Below are positions 1 through 64,000 of a stretch of 64,000 nt of DNA, piece after piece. Source of the stretch: Pyrinomonadaceae bacterium. Its GTDB lineage: Bacteria > Acidobacteriota > Blastocatellia > Pyrinomonadales > Pyrinomonadaceae. The position numbers and the translations under genes were made by a program. Below the pieces are notes generated by a model that saw nothing but the letters and a program-made list of their open reading frames with translations, was not told where the DNA came from and made no database searches. The DNA lies in assembly GCA_035761985.1 (NCBI GenBank), contig DASTQB010000206.1, positions 14,343 to 78,342 on the forward strand, written 5' to 3'. The number at the start of each line of letters is the position of its first letter. Position 1 is the stretch's first letter.

Positions 1-645
1 GCCATCAAGAATGCGCTTTACCTGATGCAGGGGAATTCGGAAGGAGATCAGAACGCGCGCTTCCTCGAAATTGCGAGAAAAGAGACCGAAAGGGTTTCGC
101 ACATCATCCGGCAGATGCTTGGTTTTGCGCGCCGTCCGGGTGAAGTCGACTGGGTTGACGTAAACCAGTTACTCGAAGAAACCCTCGTCCTGATGGAAAA
201 GAAGATGCGGCAGTTGCGCATCCGGATTACGAAGTCGTTCGATGATTCGCTGCCGCGGGTCAGGGCGCGCGCAGATCAGTTGCGACAGGTATTTCTCAAC
301 CTGATTCTTAACGCTCAGCAGGCGATTGAGGGTGAGGGCGAGATAACGATTTCCACTTTTCGTTACGAACAGGCGTTGCAGCCGTCGATTGTGGTCCAGC
401 TCAGCGACAGCGGCGTCGGAATCGCCGAGGACGATATAAACCGGATCTTCGATCCATTCTTTTCGACCGGCAAGAAGGGAACGGGCCTGGGGTTGTGGGT
501 GACTCAGGACATCGTCCGCCAGCATGGCGGGCGTATCGAAGTGTCCAGCGAGATTGGTCGCGGAACAGTTTTCAGTATAGTGCTTCAGGTTGACTCTCCC
601 GTTTTGGAGGACGCGAAGGGGGAGTCGAAACAGGCGGTTAAATGA
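1..645 (+). CDS. Sensor histidine kinase, C-terminal fragment (HATPase_c domain); 5' end lies outside the window
   Basis: Frame 1 is open from base 1 (AIKNALYLMQG...). ATP-binding boxes are present: LNLILNAQQA (N), DSGVGI (G1), FDPFFST (F), GTGLGLWVTQDIV (G2). The stop overlaps the next start (ATGA at 642-645). Confidence 0.85.
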   Translation, partial: AIKNALYLMQGNSEGDQNARFLEIARKETERVSHIIRQMLGFARRPGEVDWVDVNQLLEETLVLMEKKMRQLRIRITKSFDDSLPRVRARADQLRQVFLNLILNAQQAIEGEGEITISTFRYEQALQPSIVVQLSDSGVGIAEDDINRIFDPFFSTGKKGTGLGLWVTQDIVRQHGGRIEVSSEIGRGTVFSIVLQVDSPVLEDAKGESKQAVK

Positions 646-2318
646 GCAACTTGTCCAACCAGCAAAACGATTCACCGTTTGACAGTGGTGGTGCTTTCGT
701 TCCGCTTTCGAATGAAGCGCGGCTCCTCGTCGTCGACGACGAAGAAAGCCTGCGCATCACTACGGGGGCAATCCTGGAAAAGGAAGGTTATATTGTCGAC
801 ACCGCGTCGAGTGGTGACGAAGCGATCGCGCTGATCAGTAAGACTGATTACGACCTGGTGCTCACTGATTTACACATGGAAGGCGGAGATGGTCTTTCCG
901 TGTTGAACCAGATCCGGCGTCATGCTCCGCTGACGATCTCGGTCGTGCTTACCGGTTTTGCTTCCGTCGAATCAGCGATTGCCGCGTTGCAGGAAGGTGC
1001 TTACGACTATCTGGTCAAGCCGTGCGACATCGAGAGCATGAAGCACACGATTCGCAGAGGCGTCGAGCACCGTCGCTTGATGCTGGCCGAACAGAAAGCA
1101 CGCGCTGATCTTGAGCAGTTGAACATGGATCTGGAACGAAGGATCGAGGAGCGCACTGCGGAACTCCAACGTCTCAACGCGGAACTTGCAGAAGCCAATC
1201 GCGCCAAGGACGTCTTTCTTGCCACGCTTTCTCATGAGTTGCGTACCCCGCTCACGCCTGTGGTCGGATGGATCAAGTTGCTGCGAACGGGAACCCTTGA
1301 CGAGAAGAGTATTTTGCAGGCACTCGACGCTATCGAGCGCAATGCATGGCTGCAGTCGCGGCTGATTGACGACCTGCTCGACACGTCTCGCATCGCAACC
1401 GGCAAGCTGCACTTCGAACCGAAGCCAACAGACTTGAACGTCGCCGTCAGAGCTGCGGTCGATACTGTTCGCGCCAGTGCGTCTGCAAGAAACATCGACT
1501 TGTCGGTGACACTGTGGCCGACGAGCCTGGTGGTGATGGGCGAGCCGGTGCGACTGCAACAGATCGCCTGGAACCTTGTTTCGAATGCGATCAAGTTTAC
1601 CGATCCGGGTGGAAAGGTAAGTGTGACAACAGCCAGCGACGGCACGTGCGCGCAGCTCATAGTCGTGGATACGGGCGTCGGGATCGAGCCTGAGTTTCTC
1701 CCGCACGTGTTCGATCGTTTTCGGCAGGCGGATGGATCTACTTCAAGGCGTCACGGCGGTTTGGGACTCGGTCTCGCGATTGCCGATGCCCTGGCGAAGA
1801 TGCACGGCGGGCAGCTCGAAGCACACTCTGAAGGAGTGGGGCTGGGGGCACGTTTTGCGCTACGCGTCGGGCTGGCAATGGTTGAGAAGGTCGCTCCGGA
1901 ACCGCAGGTGGAGAAAGCTCCGTCAGTTACGGGTCTGAAGGTGTTGATCGTAGAGGATTCGCAGGACACGCTGTTGCTGATGAGCAAGATTTTCGAGCGT
2001 GAAGGAGCCGAGGTTACGATTGCGATCTCAGCGGCACAGGCACTTGAAAGAGCGTCTAAGCAACGTCCGAATCTAATTATTTCCGATATTGGGATGCCGG
2101 AAACTGACGGCTACGAGCTGCTGCAGAGGTTGAGGGCGATTCCGGGTATGAGCGAAGTGCCGGCGATTGCGATCTCGGGTTATGCGAGTGAAGAGGATCG
2201 GGAACGCGCACTGGGTGTCGGTTATCTCGCGCTCGTTCCAAAGCCGGTGGACATCGATGCTTTGTTCAATCTAATCCAGGAAATCCGCAGCCCCGCCACC
2301 TCCCCAGCGCTGAAATAG
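642..2318 (+). CDS. Hybrid sensor histidine kinase/response regulator (REC, coiled coil, HisKA, HATPase_c, REC)
   Basis: 558 aa. N-terminal receiver LLVVDDEESL...DLVLTDLHMEGGDG; H-box FLATLSHELRTPLTPV; G boxes DTGVGIEPEF and GGLGLGLAIA; C-terminal receiver VLIVEDSQD...LIISDIGMPETDG. 4-bp overlap with the upstream kinase gene. Confidence 0.9.
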   Translation: MSNLSNQQNDSPFDSGGAFVPLSNEARLLVVDDEESLRITTGAILEKEGYIVDTASSGDEAIALISKTDYDLVLTDLHMEGGDGLSVLNQIRRHAPLTISVVLTGFASVESAIAALQEGAYDYLVKPCDIESMKHTIRRGVEHRRLMLAEQKARADLEQLNMDLERRIEERTAELQRLNAELAEANRAKDVFLATLSHELRTPLTPVVGWIKLLRTGTLDEKSILQALDAIERNAWLQSRLIDDLLDTSRIATGKLHFEPKPTDLNVAVRAAVDTVRASASARNIDLSVTLWPTSLVVMGEPVRLQQIAWNLVSNAIKFTDPGGKVSVTTASDGTCAQLIVVDTGVGIEPEFLPHVFDRFRQADGSTSRRHGGLGLGLAIADALAKMHGGQLEAHSEGVGLGARFALRVGLAMVEKVAPEPQVEKAPSVTGLKVLIVEDSQDTLLLMSKIFEREGAEVTIAISAAQALERASKQRPNLIISDIGMPETDGYELLQRLRAIPGMSEVPAIAISGYASEEDRERALGVGYLALVPKPVDIDALFNLIQEIRSPATSPALK

Positions 2319-2411
2319 GTCCGATAGGACGTATACGACCCATAAGACCCATAAGACCTATAAGCGATAGGTCCTATACGTCCTATACGTCGTATACGTC
2401 CCATTCGCCCC
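2315..2411. repeat. Family A intergenic array: about 11 tandem 9-bp units (ATAGGNCNN / ATACGNCNN)
   Basis: ataggtccg ataggacgt atacgaccc ataagaccc ataagacct ... ataggtcct atacgtcct atacgtcgt atacgtccc. The first unit contains the TAG stop (2316-2318) of the hybrid kinase. Same unit family as the arrays between ADOP genes. Confidence 0.8.
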
Positions 2412-2446
2412 ACCCCAAGCACAGCTAAATTTTGCATGTATTAGGG

Positions 2447-2474
2447 TTGACAAATCTGAAACTGTAACTATAAT
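2447..2474 (+). promoter_or_regulatory. Sigma70-type promoter with both hexamers at consensus (TTGACA-16 bp-TATAAT) upstream of the Rrf2 gene
   Basis: TTGACA at 2447-2452, TATAAT at 2469-2474, 16-bp spacer, 45 bp upstream of the ATG at 2519. Sequence match only; no transcript data. Confidence 0.55.
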
Positions 2475-2481
2475 GGTTACA
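2463..2481. promoter_or_regulatory. Inverted repeat TGTAAC-N7-GTTACA spanning the -10 hexamer; candidate autoregulatory operator
   Basis: tgtaac tataatg gttaca has 6-bp perfect arms at 2463-2468 and 2476-2481. Its position over the -10 box of the Rrf2 promoter suggests repressor binding (inference). Confidence 0.35.
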
Positions 2482-2518
2482 AAACAGGGCCCCGGAGTTC
2501 CCTTCAACAGCTGATATT

Positions 2519-3067
2519 ATGTCGACAAATAGCAGGTTCGCGGTTGCGGTACATGTTTTAAGTTTGATGGCCTGGTCAGGCGAAGAACCCCTTAAATCCG
2601 AACAGGTTGCAGAAAGCGTAAATACCAATCCAGTCGTGATCCGGCGGATGTTGTTGGAACTCGCCGAGGCCGGTCTAGTAGTGTCTCAGACGGGTTCACT
2701 GGGCGGCTCGCGGCTGGCGAATGACCCCGCAAAAACCACCCTTTTAGACATTCACCGCGCCCTCCAAAGTGGCGGGGTTTTTTCCCTACACCGGCAACCG
2801 CCGAGTCGCGACTGTCCGGTGGGCGTGAATATTGAGACCGTTCTGGGAGAGGTTTTGCAGGAGGTCGACTCGGCCGTCGAGCAGGTGCTCGGAAAGATAA
2901 CAATTAATGATGTCGTGCAACGCTTGAAACCCTGCGGCGGTGCTGTGACATCGAAGAGTGTTGAGAGAAATGGGAAGAAGAAACACTTCGACCAGAAGCA
3001 GATTTCGATGCCCCAGTTGCGCGCAGGGGCAAAGACCCGGAGGGTTCGGGCCCTTCGGACTGCTTAA
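2519..3067 (+). CDS. Rrf2 family transcriptional regulator (YwnA-like; no three-Cys Fe-S ligand cluster visible)
   Basis: 182 aa. N-terminus [19 protein letters not shown]...[28 protein letters not shown] is a typical Rrf2 winged-helix. Only two Cys residues. Basic C-terminal tail of about 35 aa beyond the usual family length. Confidence 0.8.
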
Positions 3068-3093
3068 TTAAACCGCGAGAAAGGAACACTCAT

Positions 3094-4800
3094 TTGTCCA
3101 GGCTTGAAAAAGATCAAAGCGGTATCGAGCTCATGAATTCGGTGAAGGGCGAGTTTGTCAACCTCAGCGAGGAACTGACCGACGACGCCGTGTCGATTGA
3201 GGATATCGACGAAGTTCTGCAAACGCTCGAGAGAGCGACCAGTGGTGAAACCGAGATCGAGGAGCCTTTGATCGAGGAGTCCTCGTCTGCGGTCGAGTCG
3301 GATGAGTCGATGAGCGAAGAGGTCGAACTCGATCTCTCCGCCGGCGAAATGGATAAGACCTCGGATCCCATTCGCGTCTACATGCGCGAGATGGGCGTAG
3401 TGCCGCTGCTCACACGAGAGCAGGAAGTGTCGATCGCAAAACGCATCGAGCGCGGTCAGAAACGCGCTGAGAAGGCGATTGCTCGTTCACCAATCGCCGT
3501 TGTCGAACTTTTCAGAATCGGCGACGATCTGGCTGCGGGTACGCTGAATATCCGCGACGTTGTCGCGTTCTCCGATCAGATGGAGACCGAAGAGCACGAA
3601 GACCGCAGTGAAGAGTATTTGCAGTGGACGATCGAAGGACTAAACAACATTCGACAACTCTACAAGCGAGGCTTGAAAGAGTTTGATAAGTTCGCTGAGG
3701 AATTAAAGGCGGCGCGTGGCAAGCGTTCGAAGAAGCTTCTGCGCTACCGGAGAAAACTCGCGCGTACCAGGTTGGAAATCGCGCAGGAGATCCGGAGTCT
3801 GCACTTGAAAGAGGCCGCTCGCCAGCGGCTGATCGCCGCCATCGGTGCGGTACACAAGGAAGTTCGATCACTCGAGAAAGAGATCGAATCGTATTCGGAA
3901 AAACTGAAGCGTAAAGGGCTGAAGGCTGACAAGCAGAAGGAATTCCGCCGTCACGTCGTGGCTGCGAAGAAGCGTTTGAAGGAGATCGAGACGGAGCATC
4001 ATCTGTCGCCTCTCGAAATCAAACGTTCGCACCAGATGATTGCAGTCAGCGAAGCACAAACTGCGCAGGCGAAACACGAGCTGACTGAGGCCAACCTGCG
4101 CCTCGTCGTTTCGATCGCGAAGAAGTATCAGAACCGTGGTTTGCAGTTTCTCGACCTGATTCAGGAAGGCAACCTGGGTCTGATGAAGGGCGTTGACAAG
4201 TTTGACTGGCGACGTGGTTACAAGTTTTCGACTTACGCTACATGGTGGATTCGGCAGGCAATCACGCGCGCGATCGCGGATCAGGCGCGCACGATTCGTA
4301 TTCCGGTCCACATGATCGAGGTCATCAACAAGCTCAAGAACACTTCGCGTGAGCTTGTGCGCGAACTCGGTCGCGAACCAACGACTGAAGAGATCGCGAA
4401 GAAGATGGACACCTCTGTCGACAAAGTGCGCAAGGCGCGCAAGTTGATGCAGGACCCGATCTCGTTGGAGACGCCGATCGGTGAGAACGGCGATTCGCAG
4501 TTGGGCGACTTGATCGAAGACAAGTCGAGCGAGAGTCCGGCGGCGCGAGTGATCACGTCAAACCTGCGCGAGATCGCAGGCGACGTGTTGCAGACGTTGA
4601 GCCCGCGTGAAGAGCGTGTGATTCGTTTGCGGTTTGGACTCGACAATGGTGGGCACGAGCGGACGTTGGAAGAAGTTGGGCAGAACTTCAACGTGACGCG
4701 CGAGCGCATCCGTCAGATTGAGGCGAAGGCCTTGCGCAAACTGCGTCATCCTTCGCGGGCACGGCTACTGAAGAATTTCCTCGAAGGCGAGGGGCAATAG
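3094..4800 (+). CDS. rpoD: RNA polymerase primary sigma factor RpoD (sigma70)
   Basis: 568 aa from TTG 3094 (AAAGGA lies 8 nt upstream). Acidic region 1.1. Region 2: [56 protein letters not shown]. Region 4: [30 protein letters not shown]. The alternative ATG at 3133 cannot be excluded. Confidence 0.93.
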
Positions 4801-4856
4801 TTTTAAACCGAGCGCGCGAGCGCCGCGGCAGAAAAAGATTAGGAGCAACGAAAACA

Positions 4857-5201
4857 ATGAGTGAATTTGTGAAGGATGTGAGCGATAGCTCGTTTGAGCA
4901 GGAAGTATTGAGCGCCGGTAAACCAGTACTGGTCGATTTCTGGGCTGAATGGTGTGCCCCTTGCCGGATGCTGGCGCCGACGGTTGCGGCTGTCGCGGAG
5001 CATTATGGCGATAGCGCGAGCGTGGTGAAGTTGAATGTGGACGACAACCCTTCGACGGCACAGCGCTACGGCATCAAGGGCATTCCCACCCTCATACTTT
5101 TCCGTGATGGAAAGGAAGTCGAGCGTGTGGTCGGTGCGACGAGTAAGGAATCGATCACGAGGATGATCGAGAAGTATGTGAGTGCGAGGGCTGCGAGTTA
5201 A
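4857..5201 (+). CDS. trxA: Thioredoxin (active site WCAPC)
   Basis: 114 aa. VLVDFWAEWCAPCRMLAP...GIKGIPTLILFRDG is the typical Trx fold signature. AGGAG lies 11 nt upstream of the ATG. Confidence 0.9.
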   Translation: MSEFVKDVSDSSFEQEVLSAGKPVLVDFWAEWCAPCRMLAPTVAAVAEHYGDSASVVKLNVDDNPSTAQRYGIKGIPTLILFRDGKEVERVVGATSKESITRMIEKYVSARAAS

Positions 5202-5228
5202 GCCGCGAGTTAATCCACTCTTTGGAAG

Positions 5229-5256
5229 GGCCGGGCGTTTTTGCCCGGCCTTTTTT
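5229..5256 (+). terminator. Rho-independent terminator after trxA
   Basis: 8-bp GC stem ggccgggc (5229-5236) / gcccggcc (5243-5250), loop gttttt, followed by TTTTTT (5251-5256). Confidence 0.85.
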
Positions 5257-5260
5257 GTTG

Positions 5261-5290
5261 CCGCGGATAAACGCGGATTAGTAACGGATT
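5261..5290. repeat. Family B intergenic repeat (three CGCGGAT/AACGGAT units)
   Basis: ccgcggat aaacgcggat tagtaacggat t. Same unit family as at 10061, 12575, 35299, 40293 and other sites. Confidence 0.7.
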
Positions 5291-5338
5291 CTTTGCTTCC
5301 TTGCGGCAGGGCTTGCATTTCATAGACAATGACGCCGC

Positions 5339-5950
5339 ATGGAACAGACGAAGCCTCAGCGGCTCATTGTCGGTATCACCGGCGCGACTGGAACTATCTT
5401 CGGTGTGCGCATTCTGCAAATGCTGCACGGCTCCGGTGTCGAAACTCATCTCGTCGTCAGCAAGTGGGCGGCGCGCACCCTCACACATGAAACCCCGTAC
5501 ACACTGAAAGACGTACAAAGTCTCGCGACGCAGAATTACAACATCGGCGCGCAGGGCGCAGCGATCTCGAGTGGCTCGTTCGTAACTCTCGGCATGGTCA
5601 TCGCGCCATGCAGCATGCGCACTCTCGCAGCCATCGCGCACGGACTCGGTGACAACCTGATCCATCGCGCTGCGGACGTGATTCTCAAAGAGCGTCGCAA
5701 GCTCGTACTCGTCGTGCGCGAGGCGCCTTTCAACGAGATACATCTTGAAAACATGCTGAAACTCGCGCGCATGGGCGTCACCATCCTGCCGCCCGTGCCT
5801 GCGTTCTACAACAATCCGCAGAATCTCGACGACATGATCAATCACATCACGATGCGCGTGATCGATCAGTTTGATATACACCTCGACGTCATGAATCGCT
5901 GGGACGGAGTGCTACTCGATCGTAAGCGTTTGTCGACGGAAACAGAATAG
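5339..5950 (+). CDS. ubiX: UbiX-family flavin prenyltransferase
   Basis: 203 aa. RLIVGITGATGTIFGVRILQML and MVIAPCSMRTLAAIAHG are motifs typical of UbiX/Pad1. Confidence 0.85.
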   Translation: MEQTKPQRLIVGITGATGTIFGVRILQMLHGSGVETHLVVSKWAARTLTHETPYTLKDVQSLATQNYNIGAQGAAISSGSFVTLGMVIAPCSMRTLAAIAHGLGDNLIHRAADVILKERRKLVLVVREAPFNEIHLENMLKLARMGVTILPPVPAFYNNPQNLDDMINHITMRVIDQFDIHLDVMNRWDGVLLDRKRLSTETE

Positions 5951-5959
5951 GAGCAAGCA

Positions 5960-6643
5960 ATGGGAGAAATGGTCCAATTTCCGAATAACGGCGGCAGCAC
6001 AGATGGATATCTCTCCGTTCCGGACAGCGGCAGTGGTCCGGGTGTCATCGTGATTCAGGAGTGGTGGGGACTCGTGGATCACATCAAGGAAGTTTGCGAC
6101 AGGTTTGCCGCCGAAGGTTTTGTCGCGCTTGCTCCCGATCTCTATCACGGTAAATCGACCAAGTCTCCCGACGAAGCTGGCAAGCTCATGATGGCGCTGC
6201 GCATCGACGAAGCTGAGAAAGATATGCGCGCTGCGGCTGACTATCTCGCAATCCAGGACGCCACTACGAGCGAGAAGATCGGCGTGGTAGGTTTCTGCAT
6301 GGGCGGCGCTCTCGCTCTCTACACGGCGACGAAGAACCCGGCGATCGGCGCGTGTGTCGTCTTCTACGGCGGGCATCCGAAGGTCCATCCCGATCTGCCG
6401 AACCTGCACGGGCCCATGTTGGGACTGTACGCAGATCGAGACGACTTCGTTACTCCGGATTCAGCTCGCGAGCTCGAGCGAAAGTTGAAAGACCTCGGCA
6501 AAGAGGTCGAAATAAGAATTTATCCAGACGCCGATCACGCGTTCTTCAACGATTCGCGTCCAGAGGTTTACAATGCCGGCGCTGCTGCTGACGCATGGCA
6601 GCGCACTGTCGAGTTCCTTCGCAAGAATTTAGCCGCAGATTAA
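5960..6643 (+). CDS. Dienelactone hydrolase family protein
   Basis: 227 aa. GPGVIVIQEWWGL, nucleophile motif VVGFCMGGALAL, C-terminal YPDADHAFF. Confidence 0.8.
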   Translation: MGEMVQFPNNGGSTDGYLSVPDSGSGPGVIVIQEWWGLVDHIKEVCDRFAAEGFVALAPDLYHGKSTKSPDEAGKLMMALRIDEAEKDMRAAADYLAIQDATTSEKIGVVGFCMGGALALYTATKNPAIGACVVFYGGHPKVHPDLPNLHGPMLGLYADRDDFVTPDSARELERKLKDLGKEVEIRIYPDADHAFFNDSRPEVYNAGAAADAWQRTVEFLRKNLAAD

Positions 6644-6699
6644 CGCGGATTTGCTGATCTACAAGCTCCGTCTCATTACATTAAAAAGGAAATCGGTTT

Positions 6700-9600
6700 A
6701 TGACTCTGCCTTCGTGCGCGTTGTCTCTAATCTTGTCCCTTATCTTCGTGGCCTCTGCCGTTGCACAGGAGCCATCGCCAACGCCAACGCCGTCTCCATC
6801 GCCATCGCCATCGGCAACGGCAAGCCCATCGCCGCGGGCGGAAGAGTCGCCCACGCCCCGCGATCCGATGTCGACGCCGACGTTCAACGGATTACGACTA
6901 CGTTCGATTGGCCCGGCTTTCACTTCGGGCCGCATCAGCGGGTTTGCAGTCGATCCAAACAACTACACGCGTTACTACGTCGCGGTTGCATCAGGCGGTG
7001 TGTGGAAGACGACCAACGCAGGCACAACATGGACGCCGATCTTCGATAACGAAGCTTCGTATTCGATCGGCGCGATCGCACTCGATCCGAAGAATCCTCT
7101 CGTCGTTTGGGTGGGAACTGGTGAGAACAACAGCCAGCGCAGCGTCGCGTATGGCAGCGGTCTTTACAAATCAGAAGACGGTGGCAGGATGTGGAGAAAC
7201 GTTGGTCTGAAAACTTCAGAGCACATCGGTCGCATCGCGATCGATCCGAAGGACTCAAACATCGTCTACGTCGCGTCGCAGGGTCCGTTGTGGGGCCCGG
7301 GCGGCGAGCGTGGTCTTTTCAAAACGACCGACGGCGGCAAGACGTGGAAGAACATCCTCAACATCAGCGAGAACACCGGCGTCACCGACGTCGTCGTCGA
7401 TCATAACGATCCAAACACGATCTACTGCGCTTCATATCAACGCCGCCGCCATCGCTGGACGCTGATCAACGGCGGTCCGGAAAGCGCGATCTATAAATCG
7501 ACAGATGCAGGCGCCACCTGGAACAGGTTGCGTGCGGGTTTGCCGACTGTTGAACTGGGACGAGTCGGACTCGCGATCTCGCCGGTTGATTCAAATGTGA
7601 TCTATGCGACGGTCGAAGCCGCCGATCGCAGAGGTGGAATCTTTCGCTCAGGCGATCGCGGCGGTAGCTGGGAACGGCGCAACGAGTTTGACTCCACCGC
7701 GATGTACTACTCGCGTATCGTCGCGGATCCGAAAGACGTCGATCGCATCTACGTGATGAACGTGTTCGCGATGGTTTCTGACGACGGCGGCCGCACGCTG
7801 CGTCGTCTCGGCGAGCGCAACAAGCACGTCGATAATCACGACATCTGGATCAATCCGCAGAACACCGACCACTACCTGATTGGTTCCGACGGCGGTATTT
7901 ACGAGAGTTTCGATCGCGGTGCGACTTGGGACTTCAAACAGAATCTTCCAGTCACGCAGTTTTACGACGTCACGACCGATAACGCGAAACCTTTCTACAA
8001 CATTTACGGCGGAACACAGGACAACTTCAGTTTTGGTGGTCCATCGCGCACGCGCAGTGCCTCCGGAATCACAAACGCCGACTGGTTCGTCACGAACGGC
8101 GGCGATGGTTTCCGATCGCAGGTAGATCCGGAAGATCCGAACATCATCTATGCCGAACTGCAAAACGGCGGGCTCGTGCGTTTCGACAAACGCACCGGAG
8201 AACGCATCGGCATTCAACCGCAACCGGGCCGCGGCGAAGATCCTTATCGCTGGAACTGGGATTCGCCTTTCATCATCAGCCCGCACCTGCGCACGCGACT
8301 CTACTTCGCCGCGGACAAACTCTTTCGCAGCGACGATCGCGGCGACACGTGGCAGCTCATCAGCGGTCAGCTTTCACGCGATCTCGATCGCGACAAGCTG
8401 CCGGTGATGGGAAGAATCTGGAGCATCGATGCGGTCGCGAAGAACGCGTCAACGGCCCATTTCGGCAATGCTTCCGCGCTCGCCGAGTCGCCGAAGAAAG
8501 AGGGACTGATTTATGTCGGTACGGATGACGGGCTCGTGCAGGTGACGGAAGACGGCGGCAAAAACTGGCGCAAGATAGAGAAGTTTCCGGGCGTGGCCGA
8601 CATGTCGTACGTGACGCGGATCATCGCGTCGAATCACGATGCAAACACGGCGTACGTGAGTTTCGATAACCACCAGAGCAACGACTTCAAACCATATCTG
8701 TTGAAGACAACGGATGCCGGACGGACCTGGACGTCGATCAGTTCCAACCTGCCGAAGAATGGTCCAGTGCTCGCGATCGCGGAAGATCACGTGAACCCGA
8801 ACCTGCTGTTCACGGGCACTGAGTTTGGTCTCTGGTTCTCGATCGACGGTGGTCAGAAGTGGATCCAACTGAAGGGCGGTATGCCGACGATCGCCGTGGC
8901 CGATCTCAACATTCAAAAACGTGAAAACGATCTGATCGTCGGAACCTTTGGCCGTGGCATTTACATCCTCGATGACTACACACCGCTGCGTCTGCTCAAA
9001 CCGGAAACGGTGCGACAGGAGGCGGCGGTGTTTCCCGTGAAGGATGCGTTGATGTACATCCAGTCGCAGCCGCTCGGCGGGCGGGGCAAGAGTTTTCAGG
9101 GTGAGCGTTACTACACCGCTGACAATCCACCGTTTGGCGCCACTGTTACGTGGTACTTGAAAGACGCAATCAAGACCAAGAAAGAGAAGCGGCAGGAGGC
9201 TGAACGTGACGCTGCGAGGAGAGGCGCGCCTGTCGGTTGGCCCACGCGTGCCGAGCTGCGCGCAGAAGAAGAAGAGGAGCCGCCGGCGATTCTCGTGACG
9301 GTAACAGATGCTTCGGACAATGTGGTGCGACGTTTGACTGGACCTGTAGGTGCTGGTATCCAGCGACTGACGTGGGACCTGCGTTATCCAGCGGCGAATC
9401 TCTCGGCGCCGCCGCCGCCCGATGCTGATTTCGACTTCGAACCGCCGTCTGGTCCACTCGTCATGCCGGGCACTTACAAGATCCAGGTAGCGAAGCGAGT
9501 TGACGGCGTGGTTACGCAACTTGGACCGGCGCAGCAGTTTCAGGTGACGGTCGAAGGGCAGGAGAACATGTCAGTTGCCGATCGCACCGCGCTCGTCGAG

Positions 9601-10053
9601 TTTCAGCAGAAAGCCGTGCGATTACAACGCGCGGTGAGCGGCGCGACGCAGGCGACTAACGCGCTCAAGCCGCGGCTCGCAGCGATAAAACGAGCGATCA
9701 ATGAGACGCCGTCATTGCCGCACCGTCTTCAGGACGAAGCGACCGCGTTAGACCGACGAGTTAACGAGCTTCAGCGCGCGTTGAGTGGTGATTCGGCGGC
9801 ACGCCAGCGCAACATGAACACGCCCCCGTCGATCAACGATCGCATCAATTACGTGATCAACGCGCAACGCATGTCGACTGCGCGTCCGACGCAAACGCAG
9901 CAGAACCAGTACAACGCCGCGGCGCAGGATTTCGAAACCGTCCTGGGCCAGTTGCGGCAATTGATCGAAGTCGATCTGGCGCGACTGGAGAAACAATTGG
10001 AAGCCGCAGGTGCTCCATGGACACCCGGACGCATTCCTGAGTGGCGGCAATAA
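6700..10053 (+). CDS. Secreted Asp-box (BNR) repeat protein, sortilin/Vps10-like, beta-propeller-type repeats
   Basis: 1117 aa. Signal peptide MTLPSCALSLILSLIFVASAVA/QE, then a PSPTPTPSPSPSPSATASPSP linker. At least 10 S/T-x-D-x-G-x-T/S-W-like Asp-boxes (KSEDGGRMW, KTTDGGKTW, KSTDAGATW, RSGDRGGSW, ESFDRGATW, RSDDRGDTW, VTEDGGKNW, KTTDAGRTW, SIDGGQKW). Confidence 0.8.
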   Translation: MTLPSCALSLILSLIFVASAVAQEPSPTPTPSPSPSPSATASPSPRAEESPTPRDPMSTPTFNGLRLRSIGPAFTSGRISGFAVDPNNYTRYYVAVASGGVWKTTNAGTTWTPIFDNEASYSIGAIALDPKNPLVVWVGTGENNSQRSVAYGSGLYKSEDGGRMWRNVGLKTSEHIGRIAIDPKDSNIVYVASQGPLWGPGGERGLFKTTDGGKTWKNILNISENTGVTDVVVDHNDPNTIYCASYQRRRHRWTLINGGPESAIYKSTDAGATWNRLRAGLPTVELGRVGLAISPVDSNVIYATVEAADRRGGIFRSGDRGGSWERRNEFDSTAMYYSRIVADPKDVDRIYVMNVFAMVSDDGGRTLRRLGERNKHVDNHDIWINPQNTDHYLIGSDGGIYESFDRGATWDFKQNLPVTQFYDVTTDNAKPFYNIYGGTQDNFSFGGPSRTRSASGITNADWFVTNGGDGFRSQVDPEDPNIIYAELQNGGLVRFDKRTGERIGIQPQPGRGEDPYRWNWDSPFIISPHLRTRLYFAADKLFRSDDRGDTWQLISGQLSRDLDRDKLPVMGRIWSIDAVAKNASTAHFGNASALAESPKKEGLIYVGTDDGLVQVTEDGGKNWRKIEKFPGVADMSYVTRIIASNHDANTAYVSFDNHQSNDFKPYLLKTTDAGRTWTSISSNLPKNGPVLAIAEDHVNPNLLFTGTEFGLWFSIDGGQKWIQLKGGMPTIAVADLNIQKRENDLIVGTFGRGIYILDDYTPLRLLKPETVRQEAAVFPVKDALMYIQSQPLGGRGKSFQGERYYTADNPPFGATVTWYLKDAIKTKKEKRQEAERDAARRGAPVGWPTRAELRAEEEEEPPAILVTVTDASDNVVRRLTGPVGAGIQRLTWDLRYPAANLSAPPPPDADFDFEPPSGPLVMPGTYKIQVAKRVDGVVTQLGPAQQFQVTVEGQENMSVADRTALVEFQQKAVRLQRAVSGATQATNALKPRLAAIKRAINETPSLPHRLQDEATALDRRVNELQRALSGDSAARQRNMNTPPSINDRINYVINAQRMSTARPTQTQQNQYNAAAQDFETVLGQLRQLIEVDLARLEKQLEAAGAPWTPGRIPEWRQ

Positions 10054-10060
10054 AAACTGA

Positions 10061-10136
10061 GCCACAGATATACACGGATGAACACAGATCTGAACTGATC
10101 TAATCTGATTTGCGTTCATCCGCGTCAATCCGCGGC
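10061..10136. repeat. Family B palindromic repeat element
   Basis: gccacagat atacacggat gaacacagat ... atccgcg tcaatccgcggc. The left arm has CACAGAT/CACGGAT units and the right arm their reverse complements (ATCCGCG), giving an imperfect long hairpin. Confidence 0.75.
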
Positions 10137-10153
10137 TAAAAAAGGAGATTGGA

Positions 10154-12646
10154 ATGAGACGTCTCTGCATTCTTTGGTTGCTGCTGTTCTGCTTTGCGCC
10201 GATCCAGGCACAGAAACCGCAGACGCTCACGGAGAAGGTCGCGGGCATGGAGAAGTTTCCCGGCTTCTTCACGTTCTACTGGGACGCGAAAGCCGGAAAA
10301 GTGTGGCTCGAGATCGACAAGTGGAACACCGAGTTTCTCTACGTCGAATCGCTCCCAGCCGGTATCGGCTCGAACGACATCGGCCTCGACCGCGGCCAGC
10401 TCGGCAACAGCGCTATCGTGCGTTTCGATCGCAGTGGACCACGAGTGCTGCTCGTTGCGCCAAACTACAACTTCCGCGCCACGAGCAACAATCCCGACGA
10501 ACGTCTCGCCGTCCGTGATGCATTCGCCGAATCCACTCTCTGGGGCTTCGAAGTCGCCGCCGAAGACGGCAATCGCGTCCTCGTTGACGCAACTAACTTC
10601 TACCTCCGCGACGTTCACCAGGTCACAAACACCCTGCAAAGAAGCCAGCAGGGAACTTATCGACTGGAGCCGAGCCGCAGCGCCTTTTACCTTCCAAACA
10701 CCAAAAACTTTCCGCAAAACACGGAAGTCGAAGTCACCCTGACGTTCACCGGCGAGCCGGCTGGACAGTTCGTGCGGCAGGTTGTACCCGAGCCGGAAGC
10801 GATCACGGTCCGTGAACGTCACTCGTTCGTGCAACTACCGCCTGCGGGCTTCAAGCCGCGCGTCTTCGATCCACGCGCAGGTTATTTCGGCATCGACTAC
10901 ATGGACTTCGCAACGCCGATCGAAGAACCGATCACAAAGCGCTTCATCGCACGTCATCGTTTGCAGAAGAAAGATCCGACGGCGGCGGTCAGTGAAGCAG
11001 TGGAGCCGATCGTTTACTACGTCGATCGCGGCGCGCCCGAGCCGGTGCGTTCCGCGTTGCTCGAAGGCGCGCGCTGGTGGAACCAGGCGTTTGAAGCCAT
11101 CGGTTACAAAGACGCGCTGCGCGTGGAGATCATGCCGGCTGACGTCGACCCGATGGACGTGCGTTACAACGTGATCCAGTGGGTACATCGATCGACACGC
11201 GGCTGGTCCTACGGCAACTCACTACTCGATCCGCGCACCGGCGAGATCATCCAAGGCCGCGTTTCGCTGGGCTCGCTTCGAGACCGCCAGGACTTCCTGA
11301 TCGCGGAAGGTTTGCTGGCGCCTTACGACAAAACCAACACTGCCTCGCCGAAACTTCTCGAGATGGTGCTCGCGCGCCTGCGCCAACTCTCCGCGCACGA
11401 GGTGGGCCACACATTGGGACTGCAACACAACTACGCCGCTAGTCCCACCGGTCGCGCATCCGTGATGGACTATCCCGCGCCGCGCGCAAGACTCGGCCCC
11501 GACGGAATTCCCGATCTCTCCGACGCGTACGCGAAAGACATCGGCGAATGGGACAAAGTGGCGATCGCTTACGGCTACCAGGACTTTGCCCCGGGAACAA
11601 ACGAATCGCAGGCGCTCGACAAGACGCTTCGCGACGCGTTTGCGCGGGGCTTGATGTATCTCACCGATCAGGACGCCCGTGGCGGGAGCAGCGCAAGCTC
11701 GGTGGCCCATCTCTGGGACAACGGCGCGAATGCGATCGACGAGCTCGGCAACGTGATGAAAGTGCGTGCCGCGGCGTTAAAGCGTTTTGGTGAAAACAAC
11801 ATTCGTGAAGGTGCACCACTCGCGACGATCGAAGACGTGCTCGTGCCGATCTACATGTATCACCGTTACCAGGTTGAAGCGGCGGCGAAAGTGATCGGCG
11901 GGCAGGACTACACGTTCAGTCTGAAAGGCAAGGGCGATCGTAATCCGCAGATCGTTTCGCCCGACGAGCAGCGTCGCGCACTCGCCGCAGTGCTCGAGAC
12001 GATCAAGCCTGAAGCACTCGCGGTGCCTGAGTCGTTGTTGCGCTTGATCCCACCGCGCCCAGCGGGTTATCCGCGCACACGGGAAGACTTTCGAATTCGC
12101 ACACAACCGGTTTTCGACGCACTCGCGCCCGCGGAAGCAGCGGCGGATCACGTGAGTGGATTTCTACTGAACCAGGAGCGCGCGGCGCGTCTGGTCCAGT
12201 TCCATGCTCGCGATCCACGTAATCCCGGTCTCGCGGAAGTGATCGACAAAATACTAGCAGCGACGTGGAAAGCGCCCGCCGCGAAAGGTTACGCAGCCGA
12301 GATCCAGCACGTCGTGAACACGATCGTTCTCGCGGACCTGATGGCACTTGCGGCCAACGAACGTGCGTTGAATCAGGTGCGTGCGGTTGCGTCATGGAAG
12401 CTGGACCAGTTGAAAAAGTGGATGACTGCGCAATCGCGCGTCGCCGTCGACGAAAACCAGCGCGCGTTCCTGTTCTACTCACTCGACCAGATCAAACGTT
12501 TTCAGGACGATCCAAAGAAGATGAACCTGACGCCGTCCCAGCCGCCGCCTGACGGCCAGCCCATTGGAATGCAGCCACAGTTCTACACAGATGAACACAG
12601 ATCAGAATTCAGATCTGCGTTATCCGTGTTTATCTGTGGCTTATAA
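10154..12646 (+). CDS. Secreted zinc metalloprotease with metzincin-type HEXXHXXGXXH motif
   Basis: 830 aa. Signal peptide MRRLCILWLLLFCFAPIQA/QK. HEVGHTLGLQH followed by SVMDYP. The last ~24 codons (..QFYTDEHRSEFRSALSVFICGL) are encoded by a family B repeat. Confidence 0.8.
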   Translation: MRRLCILWLLLFCFAPIQAQKPQTLTEKVAGMEKFPGFFTFYWDAKAGKVWLEIDKWNTEFLYVESLPAGIGSNDIGLDRGQLGNSAIVRFDRSGPRVLLVAPNYNFRATSNNPDERLAVRDAFAESTLWGFEVAAEDGNRVLVDATNFYLRDVHQVTNTLQRSQQGTYRLEPSRSAFYLPNTKNFPQNTEVEVTLTFTGEPAGQFVRQVVPEPEAITVRERHSFVQLPPAGFKPRVFDPRAGYFGIDYMDFATPIEEPITKRFIARHRLQKKDPTAAVSEAVEPIVYYVDRGAPEPVRSALLEGARWWNQAFEAIGYKDALRVEIMPADVDPMDVRYNVIQWVHRSTRGWSYGNSLLDPRTGEIIQGRVSLGSLRDRQDFLIAEGLLAPYDKTNTASPKLLEMVLARLRQLSAHEVGHTLGLQHNYAASPTGRASVMDYPAPRARLGPDGIPDLSDAYAKDIGEWDKVAIAYGYQDFAPGTNESQALDKTLRDAFARGLMYLTDQDARGGSSASSVAHLWDNGANAIDELGNVMKVRAAALKRFGENNIREGAPLATIEDVLVPIYMYHRYQVEAAAKVIGGQDYTFSLKGKGDRNPQIVSPDEQRRALAAVLETIKPEALAVPESLLRLIPPRPAGYPRTREDFRIRTQPVFDALAPAEAAADHVSGFLLNQERAARLVQFHARDPRNPGLAEVIDKILAATWKAPAAKGYAAEIQHVVNTIVLADLMALAANERALNQVRAVASWKLDQLKKWMTAQSRVAVDENQRAFLFYSLDQIKRFQDDPKKMNLTPSQPPPDGQPIGMQPQFYTDEHRSEFRSALSVFICGL
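12575..12639. repeat. Family B palindromic repeat lying inside the 3' end of the metalloprotease ORF
   Basis: ccacag ttc tacacagat gaacacagat cagaattcagatc tgcgttatccgtg tttatctgtgg. Arms are inverted around a central GAATTC. Confidence 0.75.
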
Positions 12647-12667
12647 GTAGAGTAAATTATTCACTTA

Positions 12668-14662
12668 ATGCCCGGACTGGAACAATACGTCGGCGAGGTT
12701 TTAGACGAGAAATACCGCCTCGAACATCTGCTCGGACAGGGCGGAATGGGCGCCGTGTTCCTTGCCACACACCTCGGCACCGAGCGGTACGTCGCGCTGA
12801 AGCTGATCTCGCCGCAGTTCATGCGCAACAACGAGTTTGTCGAACGCTTCAAGCGTGAAGCACGCGCGGCGGGCCGCCTGCGGCACCCGAATGTTGTTGA
12901 CGTGACTGACTTTGGCTTCGCGACCGTGAAGGCGGGCAAGGTCGCGTACCTCGTCATGGAGTACCTCGACGGCTGCACGCTCGGCGACGTCCTCGCCGAG
13001 GAGAAACGCCTGCCCCTCGAGTGGGTCGCGGACATCCTCGATCAGGTTTGCTCCGCTGTTCACGAAGCGCACCAGCTCGGAATCATCCACCGCGATTTAA
13101 AGCCCGACAACATCTGGCTCGAACCGAATCGCCTCGGCGGTTATCGAGTGAAAGTGCTCGATTTTGGTATCGCTAAACTCGGCGAAGCAACAGCGCCGGC
13201 ACCTGAAGACGATCCGGCCGCAACGATCATCGACGAACCTCCAGCGTCACTTCTCGAAACCGACACGCTGCTGAGACCAGGCGGCGACGAGGCACTTACG
13301 CTCGGCTACAGGGCACGACCTGACACCGAGGGCGTGGGCACCATGTTGCAGAACCCACGCACAGATCCGTTTGTTCAACTTCCGGACGAGGAAGACGGCA
13401 CACTCCTGCTCGAAGGCGGAACGCAAAGCGCCGCACGTCATACCGCTCACGCCGCCACTTCACCACAGGGATCGGCGTTAACGCGCGTCGGCGCGATCAT
13501 GGGAACGCCTCTGTACATGTCGCCGGAGCAATGCGGCGGCGGCCGTGTGACTGCACGCTCCGACATTTACAGCCTGGGCGTTATCGCGTACCAGATGCTT
13601 GCAGGCGAGCCGCCCTTTGAAGGAAATACGTCGACGGTCATACGTGCGCATCGAGAGCAGTCGCCGTTGGATCTCCGCAAACGAAACAAGAAAGTTCCAA
13701 AACGTGTTGCGGCGGTGGTGATGTCGGCACTTTCGAAGAACCCGGAGCACCGTCCGCCGACTGCTTTTGCCTTTGCGAGTGCGTTGCGAGCCCAGAGTGA
13801 AGGTGTCGGTGCTTTGTACAGGCGCGCGTTTTCCCTTTACAGCGAGTATTTTCCTAAATTCGTAAAGCTGAGCTTCTTCGCGCACGTGCCGGCGATTGTC
13901 ACGGGTGGTCTGCTGTTGATTCTGCTGGCGACGGTCCAATTTCCCCCGAGAGGTCCATTGGCGGTGAAGATCGCAGTCGCGTGCGCCGTAGGGATTCTCA
14001 GCCTGGCGCAGATTGTGGCTTCGATGATGGCGGGTGCCGTCATTTCGGGCGTGACGGCAGTGATCATCACGCAACTCACTGCCGCGCCGTTAAAGCCCGT
14101 CCACTTGAGCGAAGCGTTTGGGGTGATGCGACGTCGCTGGCGTCCGTTCCTCAAGACGATGATCATGGTGACCTGGCGCATCTTTCTTGGGTTGGCTCTC
14201 CTGTTCATTCCGGGACTCATCATGATCATCCGTTATTCGCTCTACGCTCCGGTGGTGCTTATCGAAGGTCTGGAGAAGAAAGCGGCGATGAAGCGTTCGC
14301 GCGAACTAGCCGCGCGTTCATGGAGGACCATCATCATCGTCTCGATAATCCAGTTTTTAATCCCGATGATGGTGGGATTTTTTGTCGGGAAGATTCGCGT
14401 TGGTGTGGATCTCGAGGCAGCCACAACATTCAGCCGGATTTCTCAGTTCGTGCTCAGCCAGCTAAACATTCTGGTGATGCCGCTGATCTCGATCGTTCCG
14501 GCGTTGTTGTACCTGAAGATGCGGCAACTCGGCGGCGAACCGCTCGGCGCGGTCCTCACTGAGATTGAAGAAGGCGACAAACAGCGGAGTGCGTGGCAGC
14601 AGCGCATGCGCACGCGCCTCAGTTTGTACACACCCGTCAGTCAGAAGACTCCTACCAGTTAG
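12668..14662 (+). CDS. Ser/Thr protein kinase with polytopic C-terminal membrane domain
   Basis: 664 aa. GQGGMGAVFLA, VALK, HRDLKPDNIWL, DFGIAK, GTPLYMSPE. The C-terminal ~270 aa contains several hydrophobic helices (VPAIVTGGLLLILLATV, AVACAVGILSLAQIVASMMAGAVISGV, FLGLALLFIPGLIMII and others). Confidence 0.88.
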   Translation: MPGLEQYVGEVLDEKYRLEHLLGQGGMGAVFLATHLGTERYVALKLISPQFMRNNEFVERFKREARAAGRLRHPNVVDVTDFGFATVKAGKVAYLVMEYLDGCTLGDVLAEEKRLPLEWVADILDQVCSAVHEAHQLGIIHRDLKPDNIWLEPNRLGGYRVKVLDFGIAKLGEATAPAPEDDPAATIIDEPPASLLETDTLLRPGGDEALTLGYRARPDTEGVGTMLQNPRTDPFVQLPDEEDGTLLLEGGTQSAARHTAHAATSPQGSALTRVGAIMGTPLYMSPEQCGGGRVTARSDIYSLGVIAYQMLAGEPPFEGNTSTVIRAHREQSPLDLRKRNKKVPKRVAAVVMSALSKNPEHRPPTAFAFASALRAQSEGVGALYRRAFSLYSEYFPKFVKLSFFAHVPAIVTGGLLLILLATVQFPPRGPLAVKIAVACAVGILSLAQIVASMMAGAVISGVTAVIITQLTAAPLKPVHLSEAFGVMRRRWRPFLKTMIMVTWRIFLGLALLFIPGLIMIIRYSLYAPVVLIEGLEKKAAMKRSRELAARSWRTIIIVSIIQFLIPMMVGFFVGKIRVGVDLEAATTFSRISQFVLSQLNILVMPLISIVPALLYLKMRQLGGEPLGAVLTEIEEGDKQRSAWQQRMRTRLSLYTPVSQKTPTS

Positions 14663-14726
14663 AAGATGATCGAGCTCCTGATCCAATTGATAGGAGCTCG
14701 ACTGCAACCAATAATTTCCCCACAAA

Positions 14727-15308
14727 TCATATTTCTGCCGGAACTCGCTTCTCGTATTCCGCTTCCATTTGGTCGACTTTCGCCCAGAATTCTTTTGTTT
14801 GGCGGCCGTTGAGCTGATCGATAAGAACGCCGACGTGCACGTGCCAGCCACTCGCAACACTGACCAATTCCTGACGGTTGCGGAGGTTTCGATGTGTCAG
14901 AACCATCAGCACCTGGTCGCCTTTTGGGGTCAGTTCGAAAATGACTTCCGATTCGTCGCCCTGCTCCTCTCCCCACATAAAACTCAGGACGTGCGGCGGC
15001 TCGCAGCGAACAACGTAGCCCGTACTCACCATGCCTTCACAATCTTTGAAACGCTCCGGTGGCGGTCCACCCTCCGAGGCGAGCTGGGAGTTGTGAAAGT
15101 GGAACTCCAGTTTTCCTCCGGCGCGCAATTCCATCGGTCCGGATGCGAACCACTTTCCGCGCTTCTCTGATTCGGTGAGATAAGCCCACACACGTTCGAT
15201 CGGACCGGGAAGCAGGCGCTCGAGCCGCACGGTGCGAGGTTCTGTAACTACACCGTAATCGTCGTTGCCGGTTTCGGGTTCAACTTGTTTTCTTGATTCT
15301 GCACTCAT
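14727..15308 (-). CDS. SRPBCC/AHSA1 (activator of Hsp90 ATPase homolog 1-like) family protein
   Basis: 193 aa. RLERLLPGPIERVWAYLTESEKRGKWFASGPMELRAGGKLEFHF is typical of this family. Start overlaps the arsR stop by 4 bp, the common ArsR-AHSA1 pairing. Confidence 0.78.
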   Translation of the reverse strand: MSAESRKQVEPETGNDDYGVVTEPRTVRLERLLPGPIERVWAYLTESEKRGKWFASGPMELRAGGKLEFHFHNSQLASEGGPPPERFKDCEGMVSTGYVVRCEPPHVLSFMWGEEQGDESEVIFELTPKGDQVLMVLTHRNLRNRQELVSVASGWHVHVGVLIDQLNGRQTKEFWAKVDQMEAEYEKRVPAEI

Positions 15309-15670
15309 CGAGGTCGTCCTTTCTTGCTCGTTTTACTGGCAGTTTCCTCATCTTCGGCTTTCAATAAAGCCTCCAACGCATCCAGACGCGCGTTCCAGAT
15401 GGCGCGCTGAGTTTCAATCCAATTCGCTACTTCATCCAGTTGTTGTCGATTGAACGACAGAAAGTGGTCCCGCCCGACAGTCCGCCGGCGCACCAGATCG
15501 GCACGCTCGAGGATGCGAATGTGTTTCGAGACCGCGTTGAGCGATATATCGAAAGGCGCTGCCAGTTCCGTAACTCGTGCCTCACCTTGGGAGAGTCGTT
15601 GTAGAATGGCTCTTCGCGTCGGGTCAGCCAGCGCCGTAAAAGTCTGATCGAGATTGCTCTGCCGGATCAT
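15305..15670 (-). CDS. ArsR/SmtB family transcriptional regulator
   Basis: 121 aa from the ATG whose complement is at 15668-15670: MIRQSNLDQTFTALADPTRRAILQRLSQGEARVTELAAPFDISLNAVSKHIRILERADLV. The track ORF extends to 15970, but the extra 100 aa have no family similarity and cover the operator. Confidence 0.85.
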   Translation of the reverse strand: MIRQSNLDQTFTALADPTRRAILQRLSQGEARVTELAAPFDISLNAVSKHIRILERADLVRRRTVGRDHFLSFNRQQLDEVANWIETQRAIWNARLDALEALLKAEDEETASKTSKKGRPR

Positions 15671-15673
15671 TTG

Positions 15674-15697
15674 ATATTCAACCTTATGGTTGAATAT
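15674..15697. promoter_or_regulatory. Perfect 10-4-10 palindrome ATATTCAACC-TTAT-GGTTGAATAT; candidate ArsR operator
   Basis: Begins 4 nt upstream of the arsR start codon. Both arms are perfectly complementary. ArsR/SmtB repressors typically bind 12-2-12-like inverted repeats at their own promoter. Confidence 0.6.
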
Positions 15698-16031
15698 AGT
15701 CCAGGTTTGAAACTGTGTCAACGGTGAATCTTGGATTTCGAAATTGGGATTGCTGAGTCCCGCTTGCGAAACCAATTCTTCGATTTTTCGAAGCGGCGAT
15801 CTGAATTTTAGCCGCGGACAATGCGAGAAATGGCGGATTTGCGCTGGATTTGACGTCGCCGGCTGTTTCGAGCGAGGTTGGCACGGGTATTGAAAAGAGC
15901 CGTCGCGGAGAACTGTATAGTTGCGTGTGAAGTAATCTAGCTCGATTCGATTCATGCTTCGCGCGCGCATCGCCGCTCTCTCAACAAGGCTATTACACGT
16001 TCTCCATTAAATTTTTTTTGAAGTAAGCACC

Positions 16032-17288
16032 ATGGACATAAAGCGACCCCCTAAATCGAAGATCAAGAAGAAGATTCGCAACGCGGTCATGATCGTTGTC
16101 GGGTTAGCCGCGATCGGCGGCATCACCTACGGTCTGACGAAGCTCAAGCCAGCGGCGCCGGCCGTTGACCGCAATACCATCGTGATCGAAACCGTGAAAC
16201 GCGGTGAGATGATCCGCGACGTGCGAGGCAATGGAACTCTCGTTCCCGAGATCACTCGCTGGGTGCCGGCTCCTGCCCAGGGGCGCGTTGAGAAGATTCT
16301 TCTTCAGGCGGGTGTCGAAGTTGATGCATCGACAGTCCTCGTTGAACTTCATAATCCCCAACTGGAACAGCAGGCGACCGACGCCGAGTTTCAGGTAAAA
16401 GCAGCCGAGGCGGACGCAGAGAACCTGAAAGTCCGCCTCGAAAGCGAAACGATGACGCAAAAAGCTGCGATCGCGACCATCAACTCGCAGTACAGCCAGG
16501 CGAAGTTGCAGCTCGACGCCGATGAAGTTCTCGGAAAAGACGGCTACATCGCCCCCCTCCAGTTGAAGATCTCTCGCGTCGCCGTTCAGGACCTTGCCAA
16601 CCGGCTCAAAGTCGAGCAGGAACGATTGGCAGTCAGTGCAAAATCAACCAAGGCACAGCTGAATGCCGCAACGTCGCGTTTGAGCCAGTTGCGCGCACTC
16701 GCGGCTTTGAGACGGCAGGAAGTTGATGCGTTGAAAGTGCGCGCCGGAACGGCGGGTGTGCTGCAACAGGTTTCCGTCCAGGTTGGACAGCAGGTTGATC
16801 CGGGATTCAACATCGCGCGCGTTGCCGATCCGACGTCGCTGAAAGCGGTGCTGAGAGTTGGTGAAACGCAGATTAAAGACGTGCGAATCGGTCAGCCGGT
16901 CGTCGTCGACACTCGCAACGGTCTGATTCAGGGAACAGTTTCCCGCATCGACCCGGCTGCTCGTGAAGGTACTTTCGAAATCGACGCATCGCTCATCGGA
17001 CCGCTCCCGCCAAGCGCGCGCCCCGATTTGAGCGTTGATGGAACGATCGAACTTGAGCGCCTCAAAGACGTTTTGAAAGTCGGACGGCCCGCGTTTGGGC
17101 AGGCATTCCAGACTATCGGCATGTTTGTGCTGACTCCTGACGGAAGCGAGGCTGTGCGTACGACGGTGAAACTCGGACGCAACTCCGTCAGTACTATCGA
17201 GATTCTCGAAGGTCTGAAGGAAGGTGACCAGGTCATCATTTCAGACACGTCGGCACAGGATAGTTATAACCGCATTCTGATTCGTTGA
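16032..17288 (+). CDS. HlyD/MacA-type periplasmic adaptor (membrane fusion protein)
   Basis: 418 aa. Basic N-terminus plus TM helix (AVMIVVGLAAIGGITYGL), barrel-sandwich segment, long Q/A/E-rich coiled-coil hairpin (NPQLEQQATDAEFQVKAAEADAENLKVRLES...SQLRALAALRRQEVDAL), beta-rich C-terminus. Confidence 0.85.
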   Translation: MDIKRPPKSKIKKKIRNAVMIVVGLAAIGGITYGLTKLKPAAPAVDRNTIVIETVKRGEMIRDVRGNGTLVPEITRWVPAPAQGRVEKILLQAGVEVDASTVLVELHNPQLEQQATDAEFQVKAAEADAENLKVRLESETMTQKAAIATINSQYSQAKLQLDADEVLGKDGYIAPLQLKISRVAVQDLANRLKVEQERLAVSAKSTKAQLNAATSRLSQLRALAALRRQEVDALKVRAGTAGVLQQVSVQVGQQVDPGFNIARVADPTSLKAVLRVGETQIKDVRIGQPVVVDTRNGLIQGTVSRIDPAAREGTFEIDASLIGPLPPSARPDLSVDGTIELERLKDVLKVGRPAFGQAFQTIGMFVLTPDGSEAVRTTVKLGRNSVSTIEILEGLKEGDQVIISDTSAQDSYNRILIR

Positions 17289-17376
17289 TCGGGCCGCACG
17301 GAAGGTGCAGTGCCATAGAACCCGGCTTTGCGGTGTTCAATAAAAGGATTCTCTACACAAATTTGCGAAGGAGCCA

Positions 17377-18138
17377 ATGATGAGTTCTTCTGAGCCCCTG
17401 ATTCACCTGTCTGACGTAAAGAAGGTGTTTTACACTGACGAGGTCGAAACACACGCACTTTCCGGTATTCATCTCGATATCAAACAAGGTGAATACGTCT
17501 CGATCGCCGGTCCTTCGGGTTGCGGCAAATCAACTCTACTGTCGATTCTCGGCCTGCTCGACACGCCGACCGACGGCAAGTACGTCCTCAACAACCATCC
17601 GGTTGAAAATCTCTCGCTTTCGGAGCGAGCGAGGATCAGGAACCGCGAAGTCGGGTTCATTTTCCAGAGCTTCAACCTGATCGGCGACCTGACGGTTTAC
17701 GAGAATGTTGAACTGCCGTTGACCTATCGCGGGATGAGTTCCGCCGAGCGTAAGAAGCGCACCACTGATGCGCTCGAACGAGTCGGTATGGCGCATCGTG
17801 CGAAACACCTGCCGAGCCAGTTGTCCGGCGGTCAGCAACAGCGTGTCGCGGTCGCGCGTGCAGTTGCCGGCGAGCCGAGCATCCTGCTCGCGGACGAGCC
17901 AACTGGTAACCTCGACTCGACCAACGGTGAAGCCGTGATGGAGTTGATGCGCGAATTGCACCGCGCCGGCGCAACCATCTGCATGGTGACGCACGATCCC
18001 CGTTACGCGCAGCACGCCGATCGCATCGTTCACTTATTTGACGGCCTTATCGTCGAAGAGGAAGCGGGAGCCGACAGGCGCGAGATTCAGGACGCCAAGC
18101 GCGAGCTGGCAGAGAGCGGTTTCGGAGCAATTTCATGA
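17377..18138 (+). CDS. Stand-alone ABC transporter ATP-binding protein, MacB/LolD-like clade
   Basis: 253 aa. Walker A GPSGCGKSTLL, FIFQSFNLIGDLTVYENV, signature LSGGQQQRVAVARA, Walker [14 protein letters not shown]-loop VTHD. AAGGAG at 17368-17373; the ATG at 17380 is an equally plausible start. Confidence 0.9.
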   Translation: MMSSSEPLIHLSDVKKVFYTDEVETHALSGIHLDIKQGEYVSIAGPSGCGKSTLLSILGLLDTPTDGKYVLNNHPVENLSLSERARIRNREVGFIFQSFNLIGDLTVYENVELPLTYRGMSSAERKKRTTDALERVGMAHRAKHLPSQLSGGQQQRVAVARAVAGEPSILLADEPTGNLDSTNGEAVMELMRELHRAGATICMVTHDPRYAQHADRIVHLFDGLIVEEEAGADRREIQDAKRELAESGFGAIS

Positions 18139-18830
18139 TCACGTTGCGGGGCGTAGAAAAGGCTTTCCCCCACGGGCCAACGAAGACTTACGTGCTCCGG
18201 CGGATCGATCTCGACATCAAGGCTGGTGAGTTTGTGTCGATCATGGGTCCATCGGGCGCGGGCAAGTCGACGCTCTTACACATCCTGGGCATGCACGATC
18301 AGTCGTGGACTGGTGAGTATTACTTTGACGAGGTACCAGTCCACACGCTCGACGCGAAGAAGCGAGCGGCATTGCGCAACCGGAACATCGGATTTGTTTT
18401 TCAGAGCTATCACCTCCTCGACGATCAGACAGTCTTTGAAAATCTCGAGCTGCCGCTTTCGTATCGCGACGTGAGTAAGAAAGATCGTCAATCGATCGTT
18501 TGCGACACGCTCGACCGGTTTCAGATGGTAGGCAAGAAGGATCTGTTCCCGACGCAGCTTTCAGGCGGACAGCAACAACTCGTCGGTATCGCGCGTGCGG
18601 TTGTTGCGAATCCGCGGATCATCCTTGCCGACGAGCCGACTGGAAATCTTCATTCGGCGCAGGGCAAAGAGATCATGGACATGTTTAAGCGTTTGAACGA
18701 CGAAGGTACGACGATTGTGCAGGTGACACACTCGGAGACTAACGCGGCCTACGGCAACCGTATCATTCGTCTCGAAGATGGCTGGATAGTTAATCAGCCG
18801 CAGGAGCAGAAGACAGTCGCCAGTTATTAA
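18135..18830 (+). CDS. Second, non-identical stand-alone ABC transporter ATP-binding protein, MacB/LolD-like clade
   Basis: 231 aa. Walker [30 protein letters not shown], signature [14 protein letters not shown], Walker [14 protein letters not shown]-loop VTHS. ATGA overlap with the first ATPase gene. Confidence 0.9.
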
Positions 18831-18971
18831 CGACTGCCCTCCCAGCTGCTGTTGAGCGAAGCGAAGAACCTGGTTTTCAAATAATCCTGTAGTTGCTCGA
18901 GAGATTGACCACAACGTCGATCGAGTAGTCGATCAACGTTGACGTCACAAGTGTGCCCGGAGCAAGAAGTT

Positions 18972-20123
18972 ATGAATACCGCAGTAGCCCAGATCCCACG
19001 CACTCTCATCGCGGATGATCAGCCCGATGTCCGGGCAGCGTTGCGTTTGCTCCTGAAAGGCGCGGGCTATCAAACGGAAGCGGCGGACTCGCCGGCTGCC
19101 GTGCTCGCTGCCATCGAGCAGCAGCAGTTTGATCTCGTGCTGATGGACCTGAACTACGCGCGCGATACGACGTCGGGAAAAGAAGGTCTCGATCTCATCT
19201 CGCGAATTCAGGACCTCGACGATGATTTACCGATCGTGGTGATGACAGCGTGGGCCACAGTCGACCTTGCAGTGGAAACGATGCGGTTGGGCGTGAGGGA
19301 CTTTGTTCAAAAGCCCTGGGAAAACTCTCGCCTGCTACGAAAGTTGCGAACTCAGATCGAGCAGGGACGTGAACGACGACGCGAGCAGACACGTGATCTG
19401 CAACTCCGTCTCGAACTCGCCGAAGCACGAGAGATACAGCGCGGATTGATGCCCCGGCGAATGCCGGAGCTTCCGGGCTTCAGTGTCGCGAACGCATGGC
19501 AGCCTGCGCATGACGTGAGTGGCGATTACCTTGCGGCGATCAAGCTTGATGAGTCGCGTGCTGCGTTGTGCATGGCTGACGTTGCGGGGAAGGGGTTTCC
19601 GGCAGCACTGCTCATGTCGAACATGCAGGCGGCTTTGAAGTCTCTCGTTTCAGAAAACATTCCTCCGGGTGAGCTTTGCGCGAGGCTCAATCGAATCATG
19701 TGTGGCAACACGCCGTTGCGGAAGTTTATTAGTTGCTTCTACGGCGAGCTTGATCTTCCGAAGCGGACGCTGACGTTTACGAATGCCGGTCACAATGCGC
19801 CGATGCTCGTGCGTCGCAACGGCGAGTGCATTCGACTCGATGATGGTGGTTGTGTGATCGGTGCATTCGCAGGTTCCAACTACACGCAACGAGAAATCAG
19901 GCTTAATGAAGGCGACAAGCTGCTGCTGTTCACGGACGGCGTAACCGAAGCACGCAACCCTTCCGGGGAAGAATTCGGCGAAGAGCGGTTGGAGCAGTGC
20001 CTCCGCGCCTATCGCGGCCGCAACGCCGCCGAGCTGCGAACACTGGTTCTGGACGAGGTTACAGAGTTTTGCAGCGACAAGTTCGAAGACGACGCCACGC
20101 TGATGGTCGTGATCGCTGATTAG
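18972..20123 (+). CDS. Response-regulator receiver fused to a PP2C/SpoIIE-type Ser/Thr phosphatase (RsbU-like)
   Basis: REC: TLIADDQPDV...FDLVLMDLNY...PIVVMTAWA...DFVQKPW. PP2C: VSGDYLAAIKL...CMADVAGKGFPAALLMS...FTNAGHNAPML...LLLFTDGVTEA...DDATLMVV. ATG 18972 is preferred (GGAG 9 nt upstream); the track start TTG 18939 is possible. Confidence 0.88.
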   Translation: MNTAVAQIPRTLIADDQPDVRAALRLLLKGAGYQTEAADSPAAVLAAIEQQQFDLVLMDLNYARDTTSGKEGLDLISRIQDLDDDLPIVVMTAWATVDLAVETMRLGVRDFVQKPWENSRLLRKLRTQIEQGRERRREQTRDLQLRLELAEAREIQRGLMPRRMPELPGFSVANAWQPAHDVSGDYLAAIKLDESRAALCMADVAGKGFPAALLMSNMQAALKSLVSENIPPGELCARLNRIMCGNTPLRKFISCFYGELDLPKRTLTFTNAGHNAPMLVRRNGECIRLDDGGCVIGAFAGSNYTQREIRLNEGDKLLLFTDGVTEARNPSGEEFGEERLEQCLRAYRGRNAAELRTLVLDEVTEFCSDKFEDDATLMVVIAD

Positions 20124-20320
20124 CCTGCGAAGCAGGCGTAAGCGTAAAGCCTGGGGCGTGAGCCCCAGGATCGAGAATAAAAATTTGACGTGTCAGCCCA
20201 TGAAATGGGCGGCAGCTTTTACAGCGCACTGTCGCCCGCATACGCGGGCTTGAGAATTGTGATGCTCTTGAACCTGGGGCTCACGCCCCAGGCTTTACGC
20301 TTACGCCTGCTTCGCAGGCT
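20122..20320. mobile_element. MITE-like non-autonomous element: perfect 48-bp terminal inverted repeats flanking a 103-bp core
   Basis: Left arm 20122-20169 agcctgcgaagcaggcgtaagcgtaaagcctggggcgtgagccccagg. Right arm 20273-20320 is its exact reverse complement. Each arm and the core contain nested hairpins (cctggggc/gccccagg, gcccat-gaa-atgggc, gcccgc-atac-gcgggc). No transposase ORF. Confidence 0.7.
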
Positions 20321-20336
20321 AGACAAGGGAGTCAAT

Positions 20337-22757
20337 ATGGATAGTCTTAGAAGCGACGTCCAGTACGCACTCAGGAGCCTCACGAAGCGTCCCGGTTTCA
20401 CTCTCATCGCCGTCATCACTCTCGCTCTCGGCATCGGCGCCAACACCGCGATCTTCAGCGTCATCCATGCACTCCTACTGAAACCACTGCATTTCCCTGA
20501 ACTCGATCGCGTCGTTGCGATCTGGGATGAAATGCCCACCCGCGACATCAAGCACAATGAAGTGACCGTCGCAAACTATCTCGACTGGCAGTCGCAGAGC
20601 CAGTCGTACGAACACCTCGCGCTCCGTCGCTGGTGGAGTGCAAATCTCACCGGCAACGATTCGCCCGAACGCATCCAGGGATTTCTCGTCACTGCAAACT
20701 TCTTCGACGCCGTCGGCATCAAGCCGGTCATGGGCCGCAACTTCACTGCGGAAGAAAACCAACCCGGCAAAGACGCAGTCGCGATCCTCACTCACACTCT
20801 CTGGCAAAGACGTTTCGGCGGCGATCCAAACATCATCGGCAAAACGATCACCGTAAACAGCATCGCGCGCACAGTGATCGGCGTGATGCCCGAGCGTTTC
20901 AACTATCCGAATGGCTCGGAACTCTATGCGCCACTCCCGATGACGCCCGAGTTGATGCGAAGCCGCGGCAATCATAGTTACTACGTCATCGGCCGCATGA
21001 AGCCCGGCGTTTCGGTCGAGAGTGCGCAGGCGGAAATCGACAGCATTACCGCACGACTTCAGCAGCAGTATCCGGAAACCAACGCGGGCTGGGGCGCGCG
21101 AGTTTATCCAATCGTCGCAGACACCATTCAAAACTATGACACGGCCTTGTGGGTGATTATGGCCGCAGTCGGGTTCGTGCTTTTGATCGCGTGTGCAAAC
21201 GTGGCGAACCTGATGCTTGCGCGAGCGAGTGGACGGCAGAAAGAGATCGCTTTGCGAGCTGCGCTCGGTGCGAGTCGTTGGCGGATCGTGCGGCAGTTGC
21301 TGACCGAAAGCGTGATCGTCGGTTTGGCCGGCGGAGTGATCGGAATTCTTATCGGCTTCTGGGGCGTCGACGCGTTGCGCGCAACAAATCCGGGTGAGGC
21401 GGCGAAGTTTGTCGAGGGCTGGAATCAACTCGGAATCAACGTGCCTGTGCTCGCCTTCACGTTTGCGCTCTCGATCTTCAGTGGCATCGTGTTTGGACTG
21501 TTGCCCGCGCTGCAAGTCTCGAGACCGAATCTCAACGACTCTTTAAAAGAAGGATCGCGCCAGACCGCAGGCAGTTCGCACCGGATGCGCAGTTCGCTCG
21601 TAGTTTTCGAAGTAGCGGTGTCGCTCGTGCTTCTTGTAGGCGCGGGATTGCTGGCTCGCAGTTTCCTCTCATTGTTGAGAACGGATCCGGGTTTTGATCC
21701 CGAGAACGTGCTCACGATGAACCTCGTTTTGCCGGGAGCGAAGTACAGGGACGAACCAGCGCGCGCCGCGTTCTACCAGGACCTGGTCCAACGCGTGAAG
21801 ACAACGCCGGGCGTGCAGTCAGCGGGGTTCGTCAACTACATCCCGCTCAGCGGCAGCAACTCTTCCAACTCGTATCTGGTTGAAGGTGAGCCCGAGCCGG
21901 CACCGGGCAACGAGTACGACGGGCGTTATCGCGTCAGCACTCCCGACTATTTCCAGACGATGGGCATTTCGATCCTGCGTGGTCGAGGTTTCACTGAGCA
22001 GGACAAAGCAGGTGCGCCGCGCGTCGTCATCGTAAACGAAACACTCGCGCGCAAGCACTGGCCGGGCCAGGAGGCGATCGGGAAACGCATTCGCTTCGAT
22101 GGACCACTCGATCAGAACCCGTGGATGGAGATCGTCGGTGTAGTGAACGACGTGAAGCACGAACTCGATCTCGCAGTCACACCCGAATACTACCTGCCGC
22201 ATGCACAGGATCCATGGAGCGCGATGGTGCTGGTGGCAAGGACGACAGTCGATCCGGCTTCGCTTGCGGGTTCGCTCCGGCAGCACGTGTGGGCCATTGA
22301 CAAGGACCAGCCAGTATACGACGTGAAGACGATGCACGAAGTGCGATCGATTTCGGTAGTGCTGTATTCGTTCTCATCGGTGATGCTTGGAATCTTCGCG
22401 AGCATCGCCCTCTTGCTGGCGTCGATTGGAATTTACGGCGTGATGGCGTTTGCCGTGACGCAGCGTACGCAGGAGATCGGGATACGCATGGCGCTTGGTG
22501 CGCGGGCGCTCGACGTTTTGAAGCTGGTGGTCACGCACGGGATGAAGCTTGCGCTGATCGGGATCGCGATCGGGTTGGCGGGTTCGTGGGCGTTGACTCG
22601 TTTTATCAAAGGACTGCTGGTGGGCGTGGAGGCGACTGACGCGTTGACCTTCAGCGTGGTGTCGCTGTGTTTGCTGGTGGCTGCGTTTATCGCGTGCTAT
22701 CTGCCGGCGCGACGGGCGACGAAAGTCGATCCGCTCGTGGCATTGAGATACGAATAG
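20337..22757 (+). CDS. ADOP-type duplicated MacB/FtsX-like ABC permease, paralog 1
   Basis: 806 aa from ATG 20337 (AAGGGA upstream). N-term [41 protein letters not shown]. FtsX block 1 [44 protein letters not shown]. Block 2 [26 protein letters not shown]-term [16 protein letters not shown]. The track start 20190 reads through the MITE and is rejected. Confidence 0.9.
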
Positions 22758-22792
22758 GGCCTATAGGTCATAAAGGTCCTATAGGACCTATT
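22753..22792. repeat. Family A 9-bp-periodic repeat (4 units) with perfect palindrome AGGTCCTATAGGACCT
   Basis: aatagggcc tataggtca taaaggtcc tataggacc tatt. The first unit includes the TAG stop at 22755-22757. Confidence 0.8.
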
Positions 22793-22800
22793 AAGGATTC

Positions 22801-25215
22801 ATGGATTCGCTGATCAAAGACATCCGTTATGGCGCTCGCATGCTGATCAAGAAGCCCGGCTTCGCGATCATTGCTGTGCTGACGCTTGCTCTCGGGATCG
22901 CTGCAACCACGGCCACGTTCACCGTCGTCGACGCCGTGTTGTTGCGGAAGCTGCCGGTCGCCGATCCCGATCGCGTGGTCGTCATTCACAATCAGCTTCC
23001 GAAGCTCAATCTTCCACGCAGTCCAGTTTCCGGTCCGCATTACCTCGATTACAGCCGCCAGACCGACGCGTTCCAGTCAACCGCCGCTTTTGCAACTCGC
23101 AACTTCAATCTTACCGGCGTCACTTCGCCTGAGCGTTTGCAGGCGGGCCGCGTGACGGCGAGCTTCTTCCCGATGCTCGGCATTGGTCCAACTGCCGGCC
23201 GCTTCTTCACTCCCGAAGAAGATCAATTCGGGAACGAACGTGTCGCGGTGCTGAGTACGCGCTTGTGGAAACGGCTCTACAGTTCCGACACGTCCGCCTT
23301 CAACAAGACGCTCCAGCTCAACGGCGATCATTATCAAATCGTAGGCGTCGCGCCTGAGTCGATCGAAGAGATCTATCCGAACGTTGAACTGTGGATTCCG
23401 ATGGCTTTCTCGCCGCGCGAGCTTTCGCCGGAACGCCGCAACAGCCTCGCCTACATTATGATCGCGCGTCTGCAGAATGGCACGACCATTGAGCGTGCGC
23501 AGGCGATCATGAGCGGCGTCGCGAAGAACAGTTCCGGCTCGGATCCCGACATCTTCAACATCGAAGTCCGTTCGCTTGCAGATTCGTACGTGAGCGAAGT
23601 GCGGCAGCCGCTGTTCGTACTGCTGTGCGCCGTCATTGCCGTCCTGTTGATCTCGTGCGCGAACGTAGCAAACCTCCTGCTCGCGCGTGCGACTGTGCGC
23701 GGTCACGAGATCGCCGTTCGTTCAGCTCTGGGCGCCGGCCGGAGCCGTATCGTTCGTCAACTTCTGACTGAAAGTCTTCTGATCGCACTGCTCGGCGGCG
23801 CGATTGGAATGCTGCTCGCCGTGTGGGGCACAAAGGCTCTGCTTGCGCTTGCGCCCAGCACCCTCCCGCGTCTCAGCGCGGTTCAAGTCGATCTCAGAAT
23901 TCTTTTACTGAGCTTTGGTGCGTCATTGGTTTGCGGCGTGATCTTCGGCTTGGTCCCCGCGTTAACTGCTTCAAAGACCAATCTCGTCAGTTCGCTCAAA
24001 GAATCCGAACGAACCGATTCAGGTGGTGGCACGCGCCACTGGCTGCGGAGAACATTCGTCGTTGCGGAAGTCGCGATCGCACTCGTGCTCCTGTTTTCAG
24101 CGGGCCTGCTCGTCAGGAGTTTCGGAAAGCTGCTCGACGTGAAGCCCGGGTTTGATCCGACAAACGTGCTCACGGTGCGGCTGTCTCTGCCCGGGGCTCA
24201 GTACGACAAAGCTACCAAAGTCGCTACGTTCTACGACGACGTGCTGGCGCGCGTCTCTGCTTTGCCCGGCGTGGTCCATGCAGGCGCGGCGTTTCAAACT
24301 CCGTTTACGCCCGGCGCCGACAATTCGACGTTTTCAATTCGTGGACGGCAGGCGAACGCAGGCGATCCGCCGCCACATGCAGACTACGCGTTTGTATCTG
24401 CAAATTACTTCAAGACGATCGGGCTGCCGATTCTCAAGGGCCGCGACTTCGAACCCTCCGACATGCGCGCGGGCAATTTCTTCGCGCCCAACTCGGTCGC
24501 CATTGTCGACGAGGAACTCGCAAACCGGTACTGGCCAAACGGCGATGCAATCGGCGGCGGGATAAGCTGGAGCAGTGAAGGCCCATGGGCCACGATCGTC
24601 GGCATCAGCAAGACGGCACAGTTCAAAGACCTCACCGAGCAATCGAAGGGCACGTTCTATCTTCCTGCGTACATCTCGAGTTCGACACTGGTAGTCCGCA
24701 CTTCCGGAGATCCGCGACAGCTCGCGGGTGCGATACGCGAGCAGGTGCTCGCAGTCGATCCGAACCAACCTGTTTACGACGTCAAGACAATCGAAGAGCG
24801 AATCGCAGTAACGCTCGAGACGCGGCGGTTTGCAGTCGTGCTGCTGGGAATATTCGGAACGCTTGGTTTGGTGCTCGCGGCGATCGGTTTGTACGGCGTT
24901 CTTGCGTTCGCGGTGTCGCAACGCACACGTGAGATTGGCATTCACATGGCCCTCGGAGCGCGGGCACGCGACGTGTTGTTCATGGTGATCAAGCAGGGAA
25001 TGTCGCTGGTGCTTGTTGGCGTGGCGATCGGCGTCGCGGGCGCGTACGCGGTTACGCGCGCGATTCGGAGTTTGTTGTTTGAAGTTGGCGCGACGGATCC
25101 GCTGACGTTTGTGGCGGTGTTGCTGCTGCTTTTGTTTGTTGGGTTTGTGGCTTGTTACGTGCCCGCGAGGCGGGCGACGAAAGTCGATCCGCTCGAGGCA
25201 TTGAGATACGAATAG
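22801..25215 (+). CDS. ADOP-type duplicated permease, paralog 2
   Basis: 804 aa. [41 protein letters not shown]; [44 protein letters not shown]; [25 protein letters not shown]; C-term [16 protein letters not shown]. Confidence 0.9.
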
Positions 25216-25263
25216 GTCGATTAATAGGTCGAATAGGACCTATAGGACCTATAGGACCTATAT
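25211..25263. repeat. Family A 9-bp-periodic repeat array
   Basis: aataggtcg attaataggtcg aataggacc tataggacc tataggacc tatat. Starts on the TAG stop at 25213-25215. Confidence 0.8.
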
Positions 25264-25275
25264 CAGAAGGGGATT

Positions 25276-27792
25276 ATGGATACGCTGTTCAAAGATCTAC
25301 GCTACGGTTTACGCGGTCTGTGGAAACGCAAGGGGTTTGCCGCGATCGCGGTGCTTACGCTCGCGCTCGGCATTGGCGCCAACACCGCCATTTTCACGCT
25401 TGTCAACGCAGTGATGCTGAAGACGCTGCCGGTCGAGAAGCCGGAAGAGCTCGTGCTCTTCAGCGACACGACGAGTGAAGGAACGTCTCTTCTCGATGGT
25501 CCAAGATCAGGCCAGTGGGTGCGTTTCTCCTACGCCTCTTACGAATACTTCCGGAATCACAATCAGTCGTTTCAGGACATCGCCGCGACTCGCAGCGGCA
25601 CCGCTCGTCTCAGCGTGCGACGAACTGATGCCGAGGCGAAGGCCGCCGCGCGTGCAACGGGACATCTCGTTACCGGAAATTATTTCTCAGTGATGGGAGT
25701 GCGTGCGCAGCGCGGTCGCGTGCTCACGCCCGAAGACGATCGCGAAAACGCTCAGCCCGCGGCTGTGATCAGTCATCGCTACTGGGCCAACGAACTCAAC
25801 AGCGATCCAACAGCAATCGGCAAGACGTTCATCATCAACGGCACAAACTTCACTGTCGTCGGCATCACGCCGCCCGAGTTCTTCGGCGAGCGCGTTCGTC
25901 GCCCGCCCGATTTCTGGATGCCGCTCTCGTTCCAGCCGCAGATCGAGTTGCGCGAGTCGTTTCTCAAAGAGCAACACGCGTACTGGCTCATGCTCATGGG
26001 CCGGCTCAAACCCGGCGTGACCCTGGACCAGGCACAGGCCAGCACAAACCTCGCCCTGCGGCAGTTCCTGACCGAACAGGCAGGCAGCCAGCTCACCGAA
26101 GAACGCCAGAGAGGTATTCAAAACAGTTACGCGACGCTTGTCGAAGGCAAAGGCGGTATCTCCGGACTTCGCACTTTCTACTCGAAACCACTGCACATGC
26201 TGATGGCCATCGTCGGCATGGTGTTGTTGATTGCTTGCGCAAACGTCGGAAGCCTGTTGCTTTCGCGGGCCGCTGCGCGCAAGGCTGAAATCTCTTTGCG
26301 CATGGCGCTCGGCGCGACACGCTGGCGGATCGTTCGCCAACTCCTGACCGAGAGCATGTTGCTCGCAGTGATCGGCGGCGCGCTCGGCGTGTTGTTGGCC
26401 CAGTGGGGAGTGTACGTGCTCGTCGGTCTGGTCGCACAAGGCTCTCCGCTCGATACGCGACCGGACATTGGCGTGCTGGCGTTCACCGCAGGCGTATCGA
26501 TCCTTGCCGGCCTGTTGTTTGGTCTCATTCCCGCCCTGCAAGCGAGCCGCGCGAATCTTTCGTCCACGATGAAAGAGAAGAGCCGGACGGGAAGCCGCTT
26601 CCTGCGGCTGAGCCCCTCGTCGATGATGGTCGTATTGCAGGTCGGACTCTCGATGGTCCTGCTCACAGGCGCCGGTCTCTTCGGCCGCAGTCTCATGAAC
26701 CTGCAGAACGAAGATCTCGGTTTCGATCGAAACAACATGCTGCTGGTCGGTATCGATCCGCGTCTCGCCGGATACAAGCCCACTGACCTTTCGGCTCTCT
26801 ATCAACAGGTGATCGAACGTCTGTCAACGGTCCCGCACGTCAAAAACGTGTCGATGGCAACGTACGCGCCGATGAGCGGCACGCGACGAAGCAGCAGTAT
26901 TCAGATCCCGGGTTTCACTCCCGAGCCTGGCCAGGAGCTTGCAGTCGAAGACATCTTAACTGGACCAAAATACGCTGAGACGCTCGGCATGCCCGTGTTG
27001 CGCGGTCGCGAGATCGACATGCGCGACACCGTTTCGGCACCGCGCGTTGCAGTGGTCAACGCGACTTTCGCCGAGCGCTACTTCAAGGACCAGAATCCGA
27101 TCGGGCGCACGTTTACGTTCGACGACGAGACTGACGATGGTGCTCCACTCGAGATCGTCGGCGTTGTCGCCGACATCAAGTCGGACGATGCGCGTGGAAA
27201 ACCGGAGGCGGTGGTCTATCGCCCGATACTTCAAATTCAGGACCAGGCGGCGTACTCAGTAACTCTTCACCTGCGCACGCTCAGCGATCCTACGTCGCTC
27301 GGTTCCCAGGTGCGGCAGATGCTCAACCAGATCGACGACAAGATGCCGGTGTACGGCGTCACGTCGATGGACGAACAACTGCGCCAGAACCTGAACGAGG
27401 AGCGGTTGGTCGCGCAACTCGTCAGTTTCTTCGGCGCGCTCGCGTTGATACTCGCGTGCATCGGTTTGTACGGCGTGATGGCCCATGGCGTTGCACGTCG
27501 CACGAATGAGATTGGCATACGCATGGCGCTCGGCGCGCGTGGTGGAAACATCGCGTGGATGATTTTGCGGGAGACGTTGTTGCTCGTGCTTGCGGGTTTG
27601 GTGATTGGAGTGCCGGCGGCGCTTCTCGGAGCGCGACTGGTGTCGACACAGCTTTTTGGAATGAGTCCGACGGATCCGTTGACGTTGATTGGCGCGGCAG
27701 TGGTTTTGGCTGTGGTTGCGTTGCTGGCGGGCTACGTGCCCGCGCGCCGCGCGACGAAGATCAATCCGCTCGTCGCGCTCAGGTATGAATAG
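25276..27792 (+). CDS. ADOP-type duplicated permease, paralog 3 (long first periplasmic domain subtype)
   Basis: 838 aa. [41 protein letters not shown]; [44 protein letters not shown]; [25 protein letters not shown]; C-term [16 protein letters not shown]. Confidence 0.9.
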
Positions 27793-27887
27793 GTCCTATA
27801 GGACGAATAGGACCAATAACACGAATAGGGCTATAGGACGGATAGCTATAGGTCCTATCGGTCCTATAGGTCTTATCGGTCCTATAA
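27788..27887. repeat. Family A 9-bp-periodic repeat array (about 11 units, two inverted halves)
   Basis: aataggtcc tataggacg aataggacc aataacacg aatagggc tataggacg gatagc tataggtcc tatcggtcc tataggtct tatcggtcc tataagga. Starts on the TAG stop at 27790-27792; four further in-frame stops follow. Confidence 0.8.
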
Positions 27888-27893
27888 GGAGCT

Positions 27894-30299
27894 ATGATCA
27901 TGGACGCCTTAATTAAAGACATCCGCTATGGCGTGCGCAGCTTGTTGAAGCGGTCGGGGTTTACGGCAGTCGCCCTGGTCGCGCTCGCGCTCGGAATCGG
28001 AGCGAACACCGCGATCTTCAGCCTCGTCAATGCCGTCGTTCTCCAGCCTCTGCCTTACCAGGATCCCGATCGACTCGTCTGGGCTTGGGGAAGCCTTCGT
28101 AACATCGGCAACCGTGCGAGTGTCTCGCCGGTCGACTACCTCGACTACCGCAACCAGAACAAAACATTCGAAGTCTTCGCCGCCTCAGGCACGATGTCGG
28201 GATTCGTCAACATGTCGGGCACTGGTGAGCCTGAACGTCTCAGCGTCTCAGCGGTAACCGGAAATTACTTCGATGTCTTTGGTGTGCGTCCCGCCCTCGG
28301 TCGTGGCTTTTCACTCGAGAATGAGAAAACCGCTCAGAATCAAGTTGCTGTCATCAGCGACGAACTGTGGCAAAGACGCTTTGCGCGTGATCCGGGAATC
28401 ATCAACAAGACGATCATTCTCGACGGCAAGCCGTATCAAGTGATCGGTGTCATGGCGGCCGGCGTGAAGCTGCCGCAAGAGGCTGAGTTGTGGGTGCCGA
28501 TGGACTTCGACGGTAACCCGGAACTGAAGATGCGCCAGCTCGCCTTTCTCCGGCCCATCGGAAAATTAAAACCCGGAGTTAGCGTGGCCCAGGCGCAAGC
28601 TGATACCGATGTAATCGCAGCTCAACTCGAACAACAGTATCCGGATACGAACACCGGCCGCAGTCTTCGTCTCGTTTCGTTGCGTGAACAACTCGTCGGC
28701 GGCAGCAGCACGATGGTTTTTATTCTCTTCGGAGCCGTCGGGCTTGTGCTGCTCATTGCGTGCGCGAATGTGGCCAACCTGTTACTCGTGCGCGCCGCTG
28801 CGAGGCAGAAAGAGATCGCGTTACGCACTGCGCTCGGCGCGAGTCGATCGCGAATCTTTCGCCAGATGATCACCGAGAGTTTGTTGCTGGCCATCGCCGG
28901 CGGTGCGCTTGGCGCACTGCTGGCGGTGTGGGGAGTTGAACTGCTGGTAGCGTTGAGCGCTGACAGTTTGCCTTCCACGGTGACGATAAAGATCGATACT
29001 ACGGTGCTCGCGTTTACGTTCCTTGTTTCAATCGTAACCGGAGTGTTGTTCGGCCTGGCGCCCGCCTTCCGCACGTCGAAAGTCAATCTCACCGATTCGT
29101 TGAAAGACGGAATGCGTGGTTCAGAAGGCACGCTGCGAAATCGAACGCGCAGTTTGCTCGTCGTGTTCGAAAGCGCCGTCGCCGTGATGTTGCTGATTGG
29201 CGCGGGCCTGCTGGTGCGAAGTTTGATTGCACTGCAAAACGTAGATCCGGGGTTTGACGCAAACAACGTGTTGACATCGCGACTTAGCCTGCCGCCGGAC
29301 AAGTATGGACCGGAAAAGGGCGCGAATTTTCTCCAGCAGCTCGAGGGCCGTGTTGCGGCATTACCCGGCGTTGAAACAGTAGGTCTGATTACCGAACTGC
29401 CACTCAGTGGCCAGCTCCAGGACTTTACTTTCACGGTCGAAGGACGCCCGCCGGTAAACCCCGATCAGGCTTTCGCCACTGACTTTCGTAGTGTTAACAC
29501 AAACTACTTCAATGCGCTCCGCATTCCACTGCTGCGCGGGCGAAACTTCACCGAACAGGAAGTCAGGCAAGGCACGAACGTGATCGTCGTCAGTCAATCC
29601 CTCGTCGACATGGCGTTCCCGAATGAAGATCCCCTCGGCAAACGGATCATCACGATGTTTGGTTACCCGCAACAGATCGTTGGTGTCGTCGGCGATATTC
29701 GTCATGCGTCGCTGCAGAGCCCACCGTTTCCCACGATGTACTTCCCCGGTTTGAATCCGCGCGGGATGAATCTGGTTATTCGCACGAAGGGAGATCCGTT
29801 AAGCCTGGTCGGTGCGGTGCGCAAAGAAGTGCAGACGCTGGATCCTGACCTGCCACTCGCAGGTGTGAAGAAGATGAGTGATTGGGTCGACTCGTCAGTG
29901 GCCGCGCCGCGTTATCGCACGACGTTGCTTACGTTGTTTGCGGCGCTCGCGATGATCCTCGCCGCGACTGGAATCTACGGTGTGATGTCGTACTCAGTTG
30001 CGCAGCGAACACACGAGATTGGAGTGCGAATGGCGCTGGGTGCGCGACGATTCGACGTGTTGAAGATGGTGGTCAGGCAGGGAATGGTTTTGACGTTTGT
30101 TGGCGTGGTGCTGGGGTTGGCGGGCGCGTTTGCGTTGACGCGAGTGATTTCGTCGTTGCTGTTTGGAGTGACGGCGAAGGATCCGGTTACGTTTGGTGTG
30201 GTGGCGGCGTTGTTGATGGCGGTGGCTTTTGTGGCGTGCTTTATTCCGGCGCGCCGCGCGACGAAGGTCGATCCGCTCGTGGCGCTGCGGTACGAATAG
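27894..30299 (+). CDS. ADOP-type duplicated permease, paralog 4
   Basis: 801 aa (799 aa from ATG 27900; AAGGAG at 27887-27892). M(IM)[40 protein letters not shown]; [44 protein letters not shown]; GIYGVMSYSVAQRTHEIGVRMALGA; C-term [16 protein letters not shown]. Confidence 0.9.
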   Translation: MIMDALIKDIRYGVRSLLKRSGFTAVALVALALGIGANTAIFSLVNAVVLQPLPYQDPDRLVWAWGSLRNIGNRASVSPVDYLDYRNQNKTFEVFAASGTMSGFVNMSGTGEPERLSVSAVTGNYFDVFGVRPALGRGFSLENEKTAQNQVAVISDELWQRRFARDPGIINKTIILDGKPYQVIGVMAAGVKLPQEAELWVPMDFDGNPELKMRQLAFLRPIGKLKPGVSVAQAQADTDVIAAQLEQQYPDTNTGRSLRLVSLREQLVGGSSTMVFILFGAVGLVLLIACANVANLLLVRAAARQKEIALRTALGASRSRIFRQMITESLLLAIAGGALGALLAVWGVELLVALSADSLPSTVTIKIDTTVLAFTFLVSIVTGVLFGLAPAFRTSKVNLTDSLKDGMRGSEGTLRNRTRSLLVVFESAVAVMLLIGAGLLVRSLIALQNVDPGFDANNVLTSRLSLPPDKYGPEKGANFLQQLEGRVAALPGVETVGLITELPLSGQLQDFTFTVEGRPPVNPDQAFATDFRSVNTNYFNALRIPLLRGRNFTEQEVRQGTNVIVVSQSLVDMAFPNEDPLGKRIITMFGYPQQIVGVVGDIRHASLQSPPFPTMYFPGLNPRGMNLVIRTKGDPLSLVGAVRKEVQTLDPDLPLAGVKKMSDWVDSSVAAPRYRTTLLTLFAALAMILAATGIYGVMSYSVAQRTHEIGVRMALGARRFDVLKMVVRQGMVLTFVGVVLGLAGAFALTRVISSLLFGVTAKDPVTFGVVAALLMAVAFVACFIPARRATKVDPLVALRYE

Positions 30300-30392
30300 G
30301 ACCGATAGGACGAATAGGACCGATAGGGCGAATAGGACGAATAGGACGAATAGATAGGTCGTATAGGTCCTATAGGTCTTATAGGACCTATT
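30295..30392. repeat. Family A 9-bp-periodic repeat array (6 forward ATAGGACNN units, then 4 ATAGGTCNN units)
   Basis: aataggacc gataggacg aataggacc gatagggcg aataggacg aataggacg aatag ataggtcg tataggtcc tataggtct tataggacc tatt. Seven in-frame TAG codons at 30297, 30306, ... 30351. Confidence 0.85.
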
Positions 30393-30400
30393 GAAATCCG

Positions 30401-32833
30401 ATGGATTCGATCATCAAAGACATCCGCTTTGGCGTGCGAGGGTTGTTGAAGCATCCGGGCTTCACGGCGATCGTCGTCATCACGCTCGCCCTCGGCATCG
30501 GTGCGAGCACGGCGATCTTCAGTGTCGTCGACAGCGTCCTGTTGCGCCGTCTGCCTTACCGCAACGCCGAACGGATCGTCGCGATCCAGGAAATAAATCC
30601 CGACGGTAAGCGAATCCAAACAACGTCCGGCAACTTTCTCGACTGGCGCGCGCAGAACACAGTGTTTGAACACCTCGCCGCGATCCGGCAATCGCCTGTC
30701 AATCTCGCGCTCTCGGCCCAGGCAGAACGAGTCGAGCTCGCGCAAACCAACGCAAACTTCTTCGACATTTTCGGACTCACCCCACAACACGGCCGCCTGT
30801 TCACTCCCGACGACGAACAGGCCGGACACCAGCCCGTTGCCGTTATCAGCGACTCACTCTGGAAACGACGCTTTGCCGCCGATCCCTCACTCGTCGGCAA
30901 GCCAATTACGCTCGACGGCAGCAACTACACAGTCGTCGGCATTGCCCCTCCAGGTTTTCAATATCCCGATAAGACAGAAGTGTGGTTGCCGCCGCTGCAA
31001 CGCGTACCCGAGTTGTTCCCCGGACAGGATCTGCAAAACCGGCGCATGGGTTATCTCACGGCGGTTGCGCTACTAAAGCCCGGCGTCACGGTCCAGCACG
31101 CCGCAGGTGAAATGGAGACGATCACTGCGCGTCTCCGCCAGCAGTATCCTGACACTAACAACAAGCGCTTCAATCGCGTGGTCTCGATGCACGACCACCT
31201 GATCGGCGACACGAACAAACTCCTGTGGTTGTTGTTAGGCGCCGTGACGTTCGTGTTGCTGATCGCGTGCGCAAACGTCGCAAACCTGCTGCTCGCCAGT
31301 GGCGCTTCGCGGCACAAGGAAATGGCAATTCGCACTGCGCTCGGTGCATCGCGCTGGCGAGTGATGCGCCAGTTGTTTACGGAAAGCACGATCCTTGCAC
31401 TCACCGGTGGCGCCGCGGGTTTACTGATCGCCTACTGGGGTCTCACTGCCATCACGAAACTTCTACCCGGGAATTTCCCGCGCCTCGACGAGATTCAGTT
31501 GGACCTGCGAGTGCTCGGCTTCACGTTTGTCGCTTCCGTACTCACCGGAATTCTTTTTGGACTCGTTCCGGCACTGCAAATCTCCCGCACTGACGTTCAG
31601 GAAGCGATCAGAGAAAGTGGACGCGGCTTATCCGGAAGTCTTCGCAAGAGTCGCTTTCGCCAGGCGCTGATCGTCGGTGAGATCGCACTGTCAGTCGTGT
31701 TGCTCGCGGGTGCAGGTCTGCTCTTCAGAAGCTTCATGCGGCTCCACTCAGTGGACACTGGCTTTGTCTCGCAACAAGTACTGACGGCACGGATCACGGT
31801 CGCTGGCGCAAACTACACCGAGTTTCCTCAGTTCTTGAATTTCTACAACCAGGTGCTCGCGAAAGTCACTGCGCTTCCAGGTGTTGTGAATGCAGGGCTC
31901 ATAAATACGTTGCCGTTGGACAAAGGTCCAACCACCGGATTCAGAGTTGAAGGACGGCCGGTTACCACGCCCGACAAGTGGCCGGGGGCGAACTATCGCG
32001 TTGTCACTGCCGATTATTTTCGGGCCATGGGCATTCCGCTGGTCCAGGGTCGCGTTTACACCGAGCGCGACAACGACGATGCGCCGTACGTGATGGTGAT
32101 CAATCAGAAACTTGCTGACTCGGTGTTTCCTGGTGAGAACCCGGTCGGGAAGAGAGTCACTTTCGGCAACACCGAATCGAACGGACAGCCTCGCTGGTTT
32201 GAAATAGTCGGCGTCGTTGGAAACGTTCGCAGCGTTGAACTCCGTGAAGAGCCTGAGTCGGAGCTCTATTTCTCAGCCTACCAGGATATGTGGCCGCGCA
32301 TGTCGCTCGTCGTTCGTTCGAGCGTTGAGCCGGAGAGTTTAGGGGCTTCGGTGCGCAACGTCGTCAACGAGATTGATAAGACGATTCCTGTGTCGAAGGT
32401 AGAGACGATGGAGCATGTCGTCAGCCAGTCGATCACGCAGCCACGGTTCAATCTGTTTCTGCTCGGACTTTTCAGCACAGTAGCGATGCTGCTCTCAGCC
32501 GCCGGAATTTACGGCGTGACTGCTTACACCGTTACACAACGCACGCACGAACTCGGCATTCGTCTCGCGCTCGGCGCGCAGGTCGGCGACGTGTTGAGGA
32601 TGATCCTGCGACAGGGAATGGCGGTGATTGCAGCCGGGTTGGTTATCGGTTTGGGTTCTGCGTTTCTGTTGATGCGTTTGCTTCGAAGTTTGCTGTTTGG
32701 TGTTGGTGAGAACGATCCGTTGACGTTTGTGGCGATCACGATCGTGCTGCTGCTCGTGGCGCTGTTGGCTTGTTACATACCAGCGCGACGGGCGACGAAG
32801 GTCGATCCGCTGATCGCGCTGCGCGCCGATTAG
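30401..32833 (+). CDS. ADOP-type duplicated permease, paralog 5
   Basis: 810 aa. [41 protein letters not shown]; [44 protein letters not shown]; [25 protein letters not shown]; C-term [16 protein letters not shown]. Confidence 0.9.
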   Translation: MDSIIKDIRFGVRGLLKHPGFTAIVVITLALGIGASTAIFSVVDSVLLRRLPYRNAERIVAIQEINPDGKRIQTTSGNFLDWRAQNTVFEHLAAIRQSPVNLALSAQAERVELAQTNANFFDIFGLTPQHGRLFTPDDEQAGHQPVAVISDSLWKRRFAADPSLVGKPITLDGSNYTVVGIAPPGFQYPDKTEVWLPPLQRVPELFPGQDLQNRRMGYLTAVALLKPGVTVQHAAGEMETITARLRQQYPDTNNKRFNRVVSMHDHLIGDTNKLLWLLLGAVTFVLLIACANVANLLLASGASRHKEMAIRTALGASRWRVMRQLFTESTILALTGGAAGLLIAYWGLTAITKLLPGNFPRLDEIQLDLRVLGFTFVASVLTGILFGLVPALQISRTDVQEAIRESGRGLSGSLRKSRFRQALIVGEIALSVVLLAGAGLLFRSFMRLHSVDTGFVSQQVLTARITVAGANYTEFPQFLNFYNQVLAKVTALPGVVNAGLINTLPLDKGPTTGFRVEGRPVTTPDKWPGANYRVVTADYFRAMGIPLVQGRVYTERDNDDAPYVMVINQKLADSVFPGENPVGKRVTFGNTESNGQPRWFEIVGVVGNVRSVELREEPESELYFSAYQDMWPRMSLVVRSSVEPESLGASVRNVVNEIDKTIPVSKVETMEHVVSQSITQPRFNLFLLGLFSTVAMLLSAAGIYGVTAYTVTQRTHELGIRLALGAQVGDVLRMILRQGMAVIAAGLVIGLGSAFLLMRLLRSLLFGVGENDPLTFVAITIVLLLVALLACYIPARRATKVDPLIALRAD

Positions 32834-32846
32834 GTGCGAAGGAGAA

Positions 32847-32878
32847 ATATAGGTCCTATACGTCCTATAGGACCTATT
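32847..32878. repeat. Family A repeat hairpin (11-bp stem)
   Basis: at ataggtcctat acgtcct ataggacctat t. The arms ataggtcctat / ataggacctat are exact complements. Confidence 0.8.
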
Positions 32879-32886
32879 TCAAAACC

Positions 32887-35298
32887 ATGATCAAAGAACT
32901 GCGCCAAAGCGTCAGAAGTCTTTTGCGGCATCCGGGGTTTGCGGTTGTTGCCGTTGTCACGCTCACGCTCGCGATCGGTGTCAACACGACGATCTTCAGT
33001 GTCGTGAATGCAGTGCTGTTGAAAGCGTTGCCGTTCAGTGAGCCGGAGCAGCTCGTTTCAGTTCAGAAAGTTTCTGAGCCGGGTGGACTCCCCGGTATTG
33101 CCGCTTATCAATACCTCGCATGGAAAGACCGGAACAACTCTTTCGACGATCTCGCGGCTTTCAGTCAAGACAACTTCAATCTCACAGGCATAGGGGAGCC
33201 GGAGCGCATGTCGTGCGCGCGAGTTACCGCCAGTCTATTCACGACACTCAAAGTGCAACCGCTGCGTGGCCGCTTCTTCACGCCCGAAGAAGACAAGCCG
33301 GGTGCGAACAACGTGGCGATCGTAAGCGAGCGTTTCTGGCGAGCGCGATACGGCGCCGACGAAGGAATTCTGCAAAACGTTCTAACTTTCGACAACAAGC
33401 CTTACTCGATCGTGGGCGTGATGCCCGCGGGCTTTCGTTTTCCAGGTGAGTTTGACGTCTGGCTTCCGCTCGCGCTCGATCCTGTTGCAGAAACTCAGGG
33501 CGGCTTCTTCTCTTTAGTTGAAACCATCGGGCGTCTGAAACCGGGCGCGACTCTCGCCGCCGCGCAAACGGAACTCACTGCGATCACCCGGCAGGAATCG
33601 GAGCATCTGAAGGAGTTGTCTGCGAGTGTTGAAGTCGTGCCGCTGCAACAGCAACTTGTTTCCGGCGTTCGCCTCACCGTACTGATCTTGTGGGCCGCTG
33701 TCGGACTCGTGATGCTAATCGCATGCGTCAACGTCGCGAGCCTGATGATTTCGCGCACACTTGCACGACAACGCGAGATGGCGGTGCGTGCAGCAGTCGG
33801 CGCGCGGCGCTGGCAACTGATCCGCCAGCTACTCACTGAGAGCGTCATCGTTGGTCTAACCGGCGGCGGATTGGGCCTGCTCGTCGCGCTCTGGGGCACG
33901 CGTGCGGTGGCGGGTCTTGTTCCGAAGGGCTTTGCAACGACTGTTTACGACCTCGCAAACATTCCGCTCGACTGGCGTGTGTTTGCATTCACGTTAGGAC
34001 TATCCGTCGTCACCGGAATCGTGTTCGGGTTAGCACCTGCGCTCACAGCGTCGAAGCCCGACCTGATCGGTGCACTGCGAAACAGCCGGTCGTTTGGCCT
34101 GACGAGCTTTGGGCTGCGCAGTTTTCGCGCCTGGCTCGTTGTCGTCGAGCTCGCGCTCGCAGTCGTGCTGCTGCTCGGTGCGGGACTGCTGGTGCGAAGC
34201 TTCAACAAGTTGATGGCGGTAGATCTGGGCTTCGATCGTGAAAACGTTTTGACGTTTCGCGTGAACCTGCCTCGCTCCAACTATCCCACGCCCGCTCAAA
34301 CAAAAGCGTTTTCCGAAGCTTTATTGCAGCGCCTCAACACGTTGCCGGGTGTGCAGACTGCCGCGACCATCAACCACTCACCGCTCCAGGGCCACGCGAT
34401 CATCGCGTTCATGGGCATTGAGGGACATGGGCCGCTCGATCGAAAGAGGGATCCCGAGATCGGAGTCGGCGCGATTAACGGCGAGTACTTCAGGACACTC
34501 AAGATACCGCTGCTGAGCGGCCGTCAATACGATTCACGCGACACAAGCGCGAGCCAGAAAGTCGCGATTGTGAACGAGGCGTTTGCCAAACACTTCTTCC
34601 GCGACGTCGACCCGCTTGGGAAGCGTATCGGTTTCGGTTGCGAAGAAGCTGAAAAACTTTGCCGGACGATCGTCGGCGTAGCCGGGAACATTCGACAGGA
34701 GAGCATCACCTCGGAACCGATACCGGAGATCTACGTGCCGTTCGCGCAAATGCCGATGAACGGGATGACAGTGATGATCCGTACGGCTTCCGATCCTATG
34801 ACGCTTGCTGGAGCGGTGCGCGCGGAAGTGTTGGCGATTGATCCGAACCAACCGATCTTCGACGTCAAGACACTCGCGCAACGTGTAAACGAAGTGTCTG
34901 CCGTTTCGCGTTCGTTGATGGTCCTGTTTGCTGCGTTTGCACTGCTCGCGCTTGTCCTCGGCGCGGTCGGAATTTACGGCATCATTTCCTACTCAGTTAC
35001 ACAACGCACACACGAGATCGGAATTCGCATGGCGCTCGGCGCGCGCGCGGGCAACGTGCTGAGTTTGATCCTGAAGAACGGGCTGGCGCTTGTGTTGATG
35101 GGAATTGCGATCGGCGTCGCGGGCGCGCTCGCGCTGACACGTTTTCTGACCACGTTGCTCTTCGGCGTCACGCCTACCGACGGTGTGACGTTTGTTGTCG
35201 TCTCCGTCGTGTTCTTTTTGATTGCGATGGTGGCTTCATTGATTCCCGCTTTGCGGGCAACAAAGGTCGATCCGCTCGTTGCTCTTCGGTATGAGTGA
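32887..35298 (+). CDS. ADOP-type duplicated permease, paralog 6
   Basis: 803 aa from ATG 32887. MIKELRQSVRSLLRHPGFAVVAVVTLTLAIGVNTTIFS; [44 protein letters not shown]; [25 protein letters not shown]; C-term [16 protein letters not shown]. The track start 32770 overlaps paralog 5 and the repeat and is rejected. Confidence 0.9.
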   Translation: MIKELRQSVRSLLRHPGFAVVAVVTLTLAIGVNTTIFSVVNAVLLKALPFSEPEQLVSVQKVSEPGGLPGIAAYQYLAWKDRNNSFDDLAAFSQDNFNLTGIGEPERMSCARVTASLFTTLKVQPLRGRFFTPEEDKPGANNVAIVSERFWRARYGADEGILQNVLTFDNKPYSIVGVMPAGFRFPGEFDVWLPLALDPVAETQGGFFSLVETIGRLKPGATLAAAQTELTAITRQESEHLKELSASVEVVPLQQQLVSGVRLTVLILWAAVGLVMLIACVNVASLMISRTLARQREMAVRAAVGARRWQLIRQLLTESVIVGLTGGGLGLLVALWGTRAVAGLVPKGFATTVYDLANIPLDWRVFAFTLGLSVVTGIVFGLAPALTASKPDLIGALRNSRSFGLTSFGLRSFRAWLVVVELALAVVLLLGAGLLVRSFNKLMAVDLGFDRENVLTFRVNLPRSNYPTPAQTKAFSEALLQRLNTLPGVQTAATINHSPLQGHAIIAFMGIEGHGPLDRKRDPEIGVGAINGEYFRTLKIPLLSGRQYDSRDTSASQKVAIVNEAFAKHFFRDVDPLGKRIGFGCEEAEKLCRTIVGVAGNIRQESITSEPIPEIYVPFAQMPMNGMTVMIRTASDPMTLAGAVRAEVLAIDPNQPIFDVKTLAQRVNEVSAVSRSLMVLFAAFALLALVLGAVGIYGIISYSVTQRTHEIGIRMALGARAGNVLSLILKNGLALVLMGIAIGVAGALALTRFLTTLLFGVTPTDGVTFVVVSVVFFLIAMVASLIPALRATKVDPLVALRYE

Positions 35299-35330
35299 AC
35301 GCGGATTTACGCGGAAGAAAGACACGGATT
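35299..35330. repeat. Family B repeat (three units) filling the whole spacer
   Basis: aacgcggat ttacgcggaa gaaagacacggat t, immediately followed by the ATG at 35331. Confidence 0.75.
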
Positions 35331-37757
35331 ATGAACTCAGTAATTAAAGACTTGAGGTTTGCAGTTCGGAGCTTGTTGAAGCATCCGGCATTCACGGCGA
35401 TCGCCGTAGTCACGCTAGCGCTGGGAATCGGCGGCAGCACTTCGATCTTCAGCGTGGTCGATGCAGCGCTGTTACGTGGTTTGCCATACAAGGATCCGGA
35501 AGGTCTCTATCACCTTTGGGAACAGGTTCCGCGACAGGAATATCCGAAACGCGAGTTTTCATATCCCGATTACCAGGACTATCTGCAAAGCAACACCGCC
35601 TTCGAAGCAATCGCGGCCTACACCGGCGGCGGCGCGCTGCTCAGCGGCGACGGTGAGCCCGAGAACGTCGGCGCGCCGCGCGTGAGTGCAAACTTCTTCG
35701 ACGTGCTCGGCGTCCCGCCGATCCTCGGTAGAACATTCCGGGCCGGTGAAGATCAGCAGGGTGGACCACGAGTCACGATCCTGACTTACGGCTTGTGGCA
35801 GCGACGATTCGGCGGCGATCCGAACATCATCGGACGCGGCGTCACGATCAACGGCCAGGGCTATGAGATCATCGGCGTGCTGCCGGCGAGTTTTCAATTC
35901 GCACTCAGAAACAACGACCTGTGGCTGCCTTATCAACCAACTCAGAACCAACTCGAGCGCCGCTACATGCACGGCACCAACCTCATCGGTCGCATCAAAC
36001 CCGGAGTTGGACCAGAGGAAGCGAATTCAGCGATAAACCTCATCGCCACTCGTATCGAGCAACAACATCACGCTTCGCATGCCGGCACGACGGCGCGCAT
36101 CATCCCGCTCCAGGAAGAGATCGTGGGCACCGTTCGCCCGATCCTGTTCGTGTTGCTGGGTGCCGTTGCCTTTGTGCTGCTGATCGCGTGTGCAAACGTG
36201 GCGAGTCTCTTGTTGACGCGCGCGCTCTCGCGACAGAAAGAGGTCGCGATTCGTTCGGCGCTCGGCGCGAGTCGCTGGCGTGTGATCCGCCAATTGCTCA
36301 CCGAATCGCTTTTGCTTTCGCTCGTCGGCGGAGCCGCGGGTTTGTTGATCGCCTACTGGGGAGTGCCCGCGCTCGTTGCGTCGCTGCCTCAGAATCAACT
36401 GAACGCGATGCCGTTCCTCAAGTCACTCGGCATTAACGGCGGCGTCCTCGGTTTCTCGTTCGCAATTTCTTTGCTGACAGGTCTCGTCTTTGGTCTCGCT
36501 CCGGCGCTTCACTCATCGCGTCTCGATCTGAACGAGGTGTTGAAGGAAGGCGGTCGCAACATGTCCGCCGGCGTGGGCCAACGTTTGCGCAGTGCGATGG
36601 TCGTGACTGAGATCGCGCTTGCGGTCGTGTTGCTTGTCGGTGCTGGACTGATGATGAAGAGCCTGCTGCGGCTGTTGCAGACCAACATCGGGTTCGACAC
36701 TGAAAATCTCATGACCATGACGGTGGTGCTGCCGCCGACGAAATACACAGAGCAAACCAGGCAGATCGCATTCAACGATCAACTGCGGGAGCGCGTGCAG
36801 TCGTTGCCGGGTGTTGCGGGTGCGGGCACAGTCAACATGCTGCCCCTGCAGGCCGGCAACACGACCCGTTTTTACGTCGACGGCGATCCGGTGCCGGCGC
36901 CGGGGCAGGAGGTGGAGTCGAACATCCGCACCGTGAGTGACGATTACTTCAAGGCACTCGGAGTCCCGTTGCTTGCGGGGCGCTGGTTTGACGCGAACGA
37001 CACGGCAGACAAACCGGTGGTGGTGATCATCGGCAAGACGATCGCCGATCGCATGTTTCCCGGTCGCGATCCGATAGGGAAACGTTTGCGATACGCGGGC
37101 GTTCAGGTCGATCCATTTACGATCGTTGGCGTGGTCGGCGACATAAAGATCACGGGACTAGATGAAGCAGTGAGGCCGGTGCTCTATTACTCGTTCCGCC
37201 AGAACGGTGGAACAGTTGCCAACCTCGTCGCTCGCACAAACACGGATCCGACCACGGTTGCGAGTTCCATTCGCACCGAGATCCGCAATCTCGAACCCGA
37301 AGCAGCGATTCTCAACGTTCGCACGATGGATGAGTTGATCAAGCAGACGCCGGCGTCGTTCATGCGACGTTTTCCGGCGTTGCTGATCAGCATCTTTGCC
37401 GGTGTTGCGTTGTTGCTGGCGTCGATCGGGATTTATGGTGTGGTGTCGTATTCGGTGAGTCAGCAGACGCATTACATCGGCGTGCGAATGGCGCTCGGTG
37501 CACGGCCGTCTGACATTCTGCGGATGGTGTTGAAGCAGGGATTGGTGCTGGCGGTGCTGGGTGTTGGCATCGGTGTGCTTGCAGCGCTTGGGCTGATGCG
37601 TTTGTTGAGCACGCTGTTGTTTGAAGTGAGCACGAATGATGTCAGCACGTTTGCGATGGTCACGGGTGGGCTATTCCTGGTGGCTTTGCTGGCGTGTTAT
37701 CTGCCGGCGCGCCGGGCGACGAAGGTCGATCCGCTGATCGCGCTCCGTTATGAATAG
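35331..37757 (+). CDS. ADOP-type duplicated permease, paralog 7
   Basis: 808 aa from ATG 35331. [41 protein letters not shown]; [44 protein letters not shown]; GIYGVVSYSVSQQTHYIGVRMALGA; C-term [16 protein letters not shown]. Confidence 0.9.
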   Translation: MNSVIKDLRFAVRSLLKHPAFTAIAVVTLALGIGGSTSIFSVVDAALLRGLPYKDPEGLYHLWEQVPRQEYPKREFSYPDYQDYLQSNTAFEAIAAYTGGGALLSGDGEPENVGAPRVSANFFDVLGVPPILGRTFRAGEDQQGGPRVTILTYGLWQRRFGGDPNIIGRGVTINGQGYEIIGVLPASFQFALRNNDLWLPYQPTQNQLERRYMHGTNLIGRIKPGVGPEEANSAINLIATRIEQQHHASHAGTTARIIPLQEEIVGTVRPILFVLLGAVAFVLLIACANVASLLLTRALSRQKEVAIRSALGASRWRVIRQLLTESLLLSLVGGAAGLLIAYWGVPALVASLPQNQLNAMPFLKSLGINGGVLGFSFAISLLTGLVFGLAPALHSSRLDLNEVLKEGGRNMSAGVGQRLRSAMVVTEIALAVVLLVGAGLMMKSLLRLLQTNIGFDTENLMTMTVVLPPTKYTEQTRQIAFNDQLRERVQSLPGVAGAGTVNMLPLQAGNTTRFYVDGDPVPAPGQEVESNIRTVSDDYFKALGVPLLAGRWFDANDTADKPVVVIIGKTIADRMFPGRDPIGKRLRYAGVQVDPFTIVGVVGDIKITGLDEAVRPVLYYSFRQNGGTVANLVARTNTDPTTVASSIRTEIRNLEPEAAILNVRTMDELIKQTPASFMRRFPALLISIFAGVALLLASIGIYGVVSYSVSQQTHYIGVRMALGARPSDILRMVLKQGLVLAVLGVGIGVLAALGLMRLLSTLLFEVSTNDVSTFAMVTGGLFLVALLACYLPARRATKVDPLIALRYE

Positions 37758-37854
37758 GACCGATAGGACCGATAGGACGAATAGGACGGATAGGACCAAT
37801 AGAAGATAGGTCAAATATAGGTCCTATAGGTCTTATAGGTCCTATACGACCTAT
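37753..37854. repeat. Family A 9-bp-periodic repeat array (about 11 units, two inverted halves)
   Basis: aataggacc gataggacc gataggacg aataggacg gataggacc aatagaag ataggtcaa atataggtcc tataggtct tataggtcc tatacgacc tat. Six in-frame TAG codons at 37755 ... 37800. Confidence 0.85.
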
Positions 37855-37870
37855 CCGAGGATTGTGAATC

Positions 37871-40288
37871 GTGAGAGACATTCGCTACGGAATCAGAAGC
37901 TTGCTGAAGCGCCCGGGGTCGACGTTCGTCGCGCTCATCACGCTCGCGCTCGGCATCGGCGTTAACACAGCGATCTTCAGCGCCGTCGATTCGATCCTGC
38001 TGCGGCCGCTGCCGCACAAAGATCCCGAACGGCTTGTGTCGGTCTGGGAGAACGGCCTGAGTACCGGCGTGAAGCAAAACGAAGTCGCGCCGGCTAACTT
38101 CTTCGACCTCCGCAACCAAACCCAGGCCTTCGAAGGCATCGGAGCGCATGGTCCACAGGACATCAACCTCACCGGCGACGGCGAGCCGGAACGCCTTAGC
38201 GGAGAGTTAGTCACCGCGAATGTGTTTTCGATCCTCGGCGTCGAAGCCGCACGCGGCCGCACGTTTTCAACAGGTGAAGATCAGCCAGGCCAACACCGCG
38301 TCGTCGTCATCAGCGACGCACTCTGGCAACGACGATTCAATCGCGATCCCGGCATCTTCAATCGCAACGTCACACTCAACGGCCAGTCGTTTACCGTCGT
38401 CGGCGTGATGCCTCGCGGCTTCTTCTTTCCTGAACGTGAAACCGAGTTGTGGATGCCATGGGCCATGGAGCCCGAACAGGCCGCGGGACGTGGCGATCAC
38501 TATCTCCGACTCGTCGGCCGCCTGAAGCCTGACACAACCATCGAACAAGCTAACGCCGAACTCAACGCCATCGGTCAACGCTTGGCCGCCGAATACCCGA
38601 AAACAAACGAAGGCCTCAACTTCCACGCAAATTCGTTGCACCAGGACTACGTTGGCAATCTTCGTCTGCCGATCCTTGTGCTGTTTGCCGCCGTCGGCGT
38701 CGTGCTGCTGATCGCGTGCGCAAACGTCGCCAACCTCCTGTTGGCCCAGGCAACAAACAAACGTCGAGAGATCGCGCTCCGCATCGCACTCGGAGCGAGT
38801 CGCTGGACCATCGCACGACAACTGCTGATCGAAAGCCTTCTGCTCGCCGGCGCCGGTGGCCTTCTCGGACTGCTCGGTTCCGTGTGGGGTGTTGAGGCGC
38901 TTACAAAGTTAGTTCCCGAAAACCTCTCGAAACTACAGGGCGTCACCATCGATGCGCGCGTGTTCCTGTTTACGTTGGGAATGAGCGGTCTCACGGCGAT
39001 TGTGTTTGGCGGTCTGCCCGCGTTGCTGGCCGCACGTACGAGACCCGGCCGCGCTCTGAATGACGTCGCACGCGATCCGGCAGGCGGAACTTCAGGCCGT
39101 CATGTGCGTCGAGTGCTCGTCGTCTCTGAAGTCGCACTTGCAGTCGTATTGCTCGTGGGCGCCGGACTGCTGATTCGAAGCTTTCAACTGTTACGACAAG
39201 TCAACACCGGATTCACGACAGAGAATGTGCTGACGATGCGCATGGTCCTGCCGATGCCGAAGTATCGGACCCCTGAAACCCGCCGCGCGTTCTACGATGA
39301 AGTCCTGCGACGAATCGACGAGCTTCCGGCCGTCGAATCCGCAGGCATGATCACGTTTCTGCCGCTCTCCTTCAACGGCATGAACTTCAGCTTCTCCGTC
39401 GAAGGACATCCATCCGCCTCCGACATGAATCTCCCGTTCGCGATCTACCGCGTCGTCAGTCCCGATTACTTCCGCGCCATGGGTATCCCACTCCAGCGCG
39501 GTCGCTTCTTCGAAACGCACGACACTCCCGACTCGCCGCCCGTGATCCTCGTTAACCGTCGACTCGCGGAACAGTACTGGCCGGGACAGGACCCGATCGG
39601 AAAGCGAATCAAGATTGGACCACTCGACTCGCCTAATCCATGGCTCACAGTTGCCGGAGTCGTCGGCGACGTTCGCCAATCAGGTCTTTACGGTGACCAG
39701 CGCATGGAAATGTATTCGCCTTACGCGCAGGAGCGCCGCGCCTTCATCGCGCCGCGCGATCTGGTGTTGCGCACGAAGGGCGATCCGGCTTCGGTTGCAG
39801 GCGCCGTGCGGCAGGCAGTTTGGTCCGTCGACAAGGACCAGCCGGTTTCAGACGTTCGCACGATGGACCAGGTGTTTGCAGCGGCGATCGCGAAGGAACG
39901 TTTTCAGGCGTTGTTGCTCGGCATGTTTGCCGCACTCGCGCTCGTGCTGGCATGCGTTGGTCTCTACGGCGTCATCTCCTACTCAGTTGCACAACGAACG
40001 CACGAGATCGGCGTGCGCATGGCTCTCGGCGCACAACCGTTTGACGTGCTGAAGCTCGTCATACGGCAGGGAATGTTTCTGACGATCGCTGGATTGGTCG
40101 TTGGTATCGCAGCCGGATCAGTCGCGACGCGTGTGTTGTCAGACATGCTTTACGGAGTGACGACCACTGATCCGCTGACGTTCGTTGGTGTTCCTGCGTT
40201 GCTGTTACTGGTGTCGTTTTTGGCTTGCTACATCCCGGCCCGCCGCGCGACGCGGATCGATCCGCTCGTGGCGCTGCGGTACGAGTAA
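37871..40288 (+). CDS. ADOP-type duplicated permease, paralog 8 (GTG start, N-terminus shortened)
   Basis: 805 aa. (M)[36 protein letters not shown]; [44 protein letters not shown]; GLYGVISYSVAQRTHEIGVRMALGA; C-term [16 protein letters not shown]. No in-frame ATG upstream. Confidence 0.85.
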   Translation: MRDIRYGIRSLLKRPGSTFVALITLALGIGVNTAIFSAVDSILLRPLPHKDPERLVSVWENGLSTGVKQNEVAPANFFDLRNQTQAFEGIGAHGPQDINLTGDGEPERLSGELVTANVFSILGVEAARGRTFSTGEDQPGQHRVVVISDALWQRRFNRDPGIFNRNVTLNGQSFTVVGVMPRGFFFPERETELWMPWAMEPEQAAGRGDHYLRLVGRLKPDTTIEQANAELNAIGQRLAAEYPKTNEGLNFHANSLHQDYVGNLRLPILVLFAAVGVVLLIACANVANLLLAQATNKRREIALRIALGASRWTIARQLLIESLLLAGAGGLLGLLGSVWGVEALTKLVPENLSKLQGVTIDARVFLFTLGMSGLTAIVFGGLPALLAARTRPGRALNDVARDPAGGTSGRHVRRVLVVSEVALAVVLLVGAGLLIRSFQLLRQVNTGFTTENVLTMRMVLPMPKYRTPETRRAFYDEVLRRIDELPAVESAGMITFLPLSFNGMNFSFSVEGHPSASDMNLPFAIYRVVSPDYFRAMGIPLQRGRFFETHDTPDSPPVILVNRRLAEQYWPGQDPIGKRIKIGPLDSPNPWLTVAGVVGDVRQSGLYGDQRMEMYSPYAQERRAFIAPRDLVLRTKGDPASVAGAVRQAVWSVDKDQPVSDVRTMDQVFAAAIAKERFQALLLGMFAALALVLACVGLYGVISYSVAQRTHEIGVRMALGAQPFDVLKLVIRQGMFLTIAGLVVGIAAGSVATRVLSDMLYGVTTTDPLTFVGVPALLLLVSFLACYIPARRATRIDPLVALRYE

Positions 40289-40292
40289 AAAG

Positions 40293-40320
40293 CCGCGGAT
40301 AAACGCGAAGTACACGGATG
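40293..40320. repeat. Family B repeat (three units); the last unit supplies the start codon
   Basis: ccgcggat aaacgcgaag tacacggATG. Confidence 0.75.
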
Positions 40321-42753
40321 AAGATCATGAACAAACTAATACAGGATCTGAAATACGGTACGCGGATTTTACTGAAGCAACCCGGATTTACCCTCGTTGC
40401 CGTTGTGACTCTTGCGCTTGGAATTGGGGCGAATACGGCGATCTTCAGTCTGGTCAATAGCATTCTCCTGCGACCTCTTCCGTTTCGCGATCCCGACAAC
40501 GTGGTCCGCCTGATCCAGGCGAGTCCGAAACTGGGTCTCGCAACGTGGGGAGTTTCGCAAGCCGGCTTCAACGCCTACCGCGAACAAAATCGATCGTTCG
40601 AAACGATGGCGATTTACACCAGCAGCGCCACGAACCTTACCGGCGAGGGAGAGCCCGAGCGTTTACCGGTGGCGACTGTCACCGCCGACTTCTTCAAAGT
40701 CTTTGGCGTAAATCCACAACTCGGTCGCACGTTTGTCGAAGGTGAAGATGCAGCAGGCAAAAACAACGTCTGTGTGATCAGCCACGCGTTCTGGCAGCGG
40801 CGTTTCGGCGGCGATCGGAATGTGGTCGGCCGTATGCTCACGCTCAACAACACGCCGACAGAGATCGTGGGTGTGATGCCTGCTGAGTTTAAGTTTCCAC
40901 GCCTCGAGACGGATCTCTGGACGCCTCTCCCGTTCGACAAAACAAGGATCGCTCCTTACTTCTTCTCCGTCGTCGGCCGTTTGAAGCCCGGCGTGCCGCT
41001 GGCGCAGGCGCAGGCCGAAACCACTGAGGCGATTCAGAACTACGGGCGCGCGCATCCGAACGTGAGTGAATCCGTCGGGGTGAGCGAAGGTGCTGGTCCA
41101 AGGACCATCGTGACTCCGATCAGAGAAGTGATGCTGGGCCGGACGCAGAAGCCGCTCCTGGTTTTACTTGCCGCTGTGGCGCTCGTGTTGCTTATCGCCT
41201 GCGCCAACGTTGCAAACCTTCTGCTTGCGCGCGCGACTTCACGCACGCGCGAGATCGCGGTTCGCGTATCGCTGGGAGCGACGCCGGCGCGAGTTGCGCG
41301 ACAACTGTTGACCGAAAGCGTGCTGCTTTCCTTTATCGGCGCTATTGCCGGCGTCGGCCTGGCCGCGCTCGGCATCAGCATGCTTGATAAGTTGCCGATC
41401 GCCGGCATCGTGCGAATCGAAGAAGTGAGTCTGAACGCTCAGGTGCTGGCGTTCACGGCCGGGCTGAGCGTGTTGACCGGATTGTTGTTCGGTTTCATGC
41501 CCGCGTTGCGCGCGTACGCGATGGGAATCGCTGCCGGCATTCGTGAAGGCGCGCGTGGAACGATTTCGCATCGTCGTATGAACAGCGCGCTCGTCGCCGT
41601 GCAGTTTGCACTCTCCCTCGTCCTGCTCATTGGCGCTGGACTCTTGCTGAAGAGTTTTCAACGACTCGAGTCAGTGGATCTCGGCTTCAATGCCGACAAC
41701 ACGTTGACCATGGTCGCGACTCTCCCGCGCACAAAGTACGACACACAGGAAAAAGCATTTCGTTTCTACGGTGACGCACTCGACCGGCTGCGCACCTCGC
41801 CGGGAATCAAAGCCGTTGGTCTAACGACCAACCTGCCGTTCGGCGATGGCGGCAGCGTCGATGGTTTCATTGTCGAAGGACAGGAGCCACCCGAAGGCGG
41901 CAACATCACGCAAACCGAACAGGCGCAGATTCAGAGCGTGACGCCAGGAACATTTCAGGCGCTCGGTGTGCCGATCCTGCAGGGCCGCGATTTTCAATGG
42001 TCCGACAACACTAACTCGCAGTTCGTCGGGATCATCGACGAACCTCTCGCGCGGCGTTACTGGCCTCGCGGTGATGCTGTCGGCAAGCGCATTCAGACGA
42101 CTGGCGAACGCCAGTGGCTGACGATCGTCGGCGTGGTCGGCGGAATCAAGCATGCGAATCTCGCGGAAGAGAAGCAGCCGCACATCTACTATTCCATGCT
42201 GCAGAATCCGGCGCCGCGAGCTGCGTTCATCGCGCGCACTGATGGTCCACCCAAGTCGGCGATCACACCGTTTCGATCCGCGATCAGGCAAGTCGATCCT
42301 GACATGCCGTTGTATCTCGTGCGCTCGATGCCTGAAATCATCGGACAAACACTCGGCACGCAACGTTTGACCAACATACTGCTGACGGCATTTGCGATCA
42401 TCGCTTTGACGCTTGCGGCGGTTGGGATCTACAGCACGATGTCGGTTTACGTTGGTAGCCGGACGAAGGAGTTTGGGATACGGCTGGCGCTTGGCGCACA
42501 GCCGGCCGCGCTCAGGCGTGCGGTGCTGCGGCAGGGGCTGTTGTTAACGGCTGCGGGTGTGGTTGTTGGGGTTGTTGGTGCGCTTGCGTTGACGCGGACG
42601 ATCAAGAGCTTGCTGTTCGAGGTGAGTGCGACGGATCCGTTTGTGTTTACGGCGATTCCGGTGTTGCTGGTGTTCGTGTCGGTGCTCGCGTGTTACACGC
42701 CGGCGCGACGGGCCACGAAAGTCGATCCGCTCATTGCGTTGCGGTACGAGTAA
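40318..42753 (+). CDS. ADOP-type duplicated permease, paralog 9
   Basis: 811 aa (808 aa from ATG 40327). [44 protein letters not shown]; [44 protein letters not shown]; [25 protein letters not shown]; C-term [16 protein letters not shown]. Confidence 0.9.
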
Positions 42754-42781
42754 CCACAGATTTTCACAGATAAACACGGAT
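42754..42781. repeat. Family B repeat (three units)
   Basis: ccacagat tttcacagat aaacacggat. Confidence 0.75.
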
Positions 42782-42787
42782 AAGAAC

Positions 42788-45388
42788 ATGCACACACTCT
42801 TACAGGATTTACGGTACGGGTTCCGGATGTTGCTCAAGCAGAAGGGACTGACGGCGGTGGCGCTGCTTTCGCTCGCGCTTGGAATTGGGGCGAATACGGC
42901 GTTGTTCAGCATCGTCGATGCGATGTTGTTGAAGATGTTGCCCGTCAAAGAGCCGGAGCGGCTGGTCCTATTTAAAGCGGTTGCGTCGAAGGAGTTCAGC
43001 GCGGGCAGTTACAACGGCAGCATGAACACCGATCCCCAGACCGGGCTCCGCCATATGACTTCGTTTGCGTCCCAGAGCTACCAGCGCATGCGCGAACAGG
43101 CCGGACCACTGGCAGACATCTTTGCGTTCGGCAACGTCGGATTAAACGTGACTGCCGACGGCCAGGCCGATGGAGCCTCGGGACAGGCCGTGTCGGGAAA
43201 TTATTTCACGGCCCTCGGTGTGCAGCCTGCCGCCGGTCGCATGTTCACGGATGAAGACGACAAACCATCCGCAACTCCCGTCGTCGTCCTCAGCCATCGC
43301 TACTGGCAGAAGCGTTTCAGCGGCGACCAGAGCATCGTCGGTAAGCAGATCAATCTCAACAACGTTCCGTTCACAGTCGTCGGCGTTTCCGCAAAAGGTT
43401 TTGACGGCACGGGCGGCGTGGGCAGCAGTCAGGACGTGACCATCCCGCTCGCGTTTGAACCGCAGCTTTACGTGGATAAGCAACGCTCGTATCAAAGTGG
43501 TGCCGGTGTCTGGTGGTTACGCATCATGGGGCGTTTGAAACCAGGCGTCACGCCGGAGCAGGCCCAGGCGCAGTTGGAAACTGCTTTTCACCAGTCGGTG
43601 ACGGAGCACCGCGCGGCGCGACAGGCCGCTGCGAAAGCAAGCGGTGGAAACGTAATCGGCAATCTCGATCCGACACAGTACCCGCGTCTCTATGCCGATC
43701 CCGGCGGACAGGGCGAGATGCTCAGGCGAAGGTATTATGCGCCGTCGTTGTATCTGCTGTTGGGAGTGGTGGGCCTGGTGCTGTTGATTGCGTGCGCAAA
43801 CGTTGCCAACCTGCTGCTCTCGCGTGCGGCAGGACGGCAAAAAGAGATCGGTTTACGTTTGGCCCTCGGCGCAAGCCGCTGGCGACTCATCCGCCAACTA
43901 TTGACCGAGAGCGTTCTGCTTTCACTTCTCGGTGGACTGTTAGGAATTCTTTTTGCCCTCTGGATCAAAGACGGGTTGCTTGCGGTTGAGGGTTGGGGTG
44001 GTAGTGGACTCAGTGCGCTCGAACCACAACTCGACTGGCGCGTGCTCGGTTTCACGATCGGCCTCTCGTTACTCACCGGAATCGTTTTCGGACTCGCACC
44101 GGCATGGCGGACGACGCGGGTTGACGTCACACCGTCGTTGAAAGAGAGCGGGCGGAGTTCGAGCAGCGTTCATCGTTCGCTGCTGAGTCGCGGCCTCGTC
44201 GTGGTCCAGGTTGCACTGTCGTTGCTGCTGCTGGTCGGCGCTGGACTGTTTGTTCGCACGCTGATCAACCTGCAACGCGTCGATCCGGGTTTCAATACGC
44301 AGAACCTGTTGCTGTTTGAAGTTCAGCCCTCTTTGATCGGTTACAAAGATGAAAAGCTGAGACAGGTTTACGAGCAGATAGGCCAGCGCATTGAAGCTGT
44401 CCCCGGCGTGCAGGCGGTAACCTTCTCGCGCGTGCCGCTGCTTTCACAAAGCTCGAGTTCGAGCAGCATGTTTTTGCGCGAAGCTCTGAACGCCACACCT
44501 GATTCTGAAGGTCGCCTGACGCCGACCGGAGACGTCTACCGTCACACAGTGCGCGAAAACTTCCTCGAAGCGATGGGCATTCCACTGCTCTCAGGCCGCA
44601 CGCTAACCGCGCAGGACGACGCGAAGTCTCCGCGCGTTGCGGTAGTGAATCAAACATTCGCGAACCAGTTTTTCCCGGGCGAGAACGCAGTCGGAAAACG
44701 CTTCACGTTAGATACTTCCAAACCCGACGAGATCGAGATCGTCGGCATCAGCAAAGACGCGAAGTACACGAGCCAACGCGACGAGGTGCCGCCGACTATG
44801 TACGCGTCGTACCGGCAGGACCGTCCCCTCGGCGCCGCGACGTTCGAAGTGCGCACGGCCGGCGATCCAAATGGCATCGTTGCTTCGGTGCGCAATGCCG
44901 TGCGCGACGTCGATACAAACCTGCCGCTGTTGAACATCAAGACGCAGGTCGAGCAAGCGGATGAAACACTGCGAATGGAGCGTTTGTTCGCAAAGCTCGT
45001 GACGCTGTTTGCCGTGCTGGCCCAGCAACTCGCGGCCATCGGACTCTTCGGCGTGCTGGCTTACACCGTCTCGCAACGCACGCACGAGATCGGAATTCGA
45101 ATGGCGCTCGGCGCGGATCGCGGCAGCGTGCTCAGGATGATCCTGAAGCAGGGAATGACGCTCGTGGTGCTTGGCGTGGTCCTTGGACTGGTCGGCGCGT
45201 ACGTGCTGACGAAGTATCTCGAGAGTTGGATCAGTCTTTCGAAGATGTTGTTTGGCGTGAAGGTTTCTGATCCGCTGACCTACGGTGCGATCGCAGTGTT
45301 GCTGACGATCGTGGCGTTGATCGCCTGTTACATACCGGCGCGACGCGCAACAAAAGTCGATCCACTCGTTGCGCTTCGCTATGAATAA
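42788..45388 (+). CDS. ADOP-type duplicated permease, paralog 10 (largest; long periplasmic domain subtype)
   Basis: 866 aa from ATG 42788. [41 protein letters not shown]; [44 protein letters not shown]; [25 protein letters not shown]; C-term [16 protein letters not shown]. The track start 42626 overlaps paralog 9 and is rejected. Confidence 0.9.
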
Positions 45389-45420
45389 ACCGCGGATGAC
45401 ACGGATAGAGGACACGGATG
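45389..45420. repeat. Family B repeat (three units); the last unit supplies the start codon
   Basis: accgcggat gacacggat agaggacacggATG. Confidence 0.75.
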
Positions 45421-47904
45421 ATTGCGGAAATAGTTAATGATGTCCGGTACGCACTGCGGATGCTTACGAAGAATCCGGCGTTTACGGCGGTAGTTGTGCT
45501 CACCCTCGCACTCGGTATCGGCGCGAATGCAGCAATGTTTTCGTTGCTCGACAGAGTGCTGTTGCAAAGTCTTCCGGTTGCGAACCCTGATCAACTTGCG
45601 GTGCTTTCCGCCTACCAGCCAACGCAGGGTCTGAACAGCGATAGCTCCTTTTCCTATCCGATGTACCAGGATCTGCGCGATCGAAACTCGGCCTTCTCGG
45701 GCGTCATAGCGCGTGGCGGTGCGCAAATGAATGTGAGTTACGGCGATCAAACGGAACGCGTTCGCGGCGAGCTCGTCAGTGGAAACTTCTTTGAGGTGCT
45801 CGGCGTTCGCCCGTGGGCCGGCAGGTTGTTTACACAGGACGACGATCGCACTCCCGGCGCTCATCCCGTCGTCGTGCTGAGTTACAAATTCTGGGAGAGT
45901 AGGTTCAACAAAGATCCGGACCTGATCGGCAAGACCATTCTCGTCAATGAAACCCCGCTAACTGTGCTCGGCGTGACGCCGCCGGGTTTCTTTGGCATCA
46001 ACCTTTCCAACAATGCCGACGTGCGCGTGCCATTGATGATGACTCCCGTCTTCAATCCACAGCCGCCGACGCGTCTGCAAAGCCGCCGTCACCTATGGTT
46101 GAACGTGATGGCGCGTCGAAAGGCGGATGTCAGTCCCGAACAGGCGGTCGCATCACTCAACGTTACTTATCAGCAGATCCGGGAACTGGAAGCACAGGAG
46201 TTATCAGCGGCCTTCCCGAAGTTTAACCAAGAACGGTTTATGGCGGGCCGCATCGCGGTCTTGCCGGGTGATCAGGGTCTTACTCATCTTCAGACCGAGC
46301 TCAGCACGTCGCTGTGGTTACTCTTCGGTGCGACGTGCGCGGTGCTGCTAATCCTTTGTGCAAACCTTGCCAACCTGATGATGGCCCGCGCGACTGTGCG
46401 CGCACAGGAAATGGCTGTTCGTCTCGCGCTTGGCGCCGGACGTTTGCGTTTGATGCGGCAATGGCTGACTGAAGGCGTTGTGCTCGCGTTGATGGGTGGC
46501 GTTGCCGGAGTTTTTATCGCGCTCTGGATCAAGGTCGGATTGATGGCGTTTATTCCGCCTGACTATCGACCGAACCTCAGTTCGTCTTTCGACTGGCGTT
46601 TGTATTTGTTCGTTTTAGGTGTTTCGGTTCTGCTCGGCGTTGCGTTCAGTTTGGCGCCGGCTGTTCAAGCTGCGCGCCACGTGTTGGCACCGGGCCTGCG
46701 GCTGGAGTCGCGCAGCTTCACTTCGGGTGGGAAACTTCTGAGTTTGCGCAGCGCGTTGATCCTGGTCCAGGTCGCACTCTCGCTGCCTCTGCTCGTGAGT
46801 GCTGCGCTCCTGGTTAAATCACTGCAAAACCTGCGCGCGCTCGACACCGGTTTTGGCAAAGAGAATGTGCTATTTGCCACTGTCAATCCCGCGCTCAATG
46901 GGTATTCAAAGGAAAGGACCGCGGCGTTTTATGATGAACTTCTGACCAGAACACGCGCGCTGCCGGGAGTGAAATTTGCAAGTCTCGGATCCGACTCACC
47001 TGTTTCAGGAAATTCTGATCAAAACGTCATCGTCGTCGAGGGCTACACGCCGCGCGAAGGCGAGCGAATGGTTGCGGACGCAACTTACGTCTCGCCCGAC
47101 TATTTCAAATCACTCGAAATTCCTTTGCTGGCAGGTCGTGACTTTGACGATCGCGATCGTCAGGGCGCGGAGAAGGTCGTCATCGTCAACGAGAAGCTTG
47201 CGAAGTATTACTTCGGCGCCACGAACGTCGTGGGTAAGCGAATCGGTCTCGGCGACGTTCCCGATCGCACGATCGTCGGCGTCGTCAAAGACGCGCAGTA
47301 CGTAAACCTGCGTGAAGAGATTCGACGCCATTTTTATATTCCGACCACGCAGGAAGAGCTGCTTTCAAATCTGACGCTGCACGTCAAAACCACGACTGAG
47401 CCTTCGGTCGTCGCGGAACAGTTGCGCGCAGAGTTGAAGGCACTCGATCCGCGTCTTCCGCTTTACAACATTAAGACGCTTGCAACTGAGATTGACGAAT
47501 CGCTGGTGCAGGAACGCTTGGTCACGTGGCTGTGCGCGGCGTTTGGTGTTTTGGCGACGTTGCTGACGGCGCTCGGGCTTTACGGCGTGTTGACGTTCTC
47601 CGTTGCGCGTCGAACGCGTGAGATCGGGATCCGTGTTGCACTGGGCGCACAACGGCGTGACGTGTTCCGGCTGATCATGGTGCGCGGCGTGATCCTCGTT
47701 GGCATTGGCGTGGTGATTGGTGTTGCTGCGTCGATCGCGTTTTCGCGTTTCATCAGTGCGTTGCTTTTTGGGGTTGCGCCTAACAGCGTGACGACGCTCG
47801 TTGGTGTTTCGGTCGGATTGGTCGCGGTTGCGTTGCTGGCCTGTTACATCCCTGCGCGGCGCGCGACAAAAGTCGATCCGCTCGTTGCGCTTCGATACGA
47901 ATAA
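45418..47904 (+). CDS. ADOP-type duplicated permease, paralog 11 (long periplasmic domain subtype)
   Basis: 828 aa. [42 protein letters not shown]; LLILCANLANLMMARATVRAQEMAVRLALGAGRLRLMRQWLTEG; GLYGVLTFSVARRTREIGIRVALGA; C-term [16 protein letters not shown]. Confidence 0.9.
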   Translation: MIAEIVNDVRYALRMLTKNPAFTAVVVLTLALGIGANAAMFSLLDRVLLQSLPVANPDQLAVLSAYQPTQGLNSDSSFSYPMYQDLRDRNSAFSGVIARGGAQMNVSYGDQTERVRGELVSGNFFEVLGVRPWAGRLFTQDDDRTPGAHPVVVLSYKFWESRFNKDPDLIGKTILVNETPLTVLGVTPPGFFGINLSNNADVRVPLMMTPVFNPQPPTRLQSRRHLWLNVMARRKADVSPEQAVASLNVTYQQIRELEAQELSAAFPKFNQERFMAGRIAVLPGDQGLTHLQTELSTSLWLLFGATCAVLLILCANLANLMMARATVRAQEMAVRLALGAGRLRLMRQWLTEGVVLALMGGVAGVFIALWIKVGLMAFIPPDYRPNLSSSFDWRLYLFVLGVSVLLGVAFSLAPAVQAARHVLAPGLRLESRSFTSGGKLLSLRSALILVQVALSLPLLVSAALLVKSLQNLRALDTGFGKENVLFATVNPALNGYSKERTAAFYDELLTRTRALPGVKFASLGSDSPVSGNSDQNVIVVEGYTPREGERMVADATYVSPDYFKSLEIPLLAGRDFDDRDRQGAEKVVIVNEKLAKYYFGATNVVGKRIGLGDVPDRTIVGVVKDAQYVNLREEIRRHFYIPTTQEELLSNLTLHVKTTTEPSVVAEQLRAELKALDPRLPLYNIKTLATEIDESLVQERLVTWLCAAFGVLATLLTALGLYGVLTFSVARRTREIGIRVALGAQRRDVFRLIMVRGVILVGIGVVIGVAASIAFSRFISALLFGVAPNSVTTLVGVSVGLVAVALLACYIPARRATKVDPLVALRYE

Positions 47905-47909
47905 AGATT

Positions 47910-48044
47910 TTGCTCCGTAGGAGCAACATGTTTATAGCCTAAGAGCTGAAACGTCTGCGCTCCGTAGGAGCGCCATGTCGCTCCTCTGGAGCGAAAGAGG
48001 AAATTTAATTACGAAGCTATAAACATGCTGCTCCTACGGAGCAA
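47910..48044. repeat. 135-bp element bounded by 29-bp inverted repeats (1 mismatch) with internal GCTCC-N3-GGAGC hairpins; MITE/REP-like
   Basis: Left ttgctccgtaggagcaacatgtttatagc (47910-47938). Right gctataaacatgctgctcctacggagcaa (48016-48044). Internal palindromes gcgctcc-gta-ggagcgc and cgctcc-tct-ggagcg. Confidence 0.75.
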
Positions 48045-48060
48045 GATCAGGATTTAAATT

Positions 48061-50502
48061 ATGAACACACTACTACAGGACATTCGCTTCGGAGTGCGCA
48101 TGCTGCTCAAGTCGCCGAGCATCAGCATCGTCGCCACAATCGCACTCGCGCTTGGCATCGGAGCCAACACCGCGATATTCAGCGTCGTGAACGCGGTGCT
48201 TCTGCGCCCGTTGCCGTTTCCCGATCCGGATTCGCTTGTGGCGGTGTATGAAACTGTTCCTCAGCGCGGCATGTTGCGCGGCTCGCATTCGTATCCAAAC
48301 TTCTTCGACGTGCGCTCGCAGAATACGACCCTCGAGCGCGTCGCCTCGTATCACGGCAGCAACTTCATCATGACCGGGCGCGGTGAGCCCGTGCGATTGA
48401 TAGGCGAAGTCGTGACTGCCGATCTGTTTCCACTCCTCGGCGTCGCGCCGGCGCTGGGCCGCACATTTCACGCTGACGAAGACAAGCCCTCTGACGCACG
48501 TGTTGTCGTTCTCAGTCACGCGCTCTTCCGGGAACGTTTTGGTGAAGACCCGTCGGTGTTGAACCAGGTCATCACTCTCGATGGTCGTGGTTACACCGTC
48601 ATCGGTGTGATGCCGCCGGGCTTCGAGTTTCCGATCCAGAACGAACCGCCGCAACTATGGACCACGATCGCCATCGACGCCGCAGGGAGCGAACCCGTTA
48701 CCGACCAGCGCGGCGCGCACTTCCTGCGCGTGATCGGTCGCCTCAAACCAGGCGTAACTCACGAGCAGGCACAGGCCGAGATGGAAGCAATCGGCGCTCG
48801 CCTTGCGCAGCAATATCCCGACGAAAACACGAACAGAAGTTTGCGTATCGAATCAGCCCTTCACGCACTCGTCGGCGAGATCCGTCCGATGCTGTTGATA
48901 CTTCTCGGCTCCGTCGCCTGCGTGTTGCTCATCGCGTGTGCAAACGTCGCGAACCTGCTGCTCGCGCGTGCGACCAGCCGTCACAAAGAGATGGCGATTC
49001 GCACTGCTCTGGGTGCGAGCCGTGTGCGCGTGATCAGACAGTTGCTGACTGAAAGCGTGTTGTTGTCGCTGTGCGGCGGCGCAGTCGGTTTGTTGCTCGC
49101 TGTCTGGTGGTCTGATCTTCTGATTGCGCTCGGCAAGGACGATATTCCGCGCGCAGTCCAGGTCGGCATCGATCTGCGCGTGCTCGGATTCACGCTCGGC
49201 GTTTCTCTGCTTACAGGACTGATATTCGGACTCGCGCCTGCGTTTCATTCGTCGAAGTCTGAACTGGTCGATTCGTTGAAGGAAGGTGGCCGAGGGACGA
49301 GCGAAGGCGCGCGACGCAACAAAATGCGCAGCGTACTCGTTGTAAGTGAACTGGCAATCGCAGTCGTGCTGCTGGTTTGTGCAGGGTTGCTGCTGCAAAG
49401 CCTCTGGCGTTTGCAGGGCGTCAACAGTGGCCTGCGGCCAGAGAACATTCTTACGTTCAACGTCGGTCTGCCTGAAGTTAAGTACAAGTACGACAGGCAG
49501 ACGCAGTTTTTCATCGACTTGAAGAGCCGGCTTGAAGCGGCGCCCGGCGTCCAGGCGGCGAGCACGATCTTTCCGCTGCCTTTGAGCGGCGATCGTTTCA
49601 GTATCTCTTTTGAGATCGAAGGCCGCCCGATGGATCCGAAGGACCATCCGTCGGCCGACTTCTTCACCACAGGCGTAGGTTATTTCCGCGTGATGGGAAT
49701 TCCGATTATCAAGGGCCGCGACTTCGACGATCGCGATAAGCACGGCGCAACGCCCGTGATCATCATCACGGAGACGTTTGCTCGGCAACACTTCCCGAAC
49801 GAAGACGCGATCGGAAAACGCATCAAGCCCGGTATCTCGTCTATCGAGGGCGAAGATTCAACGATGCGCGAGATCATCGGAGTTGTCGGCGACGTTCGCA
49901 ATCGGAGTTTGAACACGGAAGCGCGCGCTGCTGACTACGTGCCGCACACGCAGATTCCATTCAGCCAGATGGTTGCGGTGGCAAAGACTACGAGCGAGCC
50001 GCGCAGCTTGATTCCGTCAGTGACCAAACTTGTCGGCGGAATGGACCAGGATGTCCCGGTCTTTGAAGTGAAAACTATGGAAGAGTACCTCGCGGCGTCG
50101 GTTGCTGCGCCGCGGTTCAGTTCGACGTTGCTTTCGATCTTTGCGGCAGTTGCGCTTGTGCTGACGGTTGTCGGGTTGTACGGCGTGATGAGTTATTCGG
50201 TGGCCCAACGCACGAACGAGATCGGGATCCGGTTAGCGCTGGGTGCGCAATCGCGCGATGTGTTGCTGATGATCGTGAAGCAGGGAGGATTGTTGATCGC
50301 GATCGGATTGGCGATCGGTCTCGCGGGAGCTTATGCCGCGACGCGGTTGTTGGCGAGCCTGCTCTTCGGGATTACGGAAAAAGATCCGTTGACGTTTGCG
50401 GCCGTCTCGGCGCTCCTCGCGCTGGTGGCGCTGCTCGCGTGCTACGTCCCTGCGTGGCGCGCAACGAAAGTCGATCCGATGGAAGCGTTGCGGTGTGAAT
50501 AA
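48061..50502 (+). CDS. ADOP-type duplicated permease, paralog 12
   Basis: 813 aa. [41 protein letters not shown]; [44 protein letters not shown]; [25 protein letters not shown]; C-term AWRATKVDPMEALRCE. Confidence 0.9.
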   Translation: MNTLLQDIRFGVRMLLKSPSISIVATIALALGIGANTAIFSVVNAVLLRPLPFPDPDSLVAVYETVPQRGMLRGSHSYPNFFDVRSQNTTLERVASYHGSNFIMTGRGEPVRLIGEVVTADLFPLLGVAPALGRTFHADEDKPSDARVVVLSHALFRERFGEDPSVLNQVITLDGRGYTVIGVMPPGFEFPIQNEPPQLWTTIAIDAAGSEPVTDQRGAHFLRVIGRLKPGVTHEQAQAEMEAIGARLAQQYPDENTNRSLRIESALHALVGEIRPMLLILLGSVACVLLIACANVANLLLARATSRHKEMAIRTALGASRVRVIRQLLTESVLLSLCGGAVGLLLAVWWSDLLIALGKDDIPRAVQVGIDLRVLGFTLGVSLLTGLIFGLAPAFHSSKSELVDSLKEGGRGTSEGARRNKMRSVLVVSELAIAVVLLVCAGLLLQSLWRLQGVNSGLRPENILTFNVGLPEVKYKYDRQTQFFIDLKSRLEAAPGVQAASTIFPLPLSGDRFSISFEIEGRPMDPKDHPSADFFTTGVGYFRVMGIPIIKGRDFDDRDKHGATPVIIITETFARQHFPNEDAIGKRIKPGISSIEGEDSTMREIIGVVGDVRNRSLNTEARAADYVPHTQIPFSQMVAVAKTTSEPRSLIPSVTKLVGGMDQDVPVFEVKTMEEYLAASVAAPRFSSTLLSIFAAVALVLTVVGLYGVMSYSVAQRTNEIGIRLALGAQSRDVLLMIVKQGGLLIAIGLAIGLAGAYAATRLLASLLFGITEKDPLTFAAVSALLALVALLACYVPAWRATKVDPMEALRCE

Positions 50503-50520
50503 GGCCGCGGATCAGCAGAA

Positions 50521-50558
50521 TAGATCCTATAGGTCCTATATGACATATAGGACCTATT
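50521..50558. repeat. Family A repeat with a perfect 13-bp-stem hairpin
   Basis: ataggtcctatat gac atataggacctat (50529-50557). Preceded by a single family B unit ccgcggatc at 50505-50513. Confidence 0.8.
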
Positions 50559-50577
50559 ACGGATTAAGGAGTGAGTG

Positions 50578-53010
50578 ATGACGACATTGCTGGCTGATGT
50601 TCGTTTCGGCATACGGATGCTGCTGAAGAGCCCGATGATGACGTTCATCGCGCTGCTCGCGCTCATGCTCGGTATCGGTGCAAACACCGCGATCTTCAGC
50701 GTCGTCAACGGCGTGCTGCTGCGATCGTTTCCTTACACCGACGCCGAACAACTCGTGCTCGTGTGGGAGAAGCGACAGGGCGGCCGCACGGATCAGAACG
50801 TGATCAACCTCGGTAACTTCTCCGACTGGAAAGAGCAGAACCAGGTCTTCAGCGACATGGCCGTCTTCTTCGATCGCACGTTCAACCTCACGAGCGACGG
50901 CGAGCCCGAGGAAGTGCCCGGACAACTCGGCACCACGAATCTTTTCTCCGTCCTCGGCACCAACGCGATCATGGGCCGCACATTTGCGGAAAACGATGGC
51001 GCCGCAGATCAGCCGCTCGTCATCGTGATCAGTCACGGCCTCTGGCAGCGACGTTTCGGCGCGGATCCAAACATCATCGGCCGCAAGATCACACTCAGCG
51101 AAGAACCCGCCACGATCATCGGCGTCATGCCTGCGAATTTCGGCTGGCACATTCAAAGAGGAACGCAGGCCACGAAACCCGCCGACATCTGGATCCCCTG
51201 GCAGATCACAAACCAGATGAGACAACGGCGCGGCCGTTTCGCGTCTGCTGTCGCGCGCATGAAACCCGGCGTCACGAGAGAGCAGGCGCAACGTGAAATG
51301 GACACGATCGGCGTTCGCCTGGCCCAGCAGTATCCGGAGTTCAACACAAACTGGGGCATCAACGTCGTTCCGTTGCGCACACAGTTCACCGGTCAAATCA
51401 GGCGACCGCTATTGATTCTTCTGGGAGCTGTCGGTTTCGTGCTGCTGATCGCATGTGCAAACGTTGCGAACCTTTTGCTCGCGCGTGCGAGCGCGAGACG
51501 CAAGGAAATTGCGGTTCGCGCAGGACTCGGCGCGAGTCGCTGGCGTATTGCGCGGCAGTTGCTAACTGAGAGCGTGCTGCTTTCGCTGATCGGTGGCGTG
51601 CTTGGCGTGCTCGTCGCCTGGTGGGGAACGAAAGCGCTCGTCGGATTGAGTCCACCGGCATTGATGGACCTCAGGCAAGTGGGCGTCAGTTTGCCCGTGC
51701 TTGGTTTTACGTTTGGCCTGTCGTTGCTCACCGGGATCATCTTCGGACTCGTTCCCGCGCTCGTAGCGACGCGCTTCGATCTTCACGATTCACTCAAAGA
51801 TGGCGGCAAAGGCGTTGGCGGCGGCGCGGGTAGTCATCGTGTGAGAAATCTTTTCGTGGTGACGCAGGTCGCACTCGCGCTCGTATTGCTCGTCGGCGCC
51901 GGCTTGCTGATGAGGAGTTTCAGTCGTTTGCAGTCAGTTGATCCGGGTTTCAAACAAGACAACCTGCTGACGATGCGCGTGAGTTTGCCTGTCGGTAAAT
52001 ACGAGACCGACCAGAAGCGCCTCGACTTCTTCAAACGCGCAATGGATCAGATGAAAACGATTCCCGGTGTGGAATCCGTGGGCGCGGTCAACACTCCGCC
52101 GTTCACGGGTCTTTATTCAGGGACGACTGTTGACGTCGATGGTGTGAAGTTGCCGCCGGATCGGGAGTTGAAGACCGGCATCGTGGTCACTGACGTCAAC
52201 TATTTTCAGACGATGCAGATTCCGTTAAGGCAGGGCCGGCTTTACACCGAGCAGGAAGCGTCGGAGATGCGTCATGTGGTGCTTGTGAACGAGACGTTTG
52301 TTCGCAAGAACCTCAACGGTCAAAACCCGCTCGGCCGGAAACTCACGATCTACATGAAACAGGAGAACGTGCCGACAGAGATCATCGGCGTCGTTGCGGA
52401 TCACAAGCATCTCGGACTCGACGTCGAGATCGAGCCGGTGGCTTACTGGCCGCATCCTGAGCTGGTCTATCCGGGCATGACGTTGATGTTGCGCACGCGA
52501 GGAGATGCGGGCGCTGTCGGTCCGGCTGCGCGCAACGTGATTCGTTCGCTCGATCCGCTGCAACCGATCGGCGAAGTCACCACGATGGAGAAATTGCTCG
52601 CAACGTCGGTTGCGAGATCGCGTTTTATTGCATCGCTGTTGACGGTCTTTTCGTTTGTTGCGCTCGTAATGGCGGCGGTCGGGATCTACGGCGTCATGTC
52701 GTACACCGTTCTGCAACGCACGCATGAGATCGGTGTACGAATGGCGCTCGGCGCGCAGCGTTTTGACGTGCTCAAGCTCGTCGTGAAGAAGGGAATCGTG
52801 CTCGGGCTGATCGGGATTGCTGCCGGACTCGCGGCGTCGTTTTACCTGACGCGGCTGATCTCGACGTTGCTGTTTGAAGTTACTGCGACTGATGCGGTGA
52901 CGTTCAGTGCTGTGTCGGTTGGGTTGTTCCTGGTGACGTTGATCGCGTGTTACGTGCCTGCTCGCAGGGCTACACGCGTAGATCCACTCAAAGCCCTCAG
53001 GTACGAATAG
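50578..53010 (+). CDS. ADOP-type duplicated permease, paralog 13
   Basis: 810 aa from ATG 50578 (AAGGAG 6 nt upstream; the track start GTG 50575 is one codon earlier). [41 protein letters not shown]; [44 protein letters not shown]; GIYGVMSYTVLQRTHEIGVRMALGA; C-term ARRATRVDPLKALRYE. Confidence 0.9.
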   Translation: MTTLLADVRFGIRMLLKSPMMTFIALLALMLGIGANTAIFSVVNGVLLRSFPYTDAEQLVLVWEKRQGGRTDQNVINLGNFSDWKEQNQVFSDMAVFFDRTFNLTSDGEPEEVPGQLGTTNLFSVLGTNAIMGRTFAENDGAADQPLVIVISHGLWQRRFGADPNIIGRKITLSEEPATIIGVMPANFGWHIQRGTQATKPADIWIPWQITNQMRQRRGRFASAVARMKPGVTREQAQREMDTIGVRLAQQYPEFNTNWGINVVPLRTQFTGQIRRPLLILLGAVGFVLLIACANVANLLLARASARRKEIAVRAGLGASRWRIARQLLTESVLLSLIGGVLGVLVAWWGTKALVGLSPPALMDLRQVGVSLPVLGFTFGLSLLTGIIFGLVPALVATRFDLHDSLKDGGKGVGGGAGSHRVRNLFVVTQVALALVLLVGAGLLMRSFSRLQSVDPGFKQDNLLTMRVSLPVGKYETDQKRLDFFKRAMDQMKTIPGVESVGAVNTPPFTGLYSGTTVDVDGVKLPPDRELKTGIVVTDVNYFQTMQIPLRQGRLYTEQEASEMRHVVLVNETFVRKNLNGQNPLGRKLTIYMKQENVPTEIIGVVADHKHLGLDVEIEPVAYWPHPELVYPGMTLMLRTRGDAGAVGPAARNVIRSLDPLQPIGEVTTMEKLLATSVARSRFIASLLTVFSFVALVMAAVGIYGVMSYTVLQRTHEIGVRMALGAQRFDVLKLVVKKGIVLGLIGIAAGLAASFYLTRLISTLLFEVTATDAVTFSAVSVGLFLVTLIACYVPARRATRVDPLKALRYE

Positions 53011-53050
53011 CACGGATAAACGCGGATCTTTAACACGGATTTACGCAGAT
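53011..53050. repeat. Family B repeat (four units)
   Basis: cacggat aaacgcggat ctttaacacggat ttacgcagat. Confidence 0.75.
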
Positions 53051-53060
53051 AGGAGATTTT

Positions 53061-54125
53061 ATGAAGTTGCTCAGACAGTCAATTAAGCCTCGCGTCTTAT
53101 GGTTGCTTGCGTCGTTGGCGGCTTTGTTGATCTCTGCGCCGCAGCCGTGGCTGTACGGGCAGAAGCCTCACGATGAAAAGCAGAGCGTTACGAGATGGAT
53201 CAACCAGGACGATGATCACAAGCGCAGTCTGGAGATACGAGGGAAGGCTGAGTTCAACGACGATTACACAGACGTTGTAAGTGTCACCGAAGGTGGTTTT
53301 GTGATCGTTGAGGAGCAGCGCGGGCGAGAGTCGCAGCGTTACGAAGTGCGGCGAGATATGGGCGGGCAGTTGACGCGCGTCTTTTACGTGAACGGCGCCG
53401 CGGCTCAGATGGACCAGACGGCGAAGCGATGGGTCGCCGAGCTTGTGCTCAATGCAGTGCGGCAGGGCGGGATTGATACCGAGAAGCGCGTGACCCGGAT
53501 TCTTGCGCAACGCGGCGTTCCGGGCGTGCTTGCTGAAATCGAGCAGATCAAGGGCGACTGGGCCAAGCGTCGTTACTACGAAACGCTCATCAAGCAGGCA
53601 GACCTCGATGCGAATGCTCTGCGCGACGTGTTGCGACAGGCCGGAGGCGCCATGTCTTCCGATTACGAAAAGTCGCAGTTGCTGATCGGGATCGCGCCGA
53701 TGCTCACGGGCAAAGAGGCCGCCATTCAGCCGTTCTTCGATGCTGTTGCGACGATCAGTTCTGACTACGAACACGGTCGCGTGCTGAAGTCGGTGATGAA
53801 GAAGGAGACTCCGAGTAGTGCAGTGCTCGTGCTCATTGCTGCGTCGAGCAAAAACATGTCGTCTGACTACGAGCGTCGTGGTGTTTTGAGTGCGCTCGTG
53901 AAGACGAAGAACCAGAGTGAAGAAGTTTTGAAACTGTTGCTCGACTCGGCGGCGGCGATGTCGTCTGACTACGAAAAAGCTACGCTGCTCGTCGAGGTGT
54001 CGAACGTCTACACGGGCGACACGCGTTTGAAGAGCGCGTTTTTGAAAGTGGTGGAATCGATCAAGTCTGATTACGAACGCGGGCGGGTGTTGTCGGCGCT
54101 GTTGAAGAATAAACAGATAGGGTAA
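53061..54125 (+). CDS. Secreted/periplasmic protein of unknown function with about six ~35-aa helical 'SSDYE[KR]' repeats
   Basis: 354 aa. AGGAG 6 nt upstream. N-terminal hydrophobic signal-like segment VLWLLASLAALLISAP. Repeats: IKGDWAKRRYYETL, MSSDYEKSQLLIGI, ISSDYEHGRVLKSV, MSSDYERRGVLSAL, MSSDYEKATLLVEV, IKSDYERGRVLSAL. No family assignment possible by eye. Confidence 0.7.
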   Translation: MKLLRQSIKPRVLWLLASLAALLISAPQPWLYGQKPHDEKQSVTRWINQDDDHKRSLEIRGKAEFNDDYTDVVSVTEGGFVIVEEQRGRESQRYEVRRDMGGQLTRVFYVNGAAAQMDQTAKRWVAELVLNAVRQGGIDTEKRVTRILAQRGVPGVLAEIEQIKGDWAKRRYYETLIKQADLDANALRDVLRQAGGAMSSDYEKSQLLIGIAPMLTGKEAAIQPFFDAVATISSDYEHGRVLKSVMKKETPSSAVLVLIAASSKNMSSDYERRGVLSALVKTKNQSEEVLKLLLDSAAAMSSDYEKATLLVEVSNVYTGDTRLKSAFLKVVESIKSDYERGRVLSALLKNKQIG

Positions 54126-54166
54126 CCGCGGATTAGGCGGATCTTTCGAAACCGATCGACACGGAT
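54126..54166. repeat. Family B repeat (four units)
   Basis: ccgcggat taggcggat ctttcgaaaccgat cgacacggat. Confidence 0.7.
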
Positions 54167-54174
54167 GAAAACTT

Positions 54175-56637
54175 ATGGACAACTTGATTAAAGACGTGCG
54201 CTATGGCGTGCGGATGTTGACGAAGAATCCCGGTGTCACGCTTGTTGCCGTCGTGACGCTCGCGCTCGGCATTGGTGCAAACACCGCGATCTTCAGTGCT
54301 GTGAATGCATTTCTGATGCGCCCGCTCGCTGTGCCGAATGCGCACGAACTCGTCCGGCCCATGGAGATCACGGAAGACCGCGACATCGCGGACGAGATGT
54401 CGTATCCGGATTTTCTCGACTATCGCAACCAGGCAACGTCGTTCGTCGCCCTCTCTGCCGAAGACATGATCCAGGCCGCGATCAGTTCCGAAAACCAGAA
54501 CGACGTGATCTGGGGACAGGTGGTTTCCGCCAACTACTTCGACATGCTCCAGGTGCAACCGATCATGGGCCGTGCGTTTCACCCGGACGAAGACAAGGCG
54601 GTCGGCGCCGGTGCCGTCGTCGTGTTGGGCTACAGCTTCTGGCAACGACGCATGGGCAGCGATCCGAACATCGTCGGCAAGACGGTCTCTCTCAACAATC
54701 GCGCGTACGAAGTGATCGGCGTTGCTCCTGATTATTTTCATGGGTCGAAGTTCGCGCTGTCGATGGACTTCTGGGTGCCGATCTCGATGGCCGAAGACCT
54801 TCGTCGCAATCCAAAACTACTCGCAGATCGTGGCAGCCACTGGATGAACGTTCTGGGCCGGCTCAAGCCGGGTGTTTCAATTGACCAGGCGTCGGCTGAA
54901 CTCGCCGCAATCGCCGCGCGCATGAACCAGGCTTATCCGGACAATCGCGCTAACAGCACCCGCGCGAAGGTGATGGGCGAGGTCGAGGGCCGCTTTGAAG
55001 ACATGGGCGGCGTGTTCCGAAGCGCCGGAGCGATCGCGATGGCGATCGCAGCGTTGATTCTCCTGATCGCGTGCGCAAACGTCGCGAACCTCATGCTCGC
55101 GAGAGCTGCCGCGCGTCGCAAGGAGATCGGCATACGTCTGGCCCTCGGCGCGAATCGTGCGCGCTTGATCCGTCAACTGTTGACCGAAAGTCTTTTACTC
55201 TCAATTGTGGGTGGCGCGCTCGGACTGCTACTCGCTTTCTGGGTCAGCGATCTGATGCAGGGCTTCGTTCCGGTTCTCGAGTACAACATCGTCGACAATT
55301 TCTTTGCACTCGATCACCGCGCGCTCGTGTTCACACTTGTTATCTCGCTCGCCACGGGCCTCGTGTTCGGGCTAGCTCCCGCGTGGCAATCGTCGAATCC
55401 GGACGTTGTGCCTGTGTTGAAAGGCGATCCGGAAGGGGCGCAAAGAGGGAAGCGAAGAGCGTTTGGTTTGCGCAACAGCCTGGTCGTCGCGCAGGTCGCG
55501 CTTTCGCTCGTGGTGCTGGTTTGCGGAGGGCTGTTCATCAAGAGTTTTCGCAAAGCACAGACGATGGATCCGGGTTTCGACAATCCGAAGGGGTTGATCG
55601 TCTCGCTGAGTCCGCAGTTGATCGGTTACGACGACGAGCAGACACGGAATTTTTATCGACAGGTTGTCGAACGTGTTTCGCACGTGCCGGGAGTTGAAGC
55701 TGCCGGCTTCGCGCGAACGCTGCCGCTCGGAGACAGTTCCAACTCGAATGGCCCAATACTCAAAGAAGGCGAGACGCTCGCACGTGGAAGTGCCGGGCGC
55801 GTCATCATGACGAACATTGTTAGTCCCGGCTTCTTCGAGGCGATGCAGATCCCGATCGTCGAGGGTCGAAACTTCGACGATCGAGATCACCTGAAATCAC
55901 AACGCGTGGTGATCGTGAACCAGAGGATGGCCCAGATGCTCTGGCCGGGTGAGAGTGCCGTGGGCAAACGGATCTTTATCGGCGCTGAGAGCCGGGATGC
56001 GCTGGAAGTTGTGGGCGTGGCGAAGCAGGGGAAATATCGAGCGCTCGCCGAGGATCCAAGGCCGTTCTTTTATTACCCTCTGGGCCAGCGACGGCCGAGC
56101 ACGATGGCGCTCGTGATGCGCGCGAATGTCGATCCGGGCAGTCTGGTTGGTGCGATTCGCAGCGAAGTGCAGGCACTCGATCGCCGTGTGCCCGTGTTTG
56201 GCGTTAAGACGATGGACCAGCACAAGACGTATGCGTTGTGGGCGCCGAATATGGCCGCGAGTTTTTCGCTCGCGTTTGGAGTGCTGGCGATCCTGTTGAG
56301 CGCGGTCGGGCTTTACAGCGTGATGGCTTACATCGTTTCGCAGCGCACGCGTGAGGTTGGGATTCGGATGGCGCTGGGCGCGGATCGTGCTGATGTGATG
56401 AAGATGATCACGCAGCAGGGGATGAGGCTTGCGGCTGTCGGGCTTGGGATCGGGTTGGTGTTGTCGCTGGCACTCGCGCAGGTGTTGTCGTCGCTGCTGA
56501 TTGGTGTGAGCGGGTATGACGTGACGACGTTTATCGTCGTGCCGGTGTTGCTGGCCGCGGTTGCGCTGGTGGCGTGTTATCTGCCGGCGCGCCGCGCTAC
56601 AAAGGTCAATCCCCTCGTGGCGCTTCGCTATGAATGA
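54175..56637 (+). CDS. ADOP-type duplicated permease, paralog 14
   Basis: 820 aa. [41 protein letters not shown]; [44 protein letters not shown]; [25 protein letters not shown]; C-term [16 protein letters not shown]. Confidence 0.9.
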
Positions 56638-56643
56638 GTTTTA

Positions 56644-56703
56644 GCCACAGATTTACGCGAATAAACACGGATTGATCTGTGTTCATCTGCGTAGATCCGC
56701 GGC
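56644..56703. repeat. Family B palindromic repeat element
   Basis: gccacagat ttacgcgaat aaacacggat tgatctgtg ttcatctgcg tagatccgcggc. Left-arm units are mirrored as reverse complements in the right arm. Confidence 0.75.
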
Positions 56704-56715
56704 GGAGATTTTTTT

Positions 56716-59217
56716 ATGGATTCGATCATCAAAGACATTCGATATGGCATCCGGAGCCTTCTAAAGCGGCCGGGATTCACCGCGATCGCGGTGCTCACGC
56801 TCGCGCTCGGCATCGGCGCGAATACAGCAATCTTCAGCGCGGTCAACGCGACGTTGATGCGCCCGCTGCCCGTCAGAGATCCCGATCGATTGCTCTTCGT
56901 CTTCAATGGACCAGCAGGCAATGTTTTCTCCTACCCCGACTACACTGCATATCGCGATCACAACACCGTCTTCGACGGCATGCTCGCGTTTGGCGGCATC
57001 ACAGCGAGTCTCAACAGCGACGATCAAACGGATCTCGTAGCCGGTGCAATCGTCTCCGGGAATTTCTTCGACGTGCTCGGCGTGCGCGCACAGCTCGGAC
57101 GCGTCATCACCCCCGACGACGACAAGGTCCCGGGCGCGCATCCGGTCGCCGTCATCAGCCACGGCCTCTGGCAACGTCGCTTCGGCGCCGATCCAAACAT
57201 ACTCGGCCGCCAGCTACTGCTAAACGGACATAACTTCACGATCATCGGCGTGCTTCCCGCCGGTTTCGACGGGCTGCAACTCGGCGTCGTACGCGATCTC
57301 TACGTGCCCATGATGCAGCAGGCCACCATGCGACCGCCGCGCGCCGGATACTCGGGCGAGATGAATCCCGACCTCCTGCAAGTGCGTGGCAATCGCTGGC
57401 TCTTCACCGTCGGCAGGATGAAGCCGGGTGTCACTCCCGAACAGGCGCAAGCCTCGCTCGCACTGATTGCGAAACAACTGGAAGAGGCTTATCCAAAAAT
57501 AAACCGCAACCGCGGTGTTTCCGTTTATGCGTTCAGCGAAAGCGATAATCCTTCGAATCGACAACAACTCTCGTCAGTCGCGCGTCTGCTGATGGCTGTG
57601 GTCGGCATCGTGCTTCTGATCGCATGTGCCAACGTCGCCAACCTCCTGCTCGCGCGCAGTTCGGCACGTACAAAAGAGATCGCCGTACGTCTCGCGATCG
57701 GCGCAACGCGCTGGCGCGTCGTTCGTCAACTACTTACCGAAGGCATATTGCTCGCAACGATCGGTGGCGGTGCCGGATTGCTGCTCGCATGGTGGGCCAC
57801 GAGATCACTGCGTGCCGCGCCACCTCCACAGGGTTCGCTACTGATCACGCCACAGTTCTCGATCGACACGCGTGTGCTCCTGTTCACGCTTGGATTGTCG
57901 CTCCTCGCCGGCGTGGTCTTCGGACTCGCACCCGCCTTGCGCGCTTCGCGCCCGGCACTGATTCCCGCGTTGAAAGACGACGCCGCAGCGTTCTTCGAAC
58001 GAACTCGAACGTTTGGTCTTCGCAACCTGCTCGTCGTGGTCCAGGTGGCACTTTCAGTCGTGCTGCTTATTGCAGCGGGACTTTTCCTCCGCAGTTTGCA
58101 ACAGGCGCAGACGATCGATCCGGGCTTTGATGCGGAGAAAGTCGTCACGCTCCCGCTCAACATCAATCTTCTTCGTTACACAAAAACGCAGGGCCGTGAA
58201 TTCTACCGGCAGGTCATCGAACGTGTTGAAGCGATTCCCGGAGTCGAATCTGCAAGCCTCGCACGCATCGCTGCGGTCAGCGGCGGTTCATCCGTTCGCA
58301 GTCTATTGATTGAAGGACGCGCCGGTTCCGGAAATCAATTTCGCAGCGATGGGGCAGGTGCGGCTCCGGGAGACAATGAGTCCGTGAGCTCGAATGTCGT
58401 TGGTCCAAAGTACTTTCAGACCATGGGCATCGGGTTGTTGCAGGGTCGCGATTTCAACGCACAGGACGCGGAAAATCATCCGCTCGTCGTGATCGTCAAC
58501 GAAGCATTCGTGCGCGTTCATTTTTCATCGGAAAATCCGGTGGGCAAGCGTTTGAGTTTTGGTGGTCCGGAAGGGCCCTGGCGCGAGATCGTCGGCGTGG
58601 TGCGCACGAGCAAGTACTTCAGTGTCGGCGAAGCGCCGACGCCGGTCGCTTACGTGCCCCTCGCGCAGAACCACGAAACGGGCATGACGCTGCACGTGCG
58701 GACGGCGGTTGATCCTTCGACAGTCGCGGGCGCGATTCGTAACGAAACACAATCGCTCGAAAAGAACCTTCCGCTCGTTCCACCTGAACTCATGAGCGAT
58801 CGTATTAACAATTCGCTTTACGCGGCGCGCATGGGTGCGATCCTGCTGGCGGTGTTTGGTGGCCTGGCGTTGTTGCTGGCGTCAATCGGGTTGTATGGCG
58901 TGATGGCGTTTGCAGTTTCGAGACGCACGCGAGAACTCGGCATACGCGTGGCGCTCGGCGCGAAGCCGCGTGATGTTTTCGGGCTCGTGTTGAGGCAAGG
59001 GATGACGCTGGTGATTGCGGGGTTGTTCGTGGGGTTGGTGGTGGCGGCGATAGTGACGCGATTGCTGGCGAGTTTTCTTTACGGTGTGAGCACGACGGAT
59101 GCGTTGACGTTCACGGCGATTCCGGTGCTGTTGGCGCTTGTGGCTTTGCTCGCGTGTTATTTGCCGGCGCGAAGGGCCACAAAGGTCGAACCGCTCGTGG
59201 CGCTGCGTTATGAATAG
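56716..59217 (+). CDS. ADOP-type duplicated permease, paralog 15
   Basis: 833 aa. [41 protein letters not shown]; [44 protein letters not shown]; [25 protein letters not shown]; C-term [16 protein letters not shown]. Confidence 0.9.
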   Translation: MDSIIKDIRYGIRSLLKRPGFTAIAVLTLALGIGANTAIFSAVNATLMRPLPVRDPDRLLFVFNGPAGNVFSYPDYTAYRDHNTVFDGMLAFGGITASLNSDDQTDLVAGAIVSGNFFDVLGVRAQLGRVITPDDDKVPGAHPVAVISHGLWQRRFGADPNILGRQLLLNGHNFTIIGVLPAGFDGLQLGVVRDLYVPMMQQATMRPPRAGYSGEMNPDLLQVRGNRWLFTVGRMKPGVTPEQAQASLALIAKQLEEAYPKINRNRGVSVYAFSESDNPSNRQQLSSVARLLMAVVGIVLLIACANVANLLLARSSARTKEIAVRLAIGATRWRVVRQLLTEGILLATIGGGAGLLLAWWATRSLRAAPPPQGSLLITPQFSIDTRVLLFTLGLSLLAGVVFGLAPALRASRPALIPALKDDAAAFFERTRTFGLRNLLVVVQVALSVVLLIAAGLFLRSLQQAQTIDPGFDAEKVVTLPLNINLLRYTKTQGREFYRQVIERVEAIPGVESASLARIAAVSGGSSVRSLLIEGRAGSGNQFRSDGAGAAPGDNESVSSNVVGPKYFQTMGIGLLQGRDFNAQDAENHPLVVIVNEAFVRVHFSSENPVGKRLSFGGPEGPWREIVGVVRTSKYFSVGEAPTPVAYVPLAQNHETGMTLHVRTAVDPSTVAGAIRNETQSLEKNLPLVPPELMSDRINNSLYAARMGAILLAVFGGLALLLASIGLYGVMAFAVSRRTRELGIRVALGAKPRDVFGLVLRQGMTLVIAGLFVGLVVAAIVTRLLASFLYGVSTTDALTFTAIPVLLALVALLACYLPARRATKVEPLVALRYE

Positions 59218-59292
59218 GACCAATAGGACTAATAGGACTAATAGGACCTATTCATACGTCCTATTCGTCCTATACGACCTATTGGTCCTATT
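59213..59292. repeat. Family A 9-bp-periodic repeat array folding as an ~80-nt imperfect hairpin
   Basis: aataggacc aataggact aataggact aataggacc tattcatac gtcctattc gtcctatac gacctattg gtcctatt. Outer 15 bp aataggaccaatagg / cctattggtcctatt are perfectly complementary. Four in-frame TAGs from 59215. Confidence 0.85.
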
Positions 59293-59307
59293 CGAAAGCA
59301 AAGGATC

Positions 59308-61758
59308 ATGGACAATCTAATCAAAGACATTCGTTATGCGATCCGAGGTTTGATCAAGCGGCCGGGGTTTGTGGCGATCGCGGTGATCACGCTTGCGCTT
59401 GGAATCGGCGCCAATACCGCGATCTTCAGCCTCGTGAACACTGTGCTGCTGCGATCCCTTCCGGTCGAGAAGCCCGGCGAGATCGTCTCCGTCTCCGTAC
59501 GCGGCAAGAACGACTCGATGTCCGCGTTCTCCTATCTAAACTACAAAGACTTCCGCGATCGCAACGACGTCCTCTCCGGCTTACTCGCCTATCGCTTTGT
59601 CCCTCTGAGCCTGAGCCGCGGCGGCTCGAACGAACGCGTCTGGGGCTATGAAGTCTCCGGCAATTACTTCGACGTCCTTGGCGTGAAAGCCATTCACGGC
59701 CGCACGTTCCTTCCTGAAGAAGACAAAACACCACTCACGCATCCCGTCGTCGTGCTCGGTTACGACGGATGGCAGCGACGCTTCGGCGGCAATCCGGGCA
59801 TCGTCGGCAAAGATGTGCTGCTCAACAATCACCAGTTTCGCGTGATCGGAATCGCGCCGGAAGGTTTCAAAGGCACCGAGTACGTCTATTCGCCCGAGCT
59901 CTGGATGCCCGCGGCGATGATGGGATGGGCCGAACCGGGCGCGTCGTGGCTCGACGATCGTCACTCTAAAAACTTCTTCGGCGTCGGTCGACTCAAGCCA
60001 GGTGTAGATGCACGACAGGCCGAAGCCTCGCTCAACCTGCTGGCCCTGCAACTCGGGAAAGAATATCCGGATTCGAACGAAGGACAGTCGATCAAAGTTG
60101 GACCACCGGGATTCATAATCCCCGAGCTTCGTAACGGCGTCGTGAGTTTTACGTGGGTTTTGATGGCGGCTGTTGCACTCGTCCTGCTCGTGACGTGTAC
60201 CAACCTCGCCGGCCTGATGCTCGCGCGTGCAACCGATCGACGGAAAGAGATCGCGATTCGACTCGCGATGGGCGCTAATCGTCTGCGACTGATCCGGCAG
60301 CTTCTCACCGAAAGCATCCTGCTCTCATTTGCCGGCGGCGCCGCGGGCGTGTTGCTTGCGCTCTGGATGTTGAAAGTTCTCCTCGCATTCAAACCGCCAA
60401 TCGATTTTCCGCTCGCACTCGACGTGAACGTCGACTGGCGTGTCCTTGTGTTTTCACTTGCAGTGTCGTTAGTCGCAGGCGCAGTCTTCGGAATCGCGCC
60501 TGCCTTACAAGCCACACGCACAAACCTCGTCCGTACTTTAAAGGACACGGCCGCGCAGGGCGGCGCGGCGCGCACGCGTTTGCGAAGCGTTCTCGTGGTG
60601 GCGCAAATCGCGATTTCACTCGTGGTCCTGATCGCCGCCGGTCTCGTCGTTCGCACACTCCAGCAACTGCAAACAATGAACCCCGGGTTCAATCCGCAGA
60701 ACGCAATCAAGATGTCGTTCGATCTCGGATTGCAGGGTTACGACGAAGCGCGTGGACACCAGTTTCACCGGCAGTTGATCGATCGTGTGCAGTCGCTGCC
60801 CGGTGTTGAGTCGGCCGCGGTCACGAGCTACGTCCCGCTCACTATCGAGTACAACAGTCGCAACGTTTTTGTTGAAGGCAAGCCCGCCGAGCGCGGCGAG
60901 AACGTGCCGATCGTGATGAACGGCGCCGCCGGCGCAGGTTACTTCAAGACTATGGGCACGCCGGTGGTCCACGGACGCGAGTTCACCGATCAGGATCAGG
61001 AAAAATCCGAACAAGTGGCGGTCGTGAACGAGACTTTCGTCCGCCGCTTGATGCCTGAGCTGCCATCGAGTGCTGAAGCCGTCGGAAAGCGTTTCAGTTT
61101 TTCAGCAGCCGGTGGTCCATTCCGCCGGATCGTGGGAGTCGCTGGAGACGGCAAATACTTCAACATCGCCGAAGATCCACGGGCGTTCGTCTGGACACCG
61201 ATGGCACAGGACTACTGGTCGAACAGCATGCTCGTGGTTCGGACGAAGGGCAACCCGGACGCGTTGATTGGTCCGGTTCGTGCGCAGGTGCACTCGCTCG
61301 ACCCGACCCTGCCTCTATTCGATGTGGAAACGCTCACCGAGCATATGAAACTCGCGTTGTTTCCCGCGAAAGTCGCGGCGACGGTGCTGGGCGTTTTCGG
61401 ATTCGTAGCTCTGATGCTTGCTGCGATCGGCGTCTACGGCATCACGTCGTACGCAGTTGCGCAGCGCACGCACGAGATTGGCGTGCGGCTCGCACTCGGT
61501 GCGCAGTTGGGTGACGTGCTCAAGCTGGTCCTCCGTCATGGATTGATGTTGACGATCATCGGCGCGGCGATCGGATTGTTGGGTGCTTATGTCGCGACGC
61601 GCGCGATCACGAGTGTGCTTTACGGCGTGAGCGCAACGGATCCGCTGACGTTTGGTTTTGTGTCGCTGTTGCTGATCGGAGTGGCGCTGATTGCGTGCTA
61701 CGTGCCGGCCCGACGCGCGACAAAGGTCGAGCCGCTCATTGCTTTGCGGAATGAGTAA
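59308..61758 (+). CDS. ADOP-type duplicated permease, paralog 16
   Basis: 816 aa. [41 protein letters not shown]; [44 protein letters not shown]; GVYGITSYAVAQRTHEIGVRLALGA; C-term ARRATKVEPLIALRNE. Confidence 0.9.
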   Translation: MDNLIKDIRYAIRGLIKRPGFVAIAVITLALGIGANTAIFSLVNTVLLRSLPVEKPGEIVSVSVRGKNDSMSAFSYLNYKDFRDRNDVLSGLLAYRFVPLSLSRGGSNERVWGYEVSGNYFDVLGVKAIHGRTFLPEEDKTPLTHPVVVLGYDGWQRRFGGNPGIVGKDVLLNNHQFRVIGIAPEGFKGTEYVYSPELWMPAAMMGWAEPGASWLDDRHSKNFFGVGRLKPGVDARQAEASLNLLALQLGKEYPDSNEGQSIKVGPPGFIIPELRNGVVSFTWVLMAAVALVLLVTCTNLAGLMLARATDRRKEIAIRLAMGANRLRLIRQLLTESILLSFAGGAAGVLLALWMLKVLLAFKPPIDFPLALDVNVDWRVLVFSLAVSLVAGAVFGIAPALQATRTNLVRTLKDTAAQGGAARTRLRSVLVVAQIAISLVVLIAAGLVVRTLQQLQTMNPGFNPQNAIKMSFDLGLQGYDEARGHQFHRQLIDRVQSLPGVESAAVTSYVPLTIEYNSRNVFVEGKPAERGENVPIVMNGAAGAGYFKTMGTPVVHGREFTDQDQEKSEQVAVVNETFVRRLMPELPSSAEAVGKRFSFSAAGGPFRRIVGVAGDGKYFNIAEDPRAFVWTPMAQDYWSNSMLVVRTKGNPDALIGPVRAQVHSLDPTLPLFDVETLTEHMKLALFPAKVAATVLGVFGFVALMLAAIGVYGITSYAVAQRTHEIGVRLALGAQLGDVLKLVLRHGLMLTIIGAAIGLLGAYVATRAITSVLYGVSATDPLTFGFVSLLLIGVALIACYVPARRATKVEPLIALRNE

Positions 61759-61759
61759 T

Positions 61760-61775
61760 CGCGGAGAACACGGAT
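61760..61775. repeat. Family B repeat remnant (two units) forming the whole 18-bp spacer
   Basis: cgcggag aacacggat, followed by cATG at 61777. Confidence 0.55.
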
Positions 61776-61776
61776 C

Positions 61777-64000
61777 ATGGAACAACTGATCAAAGATATA
61801 CGATTCGGCGCGAGAAGTTTTCTCAAGCGGCCAGGGTTTCTATTCATCGCGATTGCGACACTCGCGATCGGTATCGGTGGCACCACCGCCATGTTTACCG
61901 TCGTCAACTCGGTGTTGCTGCGGCCGCTGCCGTTTCCTGAGCCTGAACGGATCGCCCGTCTTGAATCTGTTAATCCGAAACTCGGTATTACTCAGAGCAA
62001 CTCGTCCTGGCCCGACATCACTGACTGGCAGCAACAGAGCCAGTCGTTTGAGCAGATCGCGGCGTTTAGTTCGGGTGGAGCTTTTATCAGCACCGGCGAA
62101 GAAACTGAACGCGTGCGAGCGGCTGGCGTAACGGTTGAGTTCTTTCCACTCCTGCGCACCAATCCTGTTGATGGCCGCACGTTTCTACCGGACGACATGC
62201 ACGAGAATAGCGCGTCGGTCGTTGTGATCAGCCATGCACTCTGGCAGCGACGTTTTGGCGGAACCACGGATGTGGTCAACAGCAAGATACTCGTGGGTGG
62301 CCAGAGCTCCACGATCGTCGGCGTGATGCCCGCAGGGTTTAATTATCCTGCCGAGTCGGAATTGTGGGCGCCGATGGTCCTGAACGCTGCGAGTGAACCC
62401 CGCGATAATCGGTTCCTGTCGGTGGTGGCTCGATTGAAGCCAAACGTTTCGATGTCGCAGGCGCAAGCCGACCTCGACACTATCAATCAGCGTCTGGCCC
62501 AAAACTATGTAGACACAAACAGCGGCTGGGGCGTGCGTGTGAGCGAGTTGCGTGAGCGCCTGGTCCGAAACCTGCGCCCCTCTTTGCTGATCCTGCTGGG
62601 TGCGGTCGGCCTCGTGCTACTGATCGCATGTGCAAACGTCGCCAACCTGCTGCTGGCGCGTGCAGCGTCAAGGCAGAAGGAGATCGCGGTGCGCACCGCG
62701 CTCGGTGCAAGCCGCTTCCGTGTCATTCGCCAGTTGCTGACTGAAAGCGTTCTGCTTTCCGTGGTTAGTGGATTGTTGGCGTTCGCCTTGAGTGTCTGGT
62801 TGATCAAATTGCTGGTCGCGCTCACTCCGCCGAATACACCACGCATGGACGAGATCGGGATCGATATGCGAGTGTTTGCGTTCACTCTCACGGTGACGAT
62901 CCTCGCCGGCATCCTGTTTGGACTTTTCCCTGCGCTGCAAATTTCGCGGCCCAACCTCAACGAGATGCTCAAAGACACGGGTCGTCGCGGCTCTGACAGC
63001 GGTCGCCGCAATCGCGTCGGAGGCCTGCTCATAGTTTCGGAGATTGCGCTCTCGTTCGTTCTGCTTGCAGGCGCGGGCCTGTTGATAAAAAGCTTTATTC
63101 GGCTCCAGGAAATCGATCCGGGATTCAATGCAGACAATGTTCTCGTGATGCGCCTGGGTCTGACGCCCGGCAAGTATCAGCCGGGAGAGCCGCGTGCACA
63201 GATTTACAAGCAAATGATCGATCGCGTGAAAGCGACTCCGGGTGTGCAATCCGCCGGTGCGATACTCAGCCTGCCACTCGGAGGCGATGCGTTCAACGTG
63301 TGGCGCGGAGTTATTCCCGAGGGCCGTCCGGCATCACTCGACGAACAGAAGAACGCACAACACCTGCCTGTTACGCCCGACTATTTTCAGACACTTCAAA
63401 TTCCCCTGAGAGCAGGCAGGACGTTCACCGATCGCGACGATATCAACTCGACGAAAGTCGTGATCGTGAATGAAAAGTTGGCCCATCAACTGTGGCCCGG
63501 CGAGAACCCGGTCGGCAAACGGTTCAGCGTCTGGCGCGACGAAAAGTTTTCACGTGAAGTGGTCGGTGTCGTGGGCAATACGAGGGGCAGCGGGCTCGAT
63601 ACTGAAGCGGGAGAGCAGATGTACATTCCGTACGCGCAGGATCCCACGTGGAGCGCCATGTCGCTGGTGGTGCGCACGGCGGGAGAACCCGGCGCGATGA
63701 CCACGTCGGTCCGCGAATCGATTCGAGCAGTAGATAAAGGTATACCCACGTATAACCTGAGGACGATGCGCGACGTGGTCTCCGATTCAACGGCTACGCG
63801 GCGCACGCCGATGTTGCTGCTAACCGTTTTTGCGGGAGTCGCGATGTTGCTCGCGATGCTGGGCATCTATGGCGTCACGTCTTACTACGTCACGCAGCGC
63901 ACGCACGAGATCGGTGTACGCATGGCGCTGGGCGCGCAGGTCGTCGATGTGCTGAAGCTGATCATGACGCGCGGGATGCTGCTTGCCGTTGTCGGGATCG
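61777..64000 (+). CDS. ADOP-type duplicated permease, paralog 17; 3' end outside the window. Not in the supplied ORF track because no stop is reached.
   Basis: Manual translation from ATG 61777 gives MEQLIKDIRFGARSFLKRPGFLFIAIATLAIGIGGTTAMFT..., [44 protein letters not shown] (about 62600-62740) and ...YYVTQRTHEIGVRMALGAQVVDVLKLIMTRGMLLAVVGI at the window edge. No stop codon was seen in the stretches translated by hand (61777 to about 62750 and the final ~120 nt); the interior was not checked codon by codon. Confidence 0.88.
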   Translation, partial: MEQLIKDIRFGARSFLKRPGFLFIAIATLAIGIGGTTAMFTVVNSVLLRPLPFPEPERIARLESVNPKLGITQSNSSWPDITDWQQQSQSFEQIAAFSSGGAFISTGEETERVRAAGVTVEFFPLLRTNPVDGRTFLPDDMHENSASVVVISHALWQRRFGGTTDVVNSKILVGGQSSTIVGVMPAGFNYPAESELWAPMVLNAASEPRDNRFLSVVARLKPNVSMSQAQADLDTINQRLAQNYVDTNSGWGVRVSELRERLVRNLRPSLLILLGAVGLVLLIACANVANLLLARAASRQKEIAVRTALGASRFRVIRQLLTESVLLSVVSGLLAFALSVWLIKLLVALTPPNTPRMDEIGIDMRVFAFTLTVTILAGILFGLFPALQISRPNLNEMLKDTGRRGSDSGRRNRVGGLLIVSEIALSFVLLAGAGLLIKSFIRLQEIDPGFNADNVLVMRLGLTPGKYQPGEPRAQIYKQMIDRVKATPGVQSAGAILSLPLGGDAFNVWRGVIPEGRPASLDEQKNAQHLPVTPDYFQTLQIPLRAGRTFTDRDDINSTKVVIVNEKLAHQLWPGENPVGKRFSVWRDEKFSREVVGVVGNTRGSGLDTEAGEQMYIPYAQDPTWSAMSLVVRTAGEPGAMTTSVRESIRAVDKGIPTYNLRTMRDVVSDSTATRRTPMLLLTVFAGVAMLLAMLGIYGVTSYYVTQRTHEIGVRMALGAQVVDVLKLIMTRGMLLAVVGI

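Follow-up and report, generated by a model that had tools for sequence, protein, structure and literature searches.

An adaptor and two stand-alone ATPases as the probable common engine of duplicated 'orphan' permeases in Acidobacteriota and Verrucomicrobiota

ADOP permeases are termed orphans, and the definition of their family, TIGR03434, to our knowledge describes its members as 'essentially never' lying beside ATPase genes. The family name stands for 'acidobacterial duplicated orphan permease' (PMC3914696). The 64-kb stretch of Pyrinomonadaceae DNA analysed here (the window) raises the question of whether these permeases truly have no ATPases, for within it an array of 17 ADOP genes is headed, on the same strand, by the following genes:

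16032..17288, + strand: MacA-like periplasmic adaptor (Pfam, NCBIfam, AF2 model, PDB fold search)
17377..18138, + strand: ATP1, stand-alone MacB/LolD-type ABC ATPase (PF00005, motifs)
18135..18830, + strand: ATP2, second stand-alone MacB-type ATPase (PF00005, motifs)
18939..20123, + strand: response regulator with PP2C (SpoIIE) phosphatase output, between ATP2 and the array (Pfam domains)

In profile searches the adaptor, of 418 residues, matches HlyD_3/HlyD_D23 in Pfam and scores 100 bits against RND_mfp, above the cut-off of that profile; its family numbers 1020 representatives at E ≤ 1e-30, with a length of ~417 residues in almost all of them. The AF2 model (pLDDT 93.9) displays an N-terminal TM helix acting as anchor, a lipoyl domain, a long α-hairpin (109-169/175-232) with ~60 residues per arm, a β-barrel and a membrane-proximal domain, and its top PDB fold matches are MacA in MacAB-TolC. 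ATP1 (253 residues, canonical motifs, D-loop GNLD) and ATP2 (231 residues) align without gaps at 48% identity, and their reading frames share an ATGA overlap. Walker A reads GPSGCGKST in ATP1 and GPSGAGKST in ATP2, and the Q-loop Gln, LSGGQ, the Walker B D-E and the H-loop His are present in both; the catalytic motifs of ATP2 are complete, its lineage-fixed changes being those of the D-loop (GNLH) and VTHS. The top NCBIfam matches of the two ATPases are DarD, the MacB NBD and LolD, every one below its equivalog cut-off. Among the ORFs of the 64-kb window, no permease is fused to either ATPase or lies between the engine genes. The ORFs and the Pfam/NCBIfam matches thus agree with an earlier note, which had read from the bare letters an adaptor and two non-identical ATPases overlapping by ATGA, both with a whole motif set and neither with a fused or intervening permease. 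The profile searches that it had proposed confirmed the families of adaptor, ATPases and ADOPs, and also brought out the response-regulator/PP2C gene before the array, which had gone unmentioned.

All 17 permeases that had been counted downstream of the engine genes belong to the family, with TIGR03434 scores of 901-1052 bits against a cut-off of 622. Sixteen genes are complete; the last, starting at 61777, runs off the end of the window. The paralogs are 33-48% identical to one another, and the start of ADOP1 was corrected to ATG 20337 instead of GTG 20190. The array also contains a non-ADOP ORF encoding 354 residues, with neither a Pfam match nor a homolog in the other loci examined. Scores below are those against TIGR03434:

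20337..22757, + strand: ADOP1, 8-TM duplicated MacB_PCD-FtsX permease, 1052 bits
22801..25215, + strand: ADOP2, 951 bits
25276..27792, + strand: ADOP3, 935 bits
27894..30299, + strand: ADOP4, 998 bits
30401..32833, + strand: ADOP5, 1006 bits
32887..35298, + strand: ADOP6, 934 bits, start moved from listed 32770 to consensus N-terminus
35331..37757, + strand: ADOP7, 994 bits, start moved from listed 35295
37871..40288, + strand: ADOP8, 1029 bits
40318..42753, + strand: ADOP9, 939 bits
42788..45388, + strand: ADOP10, 944 bits, start moved from listed 42626
45418..47904, + strand: ADOP11, 928 bits
48061..50502, + strand: ADOP12, 1035 bits
50578..53010, + strand: ADOP13, 977 bits
53061..54125, + strand: predicted secreted repeat protein, SSDYE motif, 354 aa, inside the array, non-ADOP
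54175..56637, + strand: ADOP14, 939 bits
56716..59217, + strand: ADOP15, 973 bits
59308..61758, + strand: ADOP16, 956 bits
61777..64000, + strand: ADOP17, incomplete at the window end, 901 bits (profile positions 1-740 of 803)

An ADOP consists of one chain built as a pseudo-dimer, with 8 TM helices and two MacB-type periplasmic domains. This architecture, proposed beforehand as a covalent pseudo-dimer, is borne out by the AF2 model of ADOP1 (pLDDT 84), whose top full-length fold match is YbbP (E 2.5e-20), with MacB second. YbbP belongs to YbbAP, which has an NBD-to-permease stoichiometry of 2:1 (PMC12646458). Every ADOP contains two short cytoplasmic coupling helices, which differ in sequence from each other, each being fixed family-wide. 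Conservation over 144 ADOPs is 0.71 and 0.72 in the coupling-helix loops and 0.76 in the C-tail, and 0.44-0.45 in the periplasmic domains; the window paralogs alone likewise present uniform NBD-facing elements and divergent periplasmic domains. Such a distribution fits one engine with many cartridges. Coupling helices are the most conserved elements of FtsX-family permeases generally, and hence the uniformity among ADOPs is partly expected.

The partnership is not peculiar to the window genome. An adaptor-centred genome sample comprised 80 loci, ~13 of them from Verrucomicrobiota and the others mainly from several classes of Acidobacteriota. An ATP1 ortholog, called at ≥60% identity, adjoins the adaptor in 70 of 71 loci (orthologs 67-96% identical), and an ADOP was found in 57 of the 63 loci with at least 3.5 kb downstream and, within 10 kb, in 40 of the 43 loci with full 10-kb flanks. 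ATP2 orthologs (59-96% identical) occur in 22 of these 43 fully flanked loci, always inside ADOP clusters and at variable positions. The typical order is adaptor-ATP1-(ADOP)n-ATP2-regulator, and ATP2-adaptor-ATP1-ADOPn, adaptor-ATP1-ADOP-ATP2-ADOP and adaptor-ADOP-ATP1-ADOP-ATP2 were also observed. Two Pyrinomonadaceae genomes show identical synteny. In a second, independent sample, an ATPase-centred metagenome scan, ATP2 orthologs retain GNLH and, on every contig of sufficient length, lie in ADOP clusters, usually at the array tail before the regulator (L090, L093, L112, L134); because ATP2 tails the array, it is missed within 10 kb where arrays are large. Generic MacB-type ATPases (39-52% identical), the control in the same scan, are accompanied by a single FtsX permease or none detectable, and never by an ADOP. 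Altogether, over 100 loci in two or more bacterial phyla show the partnership: genes for the adaptor, both ATPases, a two-component regulator and anything from one to many ADOPs are kept together in Acidobacteriota and Verrucomicrobiota, though in changing order. The survey suggested in the earlier note thus found the module to recur, rearranged, with ADOP arrays, and 'orphan' permeases of these loci to have ATPase neighbours in Acidobacteriota and Verrucomicrobiota alike. A cognate non-ADOP permease, which that note had considered as the possible true partner of the ATPases, was never seen next to ATP1 or ATP2 orthologs in the loci examined.

These observations suggest that the adaptor, ATP1 and ATP2 are probably the common engine of a MacB-like (type VII) ABC machine, in which any ADOP would be the membrane subunit. 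That the ATPases partner with ADOPs is very likely, and that one engine is common to many ADOP paralogs is reasonably likely. Two NBDs would bind a single ADOP at its two coupling helices, in the way that two YbbA bind YbbP; ATP binding and hydrolysis would, by mechanotransmission, move the periplasmic domains, and the adaptor would pass this movement on to an outer-membrane duct whose gene lies elsewhere. The 17 paralogs may be alternative substrate-specific cartridges on a single engine, extruding periplasmic or outer-leaflet substances that differ between paralogs, for example antimicrobial peptides, xenobiotics or lipophilic molecules. If this is true, the 'orphan' ADOPs are probably exchangeable membrane components of a single ATP-powered envelope machine.

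The NBD pair itself may be an ATP1/ATP2 heterodimer, a proposal made tentatively. ATP1 and ATP2 are distinguished by 21 lineage-fixed differences with every catalytic motif retained, and ATP2 is an ancient separate lineage. Obligate ABC heterodimers usually carry one degenerate catalytic site; both ATPases here have fully consensus sites, and this hallmark is therefore absent. It is conceivable, if rather unlikely, that the engine is homodimeric in the manner of YbbA2-YbbP or BceA2-BceB, with ATP1 homodimers as the general ADOP motor and ATP2 as a second separate motor or a modulatory paralog. The retention of all catalytic residues in both proteins agrees with such an arrangement, as do the identical NBDs of all type VII systems of solved structure among the matches and the ATP1-ADOP-ATP2-ADOP layout, which resembles a tandem duplication of an ATPase-permease unit. 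At least three compact, bounded adaptor-ATP1-ADOP-regulator clusters (L058, L080, L122) contain one ADOP and no ATP2 within reach, and the heterodimer therefore cannot be obligatory everywhere. However, a bounded cluster with one ADOP (L067) still has both ATPases, and separate motors are at odds with the lack of two client classes: the CH1 and CH2 consensus is identical for ADOPs after ATP1 and ADOPs after ATP2, and the coupling-helix loops and C-tails of the 144 ADOPs show no split into ATP1-client and ATP2-client classes. Also against homodimers, the ATGA overlap translationally couples ATP1 and ATP2 here, the two are adjacent in several distant lineages (L025, L056, L061, L071, L072, L076, L077, L092, L104), and the Asp-to-His change giving the non-canonical GNLH D-loop of ATP2 is fixed across 37 orthologs. 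In L092, from a distant clade, the pair is accompanied by duplicated permeases scoring below the ADOP cut-off; the pair predates ADOP proper. The earlier interpretation is thus partly supported: the observations fit a shared engine with many permease cartridges, whereas the proposed matching of ATP1 and ATP2 to unlike halves of a permease would agree with L067 and not with the three clusters lacking ATP2.

Whether the heterodimeric or homodimeric engine forms a tripartite pump with an outer-membrane factor is evenly balanced. As had been claimed, the 64-kb window contains no TolC-like gene: tblastn with an acidobacterial OEP was empty and the other large ORFs were assigned. Outer-membrane factor genes are likewise missing in 77 of the 80 loci. 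In L061 an OEP gene immediately precedes the adaptor gene, and L076 and L062 have one close by. YbbAP, the nearest full-length fold match, acts with a periplasmic hydrolase and not as a TolC pump (PMC12646458). This, and the rarity of outer-membrane factor genes, would suit a reading that we consider improbable, in which ADOPs are mainly mechanotransducers or sensors and the engine powers paralogous periplasmic 'heads' controlling partner proteins or the neighbouring two-component system. The models would be FtsEX, an activator of periplasmic enzymes, and BceAB, by which substrate flux is signalled to a histidine kinase. The conserved neighbourhood does include a sigma-54 response regulator and a histidine kinase; the window array contains the secreted repeat protein, and DUF4097 proteins recur in verrucomicrobial arrays. 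The most constant partner, however, is a MacA-fold adaptor, its hairpin long and of the TolC type, and FtsEX, BceAB and YbbAP are not known to use such adaptors; the OEP genes beside or near adaptors also argue for a pump, and the divergence of the periplasmic domains among 17 paralogs is more simply explained by different substrate specificities. Coincidental adjacency, with the adaptor and ATPases serving a conventional permease elsewhere and ADOPs truly without ATPases, is strongly disfavoured: the family description as we know it calls ADOPs orphans, most ADOPs per genome are presumably not beside an ATPase, and engine genes occur without an ADOP within 10 kb in L062, L076 and L104, but no other permease lies beside the ATPases there or in any other locus examined, the association persists through order shuffling in two phyla and two independent samples, and the control ATPases have, at most, a single detectable FtsX permease of their own.

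The putative common engine and the array are flanked or separated by four further elements:

12668..14662, + strand: Ser/Thr protein kinase (Pkinase in Pfam)
15879..15894, + strand: sigma-54-type -24/-12 promoter element TGGCACGGGTATTGAA, 137 nt before the adaptor ATG
15895..16031, + strand: conserved 5' leader of the adaptor operon (five-locus comparison)
20121..20321, unstranded: inverted-repeat element, 201 nt, 56-nt arms, between the regulator stop codon and the ADOP1 start

In most lineages, a sigma-54 promoter would drive transcription under a cluster-encoded histidine kinase and NtrC-type regulator. TGGCA[CT]N5T[TC]G was found upstream of the adaptor in 26 of 78 loci versus 16 of 3842 control windows; as a bare pattern match across the window, the motif occurs at chance level. 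Conservation among the window, L001, L002, L007 and L005 begins exactly at the promoter element, sequence 5' of it being unconserved, and the leader, which has no Rfam match, is near-invariant in these five loci, whose adaptors are 83-90% identical. The receiver of the window regulator, orthologous to that of the NtrC-type sigma-54 activator in the clusters of other lineages, shares 44-64% identity with the receivers of sigma-54 response regulators from distant loci; in the window lineage a PP2C phosphatase would have taken the place of the output domain. The 201-nt inverted repeat could be a terminator, an insulator or a MITE, and a different hairpin is found at its place in L001; with a large hairpin between engine genes and array, co-transcription is therefore uncertain. 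The position of the upstream kinase is filled in L001, L002 and L007; in L024 and L051 a homolog with 46% identity lies 5' of ATP2-adaptor-ATP1. The kinase is a conserved upstream neighbour of the module in loci of Pyrinomonadaceae type and may be a regulatory partner.

An adaptor and two unlike ABC ATPases head the array of acidobacterial duplicated orphan permeases (ADOPs, TIGR03434), as the earlier note had read from the sequence. The ORF list and Pfam and NCBIfam searches place the adaptor, both ATPases (together termed the engine) and the long permease ORFs, listed from 20190 on and each of ~800 aa, on one strand. The engine precedes the ADOPs as had been described, but a regulator gene lying between the second ATPase and the array had gone unmentioned. 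The genes concerned are:

16032-17288, + strand, adaptor, 418 aa, HlyD/RND_mfp type (Pfam, NCBIfam)
17377-18138, + strand, ATP1, 253 aa, stand-alone ABC ATPase (Pfam, NCBIfam)
18135-18830, + strand, ATP2, 231 aa, stand-alone ABC ATPase (Pfam, NCBIfam)
18939-20123, + strand, RR-PP2C, 394 aa, response regulator whose output domain is of PP2C (SpoIIE) type (Pfam)

The Pfam assignment of 18939-20123 as a response regulator-PP2C protein led to the rejection of this gene as a hidden cognate permease of the MacB type. ATP1 and ATP2 overlap by ATGA, display 48% identity in a gapless alignment and retain every catalytic motif, in agreement with what had been noted for both. They belong to the MacB/LolD/FtsE clade of nucleotide-binding domains (NBDs), as expected of type VII ABC systems. 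Their nearest named relatives in NCBIfam are DarD, the MacB NBD and LolD, every score falling below the equivalog cut-off; DarD tops the list for both (255 bits for ATP1 and 248 bits for ATP2, cut-off 375). The system is not MacB proper, whose NBD is fused N-terminally to the permease (NF007826; scores of 134-230 bits, far under the cut-off of 966): the ATPases are stand-alone proteins, and the two halves of the permease are joined in one chain. The AF2 model of the adaptor (pLDDT 93.9) shows a TM helix at the N-terminus, β-rich domains and a hairpin formed by two helices of ~60 residues each, and its top PDB fold matches are the MacA chains of MacAB-TolC (9qgy_G, 5nik_D). The protein is thus predicted to present the membrane anchor and long α-hairpin of MacA-fold adaptors from tripartite pumps. 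Its family comprises 1020 representatives (50% clustering, E<=1e-30) of constant length.

The 17 same-strand ADOPs counted previously each score 901-1052 bits against the TIGR03434 cut-off of 622.3. Sixteen are complete and the 17th, starting at 61777, runs past the end of the window, beyond which searches with ADOP15 and ADOP16 gave no exact record; identity among the paralogs is 33-48%. The start of ADOP1 is the ATG at 20337, as the listed GTG at 20190 falls within an inverted-repeat element. The array is broken by a 354-aa non-ADOP ORF (53061-54125), which displays a signal-peptide-like N-terminus and ~8 SSDYE(K/R)-containing repeats; Pfam gives no match for it, and none of the other fetched loci yielded a homolog. 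Internal duplication of the ADOPs was confirmed, since Pfam finds MacB_PCD and FtsX each as two stretches. The AF2 model of ADOP1 (pLDDT 84) displays eight TM helices and two periplasmic α/β domains, with short helices at residues 301-309 and 711-719 occupying the positions of the MacB coupling helix. Each half is predicted to comprise four TM helices, TM1 and TM2 flanking a large periplasmic domain and TM2 and TM3 the coupling helix. Full-length fold matches of ADOP1 are led by E. coli YbbP (9ge6_A, E 2.5e-20), followed by MacB, Spr0695, LolC/E and BceB. The model and the duplicated domains bear out the proposal that one ADOP chain is a covalent pseudo-dimer, and YbbAP provides a solved precedent because there two stand-alone copies of one ATPase bind the two coupling helices of one duplicated permease (PMC12646458). 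All 17 ADOPs open with a conserved cytoplasmic amphipathic helix, MxxLIKDxRYGxRxLLKxPGF, ahead of TM1 (e.g. 20337-20400), with no equally conserved counterpart ahead of TM5; this asymmetry between the halves might be relevant to NBD docking.

The neighborhood of the engine was compared in 80 loci, obtained by scanning one genome per species with a 12-sequence adaptor alignment and analyzed as six-frame ORFs against the window proteins. They derive from Pyrinomonadaceae, other Blastocatellia, Vicinamibacteria, Terriglobia, Bryobacteraceae/Solibacteraceae, Acidoferrales and Verrucomicrobiota, the last contributing ~13 loci from MAGs (Chthoniobacterales, Udaeobacter) in which ADOP clusters accompany the same engine. 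An ATP1 ortholog (67-96% identity) adjoins the adaptor in 70 of the 71 loci with enough sequence. ADOPs are found in 57 of 63 loci with at least 3.5 kb downstream and in 40 of the 43 with full 10-kb flanks, while ATP2 orthologs (64-96% identity) are found in 22 of these 43. Gene order varies, including ATP2-adaptor-ATP1-ADOPn, adaptor-ATP1-ADOP-ATP2-ADOP(-ADOP) and adaptor-ADOP-ATP1-ADOP-ATP2-ADOP-regulator; the order of the window, adaptor-ATP1-ATP2-regulator-ADOPn, is common to two large Pyrinomonadaceae contigs. The persistence of the link between engine and ADOPs through so much rearrangement, in two phyla, argues strongly for functional coupling. None of the three fully flanked loci that lack ADOPs has another permease beside the ATPases: L062 has a β-lactamase-family gene after ATP1, L076 has the order OEP-transposase-adaptor-ATP1-ATP2-regulator-kinase, and L030 is frameshifted. 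A pair of ~390-aa ORFs after ATP1 in L062 was considered as unfused permease halves and rejected, one being of the β-lactamase family and the other having no Pfam match. In or just after Verrucomicrobiota ADOP clusters lies a ~340-aa protein with a weak match to DUF4097 ("toastrack"; L041 18041-19075, L046, L060, L068, L072 12911-13978).

A second, independent sample was centered on the ATPases and drawn from metagenomes; its ATP2 alignment gave generic ABC patterns, such that ~22 of 80 loci are ATP2 orthologs and the remainder served as control. The orthologs (at least 57% identity) all have Leu after LSGGQQQ and, wherever the contig covers the D-loop position, His, with Asn in three distant-clade loci. 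They lie within ADOP or ADOP-like clusters wherever the contig is long enough, typically closing the array directly ahead of the regulator (L085, L090, L093, L112, L134), which explains why ATP2 is often missed in the 10-kb flanks of the adaptor-centered loci. ATP1 orthologs again accompany the adaptor and ADOPs. The control ATPases, generic MacB-type proteins with 39-52% identity, adjoin single FtsX permeases of ~300-450 aa or none detectable, and none of those in the scan lies beside an ADOP. A distant clade (L092, L096, L108; some from human gut) displays the same adaptor/ATPase/duplicated-permease architecture, with an adaptor 25% identical to that of the window and genes resembling ATP1 and ATP2, the latter with His or Asn in the D-loop. 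The clade also encodes several duplicated permeases, whose scores against the ADOP model are 159-334 bits and which match DarB as well. In L092 (7932-20573) the two ATPase genes are adjacent and the ATP2-like one has the His D-loop. Since paired ATPases occur in this clade with permeases below the cut-off, the pair is older than ADOPs proper.

Together, more than 100 loci with embedded ATP1 or ATP2 orthologs show the engine recurrently beside ADOP arrays, and chance adjacency, which the earlier note had left to such a survey, is unsupported. A partnership between these ATPases and the ADOPs is therefore strongly supported by comparative genomics and very probable. The TIGR03434 description presumably presents ADOPs as not adjacent to ABC ATPase genes; the "essentially never adjacent" of the earlier note is contradicted by these loci and by the window, where two ATPase genes lie 1.5 kb upstream of the array. 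Nor are ADOP clusters restricted to Acidobacteria, given those of Verrucomicrobiota. Both the "orphan" and the "acidobacterial" parts of the family name fail for these clusters, and the database description needs revision on both counts.

Whether one engine may serve many permeases was approached through an alignment of the 17 window ADOPs with 127 from the other loci, 144 in all. Mean identity to the column consensus is 0.71 and 0.72 for the first and second coupling-helix loops and 0.76 for the C-terminal tail, against 0.44-0.45 for the periplasmic domains, a pattern that the paralogs of the window show by themselves as well. The first coupling helix (CH1) has the consensus ARa..R..E.AiR.AlGAsR.R..RQlLtES, and the second (CH2) begins V.qRT and ends dvl; they differ from each other and each is fixed family-wide. 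ADOPs directly after ATP1 and those directly after ATP2 present identical CH1 and CH2 consensus sequences, so that two client classes are unsupported. Counted within loci, there are one or two ATPase genes per 1 to 17+ ADOP genes. This ratio and the conservation pattern fit a shared engine with diversified periplasmic heads, although coupling helices tend to be the most strongly conserved segments in FtsX-family proteins and the uniformity of those in ADOPs is thus partly expected. A single engine shared by many ADOP paralogs appears plausible and, on balance, probable.

The NBD pair of such an engine could be an ATP1/ATP2 heterodimer. The two proteins constitute ancient orthologous lineages separated by 21 fixed differences (73 and 37 sequences), which include the D-loop (GNLD in ATP1, GNLH in ATP2), residues directly past the Q-loop, the R of ATP1 LSGGQQQR, altered in ATP2, and VTHS in ATP2. 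The D-loop lies at the dimer interface and the Q-loop region at the TMD interface, NBDs contacting coupling helices near the Q-loop. The genes are translationally coupled in the window and adjacent in several distant lineages, and the bounded single-ADOP cluster L067 keeps both. In contrast, the catalytic sites of both ATPases match the consensus, all solved relatives found have identical NBDs, and the compact bounded clusters L058, L080 and L122 consist of adaptor-ATP1-ADOP-regulator without ATP2. Automatic classification of bounded clusters was crude, as its 700-nt gap rule splits some clusters, and the cases used here were all inspected individually. With the arguments so divided, ATP1 and ATP2 may form the heterodimer, a reading toward which we are nearly neutral, leaning slightly against.

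Comparison with known machines reveals that the system is a member of neither the MacAB nor the YbbAP family, nor of DarBCD. Similar to MacAB-TolC, it has a MacA-fold adaptor, MacB/LolD-type NBDs and, in each ADOP half, the MacB architecture (TM1, periplasmic core, TM2-4 with coupling helix). However, the MacB NBD is fused to its permease, which acts as a homodimer, while here NBDs of two kinds are encoded separately, the permease halves share one chain, 17 alternative permease genes are present and the locus has no TolC gene. E. coli YbbAP(-TesA) shares the single duplicated FtsX-type permease, the best full-length fold match to ADOP1, but comprises one ATPase gene, one permease gene and a TesA hydrolase partner, with no adaptor; YbbP has 10 TM helices including a linking TM5-6 pair, whereas ADOP1 is predicted to have eight and is accompanied by two ATPase genes. 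The darobactin exporter DarBCD likewise combines an adaptor, an ATPase and a duplicated permease (PMC8442675), but with one ATPase and one permease, inside a RiPP biosynthetic cluster. On its models (NF038007/8/10) every score falls far short of the equivalog cut-off: the adaptor aligns with DarC along its whole length at 83 bits (cut-off 450), and ADOP1 and ADOP2 match DarB, a duplicated permease of ~777 aa, weakly (33.5 and 27.7 bits, cut-off 700). BceAB-BceRS resembles the system in its single-chain FtsX-family permease, two NBDs and linked two-component system (fold matches 8g3a, 7tcg); in contrast, BceB is a 10-TM protein with a single extracellular domain, the NBDs are identical, there is no adaptor and the regulator is of OmpR rather than sigma-54 type.

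Group II ECF transporters (EcfA/EcfA'/EcfT) use two unlike ATPases shared among many membrane components. They and MsmX, a multitask ATPase serving many membrane partners (PMC7658222), resemble the present arrangement in having one ATPase module for many separately encoded membrane components. Both are, however, importers with unrelated folds. We know of no description of module sharing for type VII or MacB-like machines. Tentatively, and with some doubt, ADOP systems may be to exporters what group II ECF transporters are to importers: one adaptor and an asymmetric ATP1/ATP2 heterodimer (canonical versus His D-loop) would form a universal engine acting in trans on up to 17+ interchangeable single-chain pseudo-dimeric permeases with differing periplasmic heads, scattered "orphan" ADOPs included.

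In its working, the system would resemble a tripartite pump of the MacAB type whose permease is fused as in YbbP. The window holds no TolC-like outer-membrane gene, as noted before, and such a gene lies beside or near the adaptor, upstream of it, in three of the 80 loci:

L061, 117-2471, OEP/TolC-like gene directly adjacent to the adaptor
L076, 5999-7801, OEP/TolC-like gene separated from the adaptor by a DDE transposase
L062, 2421-4193, OEP/TolC-like gene upstream of the adaptor

Because TolC genes are often unlinked, this absence decides nothing.

In soil Acidobacteriota, few paralogous families of membrane proteins are larger than the ADOPs, which have been annotated for over 15 years as motorless permeases of unknown function. 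A conserved adaptor/ATP1/ATP2 module moving with them across phyla provides an experimental entry point to that function. If true, the arrangement would be new for type VII ABC systems in its two kinds of separate NBD, its fused pseudo-dimeric permease and its one-engine-many-permease logic, the last so far known for importers only. The system may account for abundant soil oligotrophs coping with varied antimicrobials or exporting diverse products. The searchable literature on ADOPs and TIGR03434 yielded no functional study. A genomic island of Psychroflexus torquis (Bacteroidota) carries a 42-kb cluster of ADOP paralogs with ATP-binding transporter genes, the proteins being abundant (PMC3914696); the cluster is mentioned there in passing, with the partnership, the paired ATPases and their conservation outside that analysis.

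Regulation appears to be part of the conserved cluster. In ~30 loci it contains a histidine kinase along with a sigma-54 response regulator of the NtrC type, and the RR-PP2C receiver is 44-64% identical to the receivers of such sigma-54 regulators (L041, L046, L047, L058, L067, L075 and others). Apparent RR-PP2C matches in distant loci were rejected as such, being NtrC-type sigma-54 regulators with the receiver domain alone in common. In the window lineage (L001, L002, L007, L008, L012), one orthologous regulator has apparently exchanged its AAA+/HTH output domain for PP2C. A sigma-54-type promoter at 15879-15894 (TGGCACGG-N3-TTGAA) marks the exact 5' limit of conservation among five related loci, in which the leader of ~135 nt that follows (to 16031) is almost invariant and the sequence 5' of the element is unconserved. 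A -24/-12 motif occurs upstream of the adaptor in 26 of 78 loci, compared with 16 of 3842 control windows; as a bare pattern across the window it occurs at chance level, its weight coming from position and comparative conservation. An Rfam search of the leader returned no match, a promoter/terminator consensus scan gave nothing above chance, and the window encodes no sigma-54 activator.

A 201-nt element (20121-20321) with 56-nt inverted-repeat arms, 96% complementary and 89 nt apart, lies exactly between the stop codon of RR-PP2C and the start of ADOP1. It occurs once in the window and in none of the fetched loci; L001 has a different hairpin at this position. The element could act as a terminator or an insulator, or represent a MITE. 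Upstream of the engine, a Ser/Thr kinase (12668-14662) is a conserved neighbor in Pyrinomonadaceae-type loci (cf. L024, L051). The loci concerned are without the histidine kinase and sigma-54 regulator pair, which suggests that control of the cluster was rewired. The window opens with ordinary genes, namely a fragment of a histidine kinase with a hybrid kinase/receiver (25-2318), an Rrf2 regulator (2519-3067) and an RpoD-type sigma-70 factor (3094-4800), and nothing ties those of 25-4800 to the ADOP cluster. Compared with L001 and L002, the stretch from the Ser/Thr kinase to the adaptor leader has an insertion that encodes an ArsR-family regulator and an AHSA1/SRPBCC protein (14727-15970, - strand). 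The listed ArsR ORF (15305-15970) is probably over-extended, as its HTH begins at residue 114 and Met101 would place the start near 15670.

Follow-up and report, generated by a model that had tools for sequence, protein, structure and literature searches.

Gene content of the locus

The analyzed window, a 64,000-nt stretch of a Pyrinomonadaceae bacterium (Acidobacteriota) genome, contains 17 co-directional genes for acidobacterial duplicated orphan permeases (ADOPs), which run on the + strand from position 20337 to the window end (Table 1). The array forms the 3' portion of a cluster starting at 16032, which is ordered as a HlyD/MacA-type adaptor gene, two ATPase genes (ATP1 and ATP2), a response-regulator-PP2C gene, and the ADOP genes, separated by spacers of 18–156 nt. 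At least four further ADOP genes follow A17 in three relatives, and the array probably extends past the window.

Table 1 Genes and features of the cluster. Scores are those against TIGR03434; identities are those of the orthologs.
Feature	Position	Strand	Length	Score (bits)	Ortholog identity and remarks
Periplasmic adaptor (membrane fusion protein), HlyD/MacA type	16032..17288	+	418 aa		N-terminal TM helix
ATP1, ABC ATPase 1	17377..18138	+	253 aa		MacB/LolD/FtsE/DarD clade; Pfam ABC_tran
ATP2, ABC ATPase 2	18135..18830	+	231 aa		MacB/LolD/FtsE/DarD clade
Response-regulator receiver + PP2C (SpoIIE-type) phosphatase	18939..20123	+	394 aa		Pfam Response_reg + SpoIIE
Inverted repeat	20121..20321		56-nt arms		MITE-like; arms 96% complementary; spacer 5' of A01
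A01	20337..22757	+	806 aa	1052.7	64–80%
A02	22801..25215	+	804 aa	950.8	79–84%
A03	25276..27792	+	838 aa	935.0	72–82%
A04	27894..30299	+	801 aa	997.9	65–76%
A05	30401..32833	+	810 aa	1006.2	64–87%
A06	32887..35298	+	803 aa	933.6	69% (related locus L007)
A07	35331..37757	+	808 aa	993.6	
A08	37871..40288	+	805 aa	1029.1	GTG start
A09	40318..42753	+	811 aa	939.1	
A10	42788..45388	+	866 aa	944.2	
A11	45418..47904	+	828 aa	928.1	79% (L162)
A12	48061..50502	+	813 aa	1035.1	80–90%
A13	50578..53010	+	810 aa	976.6	84–95%
X354, non-ADOP gene	53061..54125	+	354 aa		Between A13 and A14
A14	54175..56637	+	820 aa	939.1	87–92%
A15	56716..59217	+	833 aa	972.5	88% (L162/L164; absent from L163)
A16	59308..61758	+	816 aa	955.6	81–91%
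A17	61777..64000	+	741 of about 801 aa	901.0	Cut by window edge

Each copy was scored with the profile TIGR03434 (803 positions, cutoff 622 bits). All 17 aligned end to end at 901–1053 bits, above the cutoff, and with 17 matches over the full length, each above 900 bits, the assignment cannot be due to chance. The match of the truncated A17 spans profile positions 1–740, and its orthologs are about 801 aa long. The initial annotation had described 17 consecutive, co-directional, and intact ADOP genes; co-direction and intactness were confirmed, but the genes are not consecutive, as X354 interrupts the run. The lengths it gave (801–866 aa for complete copies, with the last one cut), its placement of the genes in the ADOP family, and the absence of frameshifts and internal stops were borne out by the ORF list and the profile alignments, and the motif strings it quoted correspond to the consensus of the 17-copy alignment. 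It had overlooked the adaptor, ATPase, and response-regulator-PP2C genes upstream.

The adaptor matched Pfam HlyD_3 and HlyD_D23 and NCBIfam RND_mfp (TIGR01730; 100.4 against a cutoff of 94.9), followed by the DarC ABC adaptor as the second-best NCBIfam match. The top NCBIfam matches of ATP1 were DarD, the MacB nucleotide-binding domain (NBD), LolD, and YbbA. ATP2 shares 48% identity with ATP1, and the two genes overlap by 4 nt at the ATP1 stop and the ATP2 start. Both ATPases have an intact Walker A, signature, Walker B, and H-loop, and 56 positions are conserved within each group yet differ between them, including the D-loop (GNLD in ATP1 vs GNLH in ATP2). The response-regulator-PP2C gene lies directly 3' of ATP2 in 36 of 80 related loci and is absent in 42; it recurs adjoining ATP2 or ADOP genes in metagenome loci (L084, L103, L107, L119, and L149). 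Neither a TolC-like gene nor a PadR-type regulator gene (TIGR03433), which is frequent 5' of ADOPs elsewhere, was found in the window.

X354 is predicted to be an exported or anchored protein, consisting of a signal/TM helix, a beta domain, and a 13-helix alpha-solenoid bearing SSDYE repeats. It had no Pfam or NCBIfam match; its more than 1198 homologs are all unnamed, and its AF2 model (pLDDT 87) yielded only generic repeat proteins in Foldseek. In relatives, X354 always occurs just upstream of an ADOP gene, and the A14 orthologs lie directly 3' of it. The arm sequence of the inverted repeat was not found in any of 165 fetched loci.

Domain architecture and structural model of ADOPs

Every copy carries two MacB_PCD and two FtsX domains and eight TM segments by hydropathy. 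A single polypeptide thus comprises two MacB-type modules of four TM helices, and the MacB periplasmic core domain of each module sits between its first two helices. The AF2 model of A01 (pLDDT 84) likewise has eight TM helices; in the PDB, the whole chain matched YbbP of YbbAP (9GE6) best and each half matched MacB best. Each half also aligned to the TM and periplasmic domains of MacB (E 5e-39). With eight TM helices and two non-identical periplasmic domains, an ADOP is therefore a built-in pseudo-dimer of a Type VII ABC transporter.

In MacB, the elements contacting the NBD are the TM2–TM3 loop, the TM6–TM7 loop, and the C-terminal helix (PMC5985334). These were the most conserved parts of the 17 paralogs (60%, 69%, and 81% mean pairwise identity, respectively; 60–81% for cytoplasmic loops and tail), followed by the TM helices (41–64%). 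The periplasmic domains were the most divergent large parts, at 32–33%, in line with the strong differences noted by eye in the initial annotation. In fused double permeases of the MacB/FtsX superfamily, NBDs are always encoded separately (PMC5985334). Conservation of the coupling-helix motifs ([21 protein letters not shown]) extends throughout this superfamily and therefore indicates that ADOPs need some NBD, not specifically ATP1/ATP2.

Divergence and conservation of the array

Pairwise amino acid identity among the copies was 33–49%, and proximity added no likeness (mean identity of 41.0% for neighbors vs 40.7% for non-neighbors). The best nucleotide stretches between copies reached only 60–76% identity, so recent gene conversion and assembly duplication were ruled out. 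Among the copies checked for orthologs (A01–A06 and A10–A17), each has its own ortholog in other Pyrinomonadaceae (65–95% identity), whereas the next-best paralog in the window reaches 40–50%. The orthologs correspond 1:1 and keep their gene order across Pyrinomonadaceae genomes, with some variation: A02 orthologs occur in only some relatives, a presence/absence polymorphism. The dN/dS values between orthologs were about 0.08–0.16 in all regions, which are approximate since dS exceeds 1. The copies checked are thus under purifying selection.

An origin of the array by misassembly or by very recent amplification of a single gene has a negligible probability, since protein identity between copies is so low and no nucleotide stretch exceeds 76%. 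Moreover, distinct orthologs in the same order are present in genomes assembled independently, one of them a complete 7.49-Mb chromosome. We found no support for this explanation and rejected it. Hence, the earlier view of an old, maintained, and diversified repertoire was upheld by divergence, orthology, conserved order, and dN/dS of ~0.1. The region makes up most of an ancient gene cluster conserved in Pyrinomonadaceae.

Linkage of ADOPs to ATPase genes

Among 80 species-level Pyrinomonadaceae genomes, the adaptor gene was present in 78 and ATP1 in 79, and ATP1 and ATP2 overlapped in 79 of 79. ADOP genes lay downstream, in the order adaptor-ATPase-ATPase-ADOP, in all 69 loci with sufficient downstream sequence, directly after ATP2 in 42 of them, and all 260 ADOP ORFs of the relatives were co-directional with ATP2. 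Synteny among close relatives may be inherited rather than selected.

A distant sample comprised 80 diverse metagenome ADOP loci. Orthologs of ATP1 (72–81% identity) or ATP2 (60–72%) adjoin ADOPs in 16 of these, and the ADOPs there are only 35–50% identical to any copy in the window. The arrangements include HlyD-ATP1-ADOPx4-7, and adaptor orthologs of 47–52% identity head ADOP arrays. In several loci, ATP1 and ATP2 are many ADOPs apart, or alone within the available sequence; therefore, two separate homodimeric systems are possible. An ATPase gene adjoining an ADOP was absent from 21 of 28 loci of at least 12 kb, and a PadR-family gene was located just upstream of 12 ADOPs, indicating that most natural ADOPs are not next to an ATPase. 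The ADOP family itself is known; its linkage to an adaptor and ATPases, as read from gene order, appears undescribed. Because these genes lie immediately upstream of the array, the label "orphan" is doubtful here.

Proposed model of the ADOP array

We propose that the array ADOPs are Type VII (MacB-like) ABC permeases that share one adaptor and one ATPase pair and owe their different specificities to the diverged periplasmic domains, and we regard this as the probable reading, although by no means a secure one. ATP1 and ATP2 would associate, probably as a heterodimer, and bind an ADOP at its conserved cytoplasmic coupling helices. The effect of ATP binding and hydrolysis would travel through the TM stalk, opening and closing the periplasmic domains by mechanotransmission as in MacB, LolCDE, and YbbAP. 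Substrates located in the periplasm or in the outer leaflet of the inner membrane may thereby be expelled or extracted and, for at least some ADOPs, may pass via the adaptor to a channel in the outer membrane whose gene lies elsewhere. The paralogs would then give one motor and adaptor a choice of permease bodies that differ in their periplasmic specificity. The conserved layout of the array suggests such a set of many pump bodies with one common motor. One ATPase pair for at least 17 permeases poses a stoichiometry problem for a shared motor. The function of the ADOPs and their partner specificity, left general in the initial annotation, are sharpened by the adaptor and ATPase genes.

Two other explanations were weighed. 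The sole cognate permease might be the ADOP closest to the cassette (A01 or the copy in its position), and the other copies, at least 16, would work independently with ATPases encoded elsewhere in the genome, as tandem duplicates that stayed in place. We consider this rather unlikely, yet deserving of attention: A01 orthologs are the most constant neighbor of ATP2, being first or second after it in most related loci, a canonical three-gene ATP1-ADOP-ATP2 arrangement occurs in L107 and L112, and elsewhere many ADOP genes stand alone, each with a PadR regulator of its own. However, in more distant relatives (L038, L043, L046, and L047) a non-orthologous ADOP comes first after ATP2; order, co-direction, and short spacers are kept along the whole array of more than 40 kb, and no other ATPase gene occurs inside it or in the 20-kb array stretches of relatives. 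It is considerably less probable that the ADOPs are true orphans that function with no ABC ATPase and act, for instance, as passive receptors in the periplasm, as scaffolds, or by regulating envelope enzymes, with the cassette serving something else. The historical description of the family, which bears "orphan" in its name (PMC3914696, PMC11573002), and the scarcity of adjacent ATPases in the sampled loci agree with it; against it, none of the 80 genomes has another permease gene beside the adaptor-ATPase cassette, the ADOPs are best conserved in their two major coupling helices and the C-terminal minor one, and the proteins nearest to them in structure all belong to ATP-driven machines.

Comparison with known systems

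All 17 proteins are full-length members, of about 800 aa, of the large acidobacterial paralog family TIGR03434. Unlike that family in general, the genes in the window follow an adaptor and two MacB-type ATPase genes, an order found family-wide in Pyrinomonadaceae. Genomic island 43 of Psychroflexus torquis carries a highly expressed 42-kb cluster of 8–10 ADOP paralogs, which also adjoins other transporter genes, including ATP-binding ones; in contrast to the window, it is a horizontally acquired island of a Bacteroidota member with fewer copies, and a conserved adaptor and two-ATPase head and cross-species orthology were not reported (PMC3914696).

The best NCBIfam matches of both ATPases were to DarD of the darobactin exporter DarBCD, and DarB matched all 17 ADOPs weakly and partially, but the Dar scores were far under the equivalog cutoffs (255 vs 375, 83 vs 450, and 34 vs 700), and no darA- or darE-like genes were present. 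MacAB-TolC (PDB 5NIK, 5LIL, 5GKO) shares the upstream HlyD/MacA-type adaptor and ATPases of the MacB-NBD type. MacB is a homodimer with an N-terminally fused NBD, whereas an ADOP is a fused pseudo-dimer accompanied by two different, separate NBD genes; MacAB has one permease gene, whereas the window has many and no TolC gene. LolCDE resembles the ADOP system in its two non-identical FtsX-type permease halves, its separate ATPase of the same clade, and, as a further likeness, its extraction of hydrophobic cargo from the inner membrane; it differs in that LolC and LolE are separate proteins, LolD is a homodimer, there is one copy per genome, and no adaptor takes part.

The best whole-chain structural match was YbbP of E. 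coli YbbAP-TesA (PDB 9GE6-9GE8; PMC12646458). The TM helices number 10 in YbbP, including two linking helices, vs 8 in ADOPs, sequence identity is 13–14%, and YbbAP has a single permease gene, a homodimeric ATPase (YbbA, one gene product), TesA as a partner, and no adaptor. Like an ADOP, YbbP combines two MacB-type permeases in a single chain, has two periplasmic domains, and relies on separately encoded NBDs, and YbbAP acts by Type VII mechanotransmission (PMC12646458).

Composition and divergence of the ADOP array

From position 20337 to the window end, the + strand carries 17 large ORFs in 44 kb, 16 of them complete at 801-866 aa and the 17th cut at 741 aa (ADOP copies 1-17, termed A01-A17). 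All 17 copies were alignable over their full length, no internal stop was found in any of them, and the spacers between the array genes measure 18-156 nt. Every copy scored 901.0-1052.7 bits against TIGR03434 (NCBIfam, ADOP family duplicated permease; curated cutoff, 622.3 bits), with profile positions 1-803 covered in the 16 complete copies and 1-740 in the cut copy. Pfam MacB_PCD and FtsX also matched every copy; in copy 1, the one detailed, each of them matched over two stretches. The N- and C-terminal halves share 22-25% identity (E 3e-9), indicating an internal duplication. The array represents a large paralogous family in Acidobacteriota.

The initial annotation had described 17 consecutive, intact and co-directional ADOP paralogs. 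The ORF list and the HMM search agreed with this number, orientation and placement in the ADOP/MacB-FtsX family, all motif strings that it quoted were reproduced in the consensus of the 17-copy alignment, and the full-length alignment without stops supported its statement that no copy is disrupted. The word "consecutive" was wrong, as a dissimilar 354-aa ORF, termed X354, separates copies 13 and 14.

Features of the window and, where a locus number (L) is given, of related genomes
Feature	Position	Strand	Remarks
Thioredoxin-like small ORF	~4857-5180	+	...WAEWCAPCR...; after sigma-70 gene
Membrane Ser/Thr protein kinase	12668-14662	+	upstream of adaptor
HlyD/MacA-type adaptor (HlyD)	16032-17288	+	TIGR01730 RND_mfp 100.4 bits (cutoff 94.9); Pfam HlyD_3, HlyD_D23
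ABC ATPase ATP1	17377-18138	+	best matches DarD, MacB NBD, LolD, FtsE, YbbA
ABC ATPase ATP2	18135-18830	+	best matches as for ATP1
Response-regulator-PP2C phosphatase (RR-PP2C)	18939-20123	+	
MITE-like inverted repeat	20121-20321		before A01; 56-nt arms, 96% complementary
MITE-like inverted repeat	47906-48048		before A12; 33-nt arms; region -79 kcal/mol, z -10.6
X354	53061-54125	+	between A13 and A14
Class 1 spacers	22758-22800, 25216-25275, 27793-27893, 30300-30400, 32834-32886, 37758-37870, 50503-50577, 59218-59307		
Class 1-type element outside array	2319-2410		after unrelated gene
Class 2 spacers	35299-35330, 40289-40317, 42754-42787, 45389-45417, 53011-53060, 54126-54174, 56638-56715, 61759-61776		
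Class 2 element outside array	5255-5290, 10054-10153		
YceI-family gene (lipid or polyisoprenoid-binding)	L162 9454-9990; L164 512-1048; L165 4237-4767		inside ADOP array, two relatives

That the array is an assembly artefact or a recent amplification was refuted by the divergence of its copies. Pairwise protein identity is 33-49% (median, 40%), neighbours are not closer to each other than non-neighbours (41.0 vs 40.7%), and even the best-conserved nucleotide stretches are just 60-76% identical. Furthermore, two deep clades are interleaved along the array. The initial annotation had likewise argued against recent amplification, and the all-versus-all alignment, which contained no near-identical copies, bore this out. 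In a comparison of distance matrices, the TM core correlated with the first periplasmic domain (r 0.41, p 0.004) and the two periplasmic domains with each other (r 0.45, p 0.001); no correlation was seen between the TM core and the second periplasmic domain (r 0.20, p 0.12). These matrices may carry a weak signal of domain shuffling between copies; no mosaic tracts were seen in the nucleotide comparison of the 17 copies.

The window copies have one-to-one orthologs in relatives, the second-best window paralog being 40-50% identical. Orthologs of A01-A05 are 64-87% identical (loci L002-L047) and that of A06 is 69% identical (L007), in the order A01-(A02)-A03-A04-A05-A06, with A02 in some genomes only. 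A 4.68-Mb contig of one relative carries A11, an extra ADOP, A12, A13, a YceI gene, X354, A14, A15, A16, and A17 (ADOP orthologs 73-88%, X354 65% identical), and the closest relative with a long contig carries A12, A13, A14, A16, and A17 at 86-95%, without X354 and A15. For the copies checked, synteny with related genomes consists of each copy's own orthologs in conserved order. In 3/3 relatives examined, at least four further ADOP genes lie downstream of A17; three of these four are orthologous among relatives (71-84%) and do not exceed 50% identity to any window copy. The distance from the first to the last ADOP seen on the 4.68-Mb contig is >75 kb, with sequence read on either side of a 35-kb middle part. 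As the source contig of the window is 78,910 bp, the array almost certainly runs past position 64000.

Because synonymous sites of paralogs are saturated at 40% identity, dN/dS was confined to orthologs. The values, which are rough as dS was 1.0-2.3, were 0.08-0.13 in the TM and cytoplasmic parts and 0.12-0.16 in the periplasmic domains, and positive selection was not apparent at this resolution. Purifying selection acts throughout the ADOPs and is slightly relaxed in the periplasmic domains. These comparisons showed that the array is ancient, maintained, and slowly turning over. It is a real and very long ADOP array, which the initial annotation recognised correctly save for the interrupting gene.

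Split ADOP genes were observed in relatives at L162 1798-4299 and L165 4906-7368 (665+163 aa and 355+460 aa). Many or all genes are fragmented in L016, L025, and L044; since non-ADOP genes are affected too, this suggests frameshift errors in the assemblies and not ADOP decay.

Fold and conserved surfaces of the permeases

Hydropathy of the ADOP alignment indicated eight TM segments. In the AlphaFold2 model of copy 1 (pLDDT 84, pTM 0.73), an N-terminal amphipathic helix, TM1, a mixed alpha/beta periplasmic domain, and TM2-TM4 are followed by a disordered cytoplasmic linker, TM5, a second periplasmic domain, TM6-TM8, and a short C-terminal helix. The amphipathic helix comprises 17 residues and leads into TM1, with no NBD. 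The model places short cytoplasmic helices at residues 301-309 and 711-719, the C-terminal helix at 799-805, and the low-pLDDT linker between the halves at 395-410. An N-terminal extension of 60-90 residues (864-889 aa in total) was present in 29 of the 150 best ADOP representatives listed, e.g. P0362, P0366, and P0372, and in 0/17 window copies.

A PDB search with the 17-copy profile found MacB, whose residues 260-650 are spanned by the alignment; each ADOP half corresponds to the MacB TM domain plus periplasmic domain. The best whole-chain match in Foldseek was YbbP of E. coli YbbAP (9GE6), followed by MacB for each half and, more distantly, LolE, BceB, and HrtB. By definition (PMC5985334), a Type VII module has four TM helices; a large periplasmic domain separates the first two, a cytoplasmic major coupling helix sits between the second and third, and a minor coupling helix lies at the C-terminus. 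ADOP has four TM segments per module, the periplasmic domain between TM1 and TM2, and both coupling helices. From the fold, profile, and topology evidence, we concluded that ADOP is a pseudo-dimer with the Type VII ABC (MacB) fold, contained in one chain.

Mean pairwise identity among the 17 copies is 32-33% in the periplasmic domains, 41-64% in the TM helices, 52% in the N-terminal helix, 60% and 69% in the cytoplasmic loops TM2-TM3 and TM6-TM7, respectively, and 81% in the C-terminal tail. In MacB, the TM2-TM3 loop forms the major and the C-terminal helix the minor coupling helix, and both touch the NBD (PMC5985334). As the equivalents of these helices show the highest identities, the ATPase-facing surface is the most constrained part of ADOP. 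These coupling motifs are common to the whole superfamily, so that their conservation signals the need for an NBD, though for no particular one.

An adaptor and two ATPases upstream of the array

Two ABC ATPase genes on the same strand, preceded by an adaptor gene, end 1.5 kb upstream of copy 1. ATP1 and ATP2 overlap by 4 nt. Their products share 48% identity, and each has retained Walker A, the signature motif, Walker B including the catalytic Glu, and the H-loop. At 56 positions, among them the D-loop (GNLD vs GNLH), each group is conserved internally but the residue differs between ATP1 and ATP2. No other permease gene was found near the cassette, no TolC-like protein in Pfam scans of the ORFs (150 aa or longer) that precede the array, and no PadR-family regulator (TIGR03433) in the window. 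TolC genes are often unlinked.

Between the kinase gene and the adaptor gene, the opposite strand carries genes for an AHSA1-domain protein and an ArsR-type regulator; the gene order BNR protein, Met-zincin, kinase, HlyD is retained in many relatives. In distant metagenome loci, too, RR-PP2C is found beside ATP2 or ADOP genes. The kinase and the receiver-PP2C protein could be a kinase/phosphatase pair that controls the transporter. The thioredoxin-like ORF, which lies in an apparent gap between the listed ORFs (150-aa minimum), is unrelated to the array.

Conserved linkage in relatives and metagenomes

A scan with ATP2, using one genome per species, gave 80 loci, which were annotated with HMMs made from the window proteins. 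Nearly all carry the label Pyrinomonadaceae, and their ATP2 is 86-99% identical. The closest relatives were Pyrinomonadaceae MAGs (ATP2 up to 99% identical). HlyD was present in 78/80 and ATP1 in 79/80 loci, the remainder being cut by contig ends, and the ATP1/ATP2 overlap was kept in 79/79. ADOP genes followed in all 69 loci that extended 2 kb or more downstream, and all 260 ADOP ORFs lay on the ATP2 strand. RR-PP2C is optional: it directly follows ATP2 in 36 loci, and an ADOP does so in 42/80. In a separate search with ATP2, the homologs listed were all close relatives (at least 87% identity), and the taxonomic range was not widened.

A metagenome scan with A17 alone as query gave no match, and one with the 17-copy alignment gave 80 diverse ADOP loci at 36-59% identity to copy 17. 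An ATPase directly adjoins an ADOP in 16/80 of these. The ATPases split cleanly into ATP1 orthologs (72-81% identical), usually right after an HlyD ortholog (47-52%), and ATP2 orthologs (60-72%), often followed by an RR-PP2C gene; the adjoining ADOPs reach only 35-50% identity with any window copy. From these identities, the ATPases and adaptor were considered old, slow-evolving companions of fast-evolving ADOPs. The arrangement HlyD-ATP1 followed by four to seven ADOPs occurs in L084, L090, L095, and L137, ATP1-ADOP-ATP2 in L107 and L112, and ADOPx7-ATP2-ADOP-RR-PP2C in L103. The commonest other upstream neighbour of ADOPs was a PadR-family regulator of acidobacterial type, with 12 cases among the 80 metagenome loci (TIGR03433, 140 bits vs cutoff 102). 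These analyses showed a conserved linkage of ADOPs to an adaptor and two NBD genes of matching clade.

Other genes and repeats within the array

X354 is predicted to contain, besides a signal or anchor helix and a beta domain, an alpha-solenoid of 13 helices that bears five SSDYE-type repeats. Pfam and NCBIfam gave no match, its homologs (>1198) are all unnamed, and Foldseek gave generic alpha-solenoid matches only. In relatives that have it, X354 always lies just upstream of an A14-type ADOP, and this constant position suggests that it is a periplasmic partner protein. The YceI gene, absent from the window, is directly before X354 on the 4.68-Mb contig; in the complete chromosome of a relative without X354 there, it directly precedes the split A14 ortholog. 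By analogy, a YceI-type protein and X354 inside the arrays hint at periplasmic partners and hydrophobic cargo, for which TesA, the partner of YbbAP, is a parallel (PMC12646458).

Two classes of repeat occur in the spacers. In the eight class 1 spacers, runs of the 9-nt unit GAC NNA TAG (ATAGGACC) are followed by runs of its reverse complement. The long hairpins that result have folding energies of -15 to -44 kcal/mol (z -2.3 to -6.4); TAGGACC occurs 29 times, against an expectation of 2. At the conserved ...YE-stop end, the first unit overlaps the gene, and in-frame units give repeated stop codons. Class 2 units (CACGGAT/CGCGGAT/CACAGAT) lie ~10 nt apart and sometimes form hairpins. That at 56638-56715 folds at -30.8 kcal/mol with a T run after it, and resembles a terminator. 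Related genomes have the same hairpin design with other unit sequences, e.g. AAGACC or CAAAGAA in L011, and an Rfam scan of the whole window, spacer repeats included, gave no match. Among the inverted repeats, the element before A01 looks like a recent insertion, as it was absent from 165/165 related loci.

Proposed model and alternatives

Here, we propose that ATP1 and ATP2 would power the ADOPs, probably as a heterodimer. The heterodimer is considered probable because the two ATPases are translationally coupled, because ATP1-ADOP-ATP2 operons exist, and because the permease has unequal halves, to which two different ATPases would correspond. On the model of MacB, LolCDE, and YbbAP, the periplasmic domains may be driven by ATP to close and so expel or extract substrates from the periplasm or outer leaflet; some ADOPs may route them via the adaptor to an unlinked outer-membrane duct, and different ADOPs would confer different specificities on the same motor. 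A more far-reaching possibility, less likely than not, is "one motor, many bodies": a single, deeply conserved, heterodimeric MacB-type ATPase pair and one adaptor would serve 17-30+ interchangeable permeases encoded in cis, and the permease library would evolve by gene birth and death around a nearly fixed motor.

Alternatively, the cassette is used by the nearest ADOP only, which we regard as unlikely. Scans of the array for sigma-70 promoters and intrinsic terminators gave no more sites than shuffled sequence and are therefore uninformative on operon structure. It is highly improbable that ADOPs function without any ATPase.

ADOPs are among the largest uncharacterised membrane-protein families of soil bacteria, with 78,482 clusters at 50% identity (search at E <= 1e-30), and a single genome can hold dozens of copies. 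Specific candidate partners can now be named for them, namely two conserved ATPase ortholog groups and an adaptor. Should one motor indeed serve many permeases, ABC transporters would have a new organisational principle. Soil Acidobacteria would gain a repertoire of export or extraction specificities, a plausible basis for their chemical resilience, and the orphan look of ADOPs elsewhere in the genome would be explained by their borrowing the motor in trans.

Comparison with known systems

In the original family description, "orphan" meant not fused or adjacent to ABC ATP-binding genes; to our knowledge, the family was so called as no ATPase partner was known. The window array, with its adjacent ATPase genes, conflicts with this historical label and not with sequence-based ADOP membership. 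The conserved adaptor and two-ATPase head challenges the label and yields a testable model. The word is still carried in the name of TIGR03434 (PMC3914696, PMC11573002). In the literature searched, with subscription journals mostly outside its reach, the family received passing mentions only, and we found no paper tying ADOPs to a specific ATPase pair and adaptor and no account of ADOP arrays this long with cross-species orthology. Dyadobacter genomes have 28-33 ADOP copies each, and in Psychroflexus torquis, 8-10 ADOPs form a cluster of 42 kb next to other transporters, ATP-binding ones among them (PMC3914696).

YbbP consists of two permease units and two linking TM helices, 10 TM in total (PMC12646458, PMC5985334), whereas ADOP has eight and no linking helices. 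MacB proper is a homodimer with the NBD fused N-terminally; in contrast, ADOP has no NBD and carries two permease halves in one chain. As in a MacAB-TolC-type pump, an adaptor is encoded with the transporter. The ADOP family was already known and named, and what the present analysis adds is its head of an adaptor and two ATPases.

What the first reader, a model, noticed from the sequence alone, without database searches (positions are those of the whole stretch)
22753..59292. Family A: 9-bp-periodic ATAGGNCNN micro-repeat arrays form long hairpins in ADOP spacers
Seen: nine loci (2315, 22753, 25211, 27788, 30295, 32847, 37753, 50521, 59213) carry 3-11 tandem 9-bp units. The consensus is (A/T)ATAGGACC / TATAGGTCC. 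A run of ATAGGAC-type units is typically followed by a run of ATAGGTC-type units, so each array is self-complementary. Examples are a perfect 13-bp stem at 50529-50557, a 16-bp perfect palindrome AGGTCCTATAGGACCT at 22776-22791, and 15-bp perfect outer arms at 59213/59278. The core TAGG(A/T)CCTA is itself dyad-symmetric. None is followed by a T-tract. One copy (2315) lies outside the permease array, so the family is dispersed. I do not recognise it as a named repeat family.
Basis: seen in the sequence. Interest (0 to 1): 0.65.

Follow-up and report, generated by a model that had tools for sequence, protein, structure and literature searches.

The report
Dispersed hairpin arrays of 9-bp repeats
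Short arrays of a 9-base repeat (core ATAGGNC) fold into hairpins and start exactly at the stop codons of neighbouring transporter genes. The same motif occurs in many bacterial phyla and is built into the genes of an uncharacterised four-helix-bundle protein family, which points to an undescribed repeat-plus-protein system.

Summary
Nine loci carry 9-bp units with an invariant core, ATAGGNC (60 two-unit matches against 0.01 expected). All nine fold better than shuffled sequence (z -3.5 to -11.9). Eight lie between co-directional ADOP permease paralogues and one lies after a histidine kinase. In seven, the upstream gene's TAG stop is the TAG of the first unit. The arrays end 2-15 nt before the next ribosome-binding site, and none is followed by a T-tract.

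The paralogues are only 34-49% identical, so the arrays are not neutral relics. At the orthologous kinase spacer in 80 relatives the content turns over between empty, this family, three other short-repeat families and GTAG REPINs.

The same array type occurs in more than ten phyla and matches no Rfam family or paper I could find. The one recurrent gene partner is the four-helix-bundle-suffix protein (TIGR04258, S23p/Avd-like). Its genes carry the motif in the 5' leader, often after the stop, and inside codons ~120-129, where the synonymous sites never vary.

Best reading: REP-like stem-loop elements at gene junctions that grow by slippage and are probably recognised by that protein family. Function and partner are inferred, not shown. 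No RNA data exist.

The parts
2313..2401 (.). Family A array after the hybrid histidine kinase gene (642-2318). The first unit contains the gene's TAG stop (2316-2318). Units are partly degenerate (ATACGAC, ATAAGAC).
   Evidence: (dG -36.2, z -6.1). The closest orthologue, L234, has a different hairpin element at the same place.
22752..22793 (.). Family A array between ADOP genes 20190-22757 and 22801-25215. The TAG stop is at 22755-22757, inside the first core. The 16-bp palindrome lies at 22774-22789.
   Evidence: (z -4.6)
25210..25263 (.). Family A array. The stop of gene 22801-25215 is in the first core. Three perfect ATAGGACCT units lie at 25233-25262.
   Evidence: (z -3.7)
27787..27886 (.). 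Family A array. The stop of gene 25276-27792 is in the first core. The array ends directly at the AAGGAG ribosome-binding site of the next gene.
   Evidence: (dG -43.3, z -4.9)
30294..30393 (.). Family A array, the longest forward run (10 cores). It shows an 18-bp higher-order repeat (3.4 copies, 90% match), a sign of slippage in place. The stop of gene 27894-30299 is in the first core.
   Evidence: (z -6.0)
32847..32879 (.). Short Family A hairpin (12-bp stem), 14 nt after the TAG stop of gene 30401-32833.
   Evidence: (z -6.2)
37752..37856 (.). Family A array. The stop of gene 35295-37757 is in the first core.
   Evidence: (dG -44.5, z -6.6)
50517..50560 (.). Family A hairpin with a 13-bp perfect stem, 18 nt after the TAA stop of gene 48061-50502. 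It begins with a GAATAG-like unit.
   Evidence: (z -3.5)
59212..59295 (.). Family A array with the best pairing in the window (16-bp outer stem). The stop of gene 56716-59217 is in the first core, and GAAUAGG pairs with CCUAUUC at the base of the stem.
   Evidence: (dG -47.5, z -11.9)
20190..61758 (+). Host context: 16 tandem, co-directional ADOP-family duplicated permease genes (TIGR03434), only 34-49% identical to each other. No promoter-like or terminator-like signal stands out in the spacers.

Best explanation
The nine loci are copies of a dispersed, REP-like element made of 9-bp units. Each unit has an invariant core ATAGGNC (dyad TAGGNCCTA) plus two variable bases. A run of units is followed by a run of their complements, so the transcript, or single-stranded DNA, folds into a long imperfect stem-loop.

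SHOWN:
- The arrays are real and fold significantly.
- They begin in register with the upstream gene's TAG stop and end just before the next gene's ribosome-binding site.
- They lack T-tracts.
- They show local 9- and 18-bp duplications.
- Comparable elements are gained and lost quickly at an orthologous site in relatives.
- The same core and period occur in more than ten phyla.
- The core is embedded, with frozen synonymous sites, in the genes of the four-helix-bundle-suffix protein family (TIGR04258; S23p/Avd-like) and in their 5' and 3' flanks.

INFERRED:
1. The arrays act as stem-loops in the long permease transcript. At each gene junction they would block 3' exonucleases, give processing or pause sites, and partly uncouple the expression of successive paralogues.
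2. They grow and shrink by slippage in steps of 9 bp. This keeps reading frames intact where they overlap gene ends.
3. They are recognised unit by unit by a four-helix-bundle-suffix protein encoded elsewhere in the genome. That protein would regulate itself through the copies in its own gene. In this genome the motif has spread into the permease spacers.

Whether recognition is of RNA or of DNA is open.
For: Reality and structure.

Stop-codon register:
- Seven of nine window arrays have the stop TAG as bases 2-4 of the first core.
- Among the 16 ADOP genes, 7 of 8 TAG-ending genes have an array against 1 of 8 others (my Fisher test, p about 0.01).
- Across all loci, 30 of 130 long ORF ends facing an array stop at exactly that position, and only 17 read further in. 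Chance would give 1:2.

Not a relic: the paralogues are 34-49% identical, yet the cores are perfect.

Slippage: an 18-bp higher-order repeat at 30292-30353, and neighbouring units that share their variable bases.

Turnover: in 80 orthologues of the kinase (76-88% identity) the spacer is empty or holds Family A (L255), CACGGAT, CTCTGCG or CACAAAG arrays, or GTAG REPINs. L283 and L286 differ by a compensatory change in both arms.

Spread: more than 118 stretches in many phyla, many of them near-perfect hairpins of 40-60 bp with complementary variable bases.

Protein link:
- TIGR04258 genes are the only recurrent specific neighbouring gene family, at 6 of 118 loci in 5 phyla; the one larger neighbour cluster (9 loci) is a generic ABC-type ATPase family.
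- Every further homologue fetched by protein similarity has the motif inside the gene, and most also have it in a flank.
- The base rate elsewhere in the same lineage is 1 array in about 440 kb, against 13 arrays in about 21 kb around these genes.
- In 12 genes from 4 phyla the motif Arg is AGG in 10/10 (about 5% at other conserved Arg columns). The three motif Tyr codons are TAT in 35/35 (11/34 at other conserved Tyr columns).
- Divergent paralogues carry other 9-bp families: CAGAATCCT at L081 copy 2, GTCGGACNN at L326, TTCCTAGNN in Prevotella nigrescens.
Against: - No transcript data exist for this organism or any carrier I was allowed to query, so no RNA role is shown.
- Mismatches in stems of known orientation show no excess of G.U over A.C (6 against 11). 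This gives no support to selection at the RNA level.
- In the window the variable bases of the two arms are mostly not complementary. The hairpins are therefore weaker than in other phyla.
- The window holds no four-helix-bundle gene. The source metagenome has related genes at similar depth, which proves nothing about the same genome.
- The protein link is an association.
- In Blastocatellia and Chthoniobacterales these genes sit at fixed syntenic places, so they do not look mobile.
Confidence: 0.5

Rival explanations
1. Neutral microsatellite. The conserved gene end ...TAC GAA TAG G resembles one unit. It seeded slippage, and the arrays are functionless by-products.
For: Arrays abut GAATAG|G. 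There are 18-bp higher-order repeats, and neighbouring units share their variable bases. Unit number varies from locus to locus.
Against: - Slippage gives direct repeats, not a following run of complements.
- The same 7-nt core occurs in more than ten phyla and next to unrelated genes. None of the 118 loci has an ADOP gene.
- The core is held by frozen synonymous sites in TIGR04258 genes.
- One GAATAG-ending paralogue (53010) has no array.
- The copy after the kinase follows AAATAG, not the ADOP gene end.
Confidence: 0.1
2. Non-autonomous mobile element (MITE or REP/REPIN-like), moved as a unit by a transposase such as a RAYT or another Y1 HUH enzyme.
For: Presence/absence differences at the orthologous kinase spacer, where true GTAG REPINs also insert. 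The family is dispersed and lies at gene ends. Co-directional and convergent contexts (44 and 16) outnumber divergent ones (8) in a crude gene call. REP families do behave this way (PMC3733652).
Against: - Copies differ in unit number, variable bases and loop, so they are not copies of one master.
- No terminal inverted repeats or target duplications are seen when filled and empty sites are compared.
- There is no GTAG or CGTC tag.
- No transposase recurs among neighbours of the 118 loci.
- Hairpin-type arrays are nearly absent from 2.9 million viral contigs: 5 hits.
Confidence: 0.15
3. DNA-level operator or roadblock arrays. An oligomeric protein coats the 9-bp units on double-stranded DNA and blocks or tunes read-through between genes. 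KfrA of plasmid RA3 works this way on five 9-bp repeats, three direct and two inverted, at its own promoter.
For: - There is precedent for an alpha-helical autoregulator on direct plus inverted 9-bp repeats (PMC7783346).
- The motif sits just upstream of TIGR04258 start codons.
- There is no G.U excess.
- In the coding copy the motif sequence and spacing are conserved, not the pairing.
Against: A 9-bp spacing is off the helical repeat. The arrays sit at stop codons, not at promoters, in the window, and the promoter scan finds nothing there. Long, perfectly complementary arms in other phyla are not needed for an operator. This is a variant of the best explanation rather than a true opposite.
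Confidence: 0.15
4. Ordinary factor-independent transcription terminators of each permease gene.
For: Strong stem-loops directly after stop codons. Several long copies in other phyla have a central G+C-rich stem-loop between convergent genes (L015, L029, L103).
Against: No array on the coding strand is followed by a T-tract. The terminator scan finds 17 sites against 19.5 expected, and none of them is a + strand array. The stems are A/T-rich with internal loops. The next gene follows within 2-15 nt with its own ribosome-binding site and no promoter-like site.
Confidence: 0.07
5. Fragments of collagen-like (Gly-X-Ile) coding repeats.
For: ATA GGN CNN reads Ile-Gly-X. In viral contigs, including giant-virus bins, the same pattern recurs at distances that are multiples of 9 over kilobases. 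I infer collagen-like genes there from that spacing, without having translated them.
Against: In the window the arrays are 33-105 nt long and lie between ORFs. They have an in-frame TAG in every unit of the upstream frame, and the frame shifts between the two arms. They are inverted repeats.
Confidence: 0.01

Closest known systems
REP / BIME / REPIN elements with their RAYT transposases
   Same: Short, dispersed, extragenic palindromes at the 3' ends of genes and between co-directional or convergent genes. They turn over fast between strains, and copies flank the gene of a dedicated protein (PMC3733652, PMC6006769). In REPs the stem-loop stabilises upstream mRNA; that last point is from my own knowledge.
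   Different: There is no GTAG or CGTC tag. The element is built from tandem 9-bp units of variable number, not from one fixed 20-40-bp palindrome. The same core is shared across phyla, whereas REPs are species-specific. The associated protein is a small helical bundle with no HUH/Y1 motif, and its genes sit at fixed syntenic places.
23S rRNA intervening sequences carrying an S23p ORF (Coxiella, Leptospira)
   Same: A gene of the same superfamily (PF05635) is bracketed by sequences that pair into a stem. In Coxiella that stem is cut by RNase III (PMC4990558).
   Different: Those elements lie inside 23S rRNA helices. No 9-bp periodicity is reported for them. Here the genes are ordinary chromosomal genes and carry the extra TIGR04258 suffix domain.
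KfrA of plasmid RA3 and its operator of five 9-bp repeats
   Same: An alpha-helical oligomeric autoregulator binds tandem 9-bp units, three direct and two inverted, at its own gene. At least two adjacent units are needed (PMC7783346).
   Different: The protein (HTH plus coiled coil) and the motif (TGTATTGTA) are unrelated. That operator is a single site, not a dispersed family.
TRAP and HutP attenuation proteins (from my own knowledge)
   Same: Ring-shaped oligomers read regularly spaced UAG/GAG triplets in RNA and so decide whether a neighbouring hairpin forms.
   Different: Their spacing is 5-7 nt, not 9. The proteins are unrelated. Nothing of the kind is shown here.
Avd of diversity-generating retroelements
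   Same: Same fold family as PF05635 (PMC10053308). Foldseek's best meaningful hit for the model is the S23-family protein 2rld. From my own knowledge, Avd binds nucleic acid and a reverse transcriptase.
   Different: No reverse transcriptase, template repeat or variable repeat lies next to these genes. There is no PADLOC hit.
Uptake sequences (DUS/USS) arranged as inverted pairs in terminators (from my own knowledge)
   Same: A 9-12-nt word, rare in coding sequence, is over-represented after genes, often as inverted pairs that form hairpins.
   Different: Uptake sequences are species-specific and are single pairs, not tandem arrays. Nothing links them to the phyla seen here.

Membership tests
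REP/REPIN (RAYT-associated) | Dispersed extragenic imperfect palindrome at gene 3' ends | tested here: met
   Nine intergenic hairpins in the window. Contexts in other genomes are 44 co-directional, 16 convergent and 8 divergent, from a crude gene call.
REP/REPIN (RAYT-associated) | Conserved GTAG (or CGTC) tetranucleotide tag at one end of the palindrome | tested here: not met
   Units are (N)ATAGGNC and there is no such tag. True GTAG REPINs are present separately at 47905-48060 and in L243/L268.
REP/REPIN (RAYT-associated) | Copies flank a Y1 (HUH) transposase gene in the same genome | tested here: inconclusive
   No transposase recurs among neighbours of the 118 loci. Whole genomes could not be searched.
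MITE | Fixed-length element with terminal inverted repeats and target-site duplication | tested here: not met
   Length runs from 33 to 105 bp with variable unit number. No duplication is seen when filled and empty orthologous spacers are compared.
Intrinsic terminator | G+C-rich stem-loop followed by a U-tract | tested here: not met
   No T-tract follows any array on the + strand. The scan flags no + strand array and shows no excess over shuffles.
Microsatellite / VNTR | Head-to-tail units of constant period | tested here: met
   Period 9 in TRF. 388 of 458 core spacings in other genomes are 9.
Microsatellite / VNTR | Copy-number differences at one orthologous locus between strains | tested here: inconclusive
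   Metagenome contigs of relatives break inside the arrays. At the kinase spacer whole elements differ, not unit counts.
Any Rfam family | Match to a curated covariance model | tested here: not met
   No hit at gathering score or at E<=1 in the window. Strong copies from other genomes give only sub-threshold generic microRNA-hairpin hits.
Collagen-like coding repeat | Long open frame reading Gly-X-Y through the repeat | tested here: not met
   The arrays lie between ORFs, the upstream frame meets TAG in each unit, and the arms are in different frames.
Motif of TIGR04258 (four-helix-bundle-suffix) genes (proposed here) | Same core (ATAGGNC/GNCCTAT) and 9-nt spacing as the conserved element in and around those genes | tested here: met
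Motif of TIGR04258 (four-helix-bundle-suffix) genes (proposed here) | A TIGR04258 gene with the NRSYxxYxxY motif in the same genome | not testable with these tools
   There is none in the 64-kb window. Related gene fragments occur in the source metagenome at similar depth. Only the whole genome would settle it.
23S rRNA intervening sequence | Inserted in a 23S rRNA helix and excised by RNase III | tested here: not met
   There is no rRNA in the window and the arrays lie between protein genes. RNase III cleavage itself could not be tested.

The most novel reading that the evidence does not exclude
Four-helix-bundle-suffix proteins (TIGR04258; over 8000 homologues in each of two searches; function unknown) and arrays of 9-nt units form a widespread, undescribed protein-plus-repeat system. 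The oligomeric protein would read the units in register, control its own gene through the copies in its leader and in codons ~120-129, and act on satellite arrays elsewhere. Different protein subfamilies would be matched to different unit sequences: ATAGGNC, CAGAATCCT, GTCGGACNN, TTCCTAGNN. The window would be a genome in which the ATAGGNC arrays have spread through a 16-gene permease cluster.
Probability: 0.35. Interest if true: 0.85.

Novelty: new variant of a known kind. Interest (0 to 1): 0.68.

Why it matters
Short repeats of this kind litter the intergenic DNA of soil and gut phyla: Acidobacteriota, Planctomycetota, Verrucomicrobiota, Bacteroidota and others. From my own experience they are routinely mistranslated into low-complexity 'hypothetical proteins'. 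I found no Rfam family and no paper that covers them.

Three results make them tractable. First, one such family has an invariant 7-nt core across phyla. Second, it starts in register with stop codons. Third, it is wired into the genes of a large protein family of unknown function.

These results give a concrete, cheap hypothesis for the function of TIGR04258/PF05635-like proteins outside retroelements. They give a candidate regulator of gene junctions in long operons. They also give a rule for masking these arrays in annotation. If the protein link holds, this would be a second example, after REP/RAYT, of a repeat family with a dedicated protein, and one that works without a nuclease fold.

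Tried and rejected
- Rfam at gathering score and at E<=1 gave nothing specific.
- Literature searches by sequence strings, by '9-bp/nonamer repeats', by phylum plus hairpin terms, and by names of the protein family found no description. The REP/TIRYT and HUH papers describe other elements.
- The DRT10 reverse transcriptase makes 9-nt tandem-repeat DNA. I read that paper as a lead and set it aside: no reverse transcriptase lies nearby, the motif differs, and its 9-nt period is not general even within that system.
- RNA evidence was not obtainable. No RNA run holds the window. The 'Akkermansia' MAG locus matched only environmental runs kept as contigs.
- Laying relatives' contigs on the window to see unit-number variation failed, because contigs break at the arrays.
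- The G.U versus A.C mismatch test gave no RNA signal.
- The preference for the ATAGGAC run coming first looked strong among ungapped hairpins: about 25 forward-first, about 7 reverse-first and 8 ambiguous. A stricter pattern gave only 11 against 8, so I do not rely on it.
- Upstream and internal arrays of the four-helix-bundle genes looked complementary (27/29 in L049). They are almost as similar as direct repeats, because the units are near-palindromic, so I dropped the long-range pairing claim.
- ADOP genes are not a general partner of the arrays: there are none in the 118 loci.
- The protein has no PADLOC hit and no PDB sequence hit. The fold search gave only the S23-family bundle.
- Hairpin-type arrays are almost absent from viral contigs.
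Full report
**1. The observation**

The pattern ATAGGNCNNATAGGNC (up to 1 mismatch) occurs 60 times in the window. Tandem Repeats Finder calls period-9 arrays at every locus, and an 18-bp higher-order repeat at 30292-30353.

Outside the arrays the core is nearly absent: 1 forward and 2 reverse copies on the + strand in 64 kb. Every reading frame of ATAGGNC holds a rare or stop codon (ATA, AGG, TAG), which makes it an 'anti-coding' word. That last point is my inference.

All nine arrays fold better than dinucleotide shuffles, with z from -3.5 to -11.9. The one correction is that the 16-bp palindrome lies at 22774-22789.

In the window the stems are mostly 7-bp core helices separated by 2x2 internal loops, because the variable bases of the two arms rarely match.

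**2. Setting in the window**

Positions 20190-61758 hold 16 tandem, co-directional genes of the ADOP duplicated-permease family (TIGR03434, 951 bits; MacB_PCD plus FtsX domains). They are only 34-49% identical. Any neutral spacer inherited from the duplications would therefore be randomised. The perfect cores must be maintained or recent.

Seven arrays start so that the upstream gene's stop is the TAG of the first unit. Six follow the conserved end ...RYE* = TAY GAA TAG|G, and the kinase copy follows AAA TAG|G. Seven of the 8 TAG-ending permease genes have an array, against 1 of the 8 ending in TAA or TGA (my Fisher test, p about 0.01).

The arrays end 2-15 nt before the next gene's ribosome-binding site. 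None has a T-tract. The scans find no promoter-like site in any array-bearing spacer and no terminator-like site at a + strand array. The spacers without Family A carry another short-repeat family, CACGGAT/CGCGGAT.

**3. Elsewhere**

I expect about 0.3 by chance. The hits span:

- Acidobacteriota (Blastocatellia, Thermoanaerobaculia and others);
- Planctomycetota, Verrucomicrobiota and Lentisphaerota;
- Bacteroidota and Chlorobi;
- delta-proteobacterial groups;
- Armatimonadota, Hydrogenedentes, Cloacimonadota, Aminicenantes and a Daviesbacterium.

Core spacing is 9 in 388 of 458 cases, and most of the rest is 18 or 27.

Forty arrays form ungapped stems of 14-62 bp at 77-100% Watson-Crick pairing. 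Several are perfect, variable bases included (L015, -92 kcal/mol; L037; L118). Some have a central G+C-rich stem-loop (L015, L103).

In a crude gene call, 44 arrays lie between co-directional genes, 16 between convergent genes and 8 between divergent genes. Of 130 long ORF ends facing an array, 30 stop at the TAG of the first core and only 17 read further in. Chance would give 1:2. TAG makes up 59 of the 130 stops.

A different class of hit must be kept apart. In viral contigs the direct pattern recurs at multiples of 9 over kilobases. I read this as collagen-like Gly-X-Ile genes (inference). The hairpin form is almost absent there, with 5 hits.

**4. Turnover**

Eighty metagenome orthologues of the kinase 642-2318 (76-88% identity) keep the downstream Rrf2 promoter-operator but differ wholly in the spacer after the kinase stop. 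The spacer is one of:

- empty;
- a short Family A copy (L255);
- CACGGAT hairpins (L251);
- CTCTGCG/CGCAGAG hairpins (L238, L283, L286);
- CACAAAG/CTTTGTG arrays (L263-265, L295-297, L308);
- GTAG REPINs (L243, L268);
- another palindrome (L234, the closest relative).

L283 and L286 differ by a matched change in both arms (CTCAGCGG..CCGCTGAG against CTCTGCGG..CCGCAGAG). The place behaves like a REP landing site. At least four families share one architecture: a 7-nt core plus a 2-3-nt spacer, in a direct run followed by an inverted run.

**5. The protein link**

I clustered all ORFs within 2.5 kb of the arrays in the 118 loci. That gave one specific recurrent family, at six loci in five phyla; the only larger cluster (nine loci) is a generic ABC-type ATPase family. 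The specific family is the four-helix-bundle-suffix protein (TIGR04258 75-85 bits, TIGR02436; PF05635 below its cut-off).

The gene carries the motif in its sense strand as AAT/GAT AGG TCC TAT nnG nCC TAT nnG nCC TAT, which reads (N/D)RSYxxYxxY. It often has further copies 15-30 nt upstream of the start and directly after its own TAG stop.

Homologues fetched by protein similarity alone show the same. In Blastocatellia there are four syntenic groups (L314, L323/L332, L325/L336, L331). In Chthoniobacterales the gene sits antisense between sucB and lpdA (L338-L342).

Three controls support the link:

- In about 440 kb of the kinase loci, from relatives of the window organism, there is one Family A array. 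In about 21 kb around six of these genes there are 13.
- In the 10.5-kb Chthoniobacterales loci, all but one core (per locus, in L340/L341) lie at the gene.
- In 12 genes from 4 phyla the motif Arg is AGG in 10/10, against about 5% at other conserved Arg columns. The three Tyr codons are TAT in 35/35, against 11/34 elsewhere. Ser is TCC in 10/12.

The motif is therefore selected at the nucleotide level inside a coding sequence.

Divergent members that lack the RSY motif are flanked by other 9-bp families: (CAGAATCCT)n on both sides of L081 copy 2, GTCGGACNN at L326, and TTCCTAGNN after the Prevotella nigrescens gene. L081 copy 1 also lacks the internal RSY motif but is flanked by Family A-like units, so the match between subfamily and unit sequence is not exact.

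The AlphaFold model is all-helical (pLDDT 84). Its best meaningful structural match is the S23-family protein 2rld. There is no PDB sequence hit and no PADLOC hit. The window itself has no such gene.

**6. What it most likely is, and how it works**

Shown: a dispersed, hairpin-forming, fast-evolving repeat family with an invariant core. It is in register with stop codons and is tied to one protein family.

Inferred: in the permease transcript each array folds into a stem whose 5' base holds the last codon and UAG, and whose 3' base abuts the next ribosome-binding site. Such stems can stop 3' exonucleases, give processing or pause sites, and uncouple neighbouring cistrons, as REP elements do (my own knowledge; PMC3733652).

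A period of 9 (three codons) lets arrays that overlap gene ends or lie inside genes change length without frameshifts. That would explain why this period is tolerated.

The co-conservation of motif and protein, and the copies in the protein's own gene, fit a factor that reads the units in register and regulates itself. KfrA on its 9-bp operator is a precedent at the DNA level (PMC7783346). TRAP and HutP are precedents at the RNA level (my own knowledge). The S23p intervening sequences cut by RNase III are a relative in the same protein superfamily (PMC4990558).

I cannot decide between RNA and DNA. The G.U versus A.C test is flat at 6 against 11, and no transcript data could be had.

**7. Rivals**

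- Pure slippage explains the growth of arrays. It does not explain the inverted arms, the cross-phylum core or the frozen codons.
- A transposase-driven element fits the presence/absence pattern. It does not fit the variable build or the lack of ends, tags and transposase neighbours.
- Canonical terminators are excluded by the missing T-tract.
- Collagen-like coding is excluded in the window.

**8. Novelty and verdict**

I found no Rfam family, no paper and no named repeat family for this element. It works like a REP family but fails the REP membership tests on tag and, as far as tested, on transposase. Its unit-built architecture, its cross-phylum core and its link to TIGR04258 genes are new as far as I can tell.

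I file it as a new variant of a known kind. There is a 0.35 chance that it is the visible part of a new repeat-plus-protein system.

Noticed in passing
window 5262-5278, 6634-6650, 10063-10134, 12586-12638, 35300-35329, 40294-40319, 42755-42781, 45391-45419, 53011-53050, 56646-56701: A second short-repeat family with core CACGGAT/CGCGGAT/CACAGAT at about 9-13-nt spacing. It fills the ADOP spacers that lack Family A and also follows other genes. Some copies are hairpins with inverted ATCCGTG/ATCTGTG runs (12586-12638, 56646-56701). The same family occurs in relatives (L251, L281, L305-307) and in a Chthoniobacterales MAG (L096).
   Followed up: partly
window 47905-48060: The spacer after ADOP gene 45418-47904 holds a long inverted repeat built from GCTCCGTAGGAGC palindromes. 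This is a GTAG-tagged REP/REPIN-type element, a different family from the 9-bp arrays.
   Followed up: no
window 2430-2480; L234-L313: The sequence upstream of the Rrf2 gene (TTGACAAAATNNAAATTGTAACTATAATGGTTACAAAA) is almost invariant in 80 relatives. It has a palindrome, TGTAACTATAATGGTTACA, over the -10 box. This is probably the Rrf2 autoregulatory operator. The primary sigma factor gene (3094-4800) follows.
   Followed up: no
L338-L342 (5001-5564) and L018 (1151-1705): In Chthoniobacterales the four-helix-bundle-suffix gene lies antisense between sucB (E2) and lpdA (E3) of the 2-oxoglutarate dehydrogenase operon and overlaps the end of sucB. That is an odd, conserved place for a small gene.
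   Followed up: partly
L081 825-1394 and 6299-6838: One rumen Bacteroidetes contig has two paralogues of the four-helix-bundle-suffix gene (56% identical), each flanked by its own 9-bp repeat family: ATAGGAC-type units for one and (CAGAATCCT)n for the other.
   Followed up: partly
L085 3480-3660 (Tidjanibacter MAG): More than 15 successive 9-bp units change type along the run: TTAGGGAAC, then ATAAGCCCT, then TTGTGACCC. One frame reads Gly-X-Y. Whether this is coding or a composite array is not resolved.
   Followed up: no
L119-L233 (viral contigs), e.g. L120 9628-11866: The direct pattern (ATAGGNCNN)3 recurs at multiples of 9 over kilobases in phage and giant-virus contigs. This is most likely collagen-like Gly-X-Ile genes, and it would confuse any census of the repeat done by pattern alone.
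   Followed up: partly
L336 672-710; L114 7439-7998: Decayed copies of four-helix-bundle-suffix genes. L336 has a 39-codon remnant that still carries the internal motif. L114 has a frameshifted gene.
   Followed up: no
window 53061-54125: A 354-codon ORF with no Pfam match interrupts the run of ADOP paralogues.
   Followed up: no
L234 2330-2434; L323 1230-1340: Other long palindromes recur in these Acidobacteria, for example CTTGGAGTGCGGCGACTTGTC..GACAAGTCACCGCACTCCAAG and GTCAGTACCGGGAGCGGTAGCGACCGGGT with its complement. The lineage carries many distinct hairpin repeat families.
   Followed up: no
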